Below, piece by piece: positions 1 through 64,000 of a stretch of 64,000 nt of DNA. This DNA comes from Candidatus Methanomethylophilaceae archaeon (GTDB lineage: Archaea > Thermoplasmatota > Thermoplasmata > Methanomassiliicoccales > Methanomethylophilaceae): contig CALUHR010000005.1 in the NCBI GenBank assembly GCA_944320495.1, forward strand, positions 224,001 to 288,000. Direction: 5' to 3'. A program made the position numbers and the translations under genes. The notes below the pieces were generated by a model. The model saw only the letters and a program-made list of their open reading frames with translations, ran no database searches and was not told the DNA's origin. Position 1 is the first letter of the stretch. Each line of letters opens with the position of its first letter.

Positions 1-299
1 TGATAGATGAACAGACATGATAGCAAGAAGGTCGCGACGCCGATGAGCGGAGCCATCGGAGTCGCGCCCCTCAGATGGGACGCGACGAAGATCGATGCGG
101 CCGCGACCCCCAGGATGGTCACCGGCACCCCCAGATCATCGTGGAAACAGAACAGCGGCACGAGGATGCCTATGGGCGTCTTCAGGAATTCGATGACGAG
201 AACGGCCCTCAGACCGAGTTTGAACACCCCCAGCGCGGAACAGATTACCCACACCGATGTCAGAATCAACTCGAACTGATCGCCCGTCAGCCGCCCCAC
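1..299 (-). CDS. Partial hydrophobic membrane protein running off the left edge
   Basis: Manual translation from GTG 299: MGRLTGDQFELILTSVWVICSALGVFKLGLRAVLVIEF...PLIGVATFLLSCLFIY, open to base 1. Not in the ORF track because it has no stop in the window. Confidence 0.45.
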   Translation of the reverse strand, partial: MGRLTGDQFELILTSVWVICSALGVFKLGLRAVLVIEFLKTPIGILVPLFCFHDDLGVPVTILGVAAASIFVASHLRGATPMAPLIGVATFLLSCLFIY

Positions 300-363
300 C
301 AGGGCGGCGGTATGCGGGCATCCTCTAAAGACCCAGCGACCCCGCGCATTCCATCGCATCCCG

Positions 364-386
364 TTCATAAACGCTTCCCATCCCAT
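364..386 (+). promoter_or_regulatory. Element promoter-like motif copy 1
   Basis: TTCATAAACGCTTCCCATCCCAT upstream of ATG 480. Confidence 0.6.
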
Positions 387-479
387 TGCCCCCTTCCCTT
401 TTCCCCGATACACCCCCGACATCCGAACTCCGATTCGGACCCGGCCCCGGCCATCGGGCCGGGCCGAACGCGTGATATC

Positions 480-2075
480 ATGCTAGCAACCGCAAGGAAA
501 CAGACGATCGCCTGCGCGGCCGTCGTCGCGCTCCTGGCGCTCTGCGCCGGAGCCTACGTCCTCATGGACGGCGACGCCGATGAGCGGGTGGAGTTCGCAT
601 CCGAACCGGGCGGATACGGACTGGCGTTCGAGCCCGTCTACGGCTCGAACGTCTCATACTCGGAATACGACCAGTCGTACGAGATCCACATGAGGGTCGG
701 CGACACCTTCACCTACACCCCCGAGACCAACTTCCCCGAGGCCGTCATATCCTACTATGGGAACACCGACGGCCTCTCCTGGAACGACGACACCACACTC
801 GCCGGCTCCTTCTCCGAGTCCGGCGACTTCTCCGGAGTTCTCACAGCCACCGTCACCCACGGCGACGGCGAGGACCCCCTCACCCAGCACGCCTACCAGA
901 GGATCACCTTCCACGTCTACGACAGGATCGAGTTCGCCGGTGCCAGCGGCCCCGGCGACGTCTCCTACGACTACGCCTTCGCCCCCGGGGACCTCTCCGA
1001 TGGAAGGGCAGTTCACCGCGTGGCCCTGGCCAGCGGCCTGACCACCCCCAACGTATCCTATGCGTTCGAGGTAGTGGAGGGCAAGACGGGAGTGTTCTCC
1101 TGGGACGAGTCCACGAAGACCATCGTCGCCGACAAGGTCCTCGAGGCCGCCGACGAGGGAGACTACGTCCTCAGGGTCACCGCATCCTACGCCTACGAGG
1201 GCGGGCAGGACTCCGCCTCCGTCACGGTCAACGTGACCGTGAAGGAGGGCGTCGCGATCACCTCCCCGTCCGTCTTCGACGTCACCCTCGGCGACGCCGA
1301 TGCGAGGTACCAGATCACCACCAACAAGGACTCCGACATCGAGCTCGACTACTCCCTGAACGTCACCTCCGGCTACGAGGGCATCCTCATCCTCTCCGAC
1401 GGAACCATCACCGTCGACATGGAGAAGGCGGAGCAGACCATGGGGGACTCCGAGAGCTTCACCTTCACCGCCCACATCACCGTGAAGGAGGTCGGGGACG
1501 ACTCCAACACCGACACCAGGGACGTCACCGTCACGATCTACGAGAAGCCCTGGACCGCCGCCCCCGTCATCGACGCGGACTCCGTCCTCGTCGAGCCGAT
1601 CGACGGCGACACCACCAACGTCAGGGTCACCGTAACCATCGAGCACGCCGACTCCGTCGTGTTCGCCTGGGGCGACAACTCCACCGACGACGTGAACGGC
1701 GTAGCGGACGTCTACACGATGGACCACGCCTACGCCTCCGGCGTGAAGAACCCCGTCGTCATCGCCGTCTCCGCCGAGAACGCCCACGGCGACGTCATCG
1801 GGTACATCATGTACGACCTGACCTCGGGAGAGGCCACCTGGTCCGACGAGAGGCCCGACGTGCCGTCCACAGATGACGATGCCAAGGAGAACACTGGGTT
1901 CCTCGCGGAGCACGGCATCCTCTGGATCATGTTCGCCATCGCCGCGATCGTCCTGGCACTGGTGTTCCTGTTCGGGGTGCAGAACCAGTACATCCTGATC
2001 GGCGTGGTCATCCTCGCCCTGCTCGCGGTGGCCGCGTTCGTCACGAACGACTTCGGCCTCGAGCTGATGAAGTGA
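480..2075 (+). CDS. Membrane-anchored surface protein (Ig/cadherin-like, PKD-like domains)
   Basis: ATG 480 gives an N-terminal signal/TM segment, an acidic Thr/Val-rich beta-type body with a PKD-like 'FAWGD' motif, and two C-terminal TM helices. The ORF-track extension 75-479 crosses the promoter. Confidence 0.8.
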   Translation: MLATARKQTIACAAVVALLALCAGAYVLMDGDADERVEFASEPGGYGLAFEPVYGSNVSYSEYDQSYEIHMRVGDTFTYTPETNFPEAVISYYGNTDGLSWNDDTTLAGSFSESGDFSGVLTATVTHGDGEDPLTQHAYQRITFHVYDRIEFAGASGPGDVSYDYAFAPGDLSDGRAVHRVALASGLTTPNVSYAFEVVEGKTGVFSWDESTKTIVADKVLEAADEGDYVLRVTASYAYEGGQDSASVTVNVTVKEGVAITSPSVFDVTLGDADARYQITTNKDSDIELDYSLNVTSGYEGILILSDGTITVDMEKAEQTMGDSESFTFTAHITVKEVGDDSNTDTRDVTVTIYEKPWTAAPVIDADSVLVEPIDGDTTNVRVTVTIEHADSVVFAWGDNSTDDVNGVADVYTMDHAYASGVKNPVVIAVSAENAHGDVIGYIMYDLTSGEATWSDERPDVPSTDDDAKENTGFLAEHGILWIMFAIAAIVLALVFLFGVQNQYILIGVVILALLAVAAFVTNDFGLELMK

Positions 2076-2239
2076 GCATACCCCGGGCCGTCCGTCCCGG
2101 ACGGCCCGAAACCCCTTCCCCCATCATCCCCAGCCCCCGCGCGTGTGTCCATTATTTCGGGGGCCGGGGTCCTCCGGACCCCTCCTTGTGATTGTCATTC
2201 CTTAGAACGTTTGTTAAATCGCCGACCCCCTCAACCCCT

Positions 2240-2262
2240 TTCATAAACGCTTCCCATCCCAT
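2240..2262 (+). promoter_or_regulatory. Element promoter-like motif copy 2
   Basis: TTCATAAACGCTTCCCATCCCAT, identical to copy 1. Confidence 0.6.
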
Positions 2263-2430
2263 TCGCCCATCGACCGTCCCCCGCCTTTATCCGCTCCGCC
2301 CGAGGGGACCCCGTCCATATACATGGACGCGGACGGGGTCCGCCGCTCCGATCCACTCCAAGATGGCGGCGGAGGCCCGTTTTGGAGTGATACACATGAA
2401 TGAGAAAGCAAGACGCATCCCGTGCGGGGG

Positions 2431-5400
2431 ATGGGCATGAGGCACGAGAGGCATCTCGTCATCGCGCTCCTCGCCGTGGCCCTCGTGGCGGTGTCGTGCT
2501 GTCTGGCGCTGACGTACGCGTCGGAGGATTCCAACGCCGAGATGGTGGCGGATCCGACGTACACGCTGACGCTACACGACGACAGCGGGACGAACAAGGA
2601 CATCCCGTACACCGTGTCCAGTGCCGTGAAGGTCCGTCTCCCGATCTACGAGTTCGAGAGGGACGGGTACTACCTTGAGTACTGGACGGACGGAACCAAT
2701 AACTATCGTCCCGGGAGCGAGATTCCCCAGTTGACGAAGGATACGACCTACACCACCGTTTGGAAGCAGGGACATGGGAACCAGCTTCCGGATGTTGTCG
2801 GTTCACCTGGCGAGGAATTGCGCATCGAGACGTTGAAGATGGTGAGCACCAGCTCTGTCGATTCGTTCTCCTGCACCGCATACCCCGAGGAATGGCTGAC
2901 GAACATGGGATACGCTTCTGGGGTCTTTGAAGGAAGCACCACGGAAGCGGGAATTTACTATCTCTGTTTCGACATCTCAATCTACCACATCAACCCGACC
3001 TACTACTGGTTCAGGATAATCATCGAACCCGAAGAATACACCCTCGACGATAAGTTCACTGTCGAATTCGACACCAACGGCGGAACCGTCGACAACGCCC
3101 AGGAGCTGAACAGCAAATCGGCACCAGTGGGAACGATCATCACCCTTCCTTCCCCCGATTCCTGTCACAATAACAACAACACGCTTCTCGGATGGACGGT
3201 CATGGTCAACGGCGTGCCGATGACCGCGATGGGGGTGTGCGGACAGTACACCATCGACCCCGATGCTGCGGACGTGTCCGAAGGCGAGCCGATAACCATC
3301 GAGGCAAGTTGGTATGCAGAGCAGTACGGACTGATCTTCAACGCCTTCGGATCGCCCGGTGTCACCGGTGCCGTGGCGAGGGAGGGTGACAACTACAAGA
3401 TGGTGGCCACCACCGAAACCCAGATTGGATACACCTTCGGCGGATGGACCGAATGGGACTCCACGGACACCGTCATCCCCATCGATTCCCTCTACACCGT
3501 CGAGAAGGGGATGCAGTTCTTCGGCTACTGGATCGAGAACGGGGCATCGACGTACCACGTCACCCTCGATGCCAACGGCGGGAGCGGTACCCTGAACGTC
3601 GACGTCAGGCAGGGCGACAAGGTCCAGCTGCCGAAGGCCATGCCTGACCGCGCCGGATACACCTTCGTCGGTTGGGCTGACGAGAGCGGGAAGCTGATCG
3701 AGACCGAGACTTTCACACCCTCGAAGGCGACAACGACTCTCAAGGCCCAGTGGACCCAGAACGTCAACCCCGTAGATAGCATCACATTCTCTGGATCGTC
3801 CGCAGTGAGCAAAGGCTCCAGGATCAGCATCCAAGCCACCGCATACCTCCAGTTCGACGACGACAGCCTCCCTGGCGACCGTCGCGTCTACTTCAAGGTC
3901 GCCGAAGGAGACGAGGACATCATCGAAATCACCTCCCAAAGCACCAACTCCACCGGAGGCACCTGCAGGGTCCTCGGACTCAGCATCGGCAAGGCCACGC
4001 TGATTGCCTACTCCGCCGACGGCAACTGCACCGTGGAGAAGACCATCACCGTAACCGCCAAGACGTACGTCCACACCCTGACCTACGACGCCAACGGCGG
4101 AGTGAATGCCCCGTACCAGGCACCCGTCGATACCGGAACGGCATCGTCCTACACGTTCACCATCTCCGAGCAGGAGCCCTCCTATGAGGGATACGATTTC
4201 CTCGGATGGGCGACCACCAAGGATGGGGAACCCGAGTACGGATGGGGCGAGAACCAGAAGCGCACCATAACCGTCTCCGGCTCTCAGACGCTCTATGCCA
4301 GATGGCAGGAGAAGGAGACTCTGACCCATCAGATCGTCTACGACGCCAACGGCGGCATCTGGTCCGACGGCGAGACGCAGGATGTCATCGGCACGATAAC
4401 CACCGACGAGTCCTACGAGTTCGCCATCAGGCAGGATCTGCCGACGAGATTGGGGTATCAGTTCGTCGGATGGTCGGAGGACAAGAACGCGGACCCCGAT
4501 TCCGAGGATCTCCTTCAGGCGAAGGATCCACTGGTTGTTTCTGGAACCAAGACACTATATGCGATTTGGGATGACAACCGCACAACATTCACACTGAAAT
4601 ACGACGCCAACCACGGAGATGCCGATTCCGTACCAGAACCTTGGACGGACAAGACCCCCAGCATCTCCTACACGACGGATGTTGACTTCTCCGTCATACC
4701 CACTAGGGATGGATACACGTTCTTGGGATGGTCTAAGTCGCCCAGTGCAAGTTATCCGGAGTTCACCGCCGACGGTGAAACCACGATCACTCTGCGCGCC
4801 GCCGCATCTGGTGCTCCGACTGAGGTGACACTTTATGCTGTGTGGAAGTTGGCATCCAACATCCATGTGCTGACGTTCGATGCCAACGGCGGTACGGGTG
4901 CCCCCGAGGCACTGAAGTCCGAGCCGACCCAGGAACCGTCATACCCCTTCGAGATTCCGAAGGAGGTGCCCACGAGGGAGTTCTATACCTTCCTGGGATG
5001 GTCGAGCGATCCCAACGCTAAGAGTCCGACGTACACCGTCTCCCCTCCCGACAATGAGGTGATCGTCAAGAAGGAGCTCATACTCTATGCGATATGGGCC
5101 CCGAGCGAGGACTTCTACTCTTACCAGCTCATCTACGATCTCAACGGTGGTGTGGGGGACGGATTCGATTCCATCGTCGAACCGAGCCAGGATAAGTCCT
5201 ACACCTTTGATGTGACCACACTCGAACCTGCCAGGGATGATGGAGCTAGATTCCTTGGCTGGACACTGGATGAGGATGACTCCTCTCCCGACTACGGACA
5301 CAAGACCGGCCAGAAGGACACGGTCGAGGCCACCTCGGAACAGCCAATCATCGTCCTTCACGCTGTATGGAAGGAGATTCCGGCAGGTTCCATCATCGTC

Positions 5401-5754
5401 CAGTTCAACACCAATGGCGGTTGCACTGTGGAATCCCAGGTGATTGCCAGCGGTGACAAGGCTACCGAGCCCAAGGATCCCGTTCGTGACGGGTACGAAT
5501 TCCTCGGTTGGTTCACGGCCTCTGGCGAAAGATGGGACTTCAACACCTCCATAACCGCGGATCTGACGCTCTTCGCCCTTTGGGAGAAGACAGATTCACC
5601 CACCGGCCCCGATGACGATTCCACCGTATGGATTGTCATGATTGTTGTAGGCGCACTCTTGGTCGCGATCGGATTCGCCACCAGAGTAGAATTCGCTGCC
5701 TACGTTGGAATCATCTGTACCGTCATGGGAGTCGCTTTCTTCCTGATATTCTGA
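2431..5754 (+). CDS. InlB B-repeat (Listeria-Bacteroides repeat) adhesin-like protein
   Basis: Repeated YDANGG...P.R.GY.F.GW...LYA.W units, a signal peptide and C-terminal TM helices. Confidence 0.9.
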   Translation: MGMRHERHLVIALLAVALVAVSCCLALTYASEDSNAEMVADPTYTLTLHDDSGTNKDIPYTVSSAVKVRLPIYEFERDGYYLEYWTDGTNNYRPGSEIPQLTKDTTYTTVWKQGHGNQLPDVVGSPGEELRIETLKMVSTSSVDSFSCTAYPEEWLTNMGYASGVFEGSTTEAGIYYLCFDISIYHINPTYYWFRIIIEPEEYTLDDKFTVEFDTNGGTVDNAQELNSKSAPVGTIITLPSPDSCHNNNNTLLGWTVMVNGVPMTAMGVCGQYTIDPDAADVSEGEPITIEASWYAEQYGLIFNAFGSPGVTGAVAREGDNYKMVATTETQIGYTFGGWTEWDSTDTVIPIDSLYTVEKGMQFFGYWIENGASTYHVTLDANGGSGTLNVDVRQGDKVQLPKAMPDRAGYTFVGWADESGKLIETETFTPSKATTTLKAQWTQNVNPVDSITFSGSSAVSKGSRISIQATAYLQFDDDSLPGDRRVYFKVAEGDEDIIEITSQSTNSTGGTCRVLGLSIGKATLIAYSADGNCTVEKTITVTAKTYVHTLTYDANGGVNAPYQAPVDTGTASSYTFTISEQEPSYEGYDFLGWATTKDGEPEYGWGENQKRTITVSGSQTLYARWQEKETLTHQIVYDANGGIWSDGETQDVIGTITTDESYEFAIRQDLPTRLGYQFVGWSEDKNADPDSEDLLQAKDPLVVSGTKTLYAIWDDNRTTFTLKYDANHGDADSVPEPWTDKTPSISYTTDVDFSVIPTRDGYTFLGWSKSPSASYPEFTADGETTITLRAAASGAPTEVTLYAVWKLASNIHVLTFDANGGTGAPEALKSEPTQEPSYPFEIPKEVPTREFYTFLGWSSDPNAKSPTYTVSPPDNEVIVKKELILYAIWAPSEDFYSYQLIYDLNGGVGDGFDSIVEPSQDKSYTFDVTTLEPARDDGARFLGWTLDEDDSSPDYGHKTGQKDTVEATSEQPIIVLHAVWKEIPAGSIIVQFNTNGGCTVESQVIASGDKATEPKDPVRDGYEFLGWFTASGERWDFNTSITADLTLFALWEKTDSPTGPDDDSTVWIVMIVVGALLVAIGFATRVEFAAYVGIICTVMGVAFFLIF

Positions 5755-5764
5755 GTTGATTGAA

Positions 5765-7915
5765 ATGAAAGATAGAACGATGCTGATGATGTCCGTGATT
5801 GTGCTGATCGCATCCGTGTTCTGCACAGCGGCCATCACATATGATCAGGACGTCGAGGGGGCAACCTCTCCGTCCAGTCTCTGCAGCGTGTCGTTCGTCC
5901 CCAATCTAAGCGGTGACGGACATGACACCAGCCAGGCCCACACATACGATGTCCTCAAAGGCAACACCATCGAACTCCCAACCAAGGAATTCACGAACAC
6001 CAACCACGTACTCATCGGATGGACGGTCGGATCCGTCGACGGGACGGAATTGTTGACAGGTGCCGAATATACGGTGAATGAGAACACAACGTTCTACGCC
6101 AAATGGGTGGAGACGAACGTCGCCGCAACCCATCAGTCCGACTGGGATTCGAACCTGACCGTCGGTGGAGAGTTCGATAAGACCTACTCGTTCGATTCGT
6201 TCTGGAGTGTATCCGATCCCCGCATCATCAGTGGACCCGACTGGCTTCATGCGGAGGTGAATGGAGACGGCGATGCCCATTTCTACGGTAACGCGGAATC
6301 CTCCGGAAGCTGGTATGTCGAGGTACTCTTCACCCACAATATCGACACTTACAGGCTCTGGTGGCAGATCACTGTGCCTTCTGCCATGGACAAGGAGATA
6401 ACTTACACCTATGATGGCAACGAAGGATCGAACATCACCCTTTCCTCGTTCACCCTTCGTGCGGGAACCACACACATTCTGGCCGACGCTTCCGTCACAT
6501 CCAGGGCTGGATATGACCTCTGGGGATGGACCATCCGTGACGGTGCGGGCAATCAGCCGACCTACGCTCTCGGATCTGCATACACGGCCAGCGAGGAGCT
6601 GTATGACAGATATGGTGCGAACCAGACAATCTCCGCACACTGGGAACCGATGGCCAACATCCTCATCCTGAACGCATCTGGTGCGGATGGAATATCCGCT
6701 CAGGTTGTCAGGGAGGGGGACATCCTGACATTCCCTGCCACCACGGACTACAAGATGCCAGGATACGTCCTGAAGGGATGGTTCTTGGACAGCGATGAGA
6801 ACGCTATTTACGCCCCCGGATACCAGTACAAGGTTGGGTCCGCCGCAAAGGGGGCCATCTATGCTTGTGCATACTGGGTAGCCGAAGGGACAGAGACCTA
6901 CAAGGTGACCTACAACGTCAATGGAGGGGAGGACTACTCCCTGAGCCAGGAGGTTGAGGAAGGAAAGTCCGTGGTCCTGCCCACAGAGGGTTTCACCAAG
7001 AAGGGTTTCACACTCGTCGGATGGTCCGAGAAGACTGAGGATGACGAGCCTTCCCTGGCCGGACAGGCATACACCCCCACGAAGAGCGTAACCTTGTATG
7101 CAATCTATCGCGAAAGTTCCTCTGGATCGGGAGAGACATATTCCGTGACCTTCAATGTCAACGGCGGAACCGGTGTGTTCCAAGCCCAGGAGGTGGAGGA
7201 GGGCGGATACGCCACAAAACCCTCGACCGATCCCGTCAAAGAACGGCACATCTTTATGGGCTGGTTCCAGACAGGTTCCGCTACCGCATGGGATTTCGCC
7301 AGCAAACCAGTCACACAGAATATCAGTCTGGTTGCCAACTGGAGGGAGCATTTCACGGTCACGACTGATGGTAATATCGTCACTCTGAACGTGGATTCGT
7401 ACTTCAGCAGACTCGGCATATCGACTGTCGACTGGGGAGACGGCAAGATCCAGGAGAATGTCAGCACCAAGGTCACCCACACATACGATGATGATGCCTC
7501 TGGAACCATCACGGTGACGACGAAGCAGACTGGGGCATCCACGACGTACGTCTCGTCCTACAAGTTCTCCATCGGAGAGGGCGGAGGCACCCCACTGAAG
7601 GCGGTGGGCAAGATTACCGACAACGGGGACGGCACATGGACCCTCAGTGCTGAAGGTTCCACAGGCATGGACTCCTACGCATGGTACGTCAACGATGAGT
7701 TCGTCGGCGATAAGGCAACCGTAACTCTCGAGAATCTCGAGGATGGCAGGTATGACGTGAAGCTGGTGGTTGATGCCGATGGTGCAGAAAAGCCGTCCGA
7801 ATGGAAAGGCTCCTTCACAGTTGGAGATACTTTCGACTACACACTGATTATCTATGCCGTGGTCATCGTCGTGGTTATCATCGCACTGATAATGGTAGCG
7901 AGGAACTTCCTATGA
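5765..7915 (+). CDS. InlB B-repeat plus PKD-like adhesin
   Basis: YNVNGG...GFTLVGW repeats, a PKD-like 'VDWGDG' motif, a signal peptide and a C-terminal TM helix. Confidence 0.88.
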   Translation: MKDRTMLMMSVIVLIASVFCTAAITYDQDVEGATSPSSLCSVSFVPNLSGDGHDTSQAHTYDVLKGNTIELPTKEFTNTNHVLIGWTVGSVDGTELLTGAEYTVNENTTFYAKWVETNVAATHQSDWDSNLTVGGEFDKTYSFDSFWSVSDPRIISGPDWLHAEVNGDGDAHFYGNAESSGSWYVEVLFTHNIDTYRLWWQITVPSAMDKEITYTYDGNEGSNITLSSFTLRAGTTHILADASVTSRAGYDLWGWTIRDGAGNQPTYALGSAYTASEELYDRYGANQTISAHWEPMANILILNASGADGISAQVVREGDILTFPATTDYKMPGYVLKGWFLDSDENAIYAPGYQYKVGSAAKGAIYACAYWVAEGTETYKVTYNVNGGEDYSLSQEVEEGKSVVLPTEGFTKKGFTLVGWSEKTEDDEPSLAGQAYTPTKSVTLYAIYRESSSGSGETYSVTFNVNGGTGVFQAQEVEEGGYATKPSTDPVKERHIFMGWFQTGSATAWDFASKPVTQNISLVANWREHFTVTTDGNIVTLNVDSYFSRLGISTVDWGDGKIQENVSTKVTHTYDDDASGTITVTTKQTGASTTYVSSYKFSIGEGGGTPLKAVGKITDNGDGTWTLSAEGSTGMDSYAWYVNDEFVGDKATVTLENLEDGRYDVKLVVDADGAEKPSEWKGSFTVGDTFDYTLIIYAVVIVVVIIALIMVARNFL

Positions 7916-9816
7916 CTGAGACGCTGAATACCAGCCGTAAGCGCATCTTCGCCATCGGTGCCGTATTCATGCTACTCTTCGCCGGATTGGCAGTTACGGC
8001 GACGGATGACGAGAACGAGTCTCAGGCCCTGATCATCGACAATTCCACGGCTTTCGCCATCGGTGTTTCGGTGGGTCTCGGCATCGCCGCCGTAACCATC
8101 ACAGTCCTGGATCTCGTACTCGACAGGACGGAGGAGGAATTCGAGGAGGCCAACCGTTCGGCTGAAGCGGGCATAGTCGCCAGTGCGCTCATTTCCACAG
8201 TAGCCCAGTATGAGAACTCCCTGTCTCAGGTTGCCAACATCTGGCCCTTGACCAATGACCACTGGGTGAGACAGGCCGAGATGACCGCCGCATCGATGTG
8301 GTCCTTTGGCGAGGAGCTGGATTTCGACGAGCTCCTGGTTCAATCGGACATCTTCAACAACATCGGCCAGAATCTCGATAACCTGTCGTCCCAGTTCAAC
8401 GACACTTGGGACACGATAGGGGAACGTGTGAAGGAGTGGAATACCACCGAATTCGCCGAAGTATATGGGACTGGAATGATGTCGATCAGCGTCGACTACG
8501 GCAGCAACCATCTGACCGCCGATTCCGGAGAGGACTTTGACATAGGCGTTGGAATCGTCCTTCGCGACGTCGTCAAGGGACAAGACCAGGCATGGCTTTC
8601 CGGCGGAGCTCTGTATGCCTCCGAGGAATGCACAATCACGGACGGAGAACACGTCGTCAATCTCGGAAAGGGCTGGAACACACTGCCCGAACCCGACGAA
8701 TTCTACGGAGGAATCTGGACATTCCCCGCTGGCGTGACATTCTGCGGGAATATAGTACCGATCGTCGGATCTGGCGGTGCCGAAGGCGTTGCCGGACTAG
8801 TGGCCGACATAAACGGCGAGACGAAGGTCTTCACGGCCGCCAACTACGAGGAAACGTCCGAGCTCTACAAACCGACTTGCGATGCGTACGATGGTGACAG
8901 CTACTATGACGAAGTCTCGGTCTCCATCACACCGAAGGAATCCGAGAATGCCCAGTCCCTGGACATCACGGACGTCCTTGCCAGATACCAGATGATTCTC
9001 CAGACTCTGGAGGCCACACTGCCCGTCTGCGTGGATGCGGCCTCCACGGTATGGGAGATCTACAACATGTCTGGCGAGGCCAACCTATACCTGACAACCC
9101 TCATGGTCCCAGAGGAATACGAGAACGTCCGTCTCACCGATGACCAGCGTACCATGATTACCATCTTCGCGATGGATCAGCTCACGCAGTACTGGGAAGA
9201 CAACGGCGACGAGGTTAGAAAGACATCCTACACCATGACCAAGGAATCGATGTCGCTGTATTGCCGTGGCAACGTCGTCGTCACGGACTACAGTGTTGAC
9301 GGCACCTCTAAGGCCGTGGTGTACGAGGACGTTATCTTCACGCCCCTGTTCAGCGAGGATTACAACCTCAAAACGGGAATGAACGAGATTACGGATGCGG
9401 GATCCGTCATGATCTGGGGCAAGGGACAGTCCCTCTCCACTTTTGACGTGACCGATCCGGAGATGGCGGTCCTGATTCCCGTGGCCAAGGGAGTGAAACT
9501 CGAGGTTGCGGCCATCATGTACAGCGGAGAGTACGTCGACTCTCTCCAGCTCAATGCGGTCAACGTGGATAACGTGGAATCTGACACACCCATAATCCCC
9601 GACCCTCCGAAGCCTCAGCCCAACAACGATCTGGATGAACTCATCCGTCTCATTATGGTCGTCGCTGGGCTGCTTATTCTGCTGTGGGGGTTGAGGACCA
9701 TGGACGTACGGTTTATCATCATCGGAATCGCAGTGATGGTTGCCGGAATCATCTTCGCTGAGAAGATCGAGAATCTGCTCCAGAGCGCCTTCGGCTGGGA
9801 ATTCCGCTGGCCCTGA
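7912..9816 (+). CDS. Membrane protein, candidate pleolipovirus-type spike/fusogen
   Basis: ATG 7912 overlaps the upstream stop (ATGA). Signal peptide, then a Gly/Ala hydrophobic segment (AFAIGVSVGLGIAAVTITVL), a large ectodomain and two C-terminal TM helices. The spike call is inference. Confidence 0.5.
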   Translation: MTETLNTSRKRIFAIGAVFMLLFAGLAVTATDDENESQALIIDNSTAFAIGVSVGLGIAAVTITVLDLVLDRTEEEFEEANRSAEAGIVASALISTVAQYENSLSQVANIWPLTNDHWVRQAEMTAASMWSFGEELDFDELLVQSDIFNNIGQNLDNLSSQFNDTWDTIGERVKEWNTTEFAEVYGTGMMSISVDYGSNHLTADSGEDFDIGVGIVLRDVVKGQDQAWLSGGALYASEECTITDGEHVVNLGKGWNTLPEPDEFYGGIWTFPAGVTFCGNIVPIVGSGGAEGVAGLVADINGETKVFTAANYEETSELYKPTCDAYDGDSYYDEVSVSITPKESENAQSLDITDVLARYQMILQTLEATLPVCVDAASTVWEIYNMSGEANLYLTTLMVPEEYENVRLTDDQRTMITIFAMDQLTQYWEDNGDEVRKTSYTMTKESMSLYCRGNVVVTDYSVDGTSKAVVYEDVIFTPLFSEDYNLKTGMNEITDAGSVMIWGKGQSLSTFDVTDPEMAVLIPVAKGVKLEVAAIMYSGEYVDSLQLNAVNVDNVESDTPIIPDPPKPQPNNDLDELIRLIMVVAGLLILLWGLRTMDVRFIIIGIAVMVAGIIFAEKIENLLQSAFGWEFRWP

Positions 9817-9928
9817 GTCCTGAACCATTAACCAAATGGGCCTAACGGCCCAAAATCCCCTTCCAATCCCATTATTCGAACAGAAGAGTCAGGAAGCGCA
9901 TTTATCCTGACCACCTCATCACGACACC

Positions 9929-10564
9929 ATGAACCACAAGACGGCTGCCGTGGTCGTCATCGCGGTCGTCATCCTGGCCGGTGCCGGACTCATTCTTTAC
10001 AACGAGGATCGCAAGGCCCACGCGGATGACCCCGCATACATCCTCCACGGCAATGGCGGAGTCCTGACGGACGGATCGGAGACCTACGAGAACAGATGGA
10101 CCCTTGAAGGCTGTCGTTTCTCCAATGCGGACCGCACATTCGTCGGATGGAACTCGGAACCCGACGGCAAGGGCGAGTGGCATCAGATCGGCGAACGCAG
10201 CGATGACCGGAACATCGACCTGTACGCACAGTGGGGATTCGGATTGAAGATTACCGTCATCGACGGGACTTCCGATGGGATACTGGACGGATACAACGGA
10301 TTCCTCACCTACGGGAACAAGGAATGGCGTCTCCTGGCGGACATGGTGATTCCGTCCGCCGGGGCCGAACTGACCCTGGACACGCACATGGAGTGGGAAT
10401 TCGACGGACTCCGCTTCACCGATTCGCAGAACCTCTACACGATTGAGATCGACATCGAGGGCGGCGTAGTGACATCCAGCTCCGCCAGCGGTGGCGACGT
10501 CGTCCTCTACCTGGACCCCATCACCGATACCGAACTCACCGTGACCGTCACCGACATCGACTGA
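9929..10564 (+). CDS. Small exported protein with one InlB-like repeat
   Basis: N-terminal TM helix and LHGNGG...RTFVGWN...LYAQW motif. Confidence 0.75.
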   Translation: MNHKTAAVVVIAVVILAGAGLILYNEDRKAHADDPAYILHGNGGVLTDGSETYENRWTLEGCRFSNADRTFVGWNSEPDGKGEWHQIGERSDDRNIDLYAQWGFGLKITVIDGTSDGILDGYNGFLTYGNKEWRLLADMVIPSAGAELTLDTHMEWEFDGLRFTDSQNLYTIEIDIEGGVVTSSSASGGDVVLYLDPITDTELTVTVTDID

Positions 10565-10630
10565 TGCCGGTTTCGAATCGGTCCAAACCCCTTCCCACCC
10601 CTATTATACCCGCCCTCCCATCCACACCCC

Positions 10631-11200
10631 ATGTCCAGCATCCGCGTCGTCCGTCAGAGGATCCAACCCTGGAAGGGGCGCGACTGCACCGCCGAGAGGT
10701 ACTACGTGAACGACTGGGTCGACCGCATCCAGCACAACCTCCTCCTCTACGCCTCCCGGAATCCCGGCACCCCGTCGCTGTCCCTTCTCCGCAAGGTCGG
10801 GAAGGTGTGGTACGACTCCAACGCGGGATGCCACGTCGACGGGATCTTCGACAGCTATCTGGCCCGGTTCATCGCCCGCACCATGGAGGACACCCAGTTC
10901 CTCGAATCCGAGTACAACGTACCCTACGGAACTACCGAGATCGTGGACTGGACGTCGCTCGTCGACGCCGTTCCCATGGAGGAGCGCAACGGGATATGCG
11001 TCTTCAGCCACGGCGGACGCGAGTACCTCGTGGAGCGCGGATACTACGAACACGCCCGCCGCACGATCCAAGCCTACCGTCTGTTCGACGGCACGGTGGA
11101 CTTCGAGACGGAGTCCGCCGACCTGATGGAGCTCGTCCGCAGGCTGATCGGAGACGACGGGCATGAGGGGATCGTGCCGCTGTCGTCGATGTTCTCGCGA
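10631..11200 (+). CDS. Hypothetical protein (ends at CGA 11198-11200; standard-code end 12181)
   Basis: Coding-like codon use for about 190 codons. Beyond the CGA the ORF is antisense to the R-M gene. Confidence 0.65.
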
Positions 11201-11203
11201 CCT

Positions 11204-13501
11204 TCGCACCTTCCCGCCGTAGCTGGCGATCGTCGACTCCCTGCACTCCTTCTCAGCCAGCCTCATGCGGTTGCCCATGTAGCGCCAGTCAGGCACCCCG
11301 TCCCCGGCTGGCAGCGTCAGCCTCAGGTTCAGGAGATCGGAGGCGTTGTCGATGAGGATGTCCTCCCCTCCGATCAGTTTCTTCGCCATGGCGCAGACGA
11401 TGTACTGCTGGACGCTCCTCGGCATCTTCCTCCTGGTGCGGAGGACGATCACCTGCCCGGACGTCTTGAACGGCACCGGCTGGTATGTGACGGCCACGAC
11501 GCGGCGGCCCCTCAGGGAGACGGCGATGCACTCGCCCTTGTGGACATCCCCGTCCGCCGGTGCGAACTTGCCCCACCCGTTGTTGCCCTTCTTCGCGATG
11601 ACCGTCGGGACGGTTCCGGAGACCTTCGGCGGCTTGGCGGAATCCTCCTCGAGGAACCCGTTCGCCTTGTAGTTCGCCGTCTTTATCGTCCTGACCTTGA
11701 ACGACTTCGCCGGTTCGGCGGGGCCGTCGTTGACGACCTCCATTCCGTTGCGTCTCTGTTCGGCGACGAAGTCCAGCCAATCTCTCATGTAAGCCGTTAT
11801 GTCGTCGCCATTCACCCTCGCCCCTTTCTCCGATGGGTTCACCCACCATTCGTCGGGGGCGACATCGACTACCCTGAACAGATTGGATGGCCTATTGTCG
11901 CGAAGTATGTCGATGATGTCGAAAACATCATCAGTCCCCGACGGCGATGCAATCCTGGTAGCGGTCTTGTCGTGCGGTTTCCCCGCCGAGAGATAGACGA
12001 TGCAATGGCGGTCGTCCAGGCGGATCGTGCTCACGAGCCTGTTGTGATCGAGGATGCTGGAGCGGAGTACCCTGCAGCCCTTGGCGTCACCGGACACGGC
12101 CTTCATGGGCACTATTGCGAACACCGTCCCCTCGATGCGTACGGTGTTCAGCATACTGTTGAGCAGAGAAAGAACATCTGAGGGGGACAGATCGCGTTCC
12201 GAGATGTCCGTGACGATATGGTCGGGCCTCTTGTTCCCCGTCGGGAGTTTGTCATCGGGAAATCTGCGGGGGACCACATTGATCCTCCTGGCACCCGATA
12301 GGATGACGTTGAAGATCGCCGTGGTGTACCTCCACGGATCGGACTCCATCCCGTAGATTCCTTTGTTGACCATCTTGTCGGAGCCGCTCCTGCTCTCCGC
12401 CTTGGCACCCACCCTGTAGGAGACCGCCTTGATGAACGCCCCGTCACCGCAGAACGGATCCAGGATGACCTGCCCCGTCACCGGGTTCAGGGTGGACACC
12501 ATCGCCTGCCCGTAGAGTCCCAGGTCGGGTTTCTGACGCTTCTGATCCAGATTGTGTTCCTGGCACTCGGTGAACACGGAATACAGCTGCCCCATCTGCT
12601 CCATGTCCATCTTGTGGATGTACCTGCGCGTCTCTATCGCCAGTCTTCTTATGGGACTTTGGCCGTCTTCGCCCCTTTTGTTCAACCGACCCTCCTTGGT
12701 GAGGGTGTCCAGGATGTCATAGAACACATCCTCCGCTGACCCATCGGTTCCGGGGAAGACTATGCCGAGCTTCCGCAGTGTCGCCTCGGTGTGATCCTTG
12801 AGAATCTTACAGTCGGTGTTGTACGGATCGCCCTTGAGATCGAACTCGCTGTAGGTCTTGTCCAACTTGGCCAGCAGCATCAGGCCCATGAGGACATTCC
12901 GTTCCTCTCTGGACCGCGTCACCTTGTCGAACTTTGTGCGAAGGTCCCTGCAGATCTTGGCAAGTTCCTTGGGATTGTCACTCAGCCCCCTGTATTTCAA
13001 CCCCAGACCGACCGAGATGTAGTCTCTGGCATCGGATTCCGAGAACGCCGTGAAATCCCTGACGGTCCTCTGGGGATCATAGAGGCACGTGTACCCGTCA
13101 GTGTCCAGCTGGCAGATGTACGGCTGGATGTTGAGGACACCTTTCTTCGCGGTGCAGCCGACGGCGATCGCTTGCTTGAACCGCCCGTGTCTCATCACCT
13201 CGCCCGCATAGAAGACGGCCCCGTTGTCCGCATACTTGGCGATTGTCTCGAAATCCATACGGAGATGGTCCGTCTCGTCGACGGAGCGTTGGTAACGCGG
13301 ATCGGCCTTCACCTCCACGATTATCGGAATCCCGTCCGACATGACGACGATGTCTGGGATGCCCTGATGCCCCGACCCCCTCTTGGAGGCCTTCGATAAC
13401 GCCTGGGCGATGCGCTTGTCCTTCGTACCTTCGAACTCCGGCTTCAATCCCGCCTTCTTCATGAGTTCGCCGATCTTGTATGTGACATCGCGCTCGCTCA
13501 A
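11204..13501 (-). CDS. BcgI-like (type IIB) nuclease-methylase-specificity fusion with degenerate MTase motif (ends at CGA; standard-code end 10604)
   Basis: GIPDIVV...IVEVK nuclease motif, KYADNGAVFYA, and motif I ILDPFCGDG. No NPPY: HIVTDISE sits at that position. C-terminal S-subunit-like region (KGNNG...TYQP...PDWRYM). Confidence 0.75.
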
Positions 13502-13787
13502 GGACCACCACGGACCCGATTGATTAGGAGTGCGCGCTTAATTGTTTCGACCTTTTCAAGGCCAGCATCGGCTCGGGTCGGACTCGTACCCCTTCTCCAG
13601 GACGGAGCCTCTCCCGATCTATCTGGCGGAGGGCAGACACAAATTCCACGTCTTCATGAACGGGAAGGAGATCGCCTACACAGACACGGAGATCTACGGC
13701 GACAATGAACTGGTCGTCTGGCAGGAGGGCATCACCGCTCAGACGAGATGCAAATTCTATGAAGGCGGATGGTGAGGGGCAACCCCC

Positions 13788-14168
13788 TCATCCCTCAACC
13801 AGGGTGATAAGGTCGTAATCCCTCTCGCCGCCGTTCTCCCAATCCGCCCTTTCGTAGTCCCTCATGACACTGCGGGAGAATGTCTTGTAGAGATTCAGCT
13901 CGTCTCCCGGCGTCCCCACCCTCATGCCCAGTTCGTCACAGCGGAGCCATATCATCGCACCCGTGGAATCGTACTCGGCCTGAACGGTGATGGGTCTCGA
14001 AAGCCTGATCGTCCTCGCGCCGTATCTGAGGGTGTCGATCTCGAACGGCTGTCCCGTGTATGCGGAGTTGCGTATGGCCCTCTCGATCCTTTTCAGTTCG
14101 GTTCCGCGGGACATGGGCTTGGTCGGACGGTTGGAGTACCTGGGCTTGGGACTCTTGCGGCGCATCAT
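13788..14168 (-). CDS. HicB-like protein
   Basis: Paralog of 15117-15500 (FEIDTLRYG vs FELHTLRYG; PITV...DELG). Confidence 0.55.
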   Translation of the reverse strand: MMRRKSPKPRYSNRPTKPMSRGTELKRIERAIRNSAYTGQPFEIDTLRYGARTIRLSRPITVQAEYDSTGAMIWLRCDELGMRVGTPGDELNLYKTFSRSVMRDYERADWENGGERDYDLITLVEG

Positions 14169-14790
14169 AACCGTGAATCGCTCTGGGGGTTCTTACGGTC
14201 TTGCGTTTTAATGGATCGAGGGCATCCGAAGATTGTGACCCGACATGTAGGGGCATTCATCATCTGTAGGTACGGGGCGAGAATATGGCTCTGTTGGGGC
14301 TGGATTCGGATGGAGACGTCTCGGAAGTGATCCAATGTCCTCCCGTATGACATGGTTTGTCCGAAGATTCCAGAAAAACCATCAGAGACCGACTCAGCTG
14401 TCAAAGGACCAGCTCGTCTTGTGCTTGTCTTTGAGATATAGATGGGCGCGATCGGGATACAACAGGGGATAGGTGCAGCGGTCGCATCTCCCATCCGGAC
14501 ATGGGTATTCCACTATCGCGCATTCGCCGTTCCGCTAATTCCTGAATGCGTCTCTGACATCCGTCATGGTATCGTTCCGTATGAATTCAAAGACTTAATC
14601 CTTCAATGAAGAGTCTCAGAGGGACGGGCTGGGGTCACCCTCAACGGGCAGCCCCGGGAGGCACTCGGTCGAGCTCTTCATGAACGGCAAATCCGTTGAT
14701 AGGAGCATAAGCAATCTGAAGGAGGATGTCGCACTTGTCGTGAGCTCGGGGCTCACGGGCAAGGTGGACTGCGACATCGTTTCTCTGGAT

Positions 14791-15120
14791 TCACTGTGAA
14801 CGCCTTCTGCGGGAGCGGATGCTGAGCAATCCCCGCTCCCTCAGACTGTCGCGGTACTGCTCCTCCGAATAGGTGCAGTCGAGATAGTCGTTGAATTTGC
14901 GCTTATCCTCGAATTTCATCTGTTTTTTCATTTTGCCGAGATTGTCGTCCGAGATCTCTTTGCCGTGACCCCCGTTGCTGTAGAAGGTGCGGATCGGCTG
15001 TTTGCCGAGAGGTACTCCGGTGAGTTCGAACCATGTGTGGCCACGTTTCACACCCTTCTCTTTGTACCCCTTCTTGAGAAGGGCATCCCTCACATCATCG
15101 CTCTTCCTGGGCATGATCAT
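14791..15120 (-). CDS. HicA-like toxin
   Basis: LLKKGY...GH.WF...HG.EI...DCTYSEEQY pattern, coupled by ATGA to the upstream HicB-like gene. Confidence 0.6.
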   Translation of the reverse strand: MIMPRKSDDVRDALLKKGYKEKGVKRGHTWFELTGVPLGKQPIRTFYSNGGHGKEISDDNLGKMKKQMKFEDKRKFNDYLDCTYSEEQYRDSLRERGLLSIRSRRRRSQ

Positions 15121-15500
15121 CCCTCCACATGGAGTCTGATGGCCCTGGCCTGACGATCGTTCTCCTGTCCGAACAGTTCGTAGGCACCGATGAAGGCACC
15201 GGAGAAGTCCTTGTACGCCTCCCTCATGTTCGGTCCGAACCCCCAGATCTCGAGCTCGTCGCTGCCGATTCCGCACCCCTCCTCGGATAACGATGTCGTT
15301 ACGGTGATCGGCACCTTGAGTGCCATCTTCTTCAAACCGTAACGCAGGGTGTGGAGTTCGAAATCGCCGCCCCCGTTGAGTTCTATGAGACGGCTCTCAC
15401 GCTCGATGCGCTCGATCTCATCGCGGTAGGACAGGTATTTCTTGGCCCTTGCTGGTTTCCTCACATAGATATTGGAGGGACTGTTGCTTCTGATGGCCAT
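15117..15500 (-). CDS. HicB-like antitoxin
   Basis: ELEIWGFGPNMREAYKDF HicB-like motif. Start taken at ATG 15500, although the ORF is open to 15938. Confidence 0.55.
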   Translation of the reverse strand: MAIRSNSPSNIYVRKPARAKKYLSYRDEIERIERESRLIELNGGGDFELHTLRYGLKKMALKVPITVTTSLSEEGCGIGSDELEIWGFGPNMREAYKDFSGAFIGAYELFGQENDRQARAIRLHVEG

Positions 15501-15934
15501 GTATTGTACTGTCCCCGATCCGTATTTATGGTCTTTGCAAACCTGCTCACCGATTGTGACCGGATAATGCGGTCCCGACAGAGGGACGGGCAGGGGATAC
15601 CCTTCACGGACAGCCCCGGGATGGAAGACGGAGATGCCCGTCCCGAACCCGCATCCCGTTCCCGCGTATTTCTCGGATTCGACCCGCGCGGTCGGCTCCC
15701 TTATAATCCCATGGGAGGATTCGTACATGACCCCCACCGTCCGGGACCCGGCGTGGGGGGGGGGGGGATTCGAATAAAGTGTCTCAGGGAATGTCTGGCC
15801 GTCGCGGTGGCCGTCCTCGTGTGGTTCGATAGGCGCTGAGAAACACATCAAGCGGGGCGGGCCCAGTACTCGGATGCAATGAGACCGGTTCAAGGGGTTT
15901 ACCCGCCCCGCATCTTCCATTCTTGATCCGTATT

Positions 15935-16225
15935 TCAATCCGACGACCCTTCGGCGCAGGTGTCCGCGATCAGCCCGAACAGCGTCGCGGCCCTCTCGCC
16001 CTTGGGCGTCAGATACAGGTACATCGTGTTGTGCTGGCGGGACGCATCATCCACGCGGATGAACCCCTCGTCTATCAGCTTCCCCAGGAGTATGAACTTC
16101 GTCCTGACGCTCCCTGCGTCGTGGTTCGTCACGTCGCTCTTCGACATGCCCGGGTTCTCCTTCAGGAGCATCAGCACGTAGGGGGCGAACTTCGATGTCA
16201 GCACTTCCGGGATGTCCTTGGCCAT
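15935..16225 (-). CDS. Winged-helix transcription regulator
   Basis: wHTH with wing motif MYLYLTPKG; paralog of the N-terminus of 16413-16946. Confidence 0.75.
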   Translation of the reverse strand: MAKDIPEVLTSKFAPYVLMLLKENPGMSKSDVTNHDAGSVRTKFILLGKLIDEGFIRVDDASRQHNTMYLYLTPKGERAATLFGLIADTCAEGSSD

Positions 16226-16303
16226 CTCTCTGAATCTCCTTTGCAGTTTGTATCCAAACTGCCATTCTGATTATTTAGATGTTGGCACCGAGAACGAAAT
16301 GAG

Positions 16304-16376
16304 CGCCCTGGCTGGGATTTGAACCCAAGTCGGAGCCTCGACAGGGCTCCATGATAGGCCGCTACACTACCAGGGC
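16304..16376 (-). tRNA. trnD: tRNA-Asp (GUC)
   Basis: Minus strand GCCCTGGTAGTGTAGCGGCCTATCATGGAGCCCTGTCGAGGCTCCGACTTGGGTTCAAATCCCAGCCAGGGCG folds as a cloverleaf with anticodon GTC. A TATA-like CTTATAT lies about 30 nt upstream. Confidence 0.95.
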
Positions 16377-16412
16377 AGTGTAACCGCCTATCATGGCCCG
16401 ATATAAGAGGTT

Positions 16413-16946
16413 TCAGCCGTCGATGTGTTCCGCGAGGATCGAACCGCCCTTCTCCCCGCGGTAGTACGCGGCGATGGCCTTCCCGGAGAAGTCCCTGAGG
16501 GCCTCCTCGGGCGTCTCCCCCGTACCGCGGATGCTCATGTCCAGGCTCCTGATGAGACGCCCGCCGTTCGAGATCACCACGCGGATCGGCCTGTCCAGCT
16601 TCAGCGTGGCCCTCCCGTCCGACAGCTCGGAGATCTCCATCCCGACGCCGTCCCTCTCCGGATCGAGCGTGAGGAACCTCTCGGCCATCCTCATCGCAAG
16701 GTCGGCTATGTCCTCGCCCTTGGGCGTGAGGGAGATCACCTTTGCGTTGTTCGTCCCCGTCTCCCTGTAGTCGATCAGCCCCGTCTCGATGGCGTCCTGG
16801 ATCCTCATGAACTTGGTCTTCTCGTTGCCCTCGTCCAGCGTCATGAGCTCCGTCTTGGTCATCTCGCCGTGCAGCCTGAGGGCCACCAGGACGTACATCG
16901 CGTACTTCCTCTCGAAATACTCGGGAACCTTCGTCATGTCCACCAT
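16413..16946 (-). CDS. wHTH regulator fused to a HicB-like domain
   Basis: N-terminal wHTH (VISLTPKGE) and C-terminal LDRPIRV...GTGETPEEALRDF. Confidence 0.7.
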   Translation of the reverse strand: MVDMTKVPEYFERKYAMYVLVALRLHGEMTKTELMTLDEGNEKTKFMRIQDAIETGLIDYRETGTNNAKVISLTPKGEDIADLAMRMAERFLTLDPERDGVGMEISELSDGRATLKLDRPIRVVISNGGRLIRSLDMSIRGTGETPEEALRDFSGKAIAAYYRGEKGGSILAEHIDG

Positions 16947-17614
16947 TGTATCACCATTCCGTTTGGTCTTGTAGTGTTTACAAGACCATGCGCGACCGGG
17001 TATTTGATACGTCCGATGGCGGCCCTGTCATGCGATCCGACACCCATTGTTGAACGATTATCCTAGAGACTTCGGACGCACTGGCACATTGCGGACACCC
17101 TTTCCGAACAGTGAGCCGATTGCTAAAGCTTAAGACCTTAATCGTACATCATGAGAATCCCGGGGTACGGGAACTCGAAAACCTTAGCCCCCGGGAGGAG
17201 GTGGGAATCTGCACCTCTGCGAGGTGCACAGCGATTTCGTCGTGCACATCGAGATCTCCGAGGACGGGGATGTCGATGTGTATGTCCTCCCGTCATAAGG
17301 AGGGACGAAGGCCAGACACCTCTCTGGAAAGGGAAATGCCTGGCAGATATATAAGGTCGAAGAACGGAAGGAACAAGTGAGGTGACAGGACGGTGAAACC
17401 GTCCACAAACGACGCCCGATACGTGCACGGGCGTCATTGAAAGGTCTGCCGCGGGGAAATATGGGCATCCTCAGGTCAGGGAATCCGCGGCAGGAGGTGA
17501 GTAACCAAGATGCGGGCGGTGTAACTGCAAGGGACCCGCGTCACGGCACGATTCTCAGAACGGCATCCCGTTATTTCTAGGTCGGCACTTCGTATGTGCC
17601 AGCATCCCGATTCA

Positions 17615-17637
17615 TTCTTAAACGGTTCCCATCACAT
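17615..17637 (+). promoter_or_regulatory. Element promoter-like motif copy 3
   Basis: TTCTTAAACGGTTCCCATCACAT upstream of ATG 17771. Confidence 0.55.
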
Positions 17638-17770
17638 TGTTCCAGCCCCCGTAACCCGTTGAAGACTGCCCTTCCGAGATTCGAACGTCCGCATGCGCGG
17701 GCACTGCCCCGGGAGGCGGGAAGTGCGCGAACCTCCGAATCCCCCTTCCGGGGCTTTCGGAGATGAAAGC

Positions 17771-20700
17771 ATGAAAGATACAGCAAGATTGGCCGTGATG
17801 GCGCTCGTTATAGTATGCGCCATGGCGGCGGCGACCGTGTCCTTCCAGGGCGCTGACGCCGACACCGCGGCCGATACGGGATCGACGGGTGCCGAGGACT
17901 TTCTGGCACTCGCCGACGGGGGCAGTATCGTTCTGGACAAGGATTACGTCCTGACCACTGCCCTCGTCATAACCGGGGAGATCGAGATCGATATCGCCGG
18001 ACATCAGATTTCCAACGGCACATCCGCACACACGATTGAGGTCGCCGAGGGAGGCAACCTCACCGTAACCGACTCCGTCGGGGGCGGATCCGTCACCAAC
18101 ACCTCCAACGCCAAGGCCGCCGTCTACAACGCCGGGACCGCTGTCCTGAATGGCGGAACCTTCACCCGTGCCTCCGGCACCGAGTACTACGTCATCCAGA
18201 ACGAGGGGACGATGACCATCGGCGACGGCGTCTCCGTCGTCAGAGACACCGAGACCCAGACATCCTCCCTCGTGGCCAACGCCGCGAAGGGACCCGCCAC
18301 CATGACGATCACCGGAGGAACCTTCACCTGCGGACCCTTCATCGCCGTCATCAACCACGGCGACGGTATCCTGAGCATCAGCGGAGGAACCTTCAGTCCG
18401 TCCGATGCCAAGCAGAGCTCCGTCCAGAACTGGGGCAGGGCCACGATCTCCGGCGGTACCTTCACCGCGGGAGTCTACAGCCTGTCCGACGATGAGAACG
18501 CCTCCGAACTCACCATCACCGACGGAACCTTCTCCAACAACGTCCGGGCGCAGAACTACGTCGAGAACTACATGTCTGGCGACGAGCCCGCGTCCAATGT
18601 CGCCAAGGTCACCATCACCGGCGGTACCTTCAACTGCATCAAGGGCTACGTCGGTTCGTACATCGGCGGCGGGAAGACGAGTCCCATGGGAACCACCGAC
18701 CCGTCCGTCGCCATCCTCTCGATCTCCGGCGGGGACTTCAAGGCCAACGTGTCCCAGTTCCTCGCCGACGACGCCACCATGCTGTACACCAACAGCCGCT
18801 ACGTCGTCACCGAGGACGTTTCCTCCGCCGTCGCCAAGGCCGGCGGACTGTACTTCCTCACCCTGAGCGACGCCCTCACCAAGGCCGAGGCGGGATCGGA
18901 CATCGTCCTCCTGGCCGACTGCGAGGTCTCCTCCTCGATCACTGTGAAGGCCCACATGGACATCGACCTCGCCGGCCACGCCGTCGTCGGAGAGCTGTCC
19001 ACCAGGCTCATCAACACGTTCAACAAGACCGTGACCGTCACCGATTCCGTCGGCGGCGGTTGCATCCTCAACTACGGCACCGGGGCGTCCATCGAGTCCA
19101 CTGATGACGAGCCCGCCCTCACCATCGAGGCGGGGATCTACTCCTCCGATGTCAGCACCTACGTCGCCGAAGGCAAGGACGCCTACGAGTACGGAGGATT
19201 CTACGTCGTCTCCATCGCCGACGCTTCCGACGCTGAGATCGTCATCAACGGGGTGCCCTTCGCCACCATCGAAGACTCTCTCGACCTCATCAACGCCGGG
19301 GCCGAGAGCGCCACCTTCAACGGCACCACCCTCACCCTCCTCAGGGACTTCGACGATTCCGCGTACAGCATCACCCTGAACACGGACATTGTCATCGACG
19401 GAAAGGGCCACACCCTCAAGGGAATCATCACTCTCGATGCCGACGGCGACGGCGGAGTCTACTCCGTGACCGTCCGCGACCTCGTGATGGACGGCGACGG
19501 CACCCTCTCCTGGGCCTTCGTCGGGCAGAACCAGGGCGACGGCGTCCGCCCCGTGGAGCTCACCCTCGAGGACGTCTCCATATCCAACTACGTGAAGAAG
19601 GGCGTCTACCTCACCAACGTCGTAAGGCTGGACGTCTCCGGATGCTCCTTCAACGACAACGCCACCGCCGAGCAGACCTCCACCGTCGGCGACTACGCCT
19701 TCGATCTGAACCTCTGCGGCGTCACCGACGTCGAGATCAGCATCGTCGGGACCTACTTCGGCGGCGAGTCCGGCGGCAACGGACCCATCAAGATCACCCA
19801 GCGCGGGGGAGTCGGCCTCACCGACGACACCGCGTCCGACATCACATCCACCAAGTCTGCCACCATCCGCACCGTCACCATCGAGGACTGCGTCTTCGAC
19901 GTCACCGGCTCCAAGGTCGGCGACATCATCGTCGGATCCTCCCCGAACGCCGACGGCACCTGCAGGACCTACTGCCAGTCCTACGACCTCTACATCGAGG
20001 GGACCGCCGCAACCGTCGCCTACCGCGGAGCCGTCGTCGACGGCGACGAGCAGTACCTCAGGATCGTCCTCGATTCCACCGACGCCTTCGACGCCGACGG
20101 TGTCGACGGCGGAATCTCCATGCTCGTCAAGGGCGACGTCGAGATGTACGGCACCATCAGGACGTCCGTCGAGGTCGTCTCCCTCTATTCCGTCACCATC
20201 CCCGAATCCGAGAGCCTCACCGGCACCGTCATGTTCGGCTCCGACGCCGCCAACGGCGCGAACCTGAACGCCGTCACCGGCGGACAGGGCGGACTCGTCA
20301 TGTCCCTCGGATCCGTCGTCCTCTCCGGCAACGCCGAGAGCGGTTCGATCTCCATCGTCGGACACGGCCTGGCCGTCGGCAGGATGGAGCTCGGCTCCGC
20401 ATCCCTCAGCATCCCCGAGGGATCCTCCTTCTCCGTCGGAAGGGACGCCGCCCTCTACGGCTCCGGCAGCGTCGCCGTGGCCGGCGAGATGAATGTCTAC
20501 GGCGTCGTGGACATGTACGCGGTCACCAACACCGGCTCCATCGTCCTCTACGAGGACGGCGACATCGTCCCCGACGTCGTCGGCGAGGAGCCCGTCAAGG
20601 GCGACGCCGCCAAGCTGATCATCTACCAGATCTCCACCCTCCACGCCGACGTCGGCGAGATATTCCGCGTCGCCGTGGCCGTCTCCGACCCCGACGCGAA

Positions 20701-20956
20701 GGTCACCGCCACCGGCGCGGACTGGCTCCAGTCCGTGGACGGCAGGGTGATCTCCGGGACCCCCGACAAGGTGGGCACCTACACCATAACCGTGACGGCC
20801 GAGTCCGAGGGCATCACCACCCAGATGTCCTTCGACGTCGTCGTCGGCGAACCCGCCGACGAGGACGACGGCGACGGATTCGACTGGCGCATCGTCGTGC
20901 TCGTGATCATCGGCATCATCGCCGTCATCCTCATCCTGAGGGCCATCCTGGGGTGA
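17771..20956 (+). CDS. Large adhesin-like protein with beta-helix-type repeats
   Basis: Signal peptide, repeated TITGGTF units, Asp/Thr/Gly-rich body and a C-terminal TM anchor. Confidence 0.85.
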   Translation: MKDTARLAVMALVIVCAMAAATVSFQGADADTAADTGSTGAEDFLALADGGSIVLDKDYVLTTALVITGEIEIDIAGHQISNGTSAHTIEVAEGGNLTVTDSVGGGSVTNTSNAKAAVYNAGTAVLNGGTFTRASGTEYYVIQNEGTMTIGDGVSVVRDTETQTSSLVANAAKGPATMTITGGTFTCGPFIAVINHGDGILSISGGTFSPSDAKQSSVQNWGRATISGGTFTAGVYSLSDDENASELTITDGTFSNNVRAQNYVENYMSGDEPASNVAKVTITGGTFNCIKGYVGSYIGGGKTSPMGTTDPSVAILSISGGDFKANVSQFLADDATMLYTNSRYVVTEDVSSAVAKAGGLYFLTLSDALTKAEAGSDIVLLADCEVSSSITVKAHMDIDLAGHAVVGELSTRLINTFNKTVTVTDSVGGGCILNYGTGASIESTDDEPALTIEAGIYSSDVSTYVAEGKDAYEYGGFYVVSIADASDAEIVINGVPFATIEDSLDLINAGAESATFNGTTLTLLRDFDDSAYSITLNTDIVIDGKGHTLKGIITLDADGDGGVYSVTVRDLVMDGDGTLSWAFVGQNQGDGVRPVELTLEDVSISNYVKKGVYLTNVVRLDVSGCSFNDNATAEQTSTVGDYAFDLNLCGVTDVEISIVGTYFGGESGGNGPIKITQRGGVGLTDDTASDITSTKSATIRTVTIEDCVFDVTGSKVGDIIVGSSPNADGTCRTYCQSYDLYIEGTAATVAYRGAVVDGDEQYLRIVLDSTDAFDADGVDGGISMLVKGDVEMYGTIRTSVEVVSLYSVTIPESESLTGTVMFGSDAANGANLNAVTGGQGGLVMSLGSVVLSGNAESGSISIVGHGLAVGRMELGSASLSIPEGSSFSVGRDAALYGSGSVAVAGEMNVYGVVDMYAVTNTGSIVLYEDGDIVPDVVGEEPVKGDAAKLIIYQISTLHADVGEIFRVAVAVSDPDAKVTATGADWLQSVDGRVISGTPDKVGTYTITVTAESEGITTQMSFDVVVGEPADEDDGDGFDWRIVVLVIIGIIAVILILRAILG

Positions 20957-20990
20957 GACGACGGGCATCGCCGCCGCATCGCTGGCCCTG

Positions 20991-21278
20991 GTGATCCTCC
21001 TCATGCTCAGCTACGTGGGGGCGTGGAACCACCACGTCCCCATGCTCCTGGCATGCCTCATCGGTGCGATCGCCGTCTCGGTCTTCTGCGACACCGCCCT
21101 GACCCCGCTCTTCGAGCGCTCCGGGGCCGTGGGCATGGAGCGCTTCCTCGAGGTGGGCCCCGCGTTCATCCTCGGGGCGTCCGTGGTCGTGTGCTACTGG
21201 TACGCCTGGAAGCGGATGATCCTGCACGTCATGGTGTGCGTCCTGCTCGCGGCGGCGACGATAGTCCTCGGATGGTGA
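20991..21278 (+). CDS. Small multi-pass membrane protein
   Basis: Almost entirely hydrophobic and co-oriented with the adhesin. Confidence 0.6.
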   Translation: MILLMLSYVGAWNHHVPMLLACLIGAIAVSVFCDTALTPLFERSGAVGMERFLEVGPAFILGASVVVCYWYAWKRMILHVMVCVLLAAATIVLGW

Positions 21279-21282
21279 ACCG

Positions 21283-21630
21283 ATGGGAAAGGCACTGCTG
21301 ATCGGCGTCGTCATACTGGCCGTGGCCGTGGCGGGCGTGATAATCTACGATCACGAGTCCCGCGTGGAATACTCGATAGAACCCGCCCTGGACACGGCGG
21401 TGTTGGACACCGTGACGTTCACGGTGTCGGCGCATCTGGACGATGCGGCCACCGTGGTCCTGAAGGTCGACGGCAAGCAGCTCTCCTCCCTCGGGGCGTC
21501 CGAATGGACGGCCCCCAAGGGAGACTGGGAGAAGCTGTTCGTCGTGACGATACCGGACGGGCTGACCTTCGACGGCTTCTTCGATCGCCTTGTCATCGAG
21601 TTCGACGGCAGGGCGGGGAGGCTCGTCTGA
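21283..21630 (+). CDS. Small exported beta-rich protein
   Basis: N-terminal TM/signal segment and an Ig-like body. Confidence 0.65.
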   Translation: MGKALLIGVVILAVAVAGVIIYDHESRVEYSIEPALDTAVLDTVTFTVSAHLDDAATVVLKVDGKQLSSLGASEWTAPKGDWEKLFVVTIPDGLTFDGFFDRLVIEFDGRAGRLV

Positions 21631-21717
21631 TAACGACTGCCCCTCCCTTCGGGGAGGGGCGAAAACCCCAACCCGCGAGGTTTCTGATATGTTCGATGTT
21701 CTCGGGAGGTCCCGCCG

Positions 21718-22020
21718 ATGCTGGACCTCGTACTGGCGATCGGCGCGGTGAGCGTGTTCCTGCTCATCATCCCGCTGATCCTGATGCTCGTGTTCATAAT
21801 GCAGGGCCGTATCGTTCCCGCAGTCGTCTGCGGTGCGATCCTGCTGTTCCTGCTGAGCCCCACGCTGGCACTCATCCTTCTCCTGGTTGGTGCCATCGCC
21901 AGCCTGCTGATAGGCCGGCCCGATCTGTCGAAGGCTTGCGCCCTGACATTCATCGGCATACTCCTGGTGTATGTCGTCCTGATGGTCGTCGGCGTCGTGA
22001 CCATCGTCGCCATCTCGTGA
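21718..22020 (+). CDS. Small multi-pass membrane protein
   Basis: 100 aa, almost entirely hydrophobic, with GGAGG upstream. Confidence 0.7.
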   Translation: MLDLVLAIGAVSVFLLIIPLILMLVFIMQGRIVPAVVCGAILLFLLSPTLALILLLVGAIASLLIGRPDLSKACALTFIGILLVYVVLMVVGVVTIVAIS

Positions 22021-22779
22021 CGGCGACGGCCCCTCCGATCCGAGGGGCAAACTCCTTCCTTCCGACCTACCAATTTCTTGTTAGTGCCACTTTTTTCCTC
22101 GATTAACGTCCGGAATTGAAAACAGTGAGACGCTTTTCCCGAGTTAGTGGGGATTTTTTCTGCGATTAAGGGGAAACACGGATGTCCGTCAAAGGAGCGG
22201 TCGCACAGGAAACCCGGACATCCGTTTCGCAGGCGCATTGGTAATCGACCACTGATTATAAAAGGGATGGGCGGACGAAGAGGAATCGGAACGTCCGCCC
22301 TCGGATCCGCTGGATTCTTTGGGAGCACCCGGAGCGGATCCCGGCCACAAAGGCTCTACAGAGTGACCGTATGTCCAGATGCGACCGGGTATTTATTCCG
22401 CCCGATGGAACCCCCAGAGAGGGGGCGGGTGCGTCAAGAAGGAGGACCGCACCCGCCCGCCGCCATCGGGATGATTGAATGGGATGCACGCTCCGACGAC
22501 AATAGGTCAAGAAGCATTTCCCGATGTCGGATGGATAATGGATAGTGACCGAACTATAAATTCCGTTCGATGGGAAGCCGGGGTGTCCCATCCTTGTCCA
22601 GTACCTTCCATCCGGACACCCCGGCACCGGTGCGTGTCTCTCCCCCAGAGGTAACAACATGGGGCACCGGGTCGCTGCTCTTCCAGAATGCGACGTCCCT
22701 CGAATTGCGTCGCCGTATAAAGATTGAGCGGTCACAACCGATGGTGACCGAACCAACACTCGCATTTCCGCACATCCCA

Positions 22780-22802
22780 TTCATAAACGCTTCCCATCAC
22801 AT
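22780..22802 (+). promoter_or_regulatory. Element promoter-like motif copy 4
   Basis: TTCATAAACGCTTCCCATCACAT upstream of the ATPase operon. Confidence 0.6.
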
Positions 22803-22912
22803 CGTTCCAGCGGCCGTCCCCCGTTGAAAACCGGCACCCCCGAATCGCAAACATCTTCCGCGAAGCGGAAGGAGCGTGATACGATCGAACAGCACACCCT
22901 CCCGAAGGTGAT

Positions 22913-23866
22913 GTGATGGATCTCTTGGGACTGTATCCTTTCATCGCCATCGGATGCGCCATATTCGGACTATTCGTGGGCAGCTGGTGCAAACGCCGCA
23001 CCCAGGTGATAGTCCCCTTCAACGATCCCCTCTCGTGGACGTTGCTCCTGATGGTGTTCGTCATCCTGCTGATGCCGGACCTCAAGCCCGAATGGGCGTT
23101 CATCGACCCCTACGACCTCAACCACGACGCCTGCCTGATCGGCTTCTTCGTCATGTACATCTACGGATACTGCAAGGAGGAGCTCCTGATGGAGTTCGTC
23201 TCCGCCCATGACATCTTCAAGCTCAAGCAGGAGATCAAGCCCATCGCCTACTACTTCAACGACGAGGCCCAGCTCTGCTGGCAGCCGCAGTCCATGAGGT
23301 ACGTCCTCAAGAGGCTGATCTTCAACGTCGACAATCCCCTGGACTACGACTTCAGCAACATCAACCGCCGCCGCTTCGTCGAGTTCCAGGGTAAGTTCCT
23401 GAAGATGTCCGCCTATGTGGTGGACACCGCCAAGATGACCGAGAAGGTGGAGTACGTCTACAAGTGGCGTCTCAAGTTCAAGGTCATCAAGCTCCACTTC
23501 GATCCCTCTCCGGTGAACTCCTTCGACATGTACGACTTCTACGTCGAGGGGAAGATCGCCAACGAGTACGTCCAGAACTACCAGCGTCTCAAGGTCCAGA
23601 ACGCCAACTCCTCGGCGGACATGAGGATGGCCAGGATCCTCGGGGTCGTGGACCTCATGGAGGGACTCACTAGCATGACACCCGACGCCGTCGTCATGGA
23701 CCGCCTCATATCCGACATGGACGCCAGGAACGGCGTCACCACCGAGGGCGACGTCCGCCGCGCGGACAGGTCCGGCAAGCAGAGCGCGAAGGCCAGGAAT
23801 CGCGTCCAGCGCATGGCCAGGGAGATGCAGTCCGAGGAGGTGAACGACGATGCCTCTGATGAGCGA
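22913..23866 (+). CDS. Membrane protein of the ATPase operon (ends at CGA 23864-23866; standard-code end 24406)
   Basis: N-terminal TM helices and a soluble C-terminal part. Past the CGA the ORF runs out of frame inside the next gene. Confidence 0.7.
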
Positions 23867-25121
23867 CGACCCCTACATGATGGGCCCGCCCCGCTCCCAC
23901 GTCATCACAGAGCAGCCGGACCTCAACACCACCGAGATCACATCCTACGGATCGGCGTACATGGACGTCAAGGCCGCCCTGTACCTCCTGGACCAGATGA
24001 TCGAGGAGGCCGACGAGCGGTACACCCGCGCCCTGGCCTCCATGTACGGCCAGAGATACGAGGAAACGAGGGAGATCCTCACCCGCAAGTCCATGTTCCT
24101 CGCATCCCCCAAGCCGAAGGTCCAGAGCTACGAGGAGATGCAGGCCGTCAAGGTGGCCAAGGAGATCTACCGCAAGGCGTCCACCCTCAGGGACCTCAAA
24201 CAGCTCCGCAAGGAGGTGGAGGCCTACGGCACGATGGTGGGCACCCAGGAGTACGGCGAGAGGATGCTCGAGAACGGGCTGTCCAACGACGTCTCCCGCA
24301 CCGTCTTCAAGAAGAGGGCGGCCAAGGGACTCACGAACAACTACGAGTCCATCAAGGCCATGAGGGAGGGCCGTCTGAACGACGGACTCGACGAGCAGCA
24401 GCGTAGGATGGAGAGGATGGCCAGACTCATCCTCATGGCGAACGAGTTCGACGACGCGGAGAGAGGCTACCCCGAGGAACCCGACGTCGGAAGGCTCAGA
24501 CGCGCCAGCGGTGCCCCGGCGACGGTACCCGTCGCCAATCCCGAACCCATAAGGGCCGTGGCCAACGACGACTACGAGGAACCCGACGAGGGCATCGACA
24601 TGGGCATCCTTGACCTCATCACCACCTACTCGGACGGATTCGAGGAGGAGGAAGAGGAGGAATCTGAGGAGACTCCCGCCGACGTCCCCGAGGGACCCGA
24701 GCCGGAGGAACCGCTCCGCATAGCCCCGGTCGCCAGCTCGATGGAGGATGTCCTTAACTCGATCCCGAAGGAGACGCCCAAGGAGTACATCGCACCCGCA
24801 GCCAGCTCGATGGAGGACGTTCTGAAATCCATCCCGAGGACCGAGCCCGAGAGGGAGATGATCGGCCCGATCTCCGAGGCCGACCGCACCCGCATCGACG
24901 CCCTCCGCGGACAGCGTGTCGAGCGTCTTCCCCCGGTCAGCAGCAGCATCGAGGACATCCTGGACGTCATGGATAGGATAGACGCCCTGGACCGCTCCGA
25001 CGCCGAGGACGACTACATCAAGTGGATGCTCAGGCAGAACCTCGAGAAGGGCCGCACCGAGCAGATCGACAGCGAGGAGGACGGCGGCGTCGTCATCATA
25101 AGGCAGGAGGGATCCGAATGA
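23850..25121 (+). CDS. Hypothetical helical protein with acidic repetitive C-terminal half
   Basis: GGAGGTG RBS, a poly-Glu stretch and three ASSMEDVL/SSIEDIL repeats. Confidence 0.75.
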   Translation: MPLMSDDPYMMGPPRSHVITEQPDLNTTEITSYGSAYMDVKAALYLLDQMIEEADERYTRALASMYGQRYEETREILTRKSMFLASPKPKVQSYEEMQAVKVAKEIYRKASTLRDLKQLRKEVEAYGTMVGTQEYGERMLENGLSNDVSRTVFKKRAAKGLTNNYESIKAMREGRLNDGLDEQQRRMERMARLILMANEFDDAERGYPEEPDVGRLRRASGAPATVPVANPEPIRAVANDDYEEPDEGIDMGILDLITTYSDGFEEEEEEESEETPADVPEGPEPEEPLRIAPVASSMEDVLNSIPKETPKEYIAPAASSMEDVLKSIPRTEPEREMIGPISEADRTRIDALRGQRVERLPPVSSSIEDILDVMDRIDALDRSDAEDDYIKWMLRQNLEKGRTEQIDSEEDGGVVIIRQEGSE

Positions 25122-25486
25122 GCAACCTGTTCATCCAGGTCACCCCGGACGCCCTCAACGCCTACAACGACCTGAGGTACTACTACTCCGTCGGCGACTA
25201 CAACGCCACCTACCTCCGCGTCTTCGAGACCTATCTCAGCCCCCTGTTCAAGGAGGACTTCCTCGTGAAGGACAAGCTCTACGAGGAGGTCTCCCGCCTC
25301 TATCCCCTGCCGGACGAGGACGACGACTGCCAGTACATCTCCGCCAGGGCCTACCTGCTCTACATGAGGGCGTACGAGAAGATCATGCGCCAGAAGGGCA
25401 TCATCGGCGGATGGGACGACGGCGAGGCCGTGGCCGAGCAGACCGACATGAGGGTCATCGACCCGATGGTGGAGTACAGGAGGCGA
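25118..25486 (+). CDS. Hypothetical protein (ends at CGA 25484-25486; standard-code end 25552)
   Basis: ATGA coupling to the upstream gene; CGATG junction with the next gene. Confidence 0.7.
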
Positions 25487-25782
25487 TGCCGATGGACTAC
25501 CACACCAACATGGTCGGATACGTCGGCAGGCTCCGCATCGTCAGCCCCATAAGGCTCGACATGTCCGTCGACGGCAACGGCCTCTGCCGTGTCCTCGAAC
25601 CCGACATGCGCCTTGACGGCATCGGCACCTGCCCGGACGAGGCCCTCAACGAGTTCATGGGCGAGGTCCTCTTCGCCTGGGACGCCTTCGTTAAGGATGA
25701 TATCGGCAAGTTGGATGACTCTGCCAAAGAACTCCGCTCGTGGCTTCTCTCCCACTTCGAGGAGATCGGGGGTGAGAGCCGA
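25486..25782 (+). CDS. HicB-like protein (ends at CGA 25780-25782; standard-code end 26061)
   Basis: IVSPIRL...LDGIGTCPDEALNEF...LRSWLLSH pattern, GGAGG RBS, CGATG junction. Confidence 0.6.
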
Positions 25783-27488
25783 TGGAGGACGTGGAGGCGT
25801 GGGAATGGCACGAGCAGCACCGTCTCGGAAGGAAGATCATCGGCGACATCTACGTCGAGGACGCCTTCGATCCCGATTCCGATGGGCCGGAGGACGACGA
25901 CATCGACTTCGAGGATGACGTCCTCGGATTCGATCCCGAAACAGCCGAGCAGCAGCAGGACGAGGTACCTGTCCCCGAGTGGATCAACTCCGCCATCGAC
26001 GTGGACAAGCTCATGTCGGACATCTTCCGCCCCGGCACCAACCACGTCACCGACGGGATGAGGGGCGGAGGCAAGACCCATCAGGCCGTCGCCTACACCG
26101 AATACATGGTGGAGGGCCGCTTCAAGGGGATGCCACGCGTCATCATGCTCACCAACATCATCTTCGTCAAGAGGGTGAGCTTCGAGGGCGACCTCGAGGA
26201 TCAGTTCGTCATGGAGGACCCGCCCGGCGTCCACCACGTCACCAGCATGGAGCAGATGTTCCGCATACAGACGAAGATGATGAGGCGCTACGGCAGGGAG
26301 GGCGTGATGTTCATGCTCGTGCTCGACGAGGCGCAGAACTTCCTGTTGGCGGACGAGTACCAGCAGGACACCTCCATCGCCTTCATCAAGTTCTACGGGA
26401 CCACCAGGAAGTTCAACACCTGCATCTGGCTCCTGACCCCTTCGATCAACAACCTCCCTCCCAGGGCCAGGAACTTCCTCGATGCGGACCCCGCCGGCTA
26501 CGTCTCCTGCCAGTGGAGGAAGAACAAGCAGCTCGCCGCCCAGTACATCGCGGCCAACCACATAGAGAACGCCGATGTCCGCGAGTTCACCACCATGAAG
26601 ATGGGTGCCAACATGGCCCCCGTCTGGTTCAGGATAACCACGACACCGTGGACGCGCCCCCTTGAGGAGTTGGGAATAGGCGAGTACGGCTACGACCATC
26701 TCGCCAACGCCGACTTCAAGGTCAGCATCGACGACAACAACCCCTTCGACTTCAAGGCGTTCATGGAGGCGACCTCGGACATGCCCTCCTACCGCATGGC
26801 GACGGTCATGCAGGAGTTCTTCGACAGGATGGACGGCAAGTCCGCCGACCCGGACGCGCCCCCCGAGGACGACCCCAAGGCCGAGAGGACGGCAGAGATC
26901 CTCAGGATGAGGGAAATCGGCCTGACCTTCGATCAGATAGAGTTCGTCACGGGGGTGGCGGCATCGACCTGCCGCTATTGGATCAACAGATACGGCTCCG
27001 CAAATCCGGCCGCACAAGCGGCCGACAGTCCCAAGGGGGCGGGGGGCGGAGACCCCGCCCAACCCAAGCGCGGGAACCGCTCTAGGAATACTCCTAGAGT
27101 GGGTTCCCGCGCGGGTAAGAAGGGGCTGAAAACACCTCCGAAAAGGCTGAAGAGGGACTCTGCTCTAGAAAAGCTAGAGTTGCTGAAAAATGACACAGCC
27201 AGATCTTTGAGCAGCAGCAACGCAACCACCCCGTTTTCGCGCCCTTATATGTATAATCCTAGAGAGGGGGAGGAGGACGGGGGGTCTCGCGGAAAGTTGC
27301 CGATTGACCCCCAACCGGTTGGCGGACGGTTGGCAGCCGAGACACCCCTAGAGGGGGAGGATTCGGCTGACCTAAACCATGATGAGGATGAATCGTTCGA
27401 CGACGGGGTATGGGGCTACGGCGAAGATGGGGGATCCGATGACGGGGAACCCTACGACGTCGGGGAGGAATACGAAGAGGCGGAGCGA
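25782..27488 (+). CDS. Zot/pleolipovirus-type P-loop ATPase with C-terminal HTH and disordered tail (CGA 27486; standard-code end 27506)
   Basis: Walker A GMRGGGKT, LTNI, Walker B MLVLDEAQ, GTTRK motif, and HTH LTFDQIEFVTGVAASTCRYW. Confidence 0.8.
27068..27112. other. Long inverted repeat within the ATPase tail region
   Basis: GCGCGGGAACCGCTCTAGGA-ATAC-TCCTAGAGTGGGTTCCCGCGC. Confidence 0.8.
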
Positions 27489-27509
27489 TCTCCGCGGGAA
27501 GAGTGAAAC

Positions 27510-28610
27510 ATGAGGGATGGGAAGATGAGCAACAGCAAACGGAAGGATGACGACCCGCTCTCCTACGGGAGCGTGATGGCCGTGTGGATGGGGAAGTCCT
27601 ACCGCATCCCCGTCGATGCGGACGGATACGTGCCCATGGAGGCCCTGGTCATGCGCTATCAGCAGATGGGGAACAACGGAAGGGACAAGGGAAGGGACTC
27701 GGACATAGTGTTCCCCTCCCATGTCAGGCCGAAGGAGATCGTCAGATGGTGGGCGGACCCGTCCTCGTGCGACATCGAGGGCATCGACACCCGCGACTCC
27801 AAGGTGTACGACGTCTCCGGCCTGAAGGGAAGGCGCATGAAGGCCGCCCAGAGGAAGATCGGGATAGTCACCCCTTCCGCCGACGAACAGAGACGCATAC
27901 GCAGGATCCTCTCGGAGGCGTTCACCGCCGCCGAGCTGGACGCCATGACGAGGGAGGGGTCCTTCGTCATCCGCACCCGCCCGAACTGCGGGAGCGTGAT
28001 GGGATACTACCTCAGGAAGGCCGACGGCCAGGAGATCCCCCTCATAACCTTGGAGGAGGGCGTGTCCCCGGACACCGTCGTCCACGAGACCGTCCACCAC
28101 GCAAGGACGTGCAGGAGGTCGGGCAAGTACACCAGGACGGCGTTCCCCATGAAGGGCGGAAGGCTGGACGAGGCGTACTACGGACTGAGCCAGCAGCAGC
28201 GCGACATGATCAACGACGCCGAGGAGACGGAGACGACAGCCGAGGCGACAGCGAGGACCAAGAGGGACCCCTGCCCCACCGGGTATTGGGACAATGTCGG
28301 CGGAAGGGAGGCGTACATCCGCGACAAGACCGCCCTCGCAAGGTCGTGCGGCGGAGGGGACTGCACCCTGAAGGGGGCCAAGGCCGTCAGGACCGTGGAG
28401 AAGCAGTACGACAAGCTGGACATCGCGATGGCGTCTATCATGGCTGACGTCCCCGCGAAGGAGTCCGCCGCGAGGATCGCCAAGGGTTCCGCGTCCGGTA
28501 GGCCGAAGACGAAGACGGCAGCAACAGCGAAATCCAAGAGCCAGACTCCGAAGAAGACCACGAAGGCAAAGAGCCAGACATCCAAAACCAAGGGGAAAGG
28601 GACGAGGCGA
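27510..28610 (+). CDS. SDIxGID-family domain plus HExxH metallopeptidase-like domain and basic tail (CGA 28608; standard-code end 28658)
   Basis: WWADPSSCDIEGID, VVHETVHH and a K-rich tail ending KGKGTR. Confidence 0.7.
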
Positions 28611-28825
28611 CCCCTCTCCCTTTCCAAGGTTCCGTTCCTTAAACCGCTTGGCCCCTGAAGCGACCTTATACTCCCGATCCGATGTTCTTCCGCCTACGAC
28701 GTCGCTCACCTCGGACGTCTCCCCGCGGGCACCATCGGTCTGTCATTCCTCTTATGGTCTCCTTGCCCCGCGGGGCGGGCTTTCTGACGATTCTTCGGAC
28801 ATCCCACGCGGTTCCTCCCATTCGG

Positions 28826-28848
28826 TTCATAAACGGTTCGCATCCCAT
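28826..28848 (+). promoter_or_regulatory. Element promoter-like motif copy 5
   Basis: TTCATAAACGGTTCGCATCCCAT upstream of ATG 28960. Confidence 0.55.
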
Positions 28849-28959
28849 CGTCCCGTTGCACCTCACCCCCGATAACATCCCCTTCCGATGTCAGCACATG
28901 TCTCACCTCGGACCGACTGCCAGGCTCACCGTTTCTTTGACCACCCCGGAGGCCGGCGC

Positions 28960-29640
28960 ATGAGATCCATGAGGGTGACACTCCCCCAGGCGCTCCGCAG
29001 GCAGCGCCCCTGGGGTTTCTCCGATCCCTCCGTGGTCATGGTGGACCTCACCGGCCACGTGTCCCTCGAATCCCCCGTCGGCTCCCCCTACGGGGTCGGC
29101 GACGAGCTCTCCGACGGGAGGTTCGACTGCGGGATGTTCTCCAAGATGGGTTCCCTCCACGAGAGGGTCGCCTACCTCCACGGCTGTGGGTACTCCGCCG
29201 TCCCCGCGGGCGACGGGTTCGCCGTCCGCTTCGAGGACGACGCCCCGTCCGTCGATTCCGAGGATGAAGTCCGCACCGTAGTCTACGAGTGGGAGACCCG
29301 CAGGCAGAGGCTGCCCACGGAGTCGATCTCCGGATGCCCGTTCAAACTCTGCCCAGATGCCAGGGTCGCCTACGCCATCGTGGAGTACGAGGGGGACCAT
29401 CCGCACATGTCCCTGGCCGCAGAGTACGTCGCGTCGATGGACGCGGTGGACGGGAGGAACTCCTACTCCCCGTCCGAGATGTCCGACGCGATAGATTCCG
29501 TCAGGGCGGTGTCCGATGCCGACTCCCATTTCATGGCCACCGCCGCGATGGACGTGGCCGACGCGTCCGAGAGGATCCTCGACGAGACCAAGGGCGACTA
29601 CCTCGCGAAGCTCTCCGAGAAGATGCGCAGATTCGTGTGA
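28960..29640 (+). CDS. Hypothetical acidic protein
   Basis: GGAGG RBS and strong C/G third-position codon bias. Confidence 0.7.
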   Translation: MRSMRVTLPQALRRQRPWGFSDPSVVMVDLTGHVSLESPVGSPYGVGDELSDGRFDCGMFSKMGSLHERVAYLHGCGYSAVPAGDGFAVRFEDDAPSVDSEDEVRTVVYEWETRRQRLPTESISGCPFKLCPDARVAYAIVEYEGDHPHMSLAAEYVASMDAVDGRNSYSPSEMSDAIDSVRAVSDADSHFMATAAMDVADASERILDETKGDYLAKLSEKMRRFV

Positions 29641-30007
29641 GTCTGGCACATCGCCCTTCCCAAAACCTCTTGACCTTCTCCAAACGCTTGAACGGTTATC
29701 CCGCCCCCGTATCCCGAACTTCTCTAGAAGGCATGCCTCCTGCCCTTCGGCGATTGCGGATCAGTTGACCGAACACGTTAAAGACCCGTTCGGAGGCAGA
29801 TGCGGCGATCTCCGGATCGGAACTCTCCGAACCTGAGATCGGAGTGATAGAATGCTCGGATGGAGAGGTAAGAGAAAGCCCACCCCGGAAAACGGAAGGA
29901 CAGACGCCCAATCAAACAACATACGTCCACCCTTCCCCAAAGCATCCAGGGACGGCAGATTCTCGAAAGCCGCATGGGGACTTAATGATTCCGTTCACAG
30001 GTTTATC

Positions 30008-30313
30008 ATGGGGTCTTCGCTTAGTGACGTAATCCAGAATGATGACGTCCTATGCAAGGAGCTGGAAAACATGATCTATGGGTGGAGAACTCTTGATGAA
30101 CTGGTCATCCAGCTCATTTTCTTCCTCAGAGGGCTGGGACCCAGCAACATGTGTCGCGATGTCACATTGAACGCACTCCGCATCATGGCCGATCAGAGTT
30201 TTATCGAATTGGACGAGAGTGGATTGTATGAAACCCTCACCCAACTGGACCATCATCTCATAACCGAATCGGAGGCCTTGGATCTCATCCCGAGGTTCAT
30301 CAGGATCCTCTGA
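30008..30313 (+). CDS. Hypothetical protein, lower GC
   Basis: Protein-like helical sequence with a different codon style. Confidence 0.4.
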   Translation: MGSSLSDVIQNDDVLCKELENMIYGWRTLDELVIQLIFFLRGLGPSNMCRDVTLNALRIMADQSFIELDESGLYETLTQLDHHLITESEALDLIPRFIRIL

Positions 30314-30357
30314 AACACTTGACGACGGGACGACCCCACCCGTCCCGTCACCAGAGT

Positions 30358-30615
30358 TCAGAGTTCGTTCCCGTGAAGAACCCAATCTACATGTCTGCGG
30401 ATTTCGTCGATGCGTGCGAACACGCGATGTCTCTCGCGGAACCGTCTCTGGCGTTCCACCCTTCTGGAATACTCTATCCAGTCACACGGACTGAAAGGGC
30501 TGTAACTGCGTCTGCCCTCTTCGAAGTCGCGGATTTCGTACTGGTACACCGCCGCCTCCCTGGCCGAATCCCTGTACCATTTCGGGACTTCCCAGACATA
30601 GGGGGTCCACATCAT
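30358..30615 (-). CDS. Small hypothetical protein
   Basis: MMWTPYVWEVPKWY... 85-aa ORF with weak support. Confidence 0.3.
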   Translation of the reverse strand: MMWTPYVWEVPKWYRDSAREAAVYQYEIRDFEEGRRSYSPFSPCDWIEYSRRVERQRRFRERHRVFARIDEIRRHVDWVLHGNEL

Positions 30616-30850
30616 GTACCCACGTTTCTGGTAGAATCTCATCCTCGGACAGGAACAGCGATGGCTGCATAGCCTATGCAGTATCGCCCCGATGGAATTG
30701 CCATCCTCCATGATTGAATCAGCCGACGGCATCCTATATAACGGTCCGCCGCGGCCGGCGGACACCTCCGATCTTCGACGTCTGGCTATGTCTCCCGGAG
30801 CGGCCTTCGGGACCCCTATCGGACGGGTTCCGACGCCCTTTCGGGGACGG

Positions 30851-30873
30851 TTCATAAACGGTTCCCATGACAT
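30851..30873 (+). promoter_or_regulatory. Element promoter-like motif copy 6
   Basis: TTCATAAACGGTTCCCATGACAT. Confidence 0.5.
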
Positions 30874-31136
30874 CATGTACGCAGGCCCCGCCCCCGTCTT
30901 CAATGGGTCCGCCGCTCCGCCGCTTCCGGATCGGCGGTTCGGCGGGATCCCGCGGGAATCCAGCGCGTACGCCGTATAAGAAGGTCTTCGGAAGACGGCA
31001 GAAGCGGGACGGCGAGCAAATGTATCGAAATCTCTCCGCCCCGATGCGATGATAGGACGTCCGGTTATAAGGATTGGGACATCCCAAGTTCCAGAGTTGA
31101 CGCATCTCGCCATGACCCAAGAGTTGTTTTAGGACG

Positions 31137-31640
31137 TTGTCAATCCAACTCGGGGATTGGATGCGCAGAATATCGTTGATTCGCAGAAGGAAGGCGGTGT
31201 CGGAATCCAGACGCTATGATGCCACCACGAGGAGCTGCGTGAACAGGATCATCAGGGACAACATGGTCATCAACGGGTTCCCAGAGGGTGACCCGGAGGT
31301 GGACGGCCCGAGATTCGTTCGCTACGAGGGTGCCATACAGGGGCTGTGCGATGCCCTGATGATGGACTCCGATCCGGTGGCCAGGGCGGCGGTATGCCTG
31401 GATTACATCCTGAACATGCATCCGTTCGTCGATGGGAACAAGCGCACCGGGCTGGCAGTCGCCTCCAGATTCATAACGTCGGCGCACCGCAGACTTCCGC
31501 TCGATGATGAGGACACCTATCTCTTCGTCAGGCGGATAGCGGCCGAAGGGCTGACGAGATACGAGATCGAGGCTTGGCTGCGCGAGAACACGGTCGGCAA
31601 TCCTTCAGCTTCGAGAAGACGTACTGGAAATGGTCCATGA
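31137..31640 (+). CDS. doc: Fic/Doc family toxin
   Basis: Canonical HPFVDGNKRTG motif. Confidence 0.9.
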   Translation: MSIQLGDWMRRISLIRRRKAVSESRRYDATTRSCVNRIIRDNMVINGFPEGDPEVDGPRFVRYEGAIQGLCDALMMDSDPVARAAVCLDYILNMHPFVDGNKRTGLAVASRFITSAHRRLPLDDEDTYLFVRRIAAEGLTRYEIEAWLRENTVGNPSASRRRTGNGP

Positions 31641-32129
31641 TCTCATAGAGCCTTCCGTCTCCCCCTTCGAGGAGAGGGTCCAGTCTGGAAGCGTCCACCG
31701 ACATGTCCCTTCTGCGGATGCTGCGACTCTCTCCGTTCATCGCATTTCGATAGACGGGATCCGTATTTCTCTTTGACGGGACCGCACCGCTTGTGCGGTC
31801 CCAATCCAAAACACTAGAGCGAGCGGAATAAATACCATGACCTCCCAATTACCACCGAGGCCCTCGGCGGCACCGGGACCCGACTAAACGCCCCCCACCT
31901 ACCGGATACGTGGAGAGGGGTGCGGGTCTGCCATCGGACCGGAGATCAAAACCGGAGCATCCGGATGAACAGCAACGACCAGCAGCCGTGTATGACGCTG
32001 GGATAGGAACAGTGCGGCAACAGGAGTTGAACCCAGGATGACAGCCGGGAGCTGCATCATGGGCAGCCCAGGCTTCAGCCGCGCTGTTCATGATTCTGAC
32101 ACCGCCGTCCCCTACGAGGGGGCGGTTGC

Positions 32130-32405
32130 ATGACGGAGCCCTATCAGGGCCAGCTCTTGGACCATGAGGTCTACCGCGTCGCGCTCTCCGACCGCTCCAA
32201 GGTGGCGGCCAGGGTGCGCGACTTCATCGCCGCCGATTCCGTCACGATAGAATCCGACGGCCATGAGTGGTGGTTCGAACCGGTCCGCGGCGCGGGGCGC
32301 ATCCGTCCCTCCAAGGAGGTGTACGCGTGGATCGCACGCTACCTCTCGCGGACGTACGGGCTGCGCCACAGGGGTCCGAAGCCCGAGATGGCTTCGGACG
32401 AGTGA
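32130..32405 (+). CDS. Small hypothetical protein
   Basis: Coding-like codon bias and a purine-rich RBS. Confidence 0.55.
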   Translation: MTEPYQGQLLDHEVYRVALSDRSKVAARVRDFIAADSVTIESDGHEWWFEPVRGAGRIRPSKEVYAWIARYLSRTYGLRHRGPKPEMASDE

Positions 32406-32621
32406 TTTCTTGGGCATCTTCTCCAGCGGCGGAACGATCGGTCCGGACTAACGGATACTCGACGGGACCGCCCGCCGCGGGGCCCTACCCGGGTGCGCTC
32501 GACCCTCCCTTCTCGGGGTCACGGGGCGCGAAAGGGCGAATCCGTACGAAGCAGACCCGCAGGCCGCGAATGACGCGGGGACAGGAACAGTGCGGCCGGA
32601 CGAATTGGGAGAGAAGGAAAG

Positions 32622-33485
32622 ATGCCCAAAAGCAACGATGCGATCCTGGCAGGGCAGTATAGGAAGCTCGACAGGACCAAGAACCGCGCCGTCCGCGACA
32701 AGCAGGCGTACGCGAGATACAACAGCAAGGCCGACAAGTACCGCTCCGGCACCGGGCACGGCATCGCCGTGTTCAGCCCCGTGTCGAAATCGGATACGTG
32801 GACCTACTCCGAGACCGGCGGCGAGACGAACGCCAACCGCAACCAGTACGGGGAGAAGGCCCCCGACAGGTCCTCCGGCATGGGCTTCGACGAGCACACC
32901 AAGATGCTCGCGAAGCAGATCGAGGCGGCCGAGAAGGACGCCAAGGACGCGAAGAAGAAGAGGAAGACGGCCAGGAGCGAGATGCTCGAGGCCCGCAACC
33001 AGCACATCGCGTACAGGATGGCCCAGGGCAAGGCCCACGGCGTCGTCGTGTACAGCACCAGGGCCAAGCCCGTCGTGGGCGAGGTCGAGGTGCCCAGCAG
33101 GCACGGTTCCTACAACCGCTACCCCGTCGACGAGGACGGGAGGATCCCCGCGAGGGAGGTCAGGAGGATCGTGGACGAGCGCGTCGGATACTCCGGCGTG
33201 GACGACGGAAGGACCGCCAGGAGGGTTTACCCGTCCAGGCCGACCCCCCAGATGATGGACGACTACCTCGCGAGGCCGAACAGGTCCGACATCGTCGGCA
33301 TCGATGCGCCGAAGGGAACCAGGCCGACGGTGGACGCGAGGACGTACAAGAAACCGAAGACCGCGTCCGCCAGCGGATCCTGCAAGGCGAAGGCCAAGGC
33401 GCCCGCGAAGTCCGCTTCTAAGAAAGCACCCGTGAAGAAGACTCCGGCCAAGTCCACCAAGGCCAAGACCTCCGGGAGGCGCTGA
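32622..33485 (+). CDS. Array gene 1, SDIxGID family, tail ...KAKTSGRR
   Basis: RPNRSDIVGIDAP motif plus tail. Confidence 0.8.
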   Translation: MPKSNDAILAGQYRKLDRTKNRAVRDKQAYARYNSKADKYRSGTGHGIAVFSPVSKSDTWTYSETGGETNANRNQYGEKAPDRSSGMGFDEHTKMLAKQIEAAEKDAKDAKKKRKTARSEMLEARNQHIAYRMAQGKAHGVVVYSTRAKPVVGEVEVPSRHGSYNRYPVDEDGRIPAREVRRIVDERVGYSGVDDGRTARRVYPSRPTPQMMDDYLARPNRSDIVGIDAPKGTRPTVDARTYKKPKTASASGSCKAKAKAPAKSASKKAPVKKTPAKSTKAKTSGRR

Positions 33486-33487
33486 CC

Positions 33488-33928
33488 ATGGTCGACTACT
33501 CCGACATCGTCGGGAACAGCATCGTGGCCAGCGTCATCCAGTCTGACCCCGACACCTTCGAGGAAGTCGTGGCCAAGGCCGTGAGGACGACATCCAGCCG
33601 CAGCCAGGCCGCATCCAAGGTCGAGGACTACGTCAACGACGTCCTCTGGGACGTCATCAACGGTATGGAGGAGTACGAGCCCATCGCCTACTCCCTCGCA
33701 TACTACGGGATGCAGTCGATGGAGTACGACGGCATCGGCGACGACATGACCCTGATCGTGGACACCTACATCAGGGAGAACGGCCCCAAGGCCGCATCCG
33801 TCAGGCGTTCCCCGAACGGCAGGTCCGCACCCAAGCCCAAGTCCGCAGCCTGCAAGCCCAAGGCCAAGGCACCCGCGAAGAGGACGCCCGCCAAGTCCGC
33901 CAAGGCCAAGACTTCCGGGAGGCGCTGA
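33488..33928 (+). CDS. Array gene 2, acidic core plus tail
   Basis: Ends KAKTSGRR. Confidence 0.8.
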   Translation: MVDYSDIVGNSIVASVIQSDPDTFEEVVAKAVRTTSSRSQAASKVEDYVNDVLWDVINGMEEYEPIAYSLAYYGMQSMEYDGIGDDMTLIVDTYIRENGPKAASVRRSPNGRSAPKPKSAACKPKAKAPAKRTPAKSAKAKTSGRR

Positions 33929-33930
33929 CA

Positions 33931-34368
33931 ATGTCCTACAACGGATACAGGAACAGCGCCACCTGGGGCGTCGCGCTGATCTTCGGCAACGACTACGGCT
34001 ACTACCAGCTGTCCAGGGAGTGGGTCGAGGCATGCGCCCGCAAGGGGATGACCAAGGCCCAGGCCAAGGGGAGGATCGCCGAGCTCATCGAGAACGAGGT
34101 CGACCACGAGTGGGACGGGGCCTACGACGCCGTCGCCCGCGTCGGGCCGATCGCGTCCCAGCTGCTCCCGTCCCTCGGGAGCATGGAGATCGACTACGGC
34201 GAGGTGGCCGACGGCATGCTCGAGGACTACTCCGACCTCAGGAAGGAGTGCGCGTCGTCCTCCGCCAGGCCGAAGGCCGGGAGCGCTGCGTGCAAGTCCA
34301 AGGCACCCGCGAGGAAGTCCCCGGCGAAGTCCTCCAAGCCGAAGTCCAAGACCGCAGGGAGGCGCTGA
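33931..34368 (+). CDS. Array gene 3, YNGxxNxxTW family
   Basis: MSYNGYRNSATW; ends KSKTAGRR. Confidence 0.8.
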   Translation: MSYNGYRNSATWGVALIFGNDYGYYQLSREWVEACARKGMTKAQAKGRIAELIENEVDHEWDGAYDAVARVGPIASQLLPSLGSMEIDYGEVADGMLEDYSDLRKECASSSARPKAGSAACKSKAPARKSPAKSSKPKSKTAGRR

Positions 34369-34369
34369 C

Positions 34370-34750
34370 ATGCTCCCTCAGACGTTCGAAGGGGAGGACG
34401 GCTTCGTCTCCGAGGTCGTCTACTACACCCTCTGCAAGAGGATCGACAGGCTCATGGACTCCCTGTACCGCAAGGGCGTGAAACCCCGCGACATGCGCAG
34501 TGACATCAGCGGGCTGATCGATTCGGAGATCGGAAAGGTGAACGCCGCCGGCATGAGGCCGGACGCCACCCTCACGGAAGCCCTGGCATACGCGATCGCC
34601 GACTGGTACTACGAGGAGAGGAACGATGTCGTCCAGTTCTGCATCGACAACTATGTCCCTCCCAGCGGTTCCAAGGCATCCAGGCCCAAGGCACCCGCCA
34701 AGAAGTCCCCGGCGAAGTCCTCCAGGCCGAAATCCAAGGGGAGGCGCTGA
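34370..34750 (+). CDS. Array gene 4
   Basis: Ends PKSKGRR. Confidence 0.8.
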   Translation: MLPQTFEGEDGFVSEVVYYTLCKRIDRLMDSLYRKGVKPRDMRSDISGLIDSEIGKVNAAGMRPDATLTEALAYAIADWYYEERNDVVQFCIDNYVPPSGSKASRPKAPAKKSPAKSSRPKSKGRR

Positions 34751-34752
34751 CC

Positions 34753-35214
34753 GTGGCCCGGAGTCCCATCCGCATAGACTACGGTCATGTGAGCGGGATG
34801 GCACTGGACATCGTCGTGGTGTACGAGCCGAAGTTCTCCGACACCCTCTGGGAGTGCGTCTCCGAGGGCATGGGCAAGGCCGACTGCATCGAGGAGCTCC
34901 GCTACTACCTCTACCACGGTGCCGAGCTCGCCGTCGGCAACACTAGGTTCGCCCCCGATCCCGACACCCCGCAGGACGAGCTCGACCTTTGCAGGAACAT
35001 CGCCCTCAGGGGCGTCGACGACTACCAGGCGAGCGGGGAGGCCGACAGGGCCGCCAGTATCCTCGTGAACGACAACTACGAGAGGTTCAGGGCAGCCGTC
35101 AGGGACCACGGGAGCGGATCCCGCAGGACCGCTCCGAGGGGCGGTGCCAGCAGGCCGAAGGCCAAGGCACCCGCCAGATCTTCCAAGCCCAAATCCAAGG
35201 GGGTGAGGAGATGA
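34753..35214 (+). CDS. Array gene 5
   Basis: GTG start; ends KPKSKGVRR. Confidence 0.75.
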   Translation: MARSPIRIDYGHVSGMALDIVVVYEPKFSDTLWECVSEGMGKADCIEELRYYLYHGAELAVGNTRFAPDPDTPQDELDLCRNIALRGVDDYQASGEADRAASILVNDNYERFRAAVRDHGSGSRRTAPRGGASRPKAKAPARSSKPKSKGVRR

Positions 35215-35645
35215 CCTACAACGGTTGGGCCAACCGCCCCACCTGGGCGATAGCCCTCTGGTTCGACAACGACGAGGGCCTGAGTTCCATGAAGGACGAA
35301 TGGATCCAGGATGCCGCCGATCAGGGGATGTCCTATGAGGAGGCCGAGGACTACGTCTGGGACCGTCTCGAGGAGTACGTTGAGGAGGAGTACGCCGAGG
35401 CATGCGACTCCGTCAACCCCATGATCGCCGACGCGCTGCTGATGTCCCCCGGAATGGCCAACATCGTCTTCTCCGAGATCGTCAGAGGGTTCCTCCGTGA
35501 CGCGGACTACAGGCCCGCGGCGTCCGGTTCCAAGAAGCGGAAGGTCGGGGGCGTTCCCAAGAGCGGTTCCAAGGCTGTCAAGCCCAAGGCGAAGACGCCC
35601 GTGAAGAAGGCGTCCAAGCCGAAGTCGAAGAGGGTCCACAGATGA
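35211..35645 (+). CDS. Array gene 6, YNGxxNxxTW family
   Basis: MTYNGWANRPTWAIALWFDND; ATGA overlap; ends KSKRVHR. Confidence 0.8.
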   Translation: MTYNGWANRPTWAIALWFDNDEGLSSMKDEWIQDAADQGMSYEEAEDYVWDRLEEYVEEEYAEACDSVNPMIADALLMSPGMANIVFSEIVRGFLRDADYRPAASGSKKRKVGGVPKSGSKAVKPKAKTPVKKASKPKSKRVHR

Positions 35646-35998
35646 CCCGCTATCGCACGCCCGACGGCGACGTCATCGACGAGGGCGACCTCGAGGACGC
35701 AATCTACGCCGCATTCACCGAGGACGACTTCAGACGCTGGCTGGACTCGAACTACTCTGGGTTCGACTATGACAGGTACCACATCCCCGCGTCCGAGGTC
35801 CTGGACGTCATGGGAGAGTTCGACTACAAGTACCGCGAGACGGTGGACTCCATCGTCTCCGACTACGGGTCCGACTATCCGTCACTGGAGGACCTTGGAT
35901 TCGAGGAGCTCGACGACGATGACGATGAGTCCCACTCCAAGAGGCCGAAGGCCCGTCCCAAGACCTCCAAGCCCAAGTCCAAGGGGGTGAGGAGATGA
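35642..35998 (+). CDS. Array gene 7, very acidic core
   Basis: 31 D/E in the first 98 aa; the 20-aa tail has 10 K/R and no D/E. Confidence 0.8.
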   Translation: MTRYRTPDGDVIDEGDLEDAIYAAFTEDDFRRWLDSNYSGFDYDRYHIPASEVLDVMGEFDYKYRETVDSIVSDYGSDYPSLEDLGFEELDDDDDESHSKRPKARPKTSKPKSKGVRR

Positions 35999-36540
35999 TG
36001 TGGACCTATGAGGATAGGGACGGCGTCATCCGCGTCGCCGACGAGCAGGAGATCCTCTACAAGGTGACGCCCGACGCGGCCTTCGCCAAGTACCTGGACA
36101 ACGAGTTCTCCGAGATCGACATCCTAGACCGCACCTACGAGCCGTCGGAGGTGTTCATCGAATGGTCCGAGGATGACTTCGCCAGGGCTGCCTCCGAGTG
36201 GTTCAACGACGCCATCTTCCACCCGACCGAGAGGGACCTCTCCTACTTCGAGGAAATCGGAGTCTTCCCCGCGACCGAGGAGGACATCCGCAACGAGAAG
36301 GTGGACAGGGGCATCGACAGGGTCGGCAAGAGGTCCGCGGGACTACAGAACGCCCTCGGAAAGAGGGGTTCCGGCACCGCCAGGCCGAAAGCCGGCGGCA
36401 GGATGACCATCAGGCCGAGGGCGAAGCCGAAGACTCCCGTGAAGAAAGCGTCCAAGGCGAAGTCCGCGTCCAAGACCGCCAAACCGAAGACTCCCGTGAA
36501 GAAGACGTCCAAGCCCAGATCCAAGGGGGCCCGCAGATGA
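35995..36540 (+). CDS. Array gene 8
   Basis: Acidic core and a long tail ending RSKGARR. Confidence 0.8.
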   Translation: MMWTYEDRDGVIRVADEQEILYKVTPDAAFAKYLDNEFSEIDILDRTYEPSEVFIEWSEDDFARAASEWFNDAIFHPTERDLSYFEEIGVFPATEEDIRNEKVDRGIDRVGKRSAGLQNALGKRGSGTARPKAGGRMTIRPRAKPKTPVKKASKAKSASKTAKPKTPVKKTSKPRSKGARR

Positions 36541-36935
36541 CCGGCTCCGACTGGGCCAACTACGAGACGTGGCTCGTCCACGTCCACATGTTCAACGAAG
36601 AGTCCGTGCGGAAGGAGTTCCGCTCCGCCCTCGAGAAGAGGGCCAAGGAGGGGCTGGACCGCCGCACGGTCCGTGACATCGTCACGCATGATGTCCAGGC
36701 TTTCGTGGAGGAGACCGCCGAGGAGGCGTCCCGGCGCGTCCGCAACCCCATGATAGCCGATTTCATCGGATCCTTCCCGGGACGCATAGACTGCTCCCAG
36801 ATTGCCGACTCGTGGATGGAGGTCTACGACGGCATCGCCGCGGAGCAGGTGACATCCAGGTCCCCTTCCAAAGGGACCGCTCGCAACACACCGACGAGGA
36901 AGGGACAGAGGTCCCGCGCCCAGAGGTCGAGACGA
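36537..36935 (+). CDS. Array gene 9, NYETW family (ends at CGA 36933; standard-code end 36989)
   Basis: DWANYETWLVHVHMFNEE; the CGA lies just before the next gene's GGAGGTG RBS. Confidence 0.75.
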
Positions 36936-36955
36936 TCGAGGGGAGGTGTTTCTGA

Positions 36956-38125
36956 ATGGTTTACAACGGAAGATCGAAAGGAAAGATGAAATCGAGAGGA
37001 ATGGGAACGAAAGCCGGGAGGAGGCCTCCCGCATCCCGGTCGCTGAAGGCGGTCGTCACGCCCGACGTGTCGCCGGAGAGCCCCTTCGACGGCATGTCGA
37101 TGTTCGGTTCCCTTCTGATATGCGATCCGAGCGTCGGCAATACCCGCAACTACGTGTCCTTCGAGGATCTGGACGAGTTCTGCAACGCGAAGTTCGACAT
37201 AGACAGGTTCTACGATGAGGTCTACACCAGGAGCGAGAGGGACGTCGCCACATACATCCGTATGTACGGCGCACTGGCCGTGGAGGTCCGCGGCGCACTC
37301 ATCATCGCGGGCCACGAGCAGATCGTCCGCGAGTACGGCTACGACAACGCCGATTCGAGGGCGAAGGCCCTGGACCTCCTGAGAAACGAGGCCGAGATCT
37401 ACATGCAGTGGGCCGACGGGGACGTCTGGCAGGCCATCGTCTATGACGACCACACCGACGACGAGTCCGTCCCGGACAGAGTCGTCATCAGGTACGATCC
37501 CTGGGACGACGACGAGGACGGCGATATCGTGGACTCCCTGGGCGAACTGTACGGACAGGAGTACGCCGAGCAGGAAGCTAAGCGCATGATCGTCGACGAG
37601 AGGGAATCCCGCGGGCAGACCCCGAACTTCGCCAAGGGTTCGGCGTCGAGGAAGGCTCCAAAGAGCCGTTCCGCGTACAGTGCGAAGGGACGCCCTTCCG
37701 TCGGCCAGTATGACAGGGCGAGATACGCCAGGGCCACGAGCGGCGGACACTCGATTCTCAGGGTCTACTACGATCCGGGCGAGTCCGAGATGATGGGACG
37801 CCCCGTCTACGACGTGGTTGCCCGCAAGGCCGGCATCCCCGGGCTTATCTGGGGCAAGGACTACGACCCCGCCTCCGGCCTCTGGAGCGGAGGGGACTAC
37901 GACATCACGAGGGAGAAGCTCGAGAGACACGCGATGGGACATGACCTCATCCGCGAGTACGGGCAGATTCCCGCGGACGCGTTCGGGAGGTCCAAGGGCA
38001 TGAGCCAGACGTCCAGACCGAAGTCTAAGCCGAAGGTTCCCGCATCCAAGGCTGCCAAGCCGAAGTCCAAGGCGCCAGCGAAGAAGCCCGTCGCCAAACC
38101 CAAGGCGGAGGGGGGACGCAGATGA
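36956..38125 (+). CDS. Array gene 10, multi-domain
   Basis: Basic N-terminus, acidic domains; ends KAEGGRR. Confidence 0.8.
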   Translation: MVYNGRSKGKMKSRGMGTKAGRRPPASRSLKAVVTPDVSPESPFDGMSMFGSLLICDPSVGNTRNYVSFEDLDEFCNAKFDIDRFYDEVYTRSERDVATYIRMYGALAVEVRGALIIAGHEQIVREYGYDNADSRAKALDLLRNEAEIYMQWADGDVWQAIVYDDHTDDESVPDRVVIRYDPWDDDEDGDIVDSLGELYGQEYAEQEAKRMIVDERESRGQTPNFAKGSASRKAPKSRSAYSAKGRPSVGQYDRARYARATSGGHSILRVYYDPGESEMMGRPVYDVVARKAGIPGLIWGKDYDPASGLWSGGDYDITREKLERHAMGHDLIREYGQIPADAFGRSKGMSQTSRPKSKPKVPASKAAKPKSKAPAKKPVAKPKAEGGRR

Positions 38126-38562
38126 CCCTCCGCGACGAAGCCCCGCTGACCTTCGAGTTCGGCAACAACACCTGGCTCACCTGGGAGTACTACCGCGACA
38201 ACGAAGCCCTCTCCGAGTCCTGGACGGAGGAATGCGCCCGGGAGGGACTGACCCGCACCCAGGCCGTCGAGAGGATCGTCGGGAACATCAGGGACGATCT
38301 CGCCGACGCCTTCAGGGACGGCGTGTTCAGTACGCAGAACCCGGCGACTTCCGCGGTCCTGCTCCAGGACCCCGATCTCATGGACATCGACTACAGGCAG
38401 GTCGCCGTACGCATCGTCCATGCGTTCTGGCCCGAGGGGTCCGCATCCCCGAGAAGGGCGTCCAAGCCGAAGGCACCCGCGTCCAAGGCGAACAAGCCGA
38501 AGGCCAAGGCACCCTCCAAGAGGCCCACAACCAAACCCAAGTCCAAGGGGGGACGCAGATGA
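38122..38562 (+). CDS. Array gene 11, paralog of gene 3
   Basis: ECAREGLTRTQAVERI vs ACARKGMTKAQAKGRI; ends KSKGGRR. Confidence 0.8.
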   Translation: MTLRDEAPLTFEFGNNTWLTWEYYRDNEALSESWTEECAREGLTRTQAVERIVGNIRDDLADAFRDGVFSTQNPATSAVLLQDPDLMDIDYRQVAVRIVHAFWPEGSASPRRASKPKAPASKANKPKAKAPSKRPTTKPKSKGGRR

Positions 38563-39368
38563 AGGGCAGGACCGCAACCAGGTCCCCGTCCAAGCGCTCC
38601 GTCATCTACCCGGTCAGGGACGCGCCCTGCCCGGTCAGGACGACAGCGGGTTCCGACATCACGGACGACGTGATCCTGTTCCGCCGCAAGGGCAGGCAGG
38701 GGGACCCCGCCGCGTATCTCACGGACGACGGACGCTCCCTCATCGACCTCGTGGCCGCCAAGGCCGGCCCCGATGCCGCGGGAGGGTTCGCATCCCACAG
38801 GTTCCGCTCCGACGACACCATGACGAGGGCGCTCAGGGAGCTCGGCATATCCAACGAGGTCGTGGACGAAGGCATCCTGGCATCGGCTAGGGGCATCTAC
38901 GGCTACGAGTCCTACGACTACAGGATGTGGTCCAACGGCCACACCGGATACCGCGTCGCCCATGTGGAGGACCCCTCCGACGACACGGGCAGGAACCTCA
39001 TCGTGGACGACGAGTCGAAGATCCCTGGCAGGGTCATCTCGAAGGGGAACCGCATCTACTACAACGAGAGCAAGGCGGAGCTCCACGGTGCCGAGTTCGG
39101 CAGGGACAACGCCCCGAAGAGGGACTGGAGGTTCAGCCTGGCGTTCCGCGGGGATACCAGCGGGCTCACGGTCGAGGAAGTCTCCAGGCTCGGCTACGAC
39201 GGGCGCGACATGGAGGTCGGCGACGAGATGTCCGTCGGCCCCCTCGTGATCAGGAGAGTCAAGGGCGACGCCATGGACTACGTCTCGAGGTCTGGCTCGC
39301 CGAGATCGAAGGCCAAGGCGCCCGCCAAGAAGGCATCCAAACCCAAGTCCAAGGGGGTGAGGAGATGA
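38559..39368 (+). CDS. Array gene 12
   Basis: Paralog of gene 13 (RSPSKRSVIYP, DDPSDDTGR-like, NAPKRDWRF); ends KSKGVRR. Confidence 0.8.
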   Translation: MKGRTATRSPSKRSVIYPVRDAPCPVRTTAGSDITDDVILFRRKGRQGDPAAYLTDDGRSLIDLVAAKAGPDAAGGFASHRFRSDDTMTRALRELGISNEVVDEGILASARGIYGYESYDYRMWSNGHTGYRVAHVEDPSDDTGRNLIVDDESKIPGRVISKGNRIYYNESKAELHGAEFGRDNAPKRDWRFSLAFRGDTSGLTVEEVSRLGYDGRDMEVGDEMSVGPLVIRRVKGDAMDYVSRSGSPRSKAKAPAKKASKPKSKGVRR

Positions 39369-40222
39369 ACGGCAAGGCACCGAGATCCCCATCCAAGCGT
39401 TCCGTCATATATCCGGCGAAGAACGCGACCTGCCCCGTAAGGACCAAGGCGGGAAAGGACCCCGCGGCCAACTCGACACTCTACCGCTTCAGGGGCGACG
39501 TCGTCGGGGACCCGAACGCATACGTCACCGACGACGGGAAGACTCTCGTGGATCTCGTCGGAGCTGTGGCGGGTCAGAAGGATGCCGAGGAGTTCTCCGG
39601 ACACAGGTATCGCACCATCGACGCGCTTCTGGACCGTCTCGGGGGATTCGACATCTATGCGACTCGCTGCTCGGACCTCTCGATAGTCGCCGGGAGATAC
39701 AGCATAGTGTACGACGAGGCCAAGGATTATGACCGCTGGCTCGACGGCGACGTGTTCCGTGTCGCCGAGGTCGACGACCCGTCCGACGATACCGGCAGAA
39801 CCCTCTACGTCGATGATGTGTCTCAGATCCCCGGGCGTATAATCCGCAAGAGGCACGGTGTGTACTCTTACGAGGACGCACAGCACACGGCGGCGGAATT
39901 CGGCATGGAGAATGCCCCGAAGAGGGACTGGAGATTCTATGTCGGTCAGAGGCCTGGTGACAACTCCATCGGCTACGATGATGCGGTCAGACTCGGCTAC
40001 GACGGTCGTGACATGAAGGTCGGCGATTATATGGAGGTCGGGCCTCTCATAATCCAGAGGGTCGATGGCCATCTGTCGGGCTATTTCGCCCCGGACTCCG
40101 ACGGCTCCAAACCGATAACCAGGAGGACGGTCGGGCCGAAGGCTGGGACATCCGGCAAGGTACCAACCAAGACTCTCGCATCCAAAGCCACCAAGCCCAA
40201 GTCCAAGGGGGTGAGGAGATGA
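39365..40222 (+). CDS. Array gene 13
   Basis: Tandem paralog of gene 12; ends KSKGVRR. Confidence 0.8.
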   Translation: MNGKAPRSPSKRSVIYPAKNATCPVRTKAGKDPAANSTLYRFRGDVVGDPNAYVTDDGKTLVDLVGAVAGQKDAEEFSGHRYRTIDALLDRLGGFDIYATRCSDLSIVAGRYSIVYDEAKDYDRWLDGDVFRVAEVDDPSDDTGRTLYVDDVSQIPGRIIRKRHGVYSYEDAQHTAAEFGMENAPKRDWRFYVGQRPGDNSIGYDDAVRLGYDGRDMKVGDYMEVGPLIIQRVDGHLSGYFAPDSDGSKPITRRTVGPKAGTSGKVPTKTLASKATKPKSKGVRR

Positions 40223-40605
40223 GCGTCAGCGCGTTCGTCCACACGTACTTCATCAGATACCTGGAAGAGAAGGGCGTGGACATCTACGACTACGCCATGG
40301 AGCTGGCGGAGAGCGGCAGGGACTACTGGGACTGCGAGGAGGTGTTCGCGGACTACATCGAGCGTCTCGCCATCGAGTTCCAGTACGATGCGGCGGACTA
40401 CGCCGAGTCGGACATCACCACGATGCTCGTCGAGGACTGCCTCCTCAGGGAGGTCGTGGACTTCGACCTGTTCTTCGACAGGGACGGCAGCCCGCTGAAG
40501 GGCAGGTCCGGTTCCCGCAGGCCCGCGTCCAAGGCAACCGGGCCCAAGGCCAAGGCATCTGCCAAGAAACCCTCCAAGCCCAAGTCCAAGGGGGTGAGGA
40601 GATGA
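40219..40605 (+). CDS. Array gene 14
   Basis: Paralog of gene 16 (ADYIERLAIEFQ vs ADYIGRLAVEFQ). Confidence 0.8.
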   Translation: MSVSAFVHTYFIRYLEEKGVDIYDYAMELAESGRDYWDCEEVFADYIERLAIEFQYDAADYAESDITTMLVEDCLLREVVDFDLFFDRDGSPLKGRSGSRRPASKATGPKAKASAKKPSKPKSKGVRR

Positions 40606-41207
40606 CCGGGTACGGCTGGGAGTTCCCGGACGGAACCGTCATCCCCGTCGAGGACGGTTCCGCCGTCGAGGACAAACTCCTCTCGATGGACTCCTTCTGG
40701 GACAGGAACAGGAAGGACTGCCTCCGCCAGGGGCTGTTCTACCAGTGGTACTGCGACGAGATCGGGCGCGACATCGAGAACATGTCCGAGAGGGAGCTCT
40801 ACGACCACTTCGGCGTCAGATGCTCCGAGGACAGGGACGGGAAGGTCGTCTACGTCCTGCCCGAGGGTGACAGGACCGATGCGAGGGGACTCTTCGAGTG
40901 GATCGAGGAAGAGGGCTACCGCTACGACGAGTGGCTGGAGTTCAACTCCGACTGCTACGACTTCAAGGAGCTGGTGAAGAACGAGGCCGAGTATCTGACC
41001 TCCGACTACGGCAACGAGGAGTCCATGGGGTACTACGGCGTCAGGCTGGTACCGATGTCCTCCGGATCCAAGAGGCCGTCCAAGCCGAAGGCGAGGACTC
41101 AGGCGAGGAAACCCGTCTCGAAGTCCGCGTCCAAGGCATCCAAGCCCAAGGCCAAGGCTCCCGCGAGGAAAGCATCCAAGCCCAAGGCGAAGGGGGTGAG
41201 GAGATGA
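40602..41207 (+). CDS. Array gene 15
   Basis: Acidic, aromatic-rich core; ends KAKGVRR. Confidence 0.8.
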   Translation: MTGYGWEFPDGTVIPVEDGSAVEDKLLSMDSFWDRNRKDCLRQGLFYQWYCDEIGRDIENMSERELYDHFGVRCSEDRDGKVVYVLPEGDRTDARGLFEWIEEEGYRYDEWLEFNSDCYDFKELVKNEAEYLTSDYGNEESMGYYGVRLVPMSSGSKRPSKPKARTQARKPVSKSASKASKPKAKAPARKASKPKAKGVRR

Positions 41208-41596
41208 CCGCCGACGTGTTCGTCGCCCGCGCCTTCCTCAAGTACCTGGATGGGAGACGGGAGAGACACGATCTCTACGCCCTGAAGCTGGCCGACAGCG
41301 GCAGGACCGAACGGGAATGCGAGGACGCGTACGCCGACTATATCGGACGTCTCGCCGTCGAGTTCCAGCGGAGTGCGGTGAATGACGTCGATCCGGACGT
41401 CACGGAGCAGCTCGTCGAGGACTTCGACTTCCATGAGTTCGTGGACACGGGCTACTACTTCGAGTTCGACGGGACCCCGCGCGACAGGTTCGGCACCCGC
41501 AGGGCCGGGTCCGCGTCCAAGGCATCCAGGCCGAAGGCCAAGGCTCCCGCGAAGAAGCCCGCATCCAAGCCCAGGTCCAAGGGGGCGAGGAGATGA
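41204..41596 (+). CDS. Array gene 16
   Basis: Paralog of gene 14; ends RSKGARR. Confidence 0.8.
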   Translation: MTADVFVARAFLKYLDGRRERHDLYALKLADSGRTERECEDAYADYIGRLAVEFQRSAVNDVDPDVTEQLVEDFDFHEFVDTGYYFEFDGTPRDRFGTRRAGSASKASRPKAKAPAKKPASKPRSKGARR

Positions 41597-42903
41597 CCGC
41601 ACCCAGGCGCAGAGCATCCTCGAGGTCCGCCCGCTACGCGGGGGACCTCCCCAAGAGGATCCGCGACCACCCGTACCTGTCCGTCCCGGGAGGCGTCCTC
41701 CGCCTCCCCGACGGGACAAGGGTGTACGCCGAGTCGGACATCGAGCTCCTCGATGGCCAGGACGAGGGTCTCGTCTACTTCTGGACGGACGCGGTCGACG
41801 AGGAGGGCGGATACTACGGCATCGCGTTCTCCTTCGAACTCGACGAGCTCATGAGGACCCCCTGGAACAAGGTGGACTGGCAGGGACACATCGACGACGT
41901 GACCTACGAGCCGCCCGAGAGCGGTTCCAAAAAGCCCAGATCCAAGACCAAAGTCTCAAAGAGGCCCGTCTCCAAGTCCTCCAAGCCCCGCGTCTTCACC
42001 GTGGCCGATTGGGACGCGGGGAGGATCGGGGAGATGAGGCCCGGCGACGGGCTCGACAGGGAGCTGTACGACGGACTCCGCTGGAACGGCTACCCCTACC
42101 CCGCCGACCCCCGCGTCCTGGCGGCCAACGGTTGCATCCGCGGGTACTGTCTGGGGAAGGTCAGCGATAGGGGCAACTACACCTACGGCGAGACCCCCGA
42201 CGGGAGATACGTCTACCTCGGTCTCTCGATCCCGCTGGACGAGACGCCCTACACCATGGCCCTGTCCAACCCGAACAGCCTCGATTCCCGCTACGACGCC
42301 CGCGTCGCCGCGAAGGAGGTCGAGGCCGAGGAGAGACGCCAGAGGGAGTGGGCCAAGGATCCCCGCTCCAAGTACGTCGATGTGGACGAGTGCAGGATCT
42401 ACGGGGCCGTCGAGACGTTCGACGACCTCGTGGAATACTACACGCTCTTCAACCCGGAGTATGCGGAGCGTCTCCGCGACCCCGAGGTCGTTGGGTATCT
42501 GAGGGACTACTACGCCCACATGGACTGGGTGAGCCACGGGAACGGACCCAGCTACGACGAGGACGTGGACGGGGAGACGATGCTCAGCCATCTGTACGAC
42601 CTCACCGAGGAGGCCGAGTCGTTCCAGACGGAGTTCATGGAGGACGAGTACGAGAACGGCGACACCGACATGCTGGACTTCCTCAGACGCCGTGCGGCGA
42701 TCCAGAGGAGGTACGGAGTCGAACCAGACTGGAAGGATTCTTCCAGTGGTTCCAGGAAGGGCAAGACACCCTCCAAGGCGTCCAAGCCCAAGGCACCTGT
42801 CAGGAAGGCCGCCCCCAAGGCGGCCTCCAAGACCACCAAGCCGAAAGCGAAGACTCCCGCCAAGAGGCCCGCCGCCAAGCCCAAGACAAAGGGGGCGAGG
42901 CGA
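41593..42903 (+). CDS. Array gene 17, fused cassettes (ends at CGA 42901; standard-code end 43023)
   Basis: Internal tail remnant near aa 112-135 plus a terminal tail; CGATG junction. Confidence 0.75.
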
Positions 42904-43523
42904 TGGGCACGTCCAACTACGCCCACGACACCAGCTTCCTCGTATGGGCCTTCGAGTACGAGCCCGACGAGGACTGGTACCGCGAGGAGTTCCCCGACGA
43001 GTCCGACGACTCGATCCACCTGATGATGGCCGAGGACCGCGACATGGAGTACAGGCAGGTCGAGAAGGCCGTCCAGCCCATGCTGGACCGCCTCAACTCC
43101 GATCTCCTGTTCCACAGACTGGGTATCCGCTCCGGGTACTACGACGGCATCCAGGTCTATGTCGACGAGCCGTCCCAGGACAGGTGGCTGGTGCCGGAGC
43201 TCCGCGATGCCTGGGAGGAGATGTACGGCGAGGACTCCGTCCCCGACGACACCAGACTCCTCGGCGTCTACGCCGACGAGCGCACCCGCATCAGGAAGTG
43301 GCTGAGGGACAACCTGCCCCGGCTCGGGTTCCATGCCCTGAGGTACACCTCTCCGTGGACGATCGAGCGCGTGGAGAATCCCAGCAGGAGGGCGTCCAAG
43401 CCGAAGGCGAAGAACCCCGCAAAGAGGTCCAGGCCGAAGGAATCGTCCAAGACGGTCAAACCGAAGACTAAGCCCAAGAACCAAGAGAAGAACTCTGGAA
43501 CTAAGTCCAGAAAGAGGTTCCGA
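42903..43523 (+). CDS. Array gene 18 (ends at CGA 43521; standard-code end 43568)
   Basis: MGTSNY start, acidic core, basic tail and CGAcATG junction. Confidence 0.75.
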
Positions 43524-43524
43524 C

Positions 43525-44466
43525 ATGTCCAAACGCGAGCGTGGCGGTGTCGGAAAGAGACCTGGTAGAAGGTCGTATCATCAACCAGGACAGCCCAGAT
43601 ACCCCGTCAGGAGGTCCCCAGAAGAATTCAAAGAGATGGGTTCCAAAGTCTCCAAGATTGGCAGAATCGAAAAAAGAAGATCGATCTGGGCCATAGACGA
43701 TTCAGGAACTGCTGATTTTACCGAAGGTGCGAGTGAATACCTGACGTTGACGGCAGTGACGATGCTGAACGAATCGGATTTCAGGAAGATGTTCTCTAAC
43801 ATCACACTGTATGATGGGGAGATAAAATTCAATCTCCTGAGATTGGAACATCCCGACGAATGTCTCACTGCCATGAAGCGCATCGGCAGCAGTACGGCCT
43901 TCATCGCTTGCTACCCTCGCTTCAAGGATTTTTCCAATCCCCAGGATCGTCGTCTGTTCTTCTTGGAATCCCTACAGAAACTCATCGATTCTATCATGCG
44001 GATCGATCGTTCGAGTCTTGTCCTGATAGGTGTGGATGAGAACAACTACCTGTTGTCCTCTGACTACTACGAACTATGCAGTCCCAGATGCCTGGTATTC
44101 CCTATCGACTCGAAGGATTCTCTCCTTTTGCAGACAGCGGACATGGCCACGAGTAGCTTGGGCCATGCCCTGCTTCCCGCGAATAGGGGGACATCCGCAT
44201 ATTTCGATGAAATCAGAGACAGAACGATGAATGTACACGGGAAGCCCGGCGTAAGCACACAGCAAACACCAAGGGGCTTCAACCGTGACGATATAGAATC
44301 GACCACAGAAGTTAAAAAGGTTGGTGGGTCCAAATCATCCAAATCCCGTTCTACGAAGGTTGTTCGTGGAAAGGATGGAAGATTCGTATCCTCTAACCCC
44401 TCCAAGCAGAAATCAACCCAGAAAAATGAGTCGAAGGCATCCAAGCCCAAGGGGGTCCGCAGATGA
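43525..44466 (+). CDS. Array gene 19, DUF3800-like protein with acquired tail
   Basis: AIDDSG...S.LLQTAD pattern, AT-richer codons; ends KPKGVRR. Confidence 0.65.
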   Translation: MSKRERGGVGKRPGRRSYHQPGQPRYPVRRSPEEFKEMGSKVSKIGRIEKRRSIWAIDDSGTADFTEGASEYLTLTAVTMLNESDFRKMFSNITLYDGEIKFNLLRLEHPDECLTAMKRIGSSTAFIACYPRFKDFSNPQDRRLFFLESLQKLIDSIMRIDRSSLVLIGVDENNYLLSSDYYELCSPRCLVFPIDSKDSLLLQTADMATSSLGHALLPANRGTSAYFDEIRDRTMNVHGKPGVSTQQTPRGFNRDDIESTTEVKKVGGSKSSKSRSTKVVRGKDGRFVSSNPSKQKSTQKNESKASKPKGVRR

Positions 44467-44863
44467 CCCTTATATCCCCAGCCACTGATGTTGGCGATGC
44501 GGTCGCGGAAACACCTCGCAGTAGGGAACGTGGCGGCTCCCACGCGACTGCACCTCTTGTTTCAGATTGTGAAGATAGAAACGGACGCCCGCTCCCGGTT
44601 GTGGGCACAGTTCTCCCACAGTGTCGGGTGCGTCGTCCCCAGTGGTCCCAAGGTGTCACCCCCAGGTTGCCGCCTGCAAGGATCGATGCGGCTGAAGGTA
44701 TTTCAACCCATTCCCGCACCATCAACCGTACGTCCGTCCTCCGTGGACTGGCGCTGAACATTCTCTCGCACATCGCGGGGACCTCTGGGTCCCCCACAAA
44801 CCCCAACAAGGATGGGAATCCGATGAAAATGTACAGCGCAATCAGTGGAACGGGGGTCTCCGC

Positions 44864-45526
44864 ATGACCCTCTGGAACGTCTATCTGCCCCACGGCAACT
44901 TCGCCGAGAGGATGGCCGTCGAGGCCCCGAACGAGAGGGAGGCATTGGAGGCCGTCGCGGAGAAGCTCCGCGGGACCGTCTTCGTCATCGACTATGACGA
45001 GTGGGACGCCAGATTCCAGGACTACATCGCGGACGGGTACTCCGCCGACGAGGCGGAGAACATACTGGACGAGATGTACCTGCCGGTGGACGGCGGGTAC
45101 TACCTGGACATCACGGGCGTCACCATCGAGGAGGCCCGCGACACCGGCTCCGACGGCAGGGTCGACGCCGTCAAGCTGGCCTACGATCTCGCCGACTTCG
45201 GCGAGGAGACGGACCACTACGAGTTCTGGGACAACTACAACACCATGGAGGACGCCGTCACCCAGCTCACCCAGTCCCTGGGAACCCTCGCGGGCTCCAG
45301 GGCGATCCGCGACGACATCGCGGAGAGGATGGCCGAAGGATTCGCCACCTATGGCGAGGACGAGAAGGCCAGGGGCCTCATATCCAGGCTCGACAGGCAC
45401 ATCAGATCCTTCGGCAGCGGTTCCGGGAGGCCGAAGGCCGGGAGGCCCGTCTCCAAGGCGTCCAAACCGAAGGCCAAGGCACCCGCCAGATCCTCCAAGC
45501 CGAAAGCCAAGGGAGGACGCAGATGA
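44864..45526 (+). CDS. Array gene 20, acidic core
   Basis: Ends KAKGGRR. Confidence 0.8.
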   Translation: MTLWNVYLPHGNFAERMAVEAPNEREALEAVAEKLRGTVFVIDYDEWDARFQDYIADGYSADEAENILDEMYLPVDGGYYLDITGVTIEEARDTGSDGRVDAVKLAYDLADFGEETDHYEFWDNYNTMEDAVTQLTQSLGTLAGSRAIRDDIAERMAEGFATYGEDEKARGLISRLDRHIRSFGSGSGRPKAGRPVSKASKPKAKAPARSSKPKAKGGRR

Positions 45527-45954
45527 ACTCGTACATCGACGCGGGGCAGATCGCCGAACACCTGAGGTACGAGCGCGACAGGGGGAGGCTCGAAGCCTTC
45601 CTCGATAGATCCGTGGATCTCGACGGCATCCTCATCAAGACGAGGGAGACGTCGAGGGGTGGCAGGGTCGTGTCCGAGCGCGTCATCGAGATGACGCTGC
45701 CGATCCGCTGGGCCGATCTCGGGGCCACCTTCGTCCTCAGGCCCCTCGCGCCCAACCACGTCGCCATGTACCCCGAGTCGGACCCCGAAGACCCTGTGTA
45801 TTCGACGGTGGCGAATGACGTCTGGAGATGGCTCCTGGACAGATACCGCGAATCCGCCGCCGGACACGGCGTGGACATCGATGCCTACGGGACCGTCATC
45901 ACGGCTTCCCTGAGGCCGGCATCCAAACCCAAGTTCAAGGGGGCGAGGAGATGA
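45523..45954 (+). CDS. Array gene 21
   Basis: ATGA overlap; short tail ASKPKFKGARR. Confidence 0.75.
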   Translation: MNSYIDAGQIAEHLRYERDRGRLEAFLDRSVDLDGILIKTRETSRGGRVVSERVIEMTLPIRWADLGATFVLRPLAPNHVAMYPESDPEDPVYSTVANDVWRWLLDRYRESAAGHGVDIDAYGTVITASLRPASKPKFKGARR

Positions 45955-46286
45955 GCGCGCGCATCAACGACCCGCTCGGGTTCGCCAACGGCGTGATGCC
46001 CAGGAACCCTCCCCAGGCTTACCGTGCGGTGATCATGCGTCCCGACGGCAGCGTCAGCATCACCCATGAGTTCCCCCGCGGATTCCTCGAGCAGGTAGTC
46101 ATCCCGGACGCCCTTGCCCAGGTTCCGGGCGGAAGGCTCTTGGAGATAATCCGCGACGAGGATAAGGAGGCCTGGATAAGGGCGCACACCAAGCCCAGGT
46201 CCGCGTCCAAGGCGTCCAGGCCGAAGGCCAAACCTCCGGCGAAGAAACCCGCGTCCAAACCCCGTTCCAAGGGGGCGGTACGCTGA
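45951..46286 (+). CDS. Array gene 22
   Basis: ATGA overlap; ends RSKGAVR. Confidence 0.75.
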   Translation: MSARINDPLGFANGVMPRNPPQAYRAVIMRPDGSVSITHEFPRGFLEQVVIPDALAQVPGGRLLEIIRDEDKEAWIRAHTKPRSASKASRPKAKPPAKKPASKPRSKGAVR

Positions 46287-46327
46287 ACACCAAGCCGGAG
46301 AGGAAGGTCTGGACATCCCCCGACGGG

Positions 46328-46864
46328 GTGTGGACCGTCACCGCGACGTCCGACGACCCGGCCGACCCCTCCGGCCCCCTCGGGGCCAGGGTGGTGGTGG
46401 AGAACCCCGCCTCCGCCTGGACCCGCTACCGGGAGGTGTCGGAGTTCAGGCCCCGCGGCGCGAGGGACGAGTGGGTCGGCGTCCCCGCCTACGTCAGCGA
46501 GAGGGCGGAGGAGATGCTCGAGGACGAGCGCGACGACCTGGAGAACAGGATTCGCTGGATCCTGAACAGGCACGACGGGCGCGGGAAGATCCTCTACGAC
46601 AGGATCAAGGGTTCCGCCGTCGGCCCCTGCCCCAGGTGCGGCTCCCGCTCGGTGACCGTCGATTCCTGCGTGAAGAGGGGGAAGGGCAACTCGCTGGTGG
46701 ACGGCCCCTATTCCATAGCGTGCTGCGACTGCTGGCTCCGCACCTCGTACCACGTCGACAGGTCGCTGATGCTGGCTGAGTGGAACGAGGGGCATCCGTG
46801 GCTCGAGTACAGGCCGGGCAGGCCGGTGCCGATCCGCGGGGACTATGAGAGGTGCGGGGCATGA
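46328..46864 (+). CDS. Protein with a C-terminal Lar-like (restriction alleviation) zinc ribbon
   Basis: GPCPRCGS...IACCDC...LAEWN pattern. Possible CTG start at 46283 overlapping the upstream stop. Confidence 0.55.
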   Translation: MWTVTATSDDPADPSGPLGARVVVENPASAWTRYREVSEFRPRGARDEWVGVPAYVSERAEEMLEDERDDLENRIRWILNRHDGRGKILYDRIKGSAVGPCPRCGSRSVTVDSCVKRGKGNSLVDGPYSIACCDCWLRTSYHVDRSLMLAEWNEGHPWLEYRPGRPVPIRGDYERCGA

Positions 46865-47399
46865 AACCGATCCGCGTCCGCACGGGATCGGATGATAAGG
46901 ATGGGCAGAGAGGTGACTTCACATCACATCACGACGTGGCCTCTTTGCCCGGTGTGCGGGTCGCTCATGCCCTACGGCAGGAGACGGGACGGCCGCAACA
47001 CGGATACAACGTCCGCGCCGTAGTTGATACTTCCGCCGGAACGGACATCGTCGGAGAGAAAGGCGGGAATGGCGAGACTTGCACGCAGCAGAATCGCTAC
47101 TTCATCCCCGTATCTCCGATTCATCCGCTGGCTAAGAATCTTTCTGGAAGAATGGAGGCGGATAACATAATATCCTCCACAAGAGGTATGCCGTACTGCA
47201 ATTCGGCGGAAAATATATCGCTACCAGGGGAAGCGGCGAGACCCCCCGCTGGATTGCGTTCTGTTGTGTTCTCCAAAATCCAAATTCAGGAGATCGAAGT
47301 ACAGGGATGCGCCGAAATCGACCTCGCAGAAGTCGGGATACGCATCCCCGCACCCTCCATCCCCTCCCCGACCAAGAACCTTTGCACGGAGGTGTCCGC

Positions 47400-48368
47400 A
47401 TGACCGCCGATCCGCCGGCGACCATCGACATCCCCGGCCACAGGGTCCCCTTCGAGGGCGGAATCTATCTCACCCTCTGGCCGGCGGAGTTCGTCTCCGC
47501 CGAGAAGGGACACTACCACTACGTCGTGGGTGCCAAGGATCCCCGCGCCTCGGGGTATGCCACGCTGCACTTCGAGCTGACGCCCCGCCAGCTCTCCGCG
47601 GCCGCCGAGGGACGGAACGTCTGGCCCCGCGCCTACTTCCAAGCGTTCCCCGAATCCGATCGCCCCAGGCCTCTCCGCGGAGACACCGTCCAGTACGAGC
47701 GGAGGAAATCCTCCAAACCCGCGAAGAAGCCGAGGAAGGGCGTCTCCGAGAGGCAGAGGAAACGCGAAAGCTTCCAGAGGATCGCTCTCGCCCCCCGCAA
47801 GTCCGAGATAACCGTCGTGGAGGAGGGCAGGGCCAAGGGCATCCCGATGACGGAGAGCGGATTCGTCCCCGCATCCGCCCTCCAGGAGAGGAACTCCAAG
47901 CGCTCCGCCCGCTCCCGCGCCATGGACTCCAGACGCCGTTCCAAGAAGGTCATCCGCCTGCCGGCCACGCCCCTCCAGGTCGCCTCCTGGTGGCATCACC
48001 CCGAGAGGTCCGACATCGAGGGGATAGACACACCGGCGGGGAGCGACGCGGGCGACTACATCCGCGAGCCCGTGGACATGGCCGCCATCGACAGGAACCG
48101 CGTGTCCAACATCGACGCCGAGGGCAACCGCCGTCTGTTCATCGACTACCGCAACGACGAGTTCCCCTGGCTGACGGACCCCGAGAGGGCGTTCGCCATG
48201 GCAAGGGAGGCCAGGAAGAGTTCCGGGTGGGCGGAGCAGAAGTACCGCGAGGCCTGGGACCAGTTCTACAGGAGGAACGGGATGGAGATGGATCCCGACG
48301 ACTACTCGGTGTCCGACAGCAGGAGGCCGAAGAGACATGCCAGGCGGAGGCTGGGCAGAAAACACTGA
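47400..48368 (+). CDS. SDIxGID-family protein with basic C-terminus
   Basis: GGAGGTG RBS and WWHHPERSDIEGIDTP. Confidence 0.8.
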   Translation: MTADPPATIDIPGHRVPFEGGIYLTLWPAEFVSAEKGHYHYVVGAKDPRASGYATLHFELTPRQLSAAAEGRNVWPRAYFQAFPESDRPRPLRGDTVQYERRKSSKPAKKPRKGVSERQRKRESFQRIALAPRKSEITVVEEGRAKGIPMTESGFVPASALQERNSKRSARSRAMDSRRRSKKVIRLPATPLQVASWWHHPERSDIEGIDTPAGSDAGDYIREPVDMAAIDRNRVSNIDAEGNRRLFIDYRNDEFPWLTDPERAFAMAREARKSSGWAEQKYREAWDQFYRRNGMEMDPDDYSVSDSRRPKRHARRRLGRKH

Positions 48369-48424
48369 ATGGGAGTGGACGGCGAAGGAGACCGTCCGCC
48401 CCCCGTTTTTCAGAAGATGATTCT

Positions 48425-49354
48425 ATGTTTGGAAGGAAATGTAACTCCAGGTATTCAAGGTCGGCGTCCCGCAGGGTCGCCGGACGTCATGTCGTCAGCA
48501 GATCCCCGAGGAACCAGGTGCCGTCTCTGCCGAGGGGTTCGGCTCTCTACAGGGGCGAACAGGCGACGGACAAGGAACTCGCCAATCGTGATGAGGGACG
48601 TCCGCTCATCCTACTCGATGATGCGATGTCCAAGGCGACCGGCGAGAAGTTCCTCATCGCGGCATGGATTCCGACCGAGGGGAGAAAGGATTTCAGGATG
48701 ATCTCCGAGAGACATCCCCGCACCACAAAGGATGGGCATGAGGCCAAATATCGTAACACGGGTGCAAAAGAGAGGGAGAATCTCTTCGTCGATCTGAACA
48801 AGGCCGTATTCGAGATTTCCGATACGTACGACTATCGGAACCCCTCTGATTTTGAGAAGAAGATGCCCTTCGCACACAGGAAGAACCTCGACCGCCGTGC
48901 TTTGGGATACATCTACCAGACCGATTTGATCATCCGCGAGATTCTGTCCCGTCATCCAGGCAGAATCGACATCGCCATGGACAATCCTCCGTACGACATC
49001 TGGGATGAACTGATGCAGCTATGCGGGGCACTGATCGCCGAGGGCTATCAGATCACATGGTACATCGTCACACCCAGCGGAATCATGCAGGAGCTTTGGA
49101 TCCACGACTATATGGCGGGATTGGATCGCGACATTCTGGAAGATGAGATCGAGGACAATCCGCAGATGCACGCACAAGACAAGAACGGCAACCAGAAGCC
49201 GATGACGGATGCCCTTCGCAATTCGATTGACGGGATAGCCAAGAGAAGGGTGACGAATCCCGATTATAAGGGGGTTGAACGCAAACAGACACCGAAGACG
49301 GAAGATGACAAGCGTCCGAAGAACGCGAACAAAGGAAAGAAGGCGAAAAAATGA
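48425..49354 (+). CDS. Divergent DUF3800-like protein with basic termini
   Basis: ILLDDA at the acidic catalytic-like position and an architecture similar to gene 19; ends KGKKAKK. Confidence 0.5.
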   Translation: MFGRKCNSRYSRSASRRVAGRHVVSRSPRNQVPSLPRGSALYRGEQATDKELANRDEGRPLILLDDAMSKATGEKFLIAAWIPTEGRKDFRMISERHPRTTKDGHEAKYRNTGAKERENLFVDLNKAVFEISDTYDYRNPSDFEKKMPFAHRKNLDRRALGYIYQTDLIIREILSRHPGRIDIAMDNPPYDIWDELMQLCGALIAEGYQITWYIVTPSGIMQELWIHDYMAGLDRDILEDEIEDNPQMHAQDKNGNQKPMTDALRNSIDGIAKRRVTNPDYKGVERKQTPKTEDDKRPKNANKGKKAKK

Positions 49355-49682
49355 GGATTCCCGTGGTATGTAAGCTGCACGGTCACCCGTACCACGGTAT
49401 TTGTCAGAAAGTCCCCGCCTATTTTTGTATGCCTCCGCGTGCTCTAGGTCATCAGCATACCGGCCCTATCAGACCCTATGGTAGTCCTGACGTAATAGAC
49501 AGCAGATCGGTGCAATATAAGGTCTCTGTTACGAAAATCGAAGCGGATGATATCATGGGAAGGAGATGCAAAACGAATGGGAACGCCCGGTTGCCGATCT
49601 CGGCAGTCAGATACCAAGCAGGGGCGTTCGGGCAAGGACACATGAGGGCCGAAGTCCTTGAAACCTTCGCCAGGAGGTGCGG

Positions 49683-50192
49683 ATGTACCGCATCGTGAAG
49701 CGCAGGGACGGCACCACCGTCCGCATACCCGTCGGAGAGGACGGCTACGTCCCCTTCGACGCCTACGTCGAAAGGAACAACAAGCGCTCCAGGCGTGCAA
49801 GGACGATGGACTCCAAGAGGGTGTCCAGAAGGCTCCTGAACCCTCTGATGACGCCCGAGGACGCCGCCGACTGGTGGGTACACCCCGAGAGGTCCGACAT
49901 CAAGGGCGTGGACGCACCGGCGAGAAAGAAGGAAGTCATCGCTCCGAAGAAGAGGAACCCTAAGGCATTCTTCGGGGAGAACAGGCGCAGATCGAGCGTC
50001 GCCAACCTGCCCTGGCTGTCCGATCCGCAGGAGGCCCAGGCGAAGGCGAGGGAGATGGGCGTCAGCGAGGACATGATCCGCGCGTACCAGCAGGCGGCCT
50101 GGGACGATCTGGACGTCCAGCTCGGCGTCCCGCGCCACACCGAGATGTTCGACTCGAACTCGAAGCGTCCGAGGAACAGGAGACGCGGATGA
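49683..50192 (+). CDS. SDIxGID-family protein
   Basis: GGAGGTG RBS and WWVHPERSDIKGVDAP. Confidence 0.8.
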   Translation: MYRIVKRRDGTTVRIPVGEDGYVPFDAYVERNNKRSRRARTMDSKRVSRRLLNPLMTPEDAADWWVHPERSDIKGVDAPARKKEVIAPKKRNPKAFFGENRRRSSVANLPWLSDPQEAQAKAREMGVSEDMIRAYQQAAWDDLDVQLGVPRHTEMFDSNSKRPRNRRRG

Positions 50193-50301
50193 AAACACGG
50201 TGGGGCACCGCCCCGCCTTTTCCTTGATTCTGACACAGCCAGACATCCCATCGCGTAGGTGAGACCGACCGATAAATACGGAACCCGTCCAATTACCGAC
50301 G

Positions 50302-50637
50302 ATGAAGGGCAGATTCAGTCTTCGGAGACGTCGTATCTACACGATCGGAGAGATTGCGGAGATAATCGCTCCCATCGCCAGGAGATACGGGGCAAGAGAG
50401 GTTTGGCTCTTCGGTTCCTACGCTCGCGGCGAAGCCGACGCGGACAGCGACGTGGACATCGCCGTGATGCCCGGGGAAGGTTGGGGCATACGCATCGGCA
50501 CGTTCTGGCGCGAGATCAGCGATGCCCTGGACAAGGATGTGGACCTGACTACGTTTGACGACGAGGCGTTCATCGATTTCGTCAAGAAGGACATGGTGCG
50601 GATTTACGTCTCGGAATCCAAGCGGATGATGCCGTGA
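50302..50637 (+). CDS. MNT-family nucleotidyltransferase
   Basis: LFGSYARGEADADSDVDI motif; no HEPN partner seen next to it. Confidence 0.85.
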   Translation: MKGRFSLRRRRIYTIGEIAEIIAPIARRYGAREVWLFGSYARGEADADSDVDIAVMPGEGWGIRIGTFWREISDALDKDVDLTTFDDEAFIDFVKKDMVRIYVSESKRMMP

Positions 50638-50783
50638 AGGGAGCAATTATGAAGGAAACACCCGGGTGCAAATCTTAGCCAAGGACCAAGTAGATGCGTT
50701 CGGGCAAAGACACATGGGATGTGTCATCCTTGAAACCTTCGCCGTGATGCACCCAGACACAAAGCGACAAGGGGTTGCCCCCC

Positions 50784-50996
50784 GTCGGAAACCCCGCGAC
50801 TGCGGGGAACACCGCATCATCTCCAAGAGTTGGATGAATGTCTTGGAATCACCCCCGCTTACGCGGGAAACACGGCCTGATGCTGATGGTCGCGTTCGCC
50901 CAGTTCGGATCACCCCCGCTTACGCGGGGAACACTCAATCCCGGTACATCCCATAGAATGTACTCTACGGATCACCCCCGCCGGAGCGGGGAAGGC
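50784..50996 (-). CRISPR. Type I-E-like mini-array with 4 repeats and 3 spacers
   Basis: 29-nt repeats at 50784, 50845, 50906 and 50968 (best copy CGGATCACCCCCGCTTACGCGGGGAACAC) and spacers of 32, 32 and 33 nt. No cas genes in the window. Confidence 0.9.
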
Positions 50997-51173
50997 ATCC
51001 CGGCCCGGGGAGTCGCGTTCCAATCCCCGGGCCGGGCCTCCGTCGCCACGTGCAGGGACGACGGCGGACCGCAATTGGAGGTTTAAGGTCCATCACGGTC
51101 AAGGACGAGCATATAGAAACGGTCTTCCCTGGAATCCGCCGCGACCTTGACCGTCCGACAACCGTCGGAACGG

Positions 51174-51196
51174 TTCATAAACGGTTCCCATCCCAT
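51174..51196 (+). promoter_or_regulatory. Element promoter-like motif copy 7
   Basis: TTCATAAACGGTTCCCATCCCAT upstream of ATG 51256. Confidence 0.6.
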
Positions 51197-51255
51197 CGCC
51201 CCCGTGTCCGTGACCACCGAATCAACCCCCGAGACGGACCCCTCACGGGGATCCC

Positions 51256-51612
51256 ATGTACATTAGCGAGGAGGAGGAGGCCCGTCGCCTCGCGGAGATC
51301 AAGCGGTTCTGCGATGCGAACGGGATCCACGCGTCGAAGACGTTCGATTCGTACTACTTCACGATGCGCGGCCATCGGTACCGCGTGTCCAACCACACGG
51401 TGGAGGCATCCAACCGCCACGCCTACGACAGGGCCGGGCGGAAGCGCAGGGAGCTGTACCATCCCGACGGGAGGGAGGACGGCGTCACATACATCCACGC
51501 CAGCAGGTACCGCATCATCAGGATCTACCTGGACCTCAAGCTCGGCGCGAAGCTGGACGGACGCGGGCGCGTCGTGGGGTACACCTACCGCGGGAACGGA
51601 GGGGGCAGACGA
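51256..51612 (+). CDS. Hypothetical protein (ends at CGA 51610; standard-code end 51624 at TAG)
   Basis: RYRVSNH motif; CGATG junction. Confidence 0.7.
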
Positions 51613-52076
51613 TGGCCGTCATAGTCCGCGCCCCCGCAGACTCCGCTCCCACGTCAGTGCGCTGCTGGAACTGCCGGAGGAGGGGGCTGTCCAAGCCCCG
51701 CTCCCGTACGCTGTCCCCCGGGAGGGAGGACGGCGTGTACGCCTGCTCCGAGTGCGGCGCGCTCACGTCCATCCGCTCCACCCGCGGGGACCTGATCTGG
51801 GCGAGCGACGACGGGATGTGGGCCATCAGCACCGACGTGGACTGGAGTCGTCTCTTGGCCAGGAGGCCGGGGGCGAGGTTCGCCCTCGAGATCCAGTCCG
51901 CCGACGGACGGCGCATCCCCGCGTTCTCCGAGGGGCGCGGGATCCTCACGCTCTCCCCGATCCCTTCCGACGCACCGTCCGAGCTCCTCCAGGCCGTCAC
52001 GTTCTACATGCGCTCCCAGCAGAGGTCCTCCCCGCCCGAGGGGAAGTCCGTACGCGGGATCCTCAGGAGGCACCGA
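51612..52076 (+). CDS. Zinc-ribbon protein (ends at CGA 52074; standard-code end 52094)
   Basis: CWNC and CSEC cysteine pairs; the CGA lies 1 nt before the next TTG start. Confidence 0.65.
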
Positions 52077-52077
52077 G

Positions 52078-52464
52078 TTGACAACGTCCGATGACATCAG
52101 GGCCGAACTGGTCCGCCACCCGGCAGGGAAGAAAAAGAAGAAACTCACTCTGAACCAGAAGCGCGACATCCGCGACGGGATTGCCTTGGCGATGTCGTCG
52201 ATAGGTACGGCGATCTCCGTCGCCGCCTTCGCCATGACGCTCAGCCCCAAGAACGACTCCGAGGGCGTGGCCCTCGCGGACGATCTGGCCGGCTACTTCG
52301 GGGAGTTCGCCCCGTCACTGGGTGCGGATCGCCGCACCATGCTCCGCGCGATCTCCACCGCCGACGGGTGCAGACACATGATAACCGCGGTGAACGCGGT
52401 GGGTTCCGGGCGCGAGGCGTGGAGGCTCGTCCGCGAGCTGAACAAGAGGATGAGGGTCCTCTGA
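52078..52464 (+). CDS. Hypothetical protein with central hydrophobic helix
   Basis: TTG start, basic N-terminus and one TM-like segment. Confidence 0.55.
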   Translation: MTTSDDIRAELVRHPAGKKKKKLTLNQKRDIRDGIALAMSSIGTAISVAAFAMTLSPKNDSEGVALADDLAGYFGEFAPSLGADRRTMLRAISTADGCRHMITAVNAVGSGREAWRLVRELNKRMRVL

Positions 52465-52688
52465 ACCGCTTATAAACCCCTTCGGACCCATCGTCTGATG
52501 CGGTCTGGGACGGGAAAGACATTCTTACGCATCACCCAGAACCATGAATGATGTGCTGCGGCCCCAACCGTTAACTACGGAGGCATGGTTTCACCGCTCA
52601 TGCTGGGCGTCGACGTGGATCACGAGGAACTCATTGTCATCCCAGACGTTTCGGGATTCCGCGTAGAGGCGAATCCGAAGGATTCGGA

Positions 52689-53006
52689 TCGCTGAATCCC
52701 CCTCCGGTACTCGTTCAGGTAGTAGTCCAGCGCGTAGTCGCAGATGTCCGATCTCGCCATCAGCCCCATCGCGACGATCCCGTCTACGACGGCCTCGTCC
52801 AGACGCACCTGTATGGACTTCCCCTCACCGCGCCTCACCAGCTCCACGGACGTCGGCCGCTCCCTCCTGAGGCGGTCGTAGTAGGCCCTCATGGCGAAGC
52901 GGAGCAACTCGGAGATGTTCTCGAACTCGCCCGTCTCGATCAGGTGTTGGCACTGCGTGTATCTCTCTAGCCGTACCGTCACGGTCATCGGCACCTTGCA
53001 TCCCAT
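52689..53006 (-). CDS. Tandem ribbon-helix-helix regulator (ends at CGA; standard-code end 52620)
   Basis: TVTVRL...ISELLRFAMR and SIQVRL...SDICDYAL; divergent from the integrase across an AT-rich spacer. Confidence 0.7.
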
Positions 53007-53132
53007 GATTACCTACATTTGTTATTATATTAAATACATTTGTAATTAGAATCTGCCGAAGTATAAGCACAAATGTCATTAAAATAATGACAAATGTAAC
53101 TATTAAATATGGCACAGCCGAATCCGTAGGGC

Positions 53133-54158
53133 ATGGAAGCAAGAACATTCCTCAAGCAGTATGAATGTCAAATGAGCGTTGCGTGGAACGAGAAGCGCCG
53201 CAATTGGCCCGCCATCGGATCCGTCCCCCGTGGAGAGTATCTCTTTCCCGACACCGTCGAGGAGGACCTCCAGGCATGGTGGAGGCACCTGATTGATAGC
53301 AACATCAACTGGCATACGGTCAAGGCCAACTGGGCCGCCACCCGCAGATGCATCAAGCTCCTCATGGACGCAGGATTGAACTACGAGGCTTACGCCGTCG
53401 ATAGAGATGACATCATCTTTCTCAGAGAGGACGGTTTCGCTGGCCTCTCCCCCGACACCGTCAAGTGGTACATCATGCTCTTCGGGCGCTACCTGAAGTT
53501 CAACGGGAACTCGGTGATTGACGGCATGGATCTCCATTGGCAGAACTCGGACGTCCATCCCGGCAAGGACTGGCTGGAGAGGGAACAGGCCGCCGTTCTC
53601 ATGGCCTGCGACGGCTATACCGTCCACGAACGCACGGCACTCGTTCTGATGTTGACTATGGGACTCCGTAGGATCGAGGTCCTCAGGCTGAGGGTGGATG
53701 GCATCACCGACGACGGTGTCATAGTGTGCGGTAAGGGGCACGGCGGCGGGAAGTACCGCTTCGTGCCGTACTCCAAGGGCGCAAGGCTCCAGATCCAGGA
53801 GATGCTCCGCTGGAGGGAGATGCAGATCTCCGACGAGAGGGATCTCGACCCCGACTACGAACCTGATCCGGAGTTGTTCCTCACCCAGACGAGGCACCCG
53901 CATCACTACAATGAGGCGGGTACGGGGTTTGACAAGAGTATCCTGAGAGGCATACGCGATAAGTCGGGGGTGGAGTTCTCCAACCACACGTTGAGGAGGA
54001 CGTTTGCCAGGCTGACCTACTTCGAGAACCCCACAGAGAGGACGCTGGAGATACTGGCCAGCATCCTGGGCCACGAGGACACGAAGGTCACGCTCCGCTA
54101 CATTGGGGTGTCCGAGGACGAGAAGTCCGACGTCATGCTCAGCCAGAGCTGGTTCCGA
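53133..54158 (+). CDS. Tyrosine recombinase/integrase (ends at CGA 54156; standard-code end 54176)
   Basis: Catalytic set GLRRIE, HTLRR, LGH and TLRY. Confidence 0.92.
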
Positions 54159-54160
54159 TC

Positions 54161-54179
54161 CCCTCAACGGAGTTGAGGG
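54161..54179 (+). terminator. Hairpin downstream of the integrase
   Basis: CCCTCAAC-GGA-GTTGAGGG. The standard TGA stop falls inside this hairpin. Confidence 0.5.
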
Positions 54180-54477
54180 AAACCTCTTCCAAACATCGGA
54201 TCGGGCGAGACCGTTATATCGCACCCGATCCATCCCTTCATCACAACCGGGTGCGTCTCCGTGACCGTACGCCATGGCGAGCGAGAGTGTGAGTGCCGCA
54301 CCCATACCATGTTCTCATTTTTCGGTAGAGGAAACACCTCCGTTTCCACTGCAGACCATAAATACTGACCATCCCCATGTGGTGAGTGCGTGTTGGGATG
54401 CACGCAAGAGGAATCAAAATGGGAACGCAAGAGATTGCGTTCTCAGAGACTTTCGGAACCGAGACTGTGTCTGCGAT

Positions 54478-54506
54478 GGCGAGTTCAAATCTCGTCCCTT
54501 GCACCA
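54478..54506 (+). repeat. att site: duplicated 3' end of a tRNA (probably tRNA-Leu)
   Basis: GGCGAGTTCAAATCTCGTCCCTTGCACCA comprises a T arm, the acceptor 3' strand and CCA, with no 5' half. Confidence 0.75.
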
Positions 54507-54657
54507 CTCTTCTTCAACATTTCTCCGTTCAGAGGATGGTCCATCTCGTTCGTTTCGTAGAAAAAGGGGGCCGATCATGGGCCCTGACGACGCATGAGAT
54601 TGGAAGAAGGGAAGGATGGGGCGGACCCGTCCAATCGTCCGCCCCGGATTGTTCGTC

Positions 54658-55203
54658 TCAGGACCTCTTGGCGAGGGACGTGCACGGACATATCGTCTCC
54701 CCGGTCCTGACGTAGGAGTAGGTGGGCCCGTCGAACAGGACCGCACCCACCTTGGAGGAATCGATCTTGCCGTCCGTCAGCAGATCGTCCTGGACCCAGG
54801 TCGCCTTGATATCCAGGATGAAGTTGTCGAATCCTTCCGTTTCCACATTCTGGTATACCTCGCACTCCATCACGACCGGCGCCTTGTCGGGAATGGGCAC
54901 ACCACTGGTGCCGGGATGCCACAGCATGATTACCGACTTGTCGTCCTTGTTGCCGGTGAGGACCCCTGCGATGTCCGCCTCCCTCAGCATCCCCTCGTCC
55001 ACAAGGCAGACGGAGACCTTGCCGGTCTCCCTGATCCCCTTGTTGGTGTGATGGGCCTTCACCATGCTGACCATGATCCGGTCCATCCCGACGATGCCCG
55101 AATGGGCGACCTCGGTCCAGTTCGGCTTTCCGTCCACCATGGCGCCGACCACTACGATCGGCATCGGATTCAGCGCCATGACCGCACCTATGTTGCTCTG
55201 CAT
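54658..55203 (-). CDS. Flavin reductase family protein
   Basis: ALNPMPIVVVGA...PNW and APVVMECEV patterns. Confidence 0.9.
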   Translation of the reverse strand: MQSNIGAVMALNPMPIVVVGAMVDGKPNWTEVAHSGIVGMDRIMVSMVKAHHTNKGIRETGKVSVCLVDEGMLREADIAGVLTGNKDDKSVIMLWHPGTSGVPIPDKAPVVMECEVYQNVETEGFDNFILDIKATWVQDDLLTDGKIDSSKVGAVLFDGPTYSYVRTGETICPCTSLAKRS

Positions 55204-55333
55204 CCTTACATACCTCCTGTATCGAAGAGCTTCCTTCTTCGATAGGATGCATAATGTATTGTAATTCTAATTTAAATTACAATTCGTTACTACGGTGTAA
55301 CTTCTCGGAGCGTCTGACGGCAGGAGGATCCGA

Positions 55334-57169
55334 TCGGACCCTTCCCGCCACGGCGAGATCCGCGAGCCTGTCACGGCTGGCGCGATAGGAGTCCACCACC
55401 CCTGCCACGCCGTCCAGGAAGTCGGAGTCCGCAGAGGACAGCCCCAACCCATCCTGTGGGTCGGCCCCGTCCAGGAGCCTGACGGCGGCCTCCCTGGCCT
55501 CCGGGCCCGCGTCACGAGCGGAGCGGTACGCGGCGGCGCATCTGGCCGCCAGGTCGTCCAACGAGTCCGCGAGGGCCTCCAGCTCGGGGGACGGCTCCCT
55601 CTCGGCGTTCATGGCGATCTTCCTGGACACCGCCGCGGACTTCACGACGCAGTTGGCCTCCGCCTCGTCGTCGGGATTCCCGCGGAGCGAGGACATCAGG
55701 CAGGAGACGTGCTCCCTCGCGAGCGCCAGATGCCTGGCCGCCAGGTCCAGCGTCTCCTGCCCGAGACGGTACGGCAGGACGACGAAGTTGGCCAGCGTTG
55801 CGACGGCCACGCCCGCGAGTATGTACAGGACCCTCTCGGTCACGACGGTGTCCGTCGGGACGGCCATGCTCGCCGCTATCAGCGCGGAGACGGTGACGAA
55901 AGCCATCTGGACATCGTACCTCTTGGGATCGAGGACGGTGTAGACGTAGTTGATCAGCATCAGCGCGGCCGACATCAGGGCCACGTCCGAACCGGTGAGC
56001 GCGGCCAGCGCCATGAACGCCACGGCCCCGACCAGGGTCCCCGCGACCCTGCGAACGGACTTCTGCATCGATCCGTCCACGTAGGGCTGCACTATGGCCA
56101 CGGTGGTGAACAGCAGCCACTTCGCGTTCTCCAGGTCCCAGTGCCGCCAGACGAACGCCCACATCGCGAAGAGCAGGGTCATGCGGACGGCGAAGGTGAA
56201 CCTGACGGAGTCGACCCTCAGGTCCTCCCTGAGGCGGACGCCCATGGCGCGCACGGGCGGCCTCCCTCCGGGGAAGGACGCACTCGCCCCGGAGAGCCTC
56301 GACAGGGCGTCGTCCACGGCCGCGACGGCGGACATCATCAACGGGTCCGCCCCGCGGTTGGAGGACCGGACATCCGCGTATGTGGCGCGGAAGTCCTCCA
56401 GGGACGCTTTCCCGGCCTCATGGTCGGCCAGGATGTCCATCAGCGACGCCACGCCCTCCAGGAGCCTCGGATCCGCTTCCGGTGAGCACACCCTGCGGCC
56501 GAGTCCCCTGACAGCGACCATCAGATCCAGCAGGGAGCGGTCCGCCGGCGTCGTGAAGAAGTTGGACTTCAGGCGGTCGCCAAGAGCGGCGCCCAGGCCC
56601 TTGCAGGATGCGTCGAAGGCGGAGGCGTCGGGATGCCCTCCGGAGGCCGCGTCCCTCGCCGCGGATGCGACGGCGCGGCACAGGGCCTCCATGCCCCTGT
56701 GGGACGTCATCTCGAAGCGCCTACGGTTCACGACCCAGTTCATCCCCACCACGAGCACGGATCCGACGGCCAGCGCCAGCAACCTCACGGGCAGCTGCTC
56801 CGCCGTGACCGGCACGGCGAGCATGAATGCGTAGCCGAGCATGAACGGGAAGTGCATGGGGGACGCCAGGTCCTGCAGGGTGAGGAACACAACTGCGAAC
56901 ACCAGGACCAGGTTCAGCACCAGACCGAGGTACTCGTCCGTGAGGGATGCGTATGCGCACAGCCCCATCGCGAGGTTCAGCCCGAGTATCCCTCCGAGGT
57001 TGACCAGCGGACGGGCCGAGAGGTCCCTCTGGAGCAGCATCAGGGCCATCACAACGATGACCACCCCCACCAGCGAGTTCTCCTGACCGAAAACGGACGA
57101 GAACCCCGCTATGAAGATGACCATCACCGCGAAGAACACGGTCTTGCCTGCTATCGTCTTGGCGTCCAT
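55334..57169 (-). CDS. FUSC family membrane protein (ends at CGA; standard-code end 55277)
   Basis: Two TM blocks, WLLFTTVAIVQPY...RVAGTLVG and ERVLYILAG. Confidence 0.85.
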
Positions 57170-57238
57170 AGTGATTTTGAGCGCAATCAAATCCTGTATT
57201 TAACAGGAGACGATGACAGGAACGACGGAATCGGCGGA

Positions 57239-58243
57239 TCAGACGAACCTGTACGACAGCTCGCAGGCGCCGTCCCTCACATCGAACTCCGCCATGGCGC
57301 CGTTGACGAACGTCATCCTCGGCGCCTTGTGGCCGACGTCCGCATCAAACACCGCCGGCACGCCCAAGTCCCCTATCTCGGCCATGACCGCATCGTTGTA
57401 AGGGGATCCCCCGTGGTAGAACAGCGGCCTGCCGAACACGAACCCGGTGCAGTCCCGCAGCCAGCCCTTGTCGCACATCAGCCTCAGGAGCGTCCTGATG
57501 CGGTCCTCGGCCATGTCGTACGTCTCCAGGTACCAGACGACGCCGTCAGGCCCGTACCTGTCGACGAACCCCGACGCGTCGGCAGTATCGTACCTGACGA
57601 ACCAGTCGATCACGTCCATGCACCCGCCGATGAGCCTCCCCTCGAACCTGACGTCACCGGACGGCGAGACCCAGACTGTGTCGGCGTCCTCCCTGAAGGG
57701 CTCCAGACCGGTGACCCTGTCGGCGAAGCCCTCGGCGTGCCTGGCGAAGGACCTCTGCGACGTCCTGCGGCCCTCCAGGAACTCCAGGGACTGCTCCACG
57801 CTGGGGTGCCAGGGCTCCATGCCGAAGTCACCGTAGTTGCCCCCGTAGACGGTGGCCACGTCGTGCTCGGCCGTGATCTTGAACAGGAGGGTCGTGTTGT
57901 CCGAGTATCCCTGGAACCACTTCGGGTTAGATTCTATCAGATCCCAGTCCATCAGGGGGAGCATCTCGAACTCGTAGTCCCCTCCGGAGGCGGCGTAGAC
58001 GGCCGCGACCGACGGGTCCTCCATGAGGGAGTTGAACTCCTCGACGCGCTGCTCCGCCGGGGCGCTCCGCCCCTGCTCGTCGCACATGAAGGTGTCCGGG
58101 GTCTCGACGACCCTGTACCCCCTCTCCTCCAGCCTGCGCCTGGCGTTGGCGAACCTTGCGCGGTCGGTGGCCTCCGTGACCCCGGCCGAGGGGCCGGTGA
58201 CTCCGATGACGTCGCCTTTCGAGAGGAATCCGGGATACTTCAT
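57239..58243 (-). CDS. S66 family peptidase (LD-carboxypeptidase/MccF-like)
   Basis: IGVTGPS, ASGGD, GYSDNT and DVGHKAP motifs. Confidence 0.92.
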   Translation of the reverse strand: MKYPGFLSKGDVIGVTGPSAGVTEATDRARFANARRRLEERGYRVVETPDTFMCDEQGRSAPAEQRVEEFNSLMEDPSVAAVYAASGGDYEFEMLPLMDWDLIESNPKWFQGYSDNTTLLFKITAEHDVATVYGGNYGDFGMEPWHPSVEQSLEFLEGRRTSQRSFARHAEGFADRVTGLEPFREDADTVWVSPSGDVRFEGRLIGGCMDVIDWFVRYDTADASGFVDRYGPDGVVWYLETYDMAEDRIRTLLRLMCDKGWLRDCTGFVFGRPLFYHGGSPYNDAVMAEIGDLGVPAVFDADVGHKAPRMTFVNGAMAEFDVRDGACELSYRFV

Positions 58244-58295
58244 GCACCGTCAACGAATCGACCCTGTTATAAGCGATGCGCCCATCTGGACCCTC

Positions 58296-58787
58296 ATGGG
58301 AATCCTATCTGACAGGGACATCATGGAGAGTCTGATGACCGGGTACCTGGGCATCTCCGACTTCTCCGAGAGGGGCCTCACCCCCAACGGCTACGACCTC
58401 AGGATCGCCGAGATATCGGTGCGCGGGGACCCGGAGGTCAAGAGGGAGGGCACCGTCGCGATCCCACCCAGAACCATGTTCTACGTCTCCACCATCGAGC
58501 GCGTCAGGATGCCGAAGGACGTCTGCGCCCAGCTCTGGATGAGGACCACCTGGATCAGGAAGGGGTGCATCGGCGCGTTCGGGAAGATCGACGCCGGGTT
58601 CGAGGGGACGCTCACCCTCGGCGCCTACAACGCCACCGACGACGTCGTCGAAATCCCCGTCGGCGAGAGGTTCTGCCAGATGGTGTTCGAGACCCTGAAC
58701 TCCGAGACCGTGAAGGACTACGCGGCCAGGAGCGGGCACTACCAGGGCCAGACCGGCATCACCCTCGATCCCCTGAAGAGGGATTGA
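58296..58787 (+). CDS. dcd: dCTP deaminase
   Basis: PNGYDLR, KIDAGFEGTLT, RFCQMVFE and YQGQTG motifs. Confidence 0.92.
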   Translation: MGILSDRDIMESLMTGYLGISDFSERGLTPNGYDLRIAEISVRGDPEVKREGTVAIPPRTMFYVSTIERVRMPKDVCAQLWMRTTWIRKGCIGAFGKIDAGFEGTLTLGAYNATDDVVEIPVGERFCQMVFETLNSETVKDYAARSGHYQGQTGITLDPLKRD

Positions 58788-58801
58788 TTTTTCAGAGGGC
58801 C

Positions 58802-59071
58802 TCGGCCCTCCGTCCTGTACCTTCTCAGGGGGAGGTAGCACGCCGGGATCCTCGGCAGCGCCTTCGGCACGAAGCTGCCGTCGAGGATGTCCTCGATCAT
58901 CGCCTCCTCCCTGACCTCATACCTCTTCGGTATGAACCGGCGGGTCTCGTTGTCGACCCTGCCCACGTATATCCTGTCCGACACCGGGCTCCTCTTCTCC
59001 GGGACCCTGCAGGAGCGGCACTCGTAGATGTACGTGTAGCGGCCCTTCACGATGCGGACGATGTAGACCAT
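58802..59071 (-). pseudogene. Short ORF resembling a transposase N-terminus (ends at CGA; standard-code end 58739)
   Basis: KGRYTYIYE...IYVGRVDNET resembles IS1634-like N-termini; no DDE domain. Confidence 0.4.
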
Positions 59072-59244
59072 GGCATGGTGTCATCGATGGCTGTATATCA
59101 GCCTTGTCCGCGGGATTGTAGTTACCACCAGGATGCATCCAGCCTCATTATCCGTCCATATGGGCCCGCGGATGCGCACCTCTTCAAATACCGTGCACGA
59201 TTGGAGCAGTTCCGCGGCCATCAGAGGCCGAGGAGTGAACAGAG

Positions 59245-60210
59245 ATGGTGTTCATCAGATACCAGCACGTGGAGCGCCTCGACGCCGACGAGGCGGAGGG
59301 GCTCCTCGAGGGGAGATGCCACGTCTTCCCGAAGATGGACGGCTCGAACATGTGCGCCTACCTGGAGGACGGGGAGGTCCGCACCATGAGCAGGAACAAG
59401 GTGATCGGCCCTCCGGAGCCGTTCGCAGTGTTCGTTGCATCCCACGAGAACATAGCCAGGTTCCTGAGGGACTTCCCGGGGCTGCGCCTCTACGGGGAGT
59501 GGATGGTCCCGCACACCGTGAAGTCCTACGTCCCGGAGATATGGAACCGCTGGCTCATCTTCGACGTGACCACCGAGGACCCCTCGAGGACGTATCCTCT
59601 GAAGAACGGCGGAGCCCTCGACTGCGCCGGCAGGACGTACATCCCATACGAGGAGTACGCTCCGATACTCGGGATGTACGGCATCGAGTGCATCCCGCCC
59701 CTGGCGGTGATCGAGAACCCGGACCCGAAGGAGCTCGGGCGCATAGCCGACGAGGACAACACGTGGATGGTGGCCGAGGGCGCCGGATGCGGCGAGGGCG
59801 TTGTCGTGAAGAGGTACGACTTCACCAACAGGTACGGCAGGGCCGTGTGGGCCAAGGTGCTGAACTCCAGGTTCTGCGTGTTCAAGATCGCCGGCAGGGC
59901 GAGCAGGAACGAGGAGAAGCGCGACGGCACCAGCGTGGAGCACGAGATCGCCCTCAGGTACGTGACCCAGGACCTGGTGGACAAGGAGTACTCCAGGATC
60001 CTCGCGGAATCGGAGTCCAGGAACGTTCAGGGGCAGCTGCTCGGGACCGTCTGGCACTGCCTGGTCACGGAGTGCCTCTGGGACGCGGTCAAACGCTTCG
60101 GCTCGCCGACCGTGGACTTCAAGCTGCTGCGCAGGGAGTGCGATGTCCGCACCAAGATGATCCGTCCGGAGGCCTTCGGCCTCAGGGTCATGGAGGTAGC
60201 GGACGAGTGA
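59245..60210 (+). CDS. RNA ligase family (Rnl2-like) nucleotidyltransferase
   Basis: Motif I PKMDGSN, LYGEW, IFDV, GEGVVVK and WAKV. Confidence 0.85.
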   Translation: MVFIRYQHVERLDADEAEGLLEGRCHVFPKMDGSNMCAYLEDGEVRTMSRNKVIGPPEPFAVFVASHENIARFLRDFPGLRLYGEWMVPHTVKSYVPEIWNRWLIFDVTTEDPSRTYPLKNGGALDCAGRTYIPYEEYAPILGMYGIECIPPLAVIENPDPKELGRIADEDNTWMVAEGAGCGEGVVVKRYDFTNRYGRAVWAKVLNSRFCVFKIAGRASRNEEKRDGTSVEHEIALRYVTQDLVDKEYSRILAESESRNVQGQLLGTVWHCLVTECLWDAVKRFGSPTVDFKLLRRECDVRTKMIRPEAFGLRVMEVADE

Positions 60211-60323
60211 ATCACCAGCGGGGGCGGGGAGGGGTGTAAGGAACGCCGCCCCTCCCCGGATTACCCATGATTTGACAAAAACGAGAAACCCATTCACTGT
60301 CGTCAGAGGAGCGGATGCTCCGA

Positions 60324-61319
60324 TCGGAGCTTGTGGACGTCGATCGAGTACACGCTCATCGTCGGGGAGTAGGTCTTCAGCTCCGAGGTCTCGAGGGAGA
60401 TGGAATGCCCGTCCTCGGCGGCCATGGCCGCCATCTCCTCGCACAGCTTCGGGAAGTCGTCCCTCTCGATGATCTTGTACATGTGGACGGTGCCTCCCCT
60501 TTTGAGATGTGACAGAGCCAGCGGGAGGAACCTGTCCGCGATCTGCGGGAGGTTCATGATGATGCGGTCGGCCATCGGCAGGGTCGGGACGACGAGCGTG
60601 GCGTCGCCAGTGATCGGCTCCAGCACGTCGCAGCGGTTGTCCTTCCTGTTCATCAGCGCGAAGCGCTCCGTATCGGGATTCAGGTCGATCGAGTACACGG
60701 CGGAAGGCTTCGCGGCCCTGCAGATCTGGACCCCGAAGGGCGCCACACCGGCGAACATGTCGATAACAATCTCCCCTTCCTTGACCTGGGAGGCTATCCT
60801 GTGCCTCTCGCCGGCCAGCCTCGGGTTGAAGTAGACAACCGCTGGGTCGGTGTGCATCCTGGCTCCGAACTCCCTGTGGACCGTCTCAGACGGACCCTCG
60901 CCGGCGATGAGCTCCAGGTCCCTGACCCTCAGCTCGCCCTTGACGCCGGAATCCAGGAAGACGCAGCGGAGGCTGTGGTTGGCGCGCATCATGGCGGCGC
61001 CGATGTCGGATCTGAAGGGCATCAGCTCGTCCGGGAGCTTGATCATGCCCACGTCGCCCACGACATCGAAGGACGACGGCAGCATGTCGGACAGCCCCTC
61101 GGGCAGCGTCAGGAGCTCCCTGTAGTCGCCGACGGGACGCTCCTGCGGGCGTAGCTCCGCCTCGCACATCTCCATGCCCTCCACATCGGAGGTCACCGGG
61201 ATCAGCAGGAAGCCGTCCTCGGAGCCGATCCTGTGTGCCGTGTCCAGCAGACCGGCCTCGAGGATCCTGGCCCTCGCCGACTCGCCCTCGGCCTTCGGTA
61301 CCCTGACGCATCTGACCAT
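60324..61319 (-). CDS. trm5: Trm5/Taw2-family tRNA methyltransferase (ends at CGA; standard-code end 60303)
   Basis: SFDVVGD, VYFNPRL, DMFAGVAPF and IIMNLP motifs. Confidence 0.9.
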
Positions 61320-61342
61320 GCGACGCCCCATGCGCTCCACGT

Positions 61343-62149
61343 TTAAAGCGTGCCGTGGTCGCTGTGGTACCTCTTGGGCAGGACGAACAGCTCGCCCTCG
61401 TCGTCGAACCCGACCGAGGCGTCCACCTCGTACACCTTGCGTATCAGCTCGGGGGTGATGACCTTCTTCGGGTCGCCGATGTCGACGATCTCGCCCTTGC
61501 GCATGATGATGCACCTGTCGCAGTACCTCGCCATGAGCGAGATGTCATGCTCCGCGACGAGCACGGTCATGTCCTTCTTCACCATGGCGTTGAGGTACTC
61601 CATCACATCCAGCTTGTACTTCATGTCCAGATGCGACGTCGGCTCGTCCACCAGCATCAGGCGGGGGTTCTGGACGTAGGCCTTGGCGATGAGCACGCGC
61701 TGGCGCTCTCCGGACGATAGCGCGCCCACGGCGCGGTCCTTCAGATGGTCGACGCCGAACTTGCGCAGGGCGTCCATCACCATCTCCTCGTCCTCCTCCG
61801 GCTCCCACCAGACGTTCTTGAGATACGGGTACCTCCCGAGCATCACGGTCTCGAACACCGTCAGCCCGAAGCTCCCGCGGAGCTCCGCCGGGACGGTGGC
61901 GACCTTCTTGGCCACCTCGCCCGGCTTCTTGTCCAGGACCGACTCCCCGTCGATCAGGATCTCGCCGGCCGTGGGGTCGTGGAGCCTGTTGATGCACTTC
62001 ATCATGGTGGACTTCCCGCAGCCATTCGGTCCGATCAGACCGACCAGCATACCAGGCTCCAGCGTGAAGGACACGCCGCGCACGGCGCGGTAGCCGTCCT
62101 CATAGGTCTTCTCGAGATTGCGGATCTCGAGGAGCGGAACATCATCCAT
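61343..62149 (-). CDS. Iron-chelate/cobalamin ABC transporter ATP-binding subunit
   Basis: GPNGCGKST, LSSGERQR and VDEPTSHLD motifs. Confidence 0.95.
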   Translation of the reverse strand: MDDVPLLEIRNLEKTYEDGYRAVRGVSFTLEPGMLVGLIGPNGCGKSTMMKCINRLHDPTAGEILIDGESVLDKKPGEVAKKVATVPAELRGSFGLTVFETVMLGRYPYLKNVWWEPEEDEEMVMDALRKFGVDHLKDRAVGALSSGERQRVLIAKAYVQNPRLMLVDEPTSHLDMKYKLDVMEYLNAMVKKDMTVLVAEHDISLMARYCDRCIIMRKGEIVDIGDPKKVITPELIRKVYEVDASVGFDDEGELFVLPKRYHSDHGTL

Positions 62150-64000
62150 CGTAGATCCTCCCCTTCTTGATGAGCAGATACGCGAACACCGGGATGCCGA
62201 TGATCGTGGTGATGGCGCCGACCGGCAGCTCCAGACCGTAGTACCCGGTCCTGGACAGCAGGTCGGCCAGCATGAGCATGACCGCGCCGAAGCACAGCGA
62301 TGCGGGCAGCACCATCCTGTGGTCGCTGCCCAGGAGCATCCTGCACAGGTGAGGGATGACCAGTCCGACGAAACCGATGACCCCGCAGAACGCGACACAC
62401 ACCGAGGTGAGCACGGACGCGAGCACCAGCATGCACCTGTTGAACTGCTTGACGTTGAGACCCATCTCGCGGGCCTGGTCCTCGCCCAGCAGCACCAGGT
62501 TGAACTCCTTCGCCCAGAGCATCGGCACCAGCGACAGGAACAGGGACAGGAACAGGACGACGCCCACCTGCGCCCAGGTGACCTCCGCGAAGGAGCCGTA
62601 GAGCCAGGAGAGGGCGTTGCTGAGCTTCTGCCCGGCCATCGTGAGCATGAGGGTCTGCACGGCGGAGAACGCCAGTCCGACGACCACTCCCGCCAGGACG
62701 TAGTTGATGGAGCTGCCGCCGGCCTTCTCCGCGATGAGCATGGTGCATCCGAATGCCACGAGACCACCGACGATGGCTGAGATCGCGGTGAGGAATATCG
62801 AGTGGTCGGAGAACAGGCCGAAGAACGTGAAGTCGAACGCTATCACGGCGATGGCGGCCACGCCCGCTCCGGAGGACACGCCCATGATGTACGGGTCCAC
62901 CAGGGGGTTCCTGATGATCGCCTGGTAGATCGAGCCGGCCACTGCCAGGCCCATGCCCACCGCCAGCGCGGCGATGGTCCTCGGGAGGCGGAAGACGAAG
63001 ACCGTCGTCTCGGTCGCATCCAGCCCCACCCCGCCCTTGGCTATGGCGGAGAACAGCATGGAGTACGCCTCCACTGGATTGAGGATCTGCGTGGATCCTA
63101 TGCAGAGGCACAGGGTGAACGACACGAACAGCAGGACCGCGGCCACGATCAGCACGAACTTGAGCCTGTGCCTGTTCCTGGTGTTGTGCGAGAGGTTGTC
63201 CCCGTACAGATAGTGGAGGAACCTCTCCTTGAGGTATCTGAAGGGCCTCTCCTCCCCCTTCCCGAACCTGATCGCCGCCCATATCGCGGCGAGGACGAGT
63301 ATTATGACGGCGGCGATGACCGCGAGGTAGACGATGACGGGCGCACCCTGGACATCCTCGGCGACGACGTACTCCGCGAAGACCCCGTCCAGGACGAACA
63401 GCCCCGAGTCGGTGCATCCGATGAACAGATCCCCAAGGATCAGCGGGGACGACATGTTGAAGTTCCTGACCTCGGGCGCGCAGTAGGCCACGCCGTCGAT
63501 CGAGCCGTCCGCGAGCGATATGCGGTAGATGGGGTCGGCCGACGAGTAGCTCGTCAGATACAGCCACTCCCCGTTGACGACGACACCAGCGGAATGGATC
63601 TCCTTCAGACCCTCAGTGACCCTCTCGACCACCCCGTCCGTGCTTATCCTGAGCAGGACGGAGTCCAGCCCCTCGGACACTGTGACGTAGGCCCCGGTGA
63701 AGCCGGCGTTGGACACCGGCGACACATAGCGACCGAAGGTGCCCATGTCCGTGTTCATGTACCTCTGGACGACGATGTCGGAGGACGGATCGTACTCGTA
63801 GACCGCCAGTCCGGAGTTGGACTGGCTCATCCCGAGGCCGTCCGTGACCGTGAAGATGAGCGTGTACGTTGAACCAGTGTCGAAGACGGCGATCTGCCCC
63901 AGCCCGCCGTACATCCTGTCCCTGATCTGGACCTGGTAGACCTCCTCGTCCACCTTGGCGGATCCGTCCGCCGCGTCGAGGATGTAGAGATGTCCGTTGA
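62142..64000 (-). CDS. FecCD/BtuC permease fused to an N-terminal extracellular beta-propeller-like domain (5' partial)
   Basis: RLPRTIAAL...RNPLVDPYIMG and GVIGFVGLVIPH motifs; the frame is open to base 64000. Confidence 0.9.
   Translation of the reverse strand, partial: NGHLYILDAADGSAKVDEEVYQVQIRDRMYGGLGQIAVFDTGSTYTLIFTVTDGLGMSQSNSGLAVYEYDPSSDIVVQRYMNTDMGTFGRYVSPVSNAGFTGAYVTVSEGLDSVLLRISTDGVVERVTEGLKEIHSAGVVVNGEWLYLTSYSSADPIYRISLADGSIDGVAYCAPEVRNFNMSSPLILGDLFIGCTDSGLFVLDGVFAEYVVAEDVQGAPVIVYLAVIAAVIILVLAAIWAAIRFGKGEERPFRYLKERFLHYLYGDNLSHNTRNRHRLKFVLIVAAVLLFVSFTLCLCIGSTQILNPVEAYSMLFSAIAKGGVGLDATETTVFVFRLPRTIAALAVGMGLAVAGSIYQAIIRNPLVDPYIMGVSSGAGVAAIAVIAFDFTFFGLFSDHSIFLTAISAIVGGLVAFGCTMLIAEKAGGSSINYVLAGVVVGLAFSAVQTLMLTMAGQKLSNALSWLYGSFAEVTWAQVGVVLFLSLFLSLVPMLWAKEFNLVLLGEDQAREMGLNVKQFNRCMLVLASVLTSVCVAFCGVIGFVGLVIPHLCRMLLGSDHRMVLPASLCFGAVMLMLADLLSRTGYYGLELPVGAITTIIGIPVFAYLLIKKGRIYDG

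Follow-up and report, generated by a model that had tools for sequence, protein, structure and literature searches.

The codon CGA very probably terminates translation, alongside TGA and the rarely used TAA, both in the Candidatus Methanomethylophilaceae genome analysed here, that of a gut methanogen, and across its genus, and genes end at CGA far beyond chance. The reading that we favour, with a probability of roughly 0.8 on the sequence evidence, is that CGA is a leaky, dual-use stop codon at which the release factor aRF1 competes with a weakened tRNA-Arg(UCG), and that the aRF1 gene regulates itself through this same codon. If true, this would represent the first sense-to-stop change of a genetic code outside organelles.

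The starting point was a window, that is, the whole stretch of 64,000 nucleotides under analysis, for which a sequence-only reading had proposed that CGA behaves like a stop codon. All 18 of the listed sites carry an in-frame CGA on the expected strand (Table 1), in host genes and in an integrated element alike, and the standard-code frames past these codons would run for 3 to 326 further codons across neighbouring genes. The four CGATG junctions and the hairpin behind the integrase CGA were found as described, as was the CGAcATG at 43521, which mirrors a TGAcATG at 34366; the Phage_integrase domain of the integrase is complete before its CGA (profile positions 2-169 of 172). With CGA as a stop, the + strand genes between 22.9 and 50.6 kb tile without long overlaps. 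The CGA at 28608 had also been noted as a possible second Arg of a GxRR tail and can indeed be so read, but the lack of a stop in the next 15 codons speaks against it. Of the 50 window genes at least 80 aa long, TGA ends 33, CGA 16 and TAA one; none contains an internal CGA and, as the sequence-only reading had it, none ends in TAG. Its guess that the DNA derives from Methanomassiliicoccales was also right.

Table 1. In-frame CGA codons at gene ends in the window
Feature	Position	Strand	Remarks
CGA terminator, 189-aa gene 10631-11200	11198..11200	+	standard-code frame would extend 326 further codons
CGA terminator, 765-aa N6-methylase-like gene 11204-13501	11204..11206	-	standard-code frame would extend 199 further codons
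CGA terminator, gene 22913-23866	23864..23866	+	standard-code frame would extend 179 further codons, across next gene
CGA terminator, genes 25118-25486 / 25486-25782	25484..25486	+	CGATG stop-start overlap
CGA terminator, genes 25486-25782 / 25782-27488	25780..25782	+	CGATG stop-start overlap
CGA terminator, Zot-like ATPase gene 25782-27488	27486..27488	+	
CGA terminator, gene 27510-28610	28608..28610	+	alternatively second Arg of GxRR tail (see text)
CGA ending weak putative 84-aa ORF 31594-31848	31594..31596	-	in-frame CGA seen at coordinate
CGA terminator, gene 36537-36935	36933..36935	+	followed by GGGGAGG and ATG of next gene at 36956
CGA terminator, genes 41593-42903 / 42903-43523	42901..42903	+	CGATG overlap
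CGA terminator in CGAcATG	43521..43523	+	upstream of gene 43525-44466
CGA terminator, genes 51256-51612 / 51612-52076	51610..51612	+	CGATG overlap
CGA terminator, gene 51612-52076	52074..52076	+	next gene starts at 52078
CGA terminator, gene 52689-53018	52689..52691	-	followed by CCGAATCC/GGATTCG hairpin
CGA terminator, integrase 53109-54158	54156..54158	+	CCCTCAAC/GTTGAGGG hairpin directly 3'
CGA terminator, FUSC-family gene 55334-57190	55334..55336	-	kept in independent metagenome
CGA terminator, 89-aa gene 58802-59071	58802..58804	-	kept in independent metagenome
CGA terminator, Trm5 (60324-61340)	60324..60326	-	relatives' orthologues have TGA/TAA at or within a few codons

Genome-wide, we scored whether coding continues in the same frame after a codon that follows 40 codons with the signature of a sense frame (GC3 >= 0.85, GC1 > GC2). 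The coding signal falls off after CGA just as it does after TGA: continuation was seen after 5 of 233 CGAs (2.1%), 33 of 727 TGAs (4.5%) and 1 of 25 TAAs (4%), as compared to 50-81% for all sense codons other than CGA and 20% for TAG. Gene ends in the genome comprise 1019 TGA, 365 CGA (about 26%) and 46 TAA (n = 1430 genes), with CGA stops on every contig and CGATG start overlaps making up 21% of the CGA ends. Under the standard code, CGA would be merely a very rare Arg codon, and these ends would be chance or stop-loss extensions, or T-to-C errors of sequencing or assembly. It is true that with GC3 near 0.9 all A-ending codons are rare in this genome, and that CGA is frequent off-frame and therefore soon met after any lost stop; however, the equally rare CTA, CAA, TTA and CCA are followed by continued coding in 52-71% of cases, as against 2% for CGA. 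A miscall specific to the motif is likewise not indicated, since TGATC is as common as CGATC.

Orthologues bear on the same question. Most of the CGA ends compared have TGA or TAA at the corresponding position in relatives: in eight same-genus and two other-genus genomes, most CGA ends of G000 have an aligned TGA or TAA no more than 3 codons away, most Trm5 orthologues of relatives stop with TGA or TAA either exactly at the CGA or only a few codons from it, and within the genus TGA and CGA interchange at gene ends, with direct CGA-to-TGA codon alignments. CGA thus stands at the stop position of homologues, which speaks against the standard code, and it is absent from conserved internal positions save in aRF1 and gmhA-gmhB. 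In seven same-genus genomes, 0-1 internal CGAs were counted per 15-27 thousand aligned codons, and 24 further loci, about 40 thousand codons in all, contained none, as compared to 7 per 23 thousand and 11 per 14 thousand codons in two other genera, where they mostly align to Arg; to judge from these alignments, CGA is decoded as Arg in neighbouring genera. In contigs from a separate study the CGAs at 55334 and 58802 are conserved while other bases differ (13 of them in the contig that keeps 55334, from an independent metagenome), and CGA depletion together with terminal use is seen again in dozens of genomes assembled independently of one another, some of them complete. Loss of the ordinary Arg role of CGA is, on this comparative evidence, a genus-wide trait, and we regard the standard-code explanation, errors included, as close to untenable.

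The gene for tRNA-Arg(UCG), whose presence the sequence-only reading had named as part of what could overturn its proposal, was found, but with its 31-39 pair broken. It is retained in nearly every same-genus genome examined and its anticodon arm is damaged in all cases, the 31-39 pair being non-Watson-Crick in 12 of these genomes and U33 being replaced by C33 in 3 more; in 12 genomes from other genera the tRNA is normal, and in G164 it was not found. The retained tRNA looks chargeable (A20, C35, G36), and we infer that it is weakened as a decoder of CGA. CGG is an ordinary codon here, read by tRNA(CCG). An unassigned codon, of which CGG in Mycoplasma capricolum is an example, would be near-absent and without a tRNA, a description that does not fit a codon found in frame at 365 gene ends and with its tRNA gene present.

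Genome-wide, the claim that CGA is missing inside genes held with two exceptions, each a single conserved codon, and the conserved internal Arg CGAs that might have counted against a stop role are otherwise nearly absent. The first exception lies in aRF1 itself. At codon 78, which corresponds to human R81, a universally conserved Arg, 51 of the 53 genomes from the genus have CGA, always preceded by a rare T-ending codon, while the other Arg codons of the gene vary; at this position CGA must still be decoded as an amino acid. G162 has AGA there and a CGA at codon 11 instead, whereas G164 has CGC and is the only genome in which aRF1 lacks an in-frame CGA altogether (52 of 53 have one somewhere), and it is also the genome in which the tRNA was not found. 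The second exception is a gmhA-gmhB fusion whose junction codon is CGA in 11 same-genus genomes and TAG in 2; in 18 genomes from other genera an ordinary sense codon stands there. The junction is not followed by a start codon, and CGA is very probably decoded there as an amino acid. The internal CGAs lie in different contexts (CT-CGA-CT in aRF1, CAG-CGA-GCG in gmhAB, GCC-CGA-TAT in G162), and no RNA structure conserved around those of aRF1 and gmhA-gmhB was detected. In G164, 40-41% of genes end in CGA, the most among the genomes, and the terminator of aRF1 is one of them; with both internal CGAs replaced as well, this species seems to have completed the change, although the genome is 87% complete and the link between loss of the tRNA and loss of the aRF1 CGA derives from G164 alone. 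The proposed sense-to-stop reassignment is strongly supported as regards the terminator role (coding signal, orthologues, internal loss, independent DNA), but the change is not a clean one.

These exceptions also bear on the suggestion that C-to-U editing of the mRNA turns terminal CGAs into ordinary UGA stops. CGA and TGA are one transition apart and interchange between orthologues, as such editing would allow, but it would have to spare the gmhAB junction as well as the in-frame CGA that is essential in aRF1, and for the latter reason it is unlikely; moreover, terminal CGAs stand in diverse contexts, no G-to-A or C-to-T stands at a CGA site among the changes listed for RNA contigs over the window (a weak indication, since contigs drop variants), and editing would not account for the damage to tRNA-Arg(UCG) that is specific to the genus. 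We know of no C-to-U editing of archaeal mRNA, and consider it highly improbable here.

How, then, might a protein be released at CGA? The sequence-only reading had advised a look for changes in the aRF1 motifs NIKS and YxCxxxF: both motifs and the E55 equivalent are unchanged, no change was found at the residues known to read the first base of the stop codon, and the sole fixed genus difference near those residues in domain N is a D/E to N/S replacement adjoining the E55 equivalent. In the mechanism that we propose, an aRF1 with unchanged motifs would treat CGA as a near-cognate of UGA and release the peptide there, which would be possible because its sole competitor, tRNA-Arg(UCG), has been weakened by the broken 31-39 pair or by the change of U33 to C. 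Such competition would make CGA leaky and dual-use, and some read-through may occur at ordinary CGA ends, given the retained tRNA and the decoding in aRF1. The CGA early in the aRF1 gene could then act as a feedback sensor, abundant aRF1 leading to less aRF1 synthesis. That aRF1 is the agent of termination at CGA is slightly better than an even bet, and we give the feedback loop the same odds.

Alternatively, CGA might be a "hungry", effectively unassigned codon at which ribosomes stall for want of a good tRNA and are resolved not by aRF1 but by the general pathway for stalled ribosomes, Pelota/aDom34 and ABCE1 followed by the peptidyl-tRNA hydrolase Pth2. The unchanged codon-reading motifs of aRF1, the damaged anticodon arm of every tRNA-Arg(UCG) examined in the genus and the presence of a Pelota gene would all suit such a scenario, as would the moderate tendency of highly codon-biased genes to avoid CGA ends (17% versus 31%), which fits slow termination, although we count it in favour of our main reading as well. 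Against this, rescue for a quarter to 40% of genes, among them those for aRF1 (in G164) and Pelota (in G000), seems costly, the CGATG coupling to a following gene resembles ordinary termination-reinitiation, and a selected in-frame CGA in aRF1 makes regulatory sense only if aRF1 acts on CGA; we judge rescue unlikely but still a live competitor as a mechanism. Rescue and release by aRF1 predict the same protein end before CGA and differ only in the agent.

Termination by aRF1 with feedback through its own gene would have a familiar counterpart in bacterial release factor 2, whose gene (prfB) is autoregulated through an in-frame UGA and requires a +1 frameshift and a Shine-Dalgarno-like stimulator. 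As in prfB, a conserved codon at which the factor would act stands in frame early in the factor's own gene, so that its abundance could set its synthesis. Unlike prfB, the arrangement proposed for aRF1 has neither a frameshift site nor a stimulatory element that we could find: the frame is unchanged across the CGA, no conserved covarying structure was found, and simple read-through by the cognate tRNA would suffice.

Sense-to-stop changes are known from mitochondria: UCA and UCG in Sphaeropleales green algae, UUR in Pycnococcus and AGA/AGG in vertebrates, the algal cases correlating with changes in the release factor mtRF1a (PMC6821328). Here too a sense codon is lost from within genes and turns up again at their ends, along a path that resembles codon capture; the cognate tRNA is lost or disabled in those cases and seems weakened here. 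However, those are tiny organellar genomes of a dozen or so genes, as compared to a free-living cell with about 1,800; aRF1, unlike algal mtRF1a, lacks changes in the known codon-reading motifs; and the tRNA is retained, with the codon still read at chosen sites. A biochemical parallel exists in yeast, where eRF1/eRF3, competing with tRNA-Arg, can release the peptide at CGA and where UGA-biased eRF1 variants do so better (Wada and Ito 2018, PMC7379694). In both systems a factor of the eRF1 family would meet CGA as a near-cognate of UGA against a poorly decoding tRNA-Arg, and the UGA bias of the yeast variants is paralleled by this archaeal family, whose stops are almost only UGA; but in yeast CGA is an ordinary sense codon and release there only a minor side reaction, whereas here a quarter of all proteins would normally end in this way.

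Among archaea, a recent preprint describes two hydrothermal-vent assemblies in which CGG encodes Trp and recognisable domains lack CGA, for which the author suggests, in passing and with gene ends untested, a possible stop role (Melnykov 2026, bioRxiv 10.64898/2026.04.02.715157). Those genomes have about 50% GC, no tRNA-Arg(UCG) and a reassigned CGG, whereas here CGG is ordinary, tRNA(UCG) has been retained and the gene ends themselves were put to the test. A further comparison is with genetic code 34, in which all TAG encode pyrrolysine and for which Methanomethylophilus is named, in a paper that describes a stop-to-sense change and leaves CGA unmentioned (Kivenson et al., bioRxiv 10.1101/2024.09.30.615893). 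In line with this code, and in the same family, TAG is not a terminator in our genome: the coding signal drops after 5 of the 59 TAGs that follow sense-like windows, those 5 resembling non-coding frames, and a few TAGs sit inside plausible genes; ARAGORN called no CUA tRNA. TAG even takes the place of CGA at the gmhA-gmhB junction in the two genomes mentioned above, and the change in CGA would thus be the reverse kind of reassignment, sense to stop rather than stop to sense, in the same organisms.

At the level of sequence, genes in this genome do end at CGA. The sequence-only reading had named 18 sites in the window where CGA behaves like a stop, and all 18 proved to be in-frame CGA codons on the strand given; the four CGATG junctions that it listed, the CGAcATG junction with its TGAcATG counterpart, and the hairpin following the integrase CGA were likewise recovered, and a second CGA is also followed by a hairpin. 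Its claim that ending genes at CGA removes overlaps is upheld: under the standard code the frames extend 3 to 326 codons over their neighbours, and with CGA as a stop the genes tile. By Pfam, the Trm5, integrase and FUSC proteins of the window are all complete ahead of the CGA. In our own gene list for the window 33 genes end in TGA, 16 in CGA and one in TAA, with no internal CGA and no gene ending in TAG, as had been asserted for both. The absence of internal CGA is true of the window and fails genome-wide, where there is one in the gene for the release factor aRF1 (codon 78) and one at the junction of gmhA and gmhB.

Coordinates of the features discussed, as positions in the window unless a contig (C5 or C13) of the genome under study, G000, is named
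Position (strand)	Feature	Detail
16303-16376 (-)	tRNA-Asp(GUC)	other copy at G000:C5:105505-105578
17612, 22777, 28823, 30848, 51171	50-nt motif, five copies	core GGTTCATAAACGGTTCCCATC; upstream of element gene blocks
17693-20956 (+)	1087-aa gene	internal 69-nt repeats, five copies from 18303 to 18632, encoding ...TI[TS]GGTF...
25484, 25780, 42901, 51610	CGATG junctions	
32600-46300 (+)	~30 small paralogous genes	tightly packed
34366	TGAcATG junction	
43521	CGAcATG junction	
50843-50996	31-nt repeat, three copies	palindromic core CCCCGC...GCGGGG; spacing 61-62 nt
52689 (-)	gene-terminal CGA	hairpin directly after
53109-54158 (+)	integrase	
54156	integrase CGA	hairpin directly after
G000:C5:178082-179083 (+)	accessory membrane protein gene, outside the window	in-frame CGA at residue 218
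G000:C13:193621-194700 (-)	gmhA and gmhB, outside the window	single reading frame in the family

The window and its integrated element have several further features. Most of the small paralogous genes encode a Lys/Pro/Ser/Ala-rich end, ...SKPKSKG[VA]RR, and they carry the ribosome-binding site GGGGTGAGGAG and an ATGA stop-start overlap with the following gene; none has a match in Pfam or PHROGs, and for the element proteins as a whole these databases gave only weak Zot-like ATPase, integrase and methylase-like matches. The 50-nt motif looks like a repeated archaeal promoter, the 31-nt repeats might represent either a very small CRISPR-like array or a group of binding sites, and the 1087-aa product is likely to be a surface protein of the beta-helix or adhesin-like type. 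Close to one side of the element there is the tRNA-Asp(GUC) gene, with the integrase on the opposite side; no att repeats were found.

The window covers positions 224001-288000 of contig C5 in the 1.77-Mb, 14-contig, 62% GC assembly of G000, whose true reading frames have a GC3 near 0.9 and GC1 above GC2. Each codon preceded by 40 codons with this sense signature (high GC3, GC1 > GC2) was scored for coding beyond it in the same frame. Coding continued past 2.1% of 233 CGA sites, as compared to 4.5% of 727 TGA sites, 4% of 25 TAA sites and 50-81% for all other sense codons, a group to which CTA, CAA, TTA and CCA belong, each as rare as CGA. Followed codon by codon, GC3 falls in a step at CGA just as at TGA. 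Among 1430 genes of at least 80 aa, TGA ends 1019, CGA 365 and TAA 46, and the CGA ends are found on all contigs; they are less used where codon bias is strongest, at 17% in the top GC3 decile compared with 31% among the lowest 40%. A TGA or TAA lies no more than 10 codons downstream of 26% of CGA ends versus 18% of TGA ends, and such backup stops, confounded as they are by frame composition, are suggestive of leakiness.

For TAG, same-frame coding lay beyond 20% of 59 sites. Under the full filter TAG is rare, it occurs inside a few plausible genes and coding is practically never lost after it, which fits the code reported for the family, in which all TAG is pyrrolysine. A filter on GC3 alone had made TAG appear to be a common sense codon (2,600-5,000 sites), an artefact that arose because one antisense frame has the same high GC3 and that disappeared once GC1 > GC2 was added. 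Only TAG interrupts this mimicking frame. Because GC3 is ~0.9, long open antisense frames run throughout the genome, with 1105 ORFs of at least 400 aa whose summed length exceeds that of the genome.

That the CGA ends reflect chance or artefact is contradicted by the coding test, by orthologue stops and by independent DNA. The sequence-only reading had asked whether orthologues carry TGA or TAA where these genes carry CGA, and this is the case: most Trm5 orthologues in relatives end ...D[IV]xK[LV] and then TGA or TAA at the window's CGA codon or a few codons off, and two other genomes have CGA at the same end. With the proteins of G000 aligned to 100-128 kb from each of eight same-genus and two other-genus genomes, most CGA ends match a TGA or TAA within three codons; TGA and CGA have been swapped in both directions among same-genus orthologues, and conserved DNA shows codon-level alignments of CGA to TGA. 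As to independent DNA, the organism is present in chicken-gut metagenomes from several studies, and the CGAs at 55334 and 58802 are unchanged in contigs of a different study in which other nearby bases differ. The pattern is repeated in dozens of independently assembled genomes, including complete single-contig ones, and TGATC is as frequent as CGATC, which argues against a motif-specific T-to-C miscall.

Judged from the genomes compared, the CGA-end trait is genus-wide, and with it go an altered tRNA and two conserved internal CGAs.

Internal CGA per aligned codons and CGA share among orthologous gene ends in genomes of the genus
Genome	Internal CGA	CGA ends
G031	1 per 21.6 thousand	0/50
G100	0 per 26.7 thousand	3%
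G070	0 per 23.8 thousand	7%
G085	1 per 14.7 thousand	8%
G052	1 per 26.7 thousand	10%
G078	1 per 21.6 thousand	15%
G000		26% (share of all called genes)
G164	0 per 21.1 thousand	41%

A further 24 same-genus loci contain no internal CGA in ~40 thousand codons. In the two other-genus genomes we counted 7 internal CGAs per 23 thousand codons and 11 per 14 thousand, most of them opposite Arg, and only TGA and TAA at the positions of the G000 CGA ends. By these counts, CGA would first have been rare in the family, then gone at the base of the genus, and then back as a terminator to a varying degree. A screen of alignments running across a CGA, in which off-frame conservation of the DNA predominated, gave no convincing case besides gmhAB and one accessory gene. 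In homologues of the latter the CGA position is Phe, Ser or Ala, followed by a transmembrane helix; it may be a third site at which CGA is read, or the gene may be broken or recently truncated.

The simplest expectation, that tRNA-Arg(UCG) would be missing, did not hold: the gene is present in G000, with the 31-39 pair beside the anticodon loop broken. Alignment and a covariance-model search found a Watson-Crick or G-U pair at this position in none of 12 same-genus genomes; most have C.A, with A.A in G000, G117, G121 and G162 and U.C in G078. Three further genomes of the genus (G085, G090 and G105) have the loop CCUCGAC, in which C33 replaces U33, a residue near-universal in tRNA. Their genes (loci L196, L189 and L190, respectively) also have a C.C mismatch at 27-43. 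A pattern search that missed the C33 variant had pointed to loss of the tRNA in these three genomes, and the covariance-model search found it in all of them. In 12 genomes of other genera the 31-39 pair is normal and the loop is CUUCGGA or CUUCGAA. The remainder of the same-genus tRNA is well preserved, including A20, C35 and G36, and we infer that it would be an attenuated yet retained decoder. G164 is the sole genome in which the covariance model found no tRNA-Arg(UCG), in an assembly that is 87% complete.

G000 has one aRF1 gene and one Pelota gene, the latter terminated by CGA. Changes in the codon-recognition motifs of aRF1 had been named in the sequence-only reading as something to look for; NIKS, E55, Y125, C127 and F131 are all present. 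In alignment with human eRF1 (offset 3), the only genus-specific change near the codon-reading residues replaces D/E by N/S at the position equivalent to D54. Codon 78, the only in-frame CGA of the G000 gene, encodes the Arg of ...SIAA-R-LK... (human R81), which is conserved among archaeal and eukaryotic release factors. An aRF1 cut at residue 77 would be nonfunctional, so the ribosome must insert an amino acid at this CGA. The codon is CGA in all of the first 16 same-genus genomes and in 51 of all 53; among 14 other-genus genomes it is CGC, CGT, AGA or AGG in 12 and CGA in two. Each of the first 16 also has a rare T-ending codon (GCT or TCT) ahead of the CGA, and across them nearby synonymous sites and other Arg codons of the gene vary. 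In G162 codon 78 is AGA, and the gene has a CGA at codon 11 instead, a position occupied by Arg or Lys in orthologues. G164, with the highest CGA stop share among the genomes compared, has GCC CGC at codons 77-78, no in-frame CGA, and CGA as the terminator of the gene. The residue equivalent to L123 of yeast eRF1 is M in G164; G117 shares this M, which is thus not a specific marker.

Retention of an in-frame CGA by selection would make sense in this gene if aRF1 itself acts on CGA. Alternatively, ribosomes might stall at CGA and be rescued by Pelota/ABCE1/Pth2, which is possible and is a poorer fit to the conservation of the aRF1 codon. C-to-U editing, by which a terminal CGA would be made UGA, would need to leave the aRF1 CGA untouched, and to our knowledge there is no precedent for editing of such a kind. 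Contigs of one metatranscriptome compared with the window have no change at the CGA sites among those listed, with cover at 55334 and 58802 thin where listed and with contigs that drop variants. The aRF1 CGA is followed by +4 C, like leaky eukaryotic contexts. A common read-through motif cannot be claimed, because the contexts of the CGAs in gmhAB and G162 differ from it, and RNAalifold found no covariation-supported structure around either the aRF1 CGA or the gmhAB one.

At the gmhA-gmhB junction, 18 other-genus genomes have AAG, AAA, AGA or GGC. Within the genus only "special" codons occur there: 11 genomes have CGA, and the other two, G109 and G164, have TAG. In G164, with no tRNA-Arg(UCG) detected, the CGA is replaced by TAG and not by an ordinary codon. 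The junction is not followed by a start codon, and GmhB's catalytic DRDD motif starts five residues further on. This suggests the junction as a candidate for programmed partial read-through.

We propose that, when the competitor tRNA is weak, aRF1 would accept CGA as near-cognate to UGA and end translation there. In the whole reading, which is tentative and to which we assign a probability of about 0.4, CGA would be a leaky fourth stop with its strength set by a co-evolving attenuated tRNA-Arg(UCG) and aRF1; aRF1 would gauge its own activity via the CGA in its gene, gmhA-gmhB would give two products by programmed CGA/TAG read-through, and the genus would hold each stage between dual use and completion in G164, this last step being argued from one genome, 87% complete.

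If true, this would be a free-living cell with a sense-to-stop change, and thus a large genome able to capture a sense codon for termination. The genus comprises gut methanogens in chickens, ruminants and probably humans, and appears to hold living intermediates, with a weakened tRNA, dual codon use and one lineage apparently complete, so that codon capture versus an ambiguous intermediate could be tested within one genus. As to mechanism, our reading points to an unmodified eRF1-type factor terminating at a C-initial codon, and as to regulation it suggests that archaea may have a new kind of feedback control over the synthesis of their release factor. In practice, standard gene callers would overextend about one quarter of the proteins of G000 into neighbouring genes, and many C-termini in public protein sets, and the domain statistics drawn on them, would therefore be wrong for these archaea.

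In the literature searched, sense-to-stop changes are described only for mitochondria (PMC6821328), and screens of the Codetta type cannot infer stops. A 2026 preprint on two vent archaea, unrelated to this genus, suggests that CGA might serve them as a stop (bioRxiv 10.64898/2026.04.02.715157), the code 34 paper of Kivenson et al. makes no mention of CGA (bioRxiv 10.1101/2024.09.30.615893), and searches on Methanomethylophilus with CGA and on Methanomassiliicoccales with release factor returned nothing relevant. A biochemical comparison can be made with yeast eRF1, which has measurable release at CGA, stronger in UGA-biased variants (Wada and Ito 2018, PMC7379694); in the Methanomethylophilaceae, UGA is nearly the sole stop used. 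A CGA within the aRF1 gene would follow the same logic as the bacterial release-factor gene prfB, with its own in-frame UGA.

Follow-up and report, generated by a model that had tools for sequence, protein, structure and literature searches.

The F-plasmid T4SS carries plasmid-encoded DNA-binding and anti-SOS proteins into recipient cells (PMC8406263). T4SS substrates, as described for Agrobacterium VirB/D4, Bartonella (BID plus basic tail) and F-plasmid pED208 co-transfer, resemble the gene array analysed here in that diverse, unrelated proteins of a mobile element have C-termini that are disordered and positively charged. Among the proteins transported are also DNA-binding and anti-host ones, and an FtsK/HerA superfamily translocase is part of the system. 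A second likeness, in K/A/P/S composition, S/TPxK motifs and predicted disorder, is found with the C-terminal domain of histone H1 (SPKK-type) and the lysine-repeat tails of actinobacterial topoisomerase I, HupB/MDP1 and Chlamydia Hc1. The likeness to the capsid targeting of T4 internal proteins and to the anti-restriction proteins packaged in virions, T4 IPI* and P1 DarA/DarB, is one of idea, namely a shared short peptide that addresses different anti-defence proteins into the particle, with which they reach the next host alongside the DNA. In T4, the prohead protease removes the targeting sequences. The array also shares with integron cassettes and with the polymorphic toxin loci Rhs/CdiA, in the latter for their orphan C-terminal modules, the principle of exchangeable modules with a conserved boundary as recombination site, and a content that differs among close strains.

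The array spans positions 32622-46286 of the window (the whole stretch of DNA analysed, 64,000 nucleotides) and is the variable accessory region of an integrated mobile element of about 37 kb in a gut methanogen of the Methanomethylophilaceae. Its 22 genes are co-oriented on the plus strand (Table 1). ATGA overlaps occur at 13 junctions, which confirms the mostly ATGA-coupled array of the first-pass annotation. At four junctions, TGA is followed by 1-2 nt and the start codon, while the remaining ones are, one each, a CGATG overlap, CGA-C-ATG, a 20-nt gap and a 397-nt gap. TGA ends had been assumed for g9, g17 and g18, but these genes end at an in-frame CGA, which in g17 overlaps the ATG of the next gene to form the CGATG junction. 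CGA appears to be used as a stop codon in the host genome, and the g9 ortholog of the related element L118 has retained both the CGA stop and the odd tail of this gene. The GxRR at the tail end results from translation of the Shine-Dalgarno sequence GGGGGTGAGGAG and ATGA in the frame of the upstream gene, in line with the earlier suggestion that the final GVRR partly reflects these signals. Exact repeats of 27-35 nt are common to the array junctions.

The cores are mostly acidic (pI 4.1-4.9). Based on Pfam and core comparison, they group into about 16 families and are thus not all unrelated, contrary to the first-pass annotation. DUF7249-like cores are present in g3, g6, g9 and g11, while g12/g13 and g14/g16 are paralogs. 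The bit scores of g3 (32.8) and g6 (41.2) against Pfam PF23907 (DUF7249) are above the gathering threshold of 27 bits, whereas that of g9 (20.9) is below it. The GC3 of g19 is low (0.57) compared to the other array genes (0.76-0.96).

Table 1 Genes of the array (g1-g22) and other features of the element, with coordinates in the window
Feature	Position	Strand	Length (aa)	Characteristics
Large surface or adhesin-like protein	17693..20956	+		element left end; C-terminal membrane anchor
P-loop ATPase	25782..27488	+	568	hallmark of element family; C-terminal HTH; CGA stop
HExxH zincin	27510..28610	+	366	outside array; same kind of basic tail
g1	32622..33485	+	287	first array gene; basic core, GHG repeat, ...RSDIVGIDAP domain; 45-aa tail
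g2	33488..33928	+	146	acidic core, pI 4.1; 49-aa tail
g3	33931..34368	+	145	DUF7249 core; 39-aa tail
g4	34370..34750	+	126	acidic core; 31-aa tail
g5	34753..35214	+	153	GTG start; acidic core; 35-aa tail
g6	35211..35645	+	144	DUF7249 core; 44-aa tail
g7	35642..35998	+	118	very acidic core; 22-aa tail
g8	35995..36540	+	181	acidic core; internally duplicated 42-aa tail
g9	36537..36935	+	132	weak DUF7249 match; atypical Arg-rich tail; CGA stop
g10	36956..38125	+	389	tail of ~40 aa
g11	38122..38562	+	146	core distantly similar to g3; 41-aa tail
g12	38559..39368	+	269	28-aa tail; paralog of g13
g13	39365..40222	+	285	short tail; paralog of g12
g14	40219..40605	+	128	acidic core; 35-aa tail; paralog of g16
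g15	40602..41207	+	201	acidic core; 49-aa tail
g16	41204..41596	+	130	acidic core; 34-aa tail; paralog of g14
g17	41593..42903	+	436	two fused units; 54-aa terminal tail; CGA stop
g18	42903..43523	+	206	aberrant basic end; CGA stop
g19	43525..44466	+	313	DUF3800 core (Pfam PF12686); 11-aa tail
g20	44864..45526	+	220	acidic core; 37-aa tail; preceded by 397-nt gap
g21	45523..45954	+	143	basic end, short only
g22	45951..46286	+	111	35-aa tail; last gene of array
Tyrosine integrase	53109..54158	+		element right end; Pfam Phage_integrase 3.3e-11; one in-frame TAG

A basic C-terminal tail, mostly 22-54 aa in length, was found on 20 of the 22 products. The tail had been described as common to the whole array, which does not extend to g21, with its short basic end only, and to the aberrant end of g18. 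The tails are rich in K, R, A, S and P and lack acidic and large hydrophobic residues, with the exception of g10, which features a single Glu four residues before its end. Summed over all tails (765 residues), K accounts for 24%, R for 13%, A for 16%, S for 16%, P for 13%, D for 0% and E for 0.4%. The K+R total is 285, with 10-19 such residues per tail of 22-54 aa. The aligned consensus is ASKPKAKAPAKKxSKPKSKG[VAG]RR, many tails start with a recurrent SGS[KR] linker, and 12 S/TPx[KR] motifs are present within the 765 residues.

When the 1.77-Mb host genome was searched with a tail profile, matches were obtained in this array only, and a composition filter applied to 16,662 ORFs retained 13 tails of the array along with a single unrelated ORF. 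Based on both outcomes, the resemblance of the tails among so many array products is far beyond chance. In the host genome, only the DNA enzyme topoisomerase I has a similar stretch, at its C-terminus. Four genes outside the array had also been listed as carrying related tails; the zincin at 27510 indeed has a true one, whereas the Arg/Lys-rich ends of the genes at 47382, 48425 and 49677 are short only. One copy of every tail would neutralise less than 0.5% of the charge of the element DNA, which rules out the tails as bulk DNA condensers.

A codon alignment of the array tails yielded a pS of 0.52 and a pN of 0.24, and the AAG/AAA, CCC/CCG and TCC/TCG synonymous variation reported before is visible in it. 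In the final 5-6 codons, where pN/pS is 0.74, the ribosome-binding site and ATGA impose a constraint. Comparison with a 95%-identical variant resulted in dN/dS values of 0.20 for the cores and 0.61 for the tails. The tails diverge faster than the cores, yet frame and charge are kept: no frameshift was observed against this variant, and K/R swaps make up 7 of the 23 tail replacements. The lysine frame is held in all tails across 22-54 codons, though two other frames are available. The last 20 aa contain on average 8.8 K+R in the array, compared to 2.6 at the 177 ATGA junctions in the rest of the genome. Taken together, the kept lysine frame, the excess of pS over pN, the basic tails of divergent elements and the ATGA junctions without tails elsewhere demonstrate that the tail is under selection as a peptide and not solely as a DNA repeat, as the first-pass annotation had suggested. 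The tail dN/dS of 0.61 is equally consistent with a specific signal and with a weak constraint on composition.

Related elements are marked by the pair of a conserved ATPase (FtsK/HerA-type) and the HExxH zincin. Basic-tail arrays downstream of this pair are also present in G115, G128, G117, L118, L119, L086, L101 and L062. The tails of these elements are again basic, with differences in sequence, GC content and codon usage, and the GC content of the tail-bearing elements ranges from 0.46 to 0.64. For 46 of 70 tails the best partner lies in the same element (12.6 expected); the tails are thus more alike within one element than across elements. Divergent basic tails are present on all 29 HExxH homologs that share at least 49% identity, whereas more distant ones have no tail. 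The zincin adjoins the ATPase in every element and is equally conserved where no tailed genes exist. Near the C-termini of accessory proteins in distant elements of the family the motif PR[KD]xxG[RQ]F recurs, which is absent from host ORFs.

The ATPase has homologs in 45 of the 173 genomes of the host family, and GxGK[TS] and LDEAQN are invariant among 22 homologs. It matches Pfam Zot weakly and ends in a strongly acidic C-terminus. In a Foldseek search of its AF2 model (pLDDT 87), the best matches were the STIV B204 packaging ATPase (E 3.7e-5, target TM 0.53), EccC, HerA and FtsK. The protein was hence assigned to the FtsK/HerA-superfamily translocase type (ASCE P-loop with Walker A and B), a likeness at fold level only. 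Comparison of the ATPase profile with VP8 of the pleolipovirus HRPV-1 gave an hhalign probability of 0.6%. The AF2 model of the zincin (pLDDT 85) shows a disordered tail (pLDDT <60) and is closest to PPEP-3 (Z 8.4, Foldseek E 0.01), a match at the general zincin level only. The spike-like protein of the element yielded no sequence match in the PDB, and no member of the element family is contained in IMG/VR, INPHARED or PLSDB. A Lar-like gene adjoins the array.

Strain variants with a backbone identity of 95-98.7% differ by whole cassettes. The breakpoints fall within tail-coding repeats in 6 of 7 cases, while the tails make up 17% of the array; on this count, the comparison of near-identical variants demonstrates that the tail-coding DNA is a cassette recombination site and upholds the proposal that the repeats are points of cassette exchange. 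In the strain variant L121, the core of g2 is swapped for another with the g2 tail retained, the g3 tail is duplicated and flanks an extra cassette on both sides, and a 95% identical copy of g6 is present. In the variant var1, insertion points lie within the tails of g13, g17 and g20, g21 ends in a chimeric sequence that includes the g22 tail, and g22 is lacking. An internal fossil tail was observed in g17 at about aa 120-150 (repeat D8, 41961-41987).

Gene content also varies over larger distances. Homologs of g1 stand first in the arrays of L118, G115, G119, G117 and G128, and g10 is the most widely shared cassette (L118, G115, L119 and L086). Homologs of g2 were found in G115 and L119 and those of g7 in L118 and G115, with the order of g7 and g8 swapped in L118. 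A protein identical to g12 is encoded on two other assemblies, while none of the other arrays in the comparison contains a homolog of g4.

According to these results, the unit of the array consists of a folded, usually acidic accessory protein, a disordered polycationic tail and a Shine-Dalgarno/ATGA junction. At the DNA level, the 60-100 nt tail-coding sequence together with the junction acts as a direct repeat, within which homologous recombination inserts, deletes or replaces cassettes. Any exchange at this repeat fuses the incoming core in frame to a tail and preserves the coupling to the following gene. At the protein level, the tail may be a common address label, with either a non-specific affinity for nucleic acid or a docking site on the element ATPase, whose C-terminus is strongly acidic. 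The changing accessory set, including probable anti-defence proteins (DUF7249, DUF3800, zincin), would thereby stay with the element DNA, be taken along on packaging or export and be active immediately in the next host. That the cores have anti-defence roles is guessed from the names of their families alone. To this joint reading, a tail repeat as cassette recombination site and a tail peptide as address label keeping accessory proteins with the element DNA, we assign a probability of roughly 45%. The sorting signal of the first-pass annotation, which would load the proteins into particles or bring them to a new host, is compatible with the modelled FtsK/HerA-type ATPase and the disordered tails. 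The resemblance of the ATPase model to STIV B204, EccC, HerA and FtsK, the acidic end of this protein, the near-restriction of arrays to ATPases with a C-terminal extension and the recurrent PR[KD]xxG[RQ]F motif lend support to transport of this kind. A wider version is rather doubtful: the tail would be the portable loading tag of an undescribed archaeal delivery system for protein and DNA, gained by recombination, recognised via the acidic extension of the ATPase and/or the element DNA and exported with the genome. If true, the array would amount to an arsenal that updates itself and supplies the next methanogen cell with anti-defence proteins delivered in advance.

The tail might instead tether its protein to DNA or the nucleoid inside the carrying or receiving cell only, with nothing packaged or transferred; the accessory proteins, concentrated on DNA, could then, for example, act as decoys for defence enzymes that scan DNA, inhibit these enzymes, or form a chromatin-like coat in a histone-less host. 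The H1-like composition with its S/TPx[KR] motifs and the occurrence of such a stretch in topoisomerase I as the only host protein point in this direction, as does the host family, reportedly without known histones and nucleoid proteins (PMC10673518). Pfam/PHROGs scans of the element, in which no capsid, particle, prohead protease, secretion-apparatus or channel/pore genes were recognised, likewise suit a tether. Since it leaves unexplained why the tails track an element family built round a translocase-type ATPase, and why PR[KD]xxG[RQ]F is conserved in distant relatives, we regard it as somewhat unlikely. The tail might also be a secretion or loading signal read directly by a receptor, e.g. 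the acidic C-terminal ATPase extension, with DNA binding incidental (cf. VirD4 or EccC and the C-terminal signals of their substrates). The fold match to EccC, FtsK and HerA, the acidic end of the ATPase, the conserved short motif near the C-termini and the element-specific tail signatures are consistent with such a receptor, although gene conversion between repeats explains these signatures equally well. Apart from one exception, arrays were found only with ATPases whose C-terminal extension is long, in a comparison that comprises about two clades and thus too few independent contrasts for a test. The ATPase of L086 has no acidic end, yet this element has 9 tailed genes, and no channel or pore component was among the matches of the scans. 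We consider recognition by a receptor distinctly improbable.

Much less room is left for a tail that has no role as a peptide and is a by-product of junction DNA, kept as recombination site and as A-rich unstructured re-initiation leader. The constraint on the last 5-6 codons, the exact junction repeats and the breakpoints in tails would be expected of it. It is very unlikely in view of the 177 other ATGA junctions, at which basic tails are missing, and of the zincin, g19 and g22, which are tailed though uncoupled to a next gene. The lysine frame, the predominance of K/R swaps among tail replacements and the persistence of basic tails with unrelated sequences over the whole GC range of the related elements argue in the same direction. 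A processing or degradation handle, through which tailed proteins would be cut or broken down by the zincin or by a protease of the host and their activity thus timed, might explain the conserved zincin beside the ATPase, its nearness in fold to Pro-Pro endopeptidases, given Pro-rich tails, and the SGS[KR] linker. However, this fold match is a general one, the zincin shows no lower conservation in elements lacking tailed genes and is itself tailed, and a conserved cleavage site is not evident in the tails, which makes such a handle extremely unlikely.

Compared to the known systems, the array tails agree with T4SS signals in an unstructured, net positively charged C-terminus of 20-50 aa, and acidic residues are nearly absent from them. 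They are, however, longer and rich in Lys, Pro, Ala and Ser, whereas T4SS signals are Arg-spaced. VirB4, VirD4, TraG and relaxase gave no match in Pfam and PHROGs searches of the larger ORFs of the element, which small or divergent components may escape; the Zot-annotated protein with the FtsK/HerA-like fold was the sole ATPase. The system described here is further set apart by its coupled cassette array bounded by signal-coding DNA and by its archaeal host. The host topoisomerase I ends in a stretch similar to the tails, as do histone H1 and the DNA-binding proteins mentioned above. In contrast to H1, none of the 22 array proteins contains the Linker_histone Pfam domain (winged-helix globular domain), and the tail is borne by about 16 unrelated, mostly acidic accessory families instead of by an enzyme acting on DNA or a protein of chromatin. 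In T4, the signal comprises about 10 aa at the N-terminus, which the prohead protease cleaves off, while the array tail is C-terminal, 22-54 aa long, not known to be cleaved and found in an element without a recognised capsid. An inverted-repeat scan of 32600-46300 detected no boundary hairpins of the attC type, and the nearest and only integrase lies 7 kb from the array at the element end, so that the array differs from integrons in both attC-like repeats and an adjacent integron integrase. Its boundaries are direct coding repeats: unlike in integrons and Rhs/CdiA, the boundary is a coding C-terminal tail combined with a translational coupling site, and the cassette is a complete gene.

The array belongs to an integrated element that spans about 37 kb (window positions about 17000-54300). 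Features of the element and of related loci are compiled in the table. The first-pass annotation had described co-oriented, mostly ATGA-coupled genes with a common basic C-terminus (tail), and re-calling of the genes with TGA, TAA and CGA as stop codons confirmed this description. In the genome of 1.77 Mb, the array comprises 22 genes (g1-g22), which are joined by ATGA overlaps at 13 junctions and by TGA, 1-2 nt and a start codon at four. The CGA stop of g17 shares its A with the following ATG (CGATG), g18 ends in the junction CGA-C-ATG and the CGA of g9 is located 20 nt upstream of g10. A gap of 397 nt precedes g20. In-frame CGA was also found at the expected ends of the ATPase and HExxH genes. 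Read with the standard code, g9, g17, g18 and these two genes extend into the region of the next gene. Since the CGA ends give the same junction logic as the TGA ends, they provide independent local support for CGA as a stop codon. One in-frame TAG within the integrase gene is consistent with a genome in which TAG is a sense codon for pyrrolysine.

Features of the element and of related loci (window positions unless a locus is named)
Feature	Position	Remarks
tRNA-Asp	16303-16376	
Surface protein	17693-20956	1087 aa, C-terminal membrane anchor
Small membrane proteins	after surface protein	several
Conserved genes	22913, 23850, 25118, 25486	
P-loop ATPase	25782-27488	CGA stop 27486-27488; C-terminal extension with acidic end 27200-27488
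HExxH protein	27510-28610	tailed; CGA stop 28608-28610
Variable slot, HExxH gene to array	28650-32600	
Fic gene (Fic/Doc)	31137-31640	
22-gene array	32622-46286	plus strand
g9		CGA stop 36933-36935
g17	41593-42903	CGA stop 42901-42903
g18		CGA stop 43521-43523
g19	43525-44466	DUF3800
Lar-like gene	46328	
Three genes with short basic ends	47382, 48425, 49677	
Nucleotidyltransferase gene	between 49677 gene and integrase	
Tyrosine integrase	53109-54158	Pfam Phage_integrase, 3.3e-11
TTCATAAACGGTTCCCATC motif	17612-17661, 22777-22826, 28823-28872, 30848-30897, 51171-51220	five copies
WWxxPxRSDIxG[IV]D domain	27600-27800 (HExxH N-terminus), 33100-33330 (g1), 47800-48050, 49677-49920	
Slot genes in related element L119	L119:11890-13322	nucleotidyltransferase/HEPN pair and SocA_Panacea gene
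PR[KD]xxG[RQ]F[AV] sites	L086:11480-12927, L050:4984-6172, L118:19423-19476, L119:17210-17263, L122:15879-15932	
Host topoisomerase I	G000:C10:14311-16728 (L125:2311-4725)	contig C10 of the window genome

The tails are mostly 22-54 aa long and contain 10-19 K+R each. Pooled, their 765 residues consist of 24% K, 16% A, 16% S, 13% P and 13% R, with 0% D and 0.4% E, and include 12 S/TPx[KR] motifs. The aligned consensus is ASKPKAKAPAKKxSKPKSKG[VAG]RR. Its terminal GxRR is the upstream-frame reading of the Shine-Dalgarno sequence GGGGGTGAGGAG plus ATGA, as had been suggested in part for the final GVRR. Within the window genome this character is nearly exclusive to the element. A composition filter applied to 16,662 six-frame ORFs returned 13 array genes and one unrelated ORF, and a tail profile matched in the array only. 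The sole histone H1-like stretch that a sliding-window search detected outside the element is the Lys/Ala/Pro/Thr-rich C-terminus of an 805-aa host protein, identified by Pfam as topoisomerase I. In the profile search of related genomes proposed earlier, none of 173 other genomes from the family gave a match at 1e-4; the profile is too specific to its own element, and related tails were found by composition only. A literature search on lysine-rich packaged tails returned nothing relevant.

Comparison of synonymous and non-synonymous divergence points to selection on the peptide. In the array tails upstream of the ribosome-binding site codons, pS was 0.52 and pN 0.24, the latter biased downward by an alignment built at protein level. 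Third codon positions were the most variable (0.42; second positions, 0.19). Over the final six tail columns, pN/pS reached 0.74, as expected for a ribosome-binding site. Against the 95%-identical strain variant L121, dN/dS was 0.20 for the cores (the proteins without their tails) and 0.61 for the tails; frameshifts and stops were absent, and K/R swaps accounted for 7 of the 23 tail replacements. Orthologs in the related element L118 share 61-80% identity in the cores and 48-60% in the tails, the latter with many indels. Selection on the tails is for charge and disorder more than for exact sequence.

A lysine-rich C-terminus could also be imposed by ATGA coupling itself or arise as its by-product. 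A requirement of coupling is ruled out by the genome-wide control: the last 20 aa contain on average 2.6 K+R at the 177 other ATGA junctions of the genome vs 8.8 in the array. The by-product explanation is rejected on the same junctions and on three further observations. Every tail is kept in the lysine frame, although two other frames of the DNA are available; tails are also present on genes that have no coupled downstream neighbour (HExxH, g19 and g22); and the tails are conserved as basic.

Of 173 other species genomes from the host family, 45 encode ATPase homologs, and the element family is also present on 63 metagenome contigs (gut, rumen, fermenter). An initial metagenome scan with the g1 alignment gave no match. 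No close ATPase relative was found in IMG/VR using the single protein and a profile, and tblastn against phage and plasmid collections (INPHARED, PLSDB) gave no match. Pipelines for the detection of viruses and plasmids seem to overlook the family.

Coupled arrays of basic-tailed genes recur downstream of the ATPase-HExxH pair in eight related loci. About 17 tailed genes are found in G115 (tail ...SSNSCRSKSAPKSKSTKPKTKGARR), 9-10 in L086, whose ATPase is just 32% identical (tails QPRKANGQFAKKP...SKSKGARR), four in L101, and three each in G117 and L062, the latter with a GC content of 0.46. G128 carries several, with Gly/Lys/Ser/Asn-rich tails, and arrays are likewise present in L118 (SAPKSGSCRSK...KGARR) and L119 (SNAPKGKAPAKKQPKK..GKGRR). 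Most other elements of the family have zero or one tailed gene. Among database homologs of the HExxH protein with at least 49% identity, all 29 bear basic tails, which are 30-60 aa long and highly divergent in sequence, while those with at most 48% identity end directly after the domain. This retention of a basic, disordered character across tail sequences, GC contents and codon usage is the strongest evidence of peptide-level selection, and together with the divergence values and intact frames it bears out the earlier proposal that the peptide, beyond the DNA repeat, is selected.

Tails are more alike within than between elements: for 46 of 70 the best partner belongs to the same element, with 12.6 expected, and exact repeats of 27-35 nt are common to the g7, g12, g13 and g14 junctions. 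The proposal that such repeats serve as recombination points for cassette exchange is supported by near-identical strain variants of the window element. L123 and the window share 99.99% identity across 10.3 kb. The variant var1 (L122 and L124) shares 98.7% identity in the first 11.6 kb and differs in whole units. Compared to the window, var1 contains additional cassettes of 174 aa within the g13 tail (40175/40185), of 359 aa within the g17 tail (42867/42881) and of 186 aa between duplicated g20 tails (45446-45489). It lacks g22 between 45945 and 46248, where a chimeric g21/g22 tail remains, and shows a single difference in the g19-g20 gap. In L121, a 143-aa cassette is added between duplicated g3 tails (34294-34372), and the g2 core is replaced by a different one, joined within the g2 tail. 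All new cassettes are tailed. Tails, which occupy 17% of the array, contain six of the seven breakpoints. Content and gene order also vary between more distant elements, as the suggested comparison revealed: homologs were found for only 9 of 22 cores in that part of the L118 array which has been sequenced, and for 7 in G115.

The cores are mostly acidic (pI 4.1-4.9). Their description as unrelated proteins is roughly correct, with about 16 families rather than 22 separate ones. DUF7249 was detected above the Pfam threshold in g3 and g6 and weakly in g9, with g11 similar to g3; g12/g13 and g14/g16 are paralog pairs. A literature search on DUF7249 found nothing relevant. The DUF3800 gene g19 has a GC3 of 0.57 (0.76-0.96 in other array genes) and ends in ...SKASKPKGVRR; it is apparently a foreign gene that was captured recently and is already attached to the common tail. 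The remaining cores had no match in Pfam or PHROGs. Gene g17 harbours an internal tail-like segment (SGSKKPRSKTKVSKRPVSKSSKPRV, about aa 120-150), followed by a second domain, and looks like a fusion of two cassettes after loss of the junction. The uncharacterised WWxxPxRSDIxG[IV]D domain, which follows ...IPVxxDGYVP..., is common to g1, the HExxH N-terminus and genes 47382 and 49677; no other module of the element family is reused as often.

Beyond the array, basic tails had been assigned to the genes at 27510, 47400, 48425 and 49683; this holds for 27510, the HExxH gene, and the other three have short basic ends only. The AlphaFold2 model of the HExxH protein (pLDDT 85) displays a zincin fold with a disordered tail. 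Its best structural match is the Pro-Pro endopeptidase PPEP-3 (Z 8.4), a similarity at the general zincin level only. The ATPase model (pLDDT 87) matched best the STIV B204 genome-packaging ATPase, followed by EccC, HerA and FtsK, which makes it an FtsK/HerA-type translocase at the level of fold. ATPase and spike had no match among PDB sequences. The ATPase profile gave only a generic P-loop match to HRPV-1 VP8, which does not support an assignment to pleolipoviruses. Among 44 loci with enough flank, every array of two or more tailed genes is accompanied by an ATPase C-terminal extension of at least 100 aa, with one exception (L030). In the clade of the window the extension has a strongly acidic end, as do the homologs in L118, L027, L029 and L062. 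The arrays fall into two clades on the ATPase tree; with 3-4 independent contrasts only, too few for statistics, the link is a lead and not a result.

The tRNA-Asp gene has no matching repeat at the opposite end of the element. A motif of about 50 nt (core TTCATAAACGGTTCCCATC) precedes the leading genes of the gene blocks (17693, 22913, 28888, 31137 and 51256) by 16-240 nt and is probably a shared promoter or operator. The slot between HExxH gene and array is variable and holds toxin-antitoxin or defence-like genes, namely Fic/Doc in the window and other genes in L119. In at least nine elements, among them var1, L118 and L119, accessory proteins carry a short motif, PR[KD]xxG[RQ]F[AV], 7-27 aa before their C-terminus; in some relatives it is near the N-terminus instead. 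The motif is absent from host ORFs. Its profile gave 18 matches in 15 family genomes, about half of them less than 5 kb from an ATPase locus; the window contains only a degenerate copy in g19 (about 44360-44400).

Taken together, we conclude that the genes form a cassette array whose common boundary is a coding polycationic tail. The tail is under selection as a basic, disordered peptide, recombination takes place at the repeats encoding it, and the trait is confined to one mobile-element family built around a translocase-type ATPase. Lysine repeats of this type bind DNA, and the similarity in composition to histone H1 and to the topoisomerase tail suggests that the tails bind nucleic acid. 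Instead or in addition, they may dock on the element ATPase. By either contact, the accessory proteins would accompany the element DNA. Alternatively, the tails may coat DNA inside the cell, given that the host family reportedly has neither histones nor nucleoid proteins of known types (PMC10673518).

Should the tail act as an address label, the element would be the first in archaea to tag a large exchangeable protein set for co-delivery with its DNA, and a rare case of signal-coding DNA doubling as the recombination site that renews the cargo. About 16 or more uncharacterised families would then become candidates for anti-defence or host-takeover roles in gut methanogens, and a simple sequence rule for finding further ones would be available. 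Whatever the function, the strain comparisons provide a clear case from nature in which cassettes are exchanged through recombination in a coding low-complexity repeat. Since the element family is common and yet absent from collections of viruses and plasmids, its biology is relevant to gene flow among gut archaea that produce methane.

Among known systems, the closest working analogies are the signals with positive charge at the C-terminus of T4SS substrates (Vergunst 2005, as cited in PMC8406263) and the plasmid proteins co-transferred during conjugation (PMC8406263), although Pfam and PHROGs scans of the larger element ORFs detected no T4SS. The internal proteins of phage T4 are a further analogy; their signal is N-terminal and cleaved, unlike the tails described here. 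Histone H1 differs by its globular domain, for which no array protein gave a Pfam match, and integron cassettes by attC, which was not found at the array. The tails are best placed among putative shared targeting or tethering tails on mobile-element cargo, and are unusual in that the DNA encoding the signal is also the cassette junction.

Follow-up and report, generated by a model that had tools for sequence, protein, structure and literature searches.

A type I-E mini-array without cas genes on an integrated archaeal element, read as a predicted Cascade-repressing guide combined with inter-element guides

The minus strand of the window, the 64,000-nt stretch of DNA analysed here, carries at positions 50784–50996 a mini-array of four type I-E repeats of 29 nt with spacers of 32, 32 and 33 nt, located on an integrated element. 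We read this array, with a probability of roughly 0.6, as a composite in which a captured regulatory guide, with a predicted repressive action on Cascade, is combined with guides against other elements, all acting through the type I-E system of the host. In the mechanism that we propose, the minus strand of the array would be transcribed from its own putative promoter, and host Cas6e would cut the transcript into three crRNAs. The guide from spacer m3, probably a copy, since diverged, of the cr-like regulatory guide encoded behind the host array, would pair through its positions 1–15, with 6 and 12 free, with a site at the cas3/cas8e junction that has the PAM AAC. Such partial pairing would let Cascade bind without recruiting Cas3, and Cascade bound at this site would be expected to block transcription of the cas8e–cas6e operon, by which the element would hijack host autoregulation and lower host CRISPR immunity. 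The remaining spacers, m2 and m1, would provide exchangeable interference guides against rival elements, a role that we assign to them because such a guide in a sister variant matches other variants of the element.

Were this reading correct, guide-RNA silencing of host CRISPR–Cas, predicted so far for a few I-B and I-F1 bacteriophages, would extend to archaea, to type I-E and to elements of gut methanogens, and a single small array would merge anti-host with anti-rival guides. The predicted circuit comes with exact coordinates for the host guide, the element guide and their common target (Table 1), and the copies of the array, with 2–4 repeats, would form a natural series for unit gain in cas-less arrays.

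Architecture and transcription unit of the mini-array

The repeats share the core CCCCGC-N4-GCGGG, which has seven matches in the window when both strands are counted, all of them within the array, compared with 0.09 expected from shuffled sequences. These coordinates, the spacer lengths and the shuffle test confirm the initial annotation, which had described four 29-nt repeats with this hairpin. Because the plus strand reads as the reverse complement of a standard I-E repeat, we take the minus strand to be the crRNA sense. The annotation had also noted degeneracy in the 5′ part of the first repeat and the 3′ part of the last, and this is borne out: the odd 5′ end and canonical handle of the first repeat are kept in 13/13 copies of the array, and the hairpin and odd 3′ end of the terminal repeat are kept in all of them. 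Since the degenerate parts lie only at the outer ends of the outer repeats, every spacer still has an 8-nt handle on its 5′ side and a hairpin on its 3′ side. An Rfam search gave no match.

Table 1. Positions of the mini-array, its surroundings, the host unit and the proposed target (unprefixed coordinates refer to the window; C6 is the host contig with the cas genes)
Feature	Position	Strand	Description
Integrated element	~22700–54200	+	~31 kb; gene order common to related elements
Protospacer-like site	49391–49423	-	match of spacer 2 of variant L062: PAM AAA, 26/33 identical, 24/28 pairing positions
MNT-type nucleotidyltransferase	50302–50637	+	adjoins array
Small G+C hairpin, then T-rich run	50754–50783	-	directly after last repeat; conserved in variants
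Terminal repeat	50784–50812	-	canonical 5′ part and hairpin; degenerate 3′ part (TTTCCGAC for GTGATCCG)
Variable spacer m1	50813–50844	-	32 nt
Inner repeat	50845–50873	-	U-G wobble in stem; handle GTGATTCC
Variable spacer m2	50874–50905	-	32 nt
Inner repeat	50906–50934	-	fully canonical I-E; 1 mismatch/28 vs arrays of G175 and G075
Spacer m3	50935–50967	-	33 nt, invariant; predicted regulatory guide
First repeat	50968–50996	-	non-canonical 5′ end (GCC for GTG); canonical hairpin and 3′ handle GTGATCCG
Upstream region	50997–51119	-	TATA-like TTTCTATATG at 51110–51119; putative promoter
Conserved element gene	51256–51624	+	122 aa; divergent from array; query used to fetch variants
Tyrosine integrase	53133–54176	+	right end of element; same position in relatives; 2.1 kb from array
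m3 target site 1	C6:59720–59752		PAM AAC; 156 nt before cse1 (cas8e) ATG; inside 3′ end of cas3
Host cr-like mini-array	C6:67022–67111 (L001 17022–17111)		~200 nt behind host array

The inner repeats differ at 1 of 28 positions from the genomic I-E repeats of two relatives, one of the same genus (G175) and one of another genus (G075), and at 3 of 28 from the repeat of the organism's own host array, these three being position 4 and two loop positions only. Over the mini-array, the repeats agree with the host repeat at 25–26 of 29 positions and share its stem and handle. Across 17 distinct repeats, the stems are 98% paired, and the changes within them consist of one compensatory replacement of C-G by U-A and one U-G wobble that pairs solely in the minus-strand RNA. 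The 4-nt hairpin loops, for their part, are nearly free to vary, with 12 loop sequences among 19 repeats (window and L060–L069) and differences at 2–4 of the 4 positions between copies with near-identical flanks.

Upstream of the array in the crRNA sense, 258 nt are 95–100% conserved among variants. A strong hairpin of 13–15 bp (50999–51038, minus strand) lies between the TATA-like box and the first repeat, and the box itself (51119–51110) points away from the promoter-like motif of the adjacent gene. A comparison of the upstream region with the host CRISPR leader gave no similarity (G+C 63% vs 42%). At the other end of the array, the small hairpin and T-rich run could possibly be the terminator of the minus-strand unit.

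Two recurrent motifs were seen in the same surroundings. One, a conserved motif of ~75 nt that is non-coding, has two copies in the element (50654–50743 and 49579–49671) and is also present at a contig end in G159 (L008:32–91) and in most metagenomic variants, where it sits just past the last repeat of the array; its stem G-U wobbles pair on the plus strand only, and it has no Rfam match. The promoter-like motif TTCATAAACGGTTCCCATCCCAT has seven copies in the window (361, 2237, 17612, 22777, 28823, 30848 and 51171), each 50–180 nt upstream of plus-strand genes, within and outside the element.

Spacer m3 and the host CRISPR-cas locus

The comparison with host cas genes that the initial annotation had proposed finds a complete type I-E system on a different contig from the array, C6, with cas3, cse1 (cas8e), cse2, cas7, cas5, cas6e, cas1 and cas2, together with an array that has an A+T-rich leader, 9 good and 1–2 decayed repeats; the host thus does not lack the machinery that such an array would need. 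Cse1 occurs in 10 of 62 genomes of the genus, and its sole match in the organism's own genome is the one on C6. No cas gene was found in the window among the ORFs scanned, which include part of the small ORFs of the element, nor does a cas operon adjoin the array in any of 12/12 related copies, an arrangement that the annotation had raised as a sign of a decayed host array. Its proposal of a cas-less I-E mini-array on an element is supported by the gene order of the carrier and by the confinement of Cse1 to C6.

We scanned the organism's own genome (1.77 Mb) with the first 15 bases of m3, leaving positions 6 and 12 free (pattern TAGAGNACATTNTAT); these are the flipped-out bases of type I guides. 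The seed has three sites: m3 itself, C6:59720 and the spacer of a host cr-like mini-array at C6:67051, whereas base composition predicts 0.007 sites and permuted seeds 0.03. Solely positions 6 and 12 separate the target, the host guide and m3 over their first 15 bases; past position 15 the three have diverged, and at C6:59720 positions 1–15 comprise 13 paired and 2 free positions. In 81 loci (~1 Mb), the m3 seed is limited to copies of the element, the host locus and the identical cas locus of a second strain or sample.

The host cr-like mini-array consists of a repeat unit with a degenerate 5′ part, a 32-nt spacer (C6:67051–67082) and a repeat unit with a degenerate 3′ part, which is the architecture of the core unit on the element. 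The first and terminal repeats of the element align with and resemble the first and terminal units of the host mini-array, and the 5′ handle of the host unit has two changes from the canonical handle. Because the host and element units can be aligned over ~110 nt, with the stretch ahead of the first repeat included, we consider them to be of common descent; the unit on the element appears to be either derived from the host unit or its sibling.

When the TAG codon at position 9734 of L001, a stretch of C6, is read through, cas3 ends at CGA (C6:59881), overlapping the cse1 ATG, and the Pfam Cas3_C match grows from 1–65/107 (46.5 bits) to 1–107/107 (91.7 bits). Since read-through extends cas3 to the cse1 ATG, the target is inside cas3. 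In turn, the sense reading of TAG in this organism gains support, as the cas3 reading frame is whole only with TAG as a sense codon. The target falls in a TATA-like, poorly conserved linker of Cas3_C with a G+C content of 37–40%, compared with 55–60% around it, and an ATAAAC box that resembles the promoter-like motif family of the genome lies directly before it. From these features we infer that the target region may be an internal promoter of the Cascade operon.

Outside these seed matches, m3 has no full protospacer in IMG/VR (searched with the sixth positions free), in JGI metagenomes, in GTDB species representatives or in any variant compared, and no match with up to 3 mismatches in the 62 genomes of the genus. 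No similar guide–target pair turned up in the I-E loci of nine relatives, and consequently cross-species covariation lends no support here.

Copies of the array, variable spacers and competing explanations

Variants were fetched through the 122-aa neighbour protein, which is identical on 23 public contigs and 99% identical on two more. The array is present on all fetched contigs that extend to this position, giving 12 metagenomic copies, or 13 with the window: six contigs with 2 repeats, three with 3 repeats, three with 4 repeats (the window included) and one with at least 2, which ends within the second repeat. Spacer m3 is present in all 13 copies, with substitutions confined to positions 17, 19, 25 and 26, whereas the other spacers differ between copies. 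The variable units are placed between m3 and the last repeat, and the inner repeats copy neither end repeat. For the latter reason leader-end acquisition was rejected in either orientation, and taken together with the position of the variable units and the unlike leader, these observations mean that ordinary acquisition at a leader end fails to account for growth of the array. The loop types of the inner repeats (GTAA and GTAT) are found also in genomic arrays, and we suspect that new units were gained by repeat-mediated recombination with such arrays and not by Cas1–Cas2. With no adjacent cas genes, no leader similarity and variable units at the distal side, the array is unlike a canonical genomic I-E array. 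That stem pairing, handle, m3 and the last hairpin are kept while the number of repeats varies from 2 to 4 favours the composite reading.

Targets of the variable spacers were seen between variants of the element. Spacer 2 of variant L062 matches other variants with a PAM of AAA, 26–27 of 33 positions identical and 24–25 of 28 pairing positions matched, and the best copy of this site in L062 itself has seed mismatches. A weaker match, with the PAM AAC, was seen for spacer 3 of L062 beside arrays of a third variant type, so that AAA and AAC are the PAMs flanking inter-variant matches. For the window's own m1 and m2 there were no targets in the organism's genome or in the loci and variants compared. 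In IMG/VR (exact search with sixth positions free), neither these two nor two spacers of sister variants had a protospacer; m1 had none in 261 genomes of the order at up to 3 mismatches, and m2 had none in GTDB species representatives. A seed match of m2 on contig C9 was judged to be chance, as it lies inside a housekeeping gene with the wrong PAM, ACG. In the reverse direction, 230 spacers from the I-E arrays of nine loci gave only noise against the element and its relatives, and a search of JGI metagenomes with the odd first repeat returned one match, which was an ordinary array.

These searches bear on several points of the initial annotation. Its statement that no self-match was seen holds for full self-targets, of which m1–m3 and the nine host spacers have none beyond chance in the organism's own genome, but the seed match of m3 to the cas locus had been missed. 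The search that it proposed against Methanomassiliicoccales genomes and viromes left m1, m2 and m3 without a full protospacer in the databases searched, and found matches in other variants for spacers of sister variant L062. The exclusion of competitors that it suggested is supported for the sister variant, whose spacer matches rivals with a PAM, and not for the m1 and m2 of the window, which matched nothing. The sequence also backs its other suggestion, an RNA anti-CRISPR, which would take the form of an invariant m3 guide that mimics the host cr-like RNA, and not that of a bare repeat decoy.

The array could instead be a plain mini-array for superinfection exclusion, in which m3 is an ordinary guide whose seed match to the cas locus is a mere trace of its origin from the host mini-array, with no regulatory effect. 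Such mini-arrays are known in archaeal viruses, the L062 match to rival variants fits this, and thin sampling would explain spacers without targets. We nevertheless consider it unlikely, since m3 keeps its seed unchanged in 13/13 copies while its neighbours turn over, has no protospacer in any of the collections searched (GTDB representatives, IMG/VR, JGI metagenomes, the 62 genus genomes and the variants), and matches by its seed only in the host CRISPR-cas locus, at one of whose sites the PAM fits. The same conservation and specificity of the m3 seed speak against a decoy of the Racr type, whose repeat hairpins would soak up Cas6e and Cascade subunits with the spacers irrelevant. Repeat-like RNAs of mobile elements reportedly inhibit Cas complexes in this manner, and a single hairpin similar to the terminal repeat is present in a related element; yet the unit here is a full crRNA gene with handle, 33-nt spacer and hairpin instead of a solitary repeat, and its other spacers vary, one of them with a real target, which leaves the decoy very improbable.

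Another proposal is that m3 is a spare autoregulator that serves the partnership with the host by limiting Cascade, and with it self-damage from the element's own guides, or that it is a leftover of a captured module. The host has a guide of this kind too, and the element is integrated and probably long-resident. By sequence this proposal is indistinguishable from our main reading, though the canonical handle of the element copy, better than that of the host unit, suggests stronger action and not redundancy; we give it only a small chance. A decayed orphan host array without present function would agree with the missing adjacent cas genes, the missing leader-like sequence and the degenerate end repeats, but the array sits between element genes, occupies the same place on 12 independent metagenomic contigs, and preserves exactly the parts needed for crRNA maturation while its spacer content turns over, so that we regard decay as extremely unlikely. 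The composite reading itself has several points against it. In E. coli type I-E CRISPRi, pairing with the template strand is the weaker orientation for blocking elongation, and m3 pairs with the template strand. That the host already carries a guide with the same seed would count against a gain from m3, as would the location of the target within the cas3 coding sequence, where the putative promoter is recognised from composition alone; the upstream region unlike a CRISPR leader also weighs against the reading. We further put forward, tentatively and with more doubt than confidence, that the array is a two-in-one RNA weapon: its stolen autoregulatory guide would throttle Cascade, its other guides would turn the remaining Cascade on rivals, units would be harvested from genomic arrays by recombination, and the host regulator and fast-changing loops would reflect a contest over the same promoter.

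Mini-arrays borne on mobile genetic elements were reportedly described by Faure and colleagues in 2019, and the array resembles such arrays in its four host-like repeats, three spacers, mobile carrier without cas and host I-E system; a host-like leader is absent, with only the TATA-like box in its place. Camara-Wilpert and colleagues are said to have described in 2023 repeat-like RNAs of mobile elements (Racr, solitary repeat units) that inhibit Cas complexes. The array is like Racr in that its product would be a non-coding RNA, derived from repeats and encoded by a mobile element, that weakens host CRISPR–Cas. In contrast to the single-repeat decoy without a spacer, each copy of the array has at least 2 repeats and a 33-nt spacer, making a full guide with a specific seed and a predicted guided repression.

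Virus-borne mini-arrays with host-like leaders, implicated in interviral conflict, were reported by Medvedeva et al. 2019 (PMC6858448), where leaderless phage mini-arrays are described as well. Like the former, the present array is cas-less with 1–3 spacers and host-like repeats, its spacer content differs between close variants, and one spacer, that of variant L062, matches sister variants at a site near the array, with the copy in L062 itself mutated. It departs from them in having no host-like leader, in variable units that are not leader-proximal, and in one invariant spacer that points at the host cas locus.

The nearest counterparts of m3 are the host regulatory mini-arrays and phage mimics of Shmakov et al. 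2023 (PMC10120712; bioRxiv 10.1101/2023.03.03.530964). As in the phage mimics, a spacer is enclosed by two repeat-like units, and its first ~15 bases match both a host spacer and a PAM-bearing site upstream of cas8; the match is seed-limited (at least 10 nt) upstream of cas8e, with the host seed shared and the downstream part diverged. The spacer-adjacent repeat is likewise conserved, stem-loops are kept with varying sequence, and mismatches fall at sixth positions. The setting is different, as the cases of that study are I-B and I-F1 bacteriophages and prophages, whereas ours is an archaeal gut methanogen of the Methanomassiliicoccales with type I-E, an unclassified integrative carrier, a target inside the cas3 reading frame and a unit fused with additional variable interference spacers. 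Shmakov et al. 2023 (PMC10120712) reported that regulatory mini-arrays of prophages and those of hosts are anti-correlated, but the host here retains its own. In that study host I-E mini-arrays lie between cas3 and cas8, whereas the unit at C6:67022–67111 lies behind the array; its kind otherwise fits. Mini-arrays and repeat decoys both appear in a 2024 review, which lists no such composite. What would be new, if the sequence has been read correctly, is the archaeal I-E setting and the combination of the two functions in a single array, and likewise the co-resident regulator of the host and the target within cas3.

The element that carries the array

We place the element at ~22.7–54.2 kb because the gene order from the homologue of 22913–23850 to the integrase is common to elements in four relatives (G157, G155, G159 and G168). 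The array is located between two element genes that have homologues in those relatives, and there is no array at the corresponding spot in their elements. Nor was an array found in elements whose neighbour gene is 70–79% identical, or a mini-array in ~20 loci of more distant elements with the same ATPase family; homologues of the Zot-like ATPase gene (25782–27506) occur patchily, in 45 of 261 genomes of the order. In G168, a lone hairpin resembling the terminal repeat of the mini-array, with neither partner repeat nor spacer, was seen in the element (L039:8028–8058), and the host of that element also has I-E.

A search for shared 13-mers did not find att sites. Four relatives join the gene at 57239–58243 (flank at 57250) directly to genes that are 147 kb away on the contig, and the first ~57 kb of the window are therefore part of a large variable block; the synteny comparison with relatives revealed nothing beyond this 147-kb block. 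IMG/VR contains no close relatives of the integrase or of the protein encoded at 49677–50192.

Among the other genes of the element, the MNT gene is solitary in the window and has a HepT-like (HEPN) partner in some variants (L064:810–1551). The region 32600–46300 holds ~20 co-directional small genes with ATGA-type coupling, whose products, many of them acidic, end in Lys-rich tails (...KPKSKGVRR); one of this set matches DUF7249, and a Lar-like zinc ribbon follows next, at 46328–46864.
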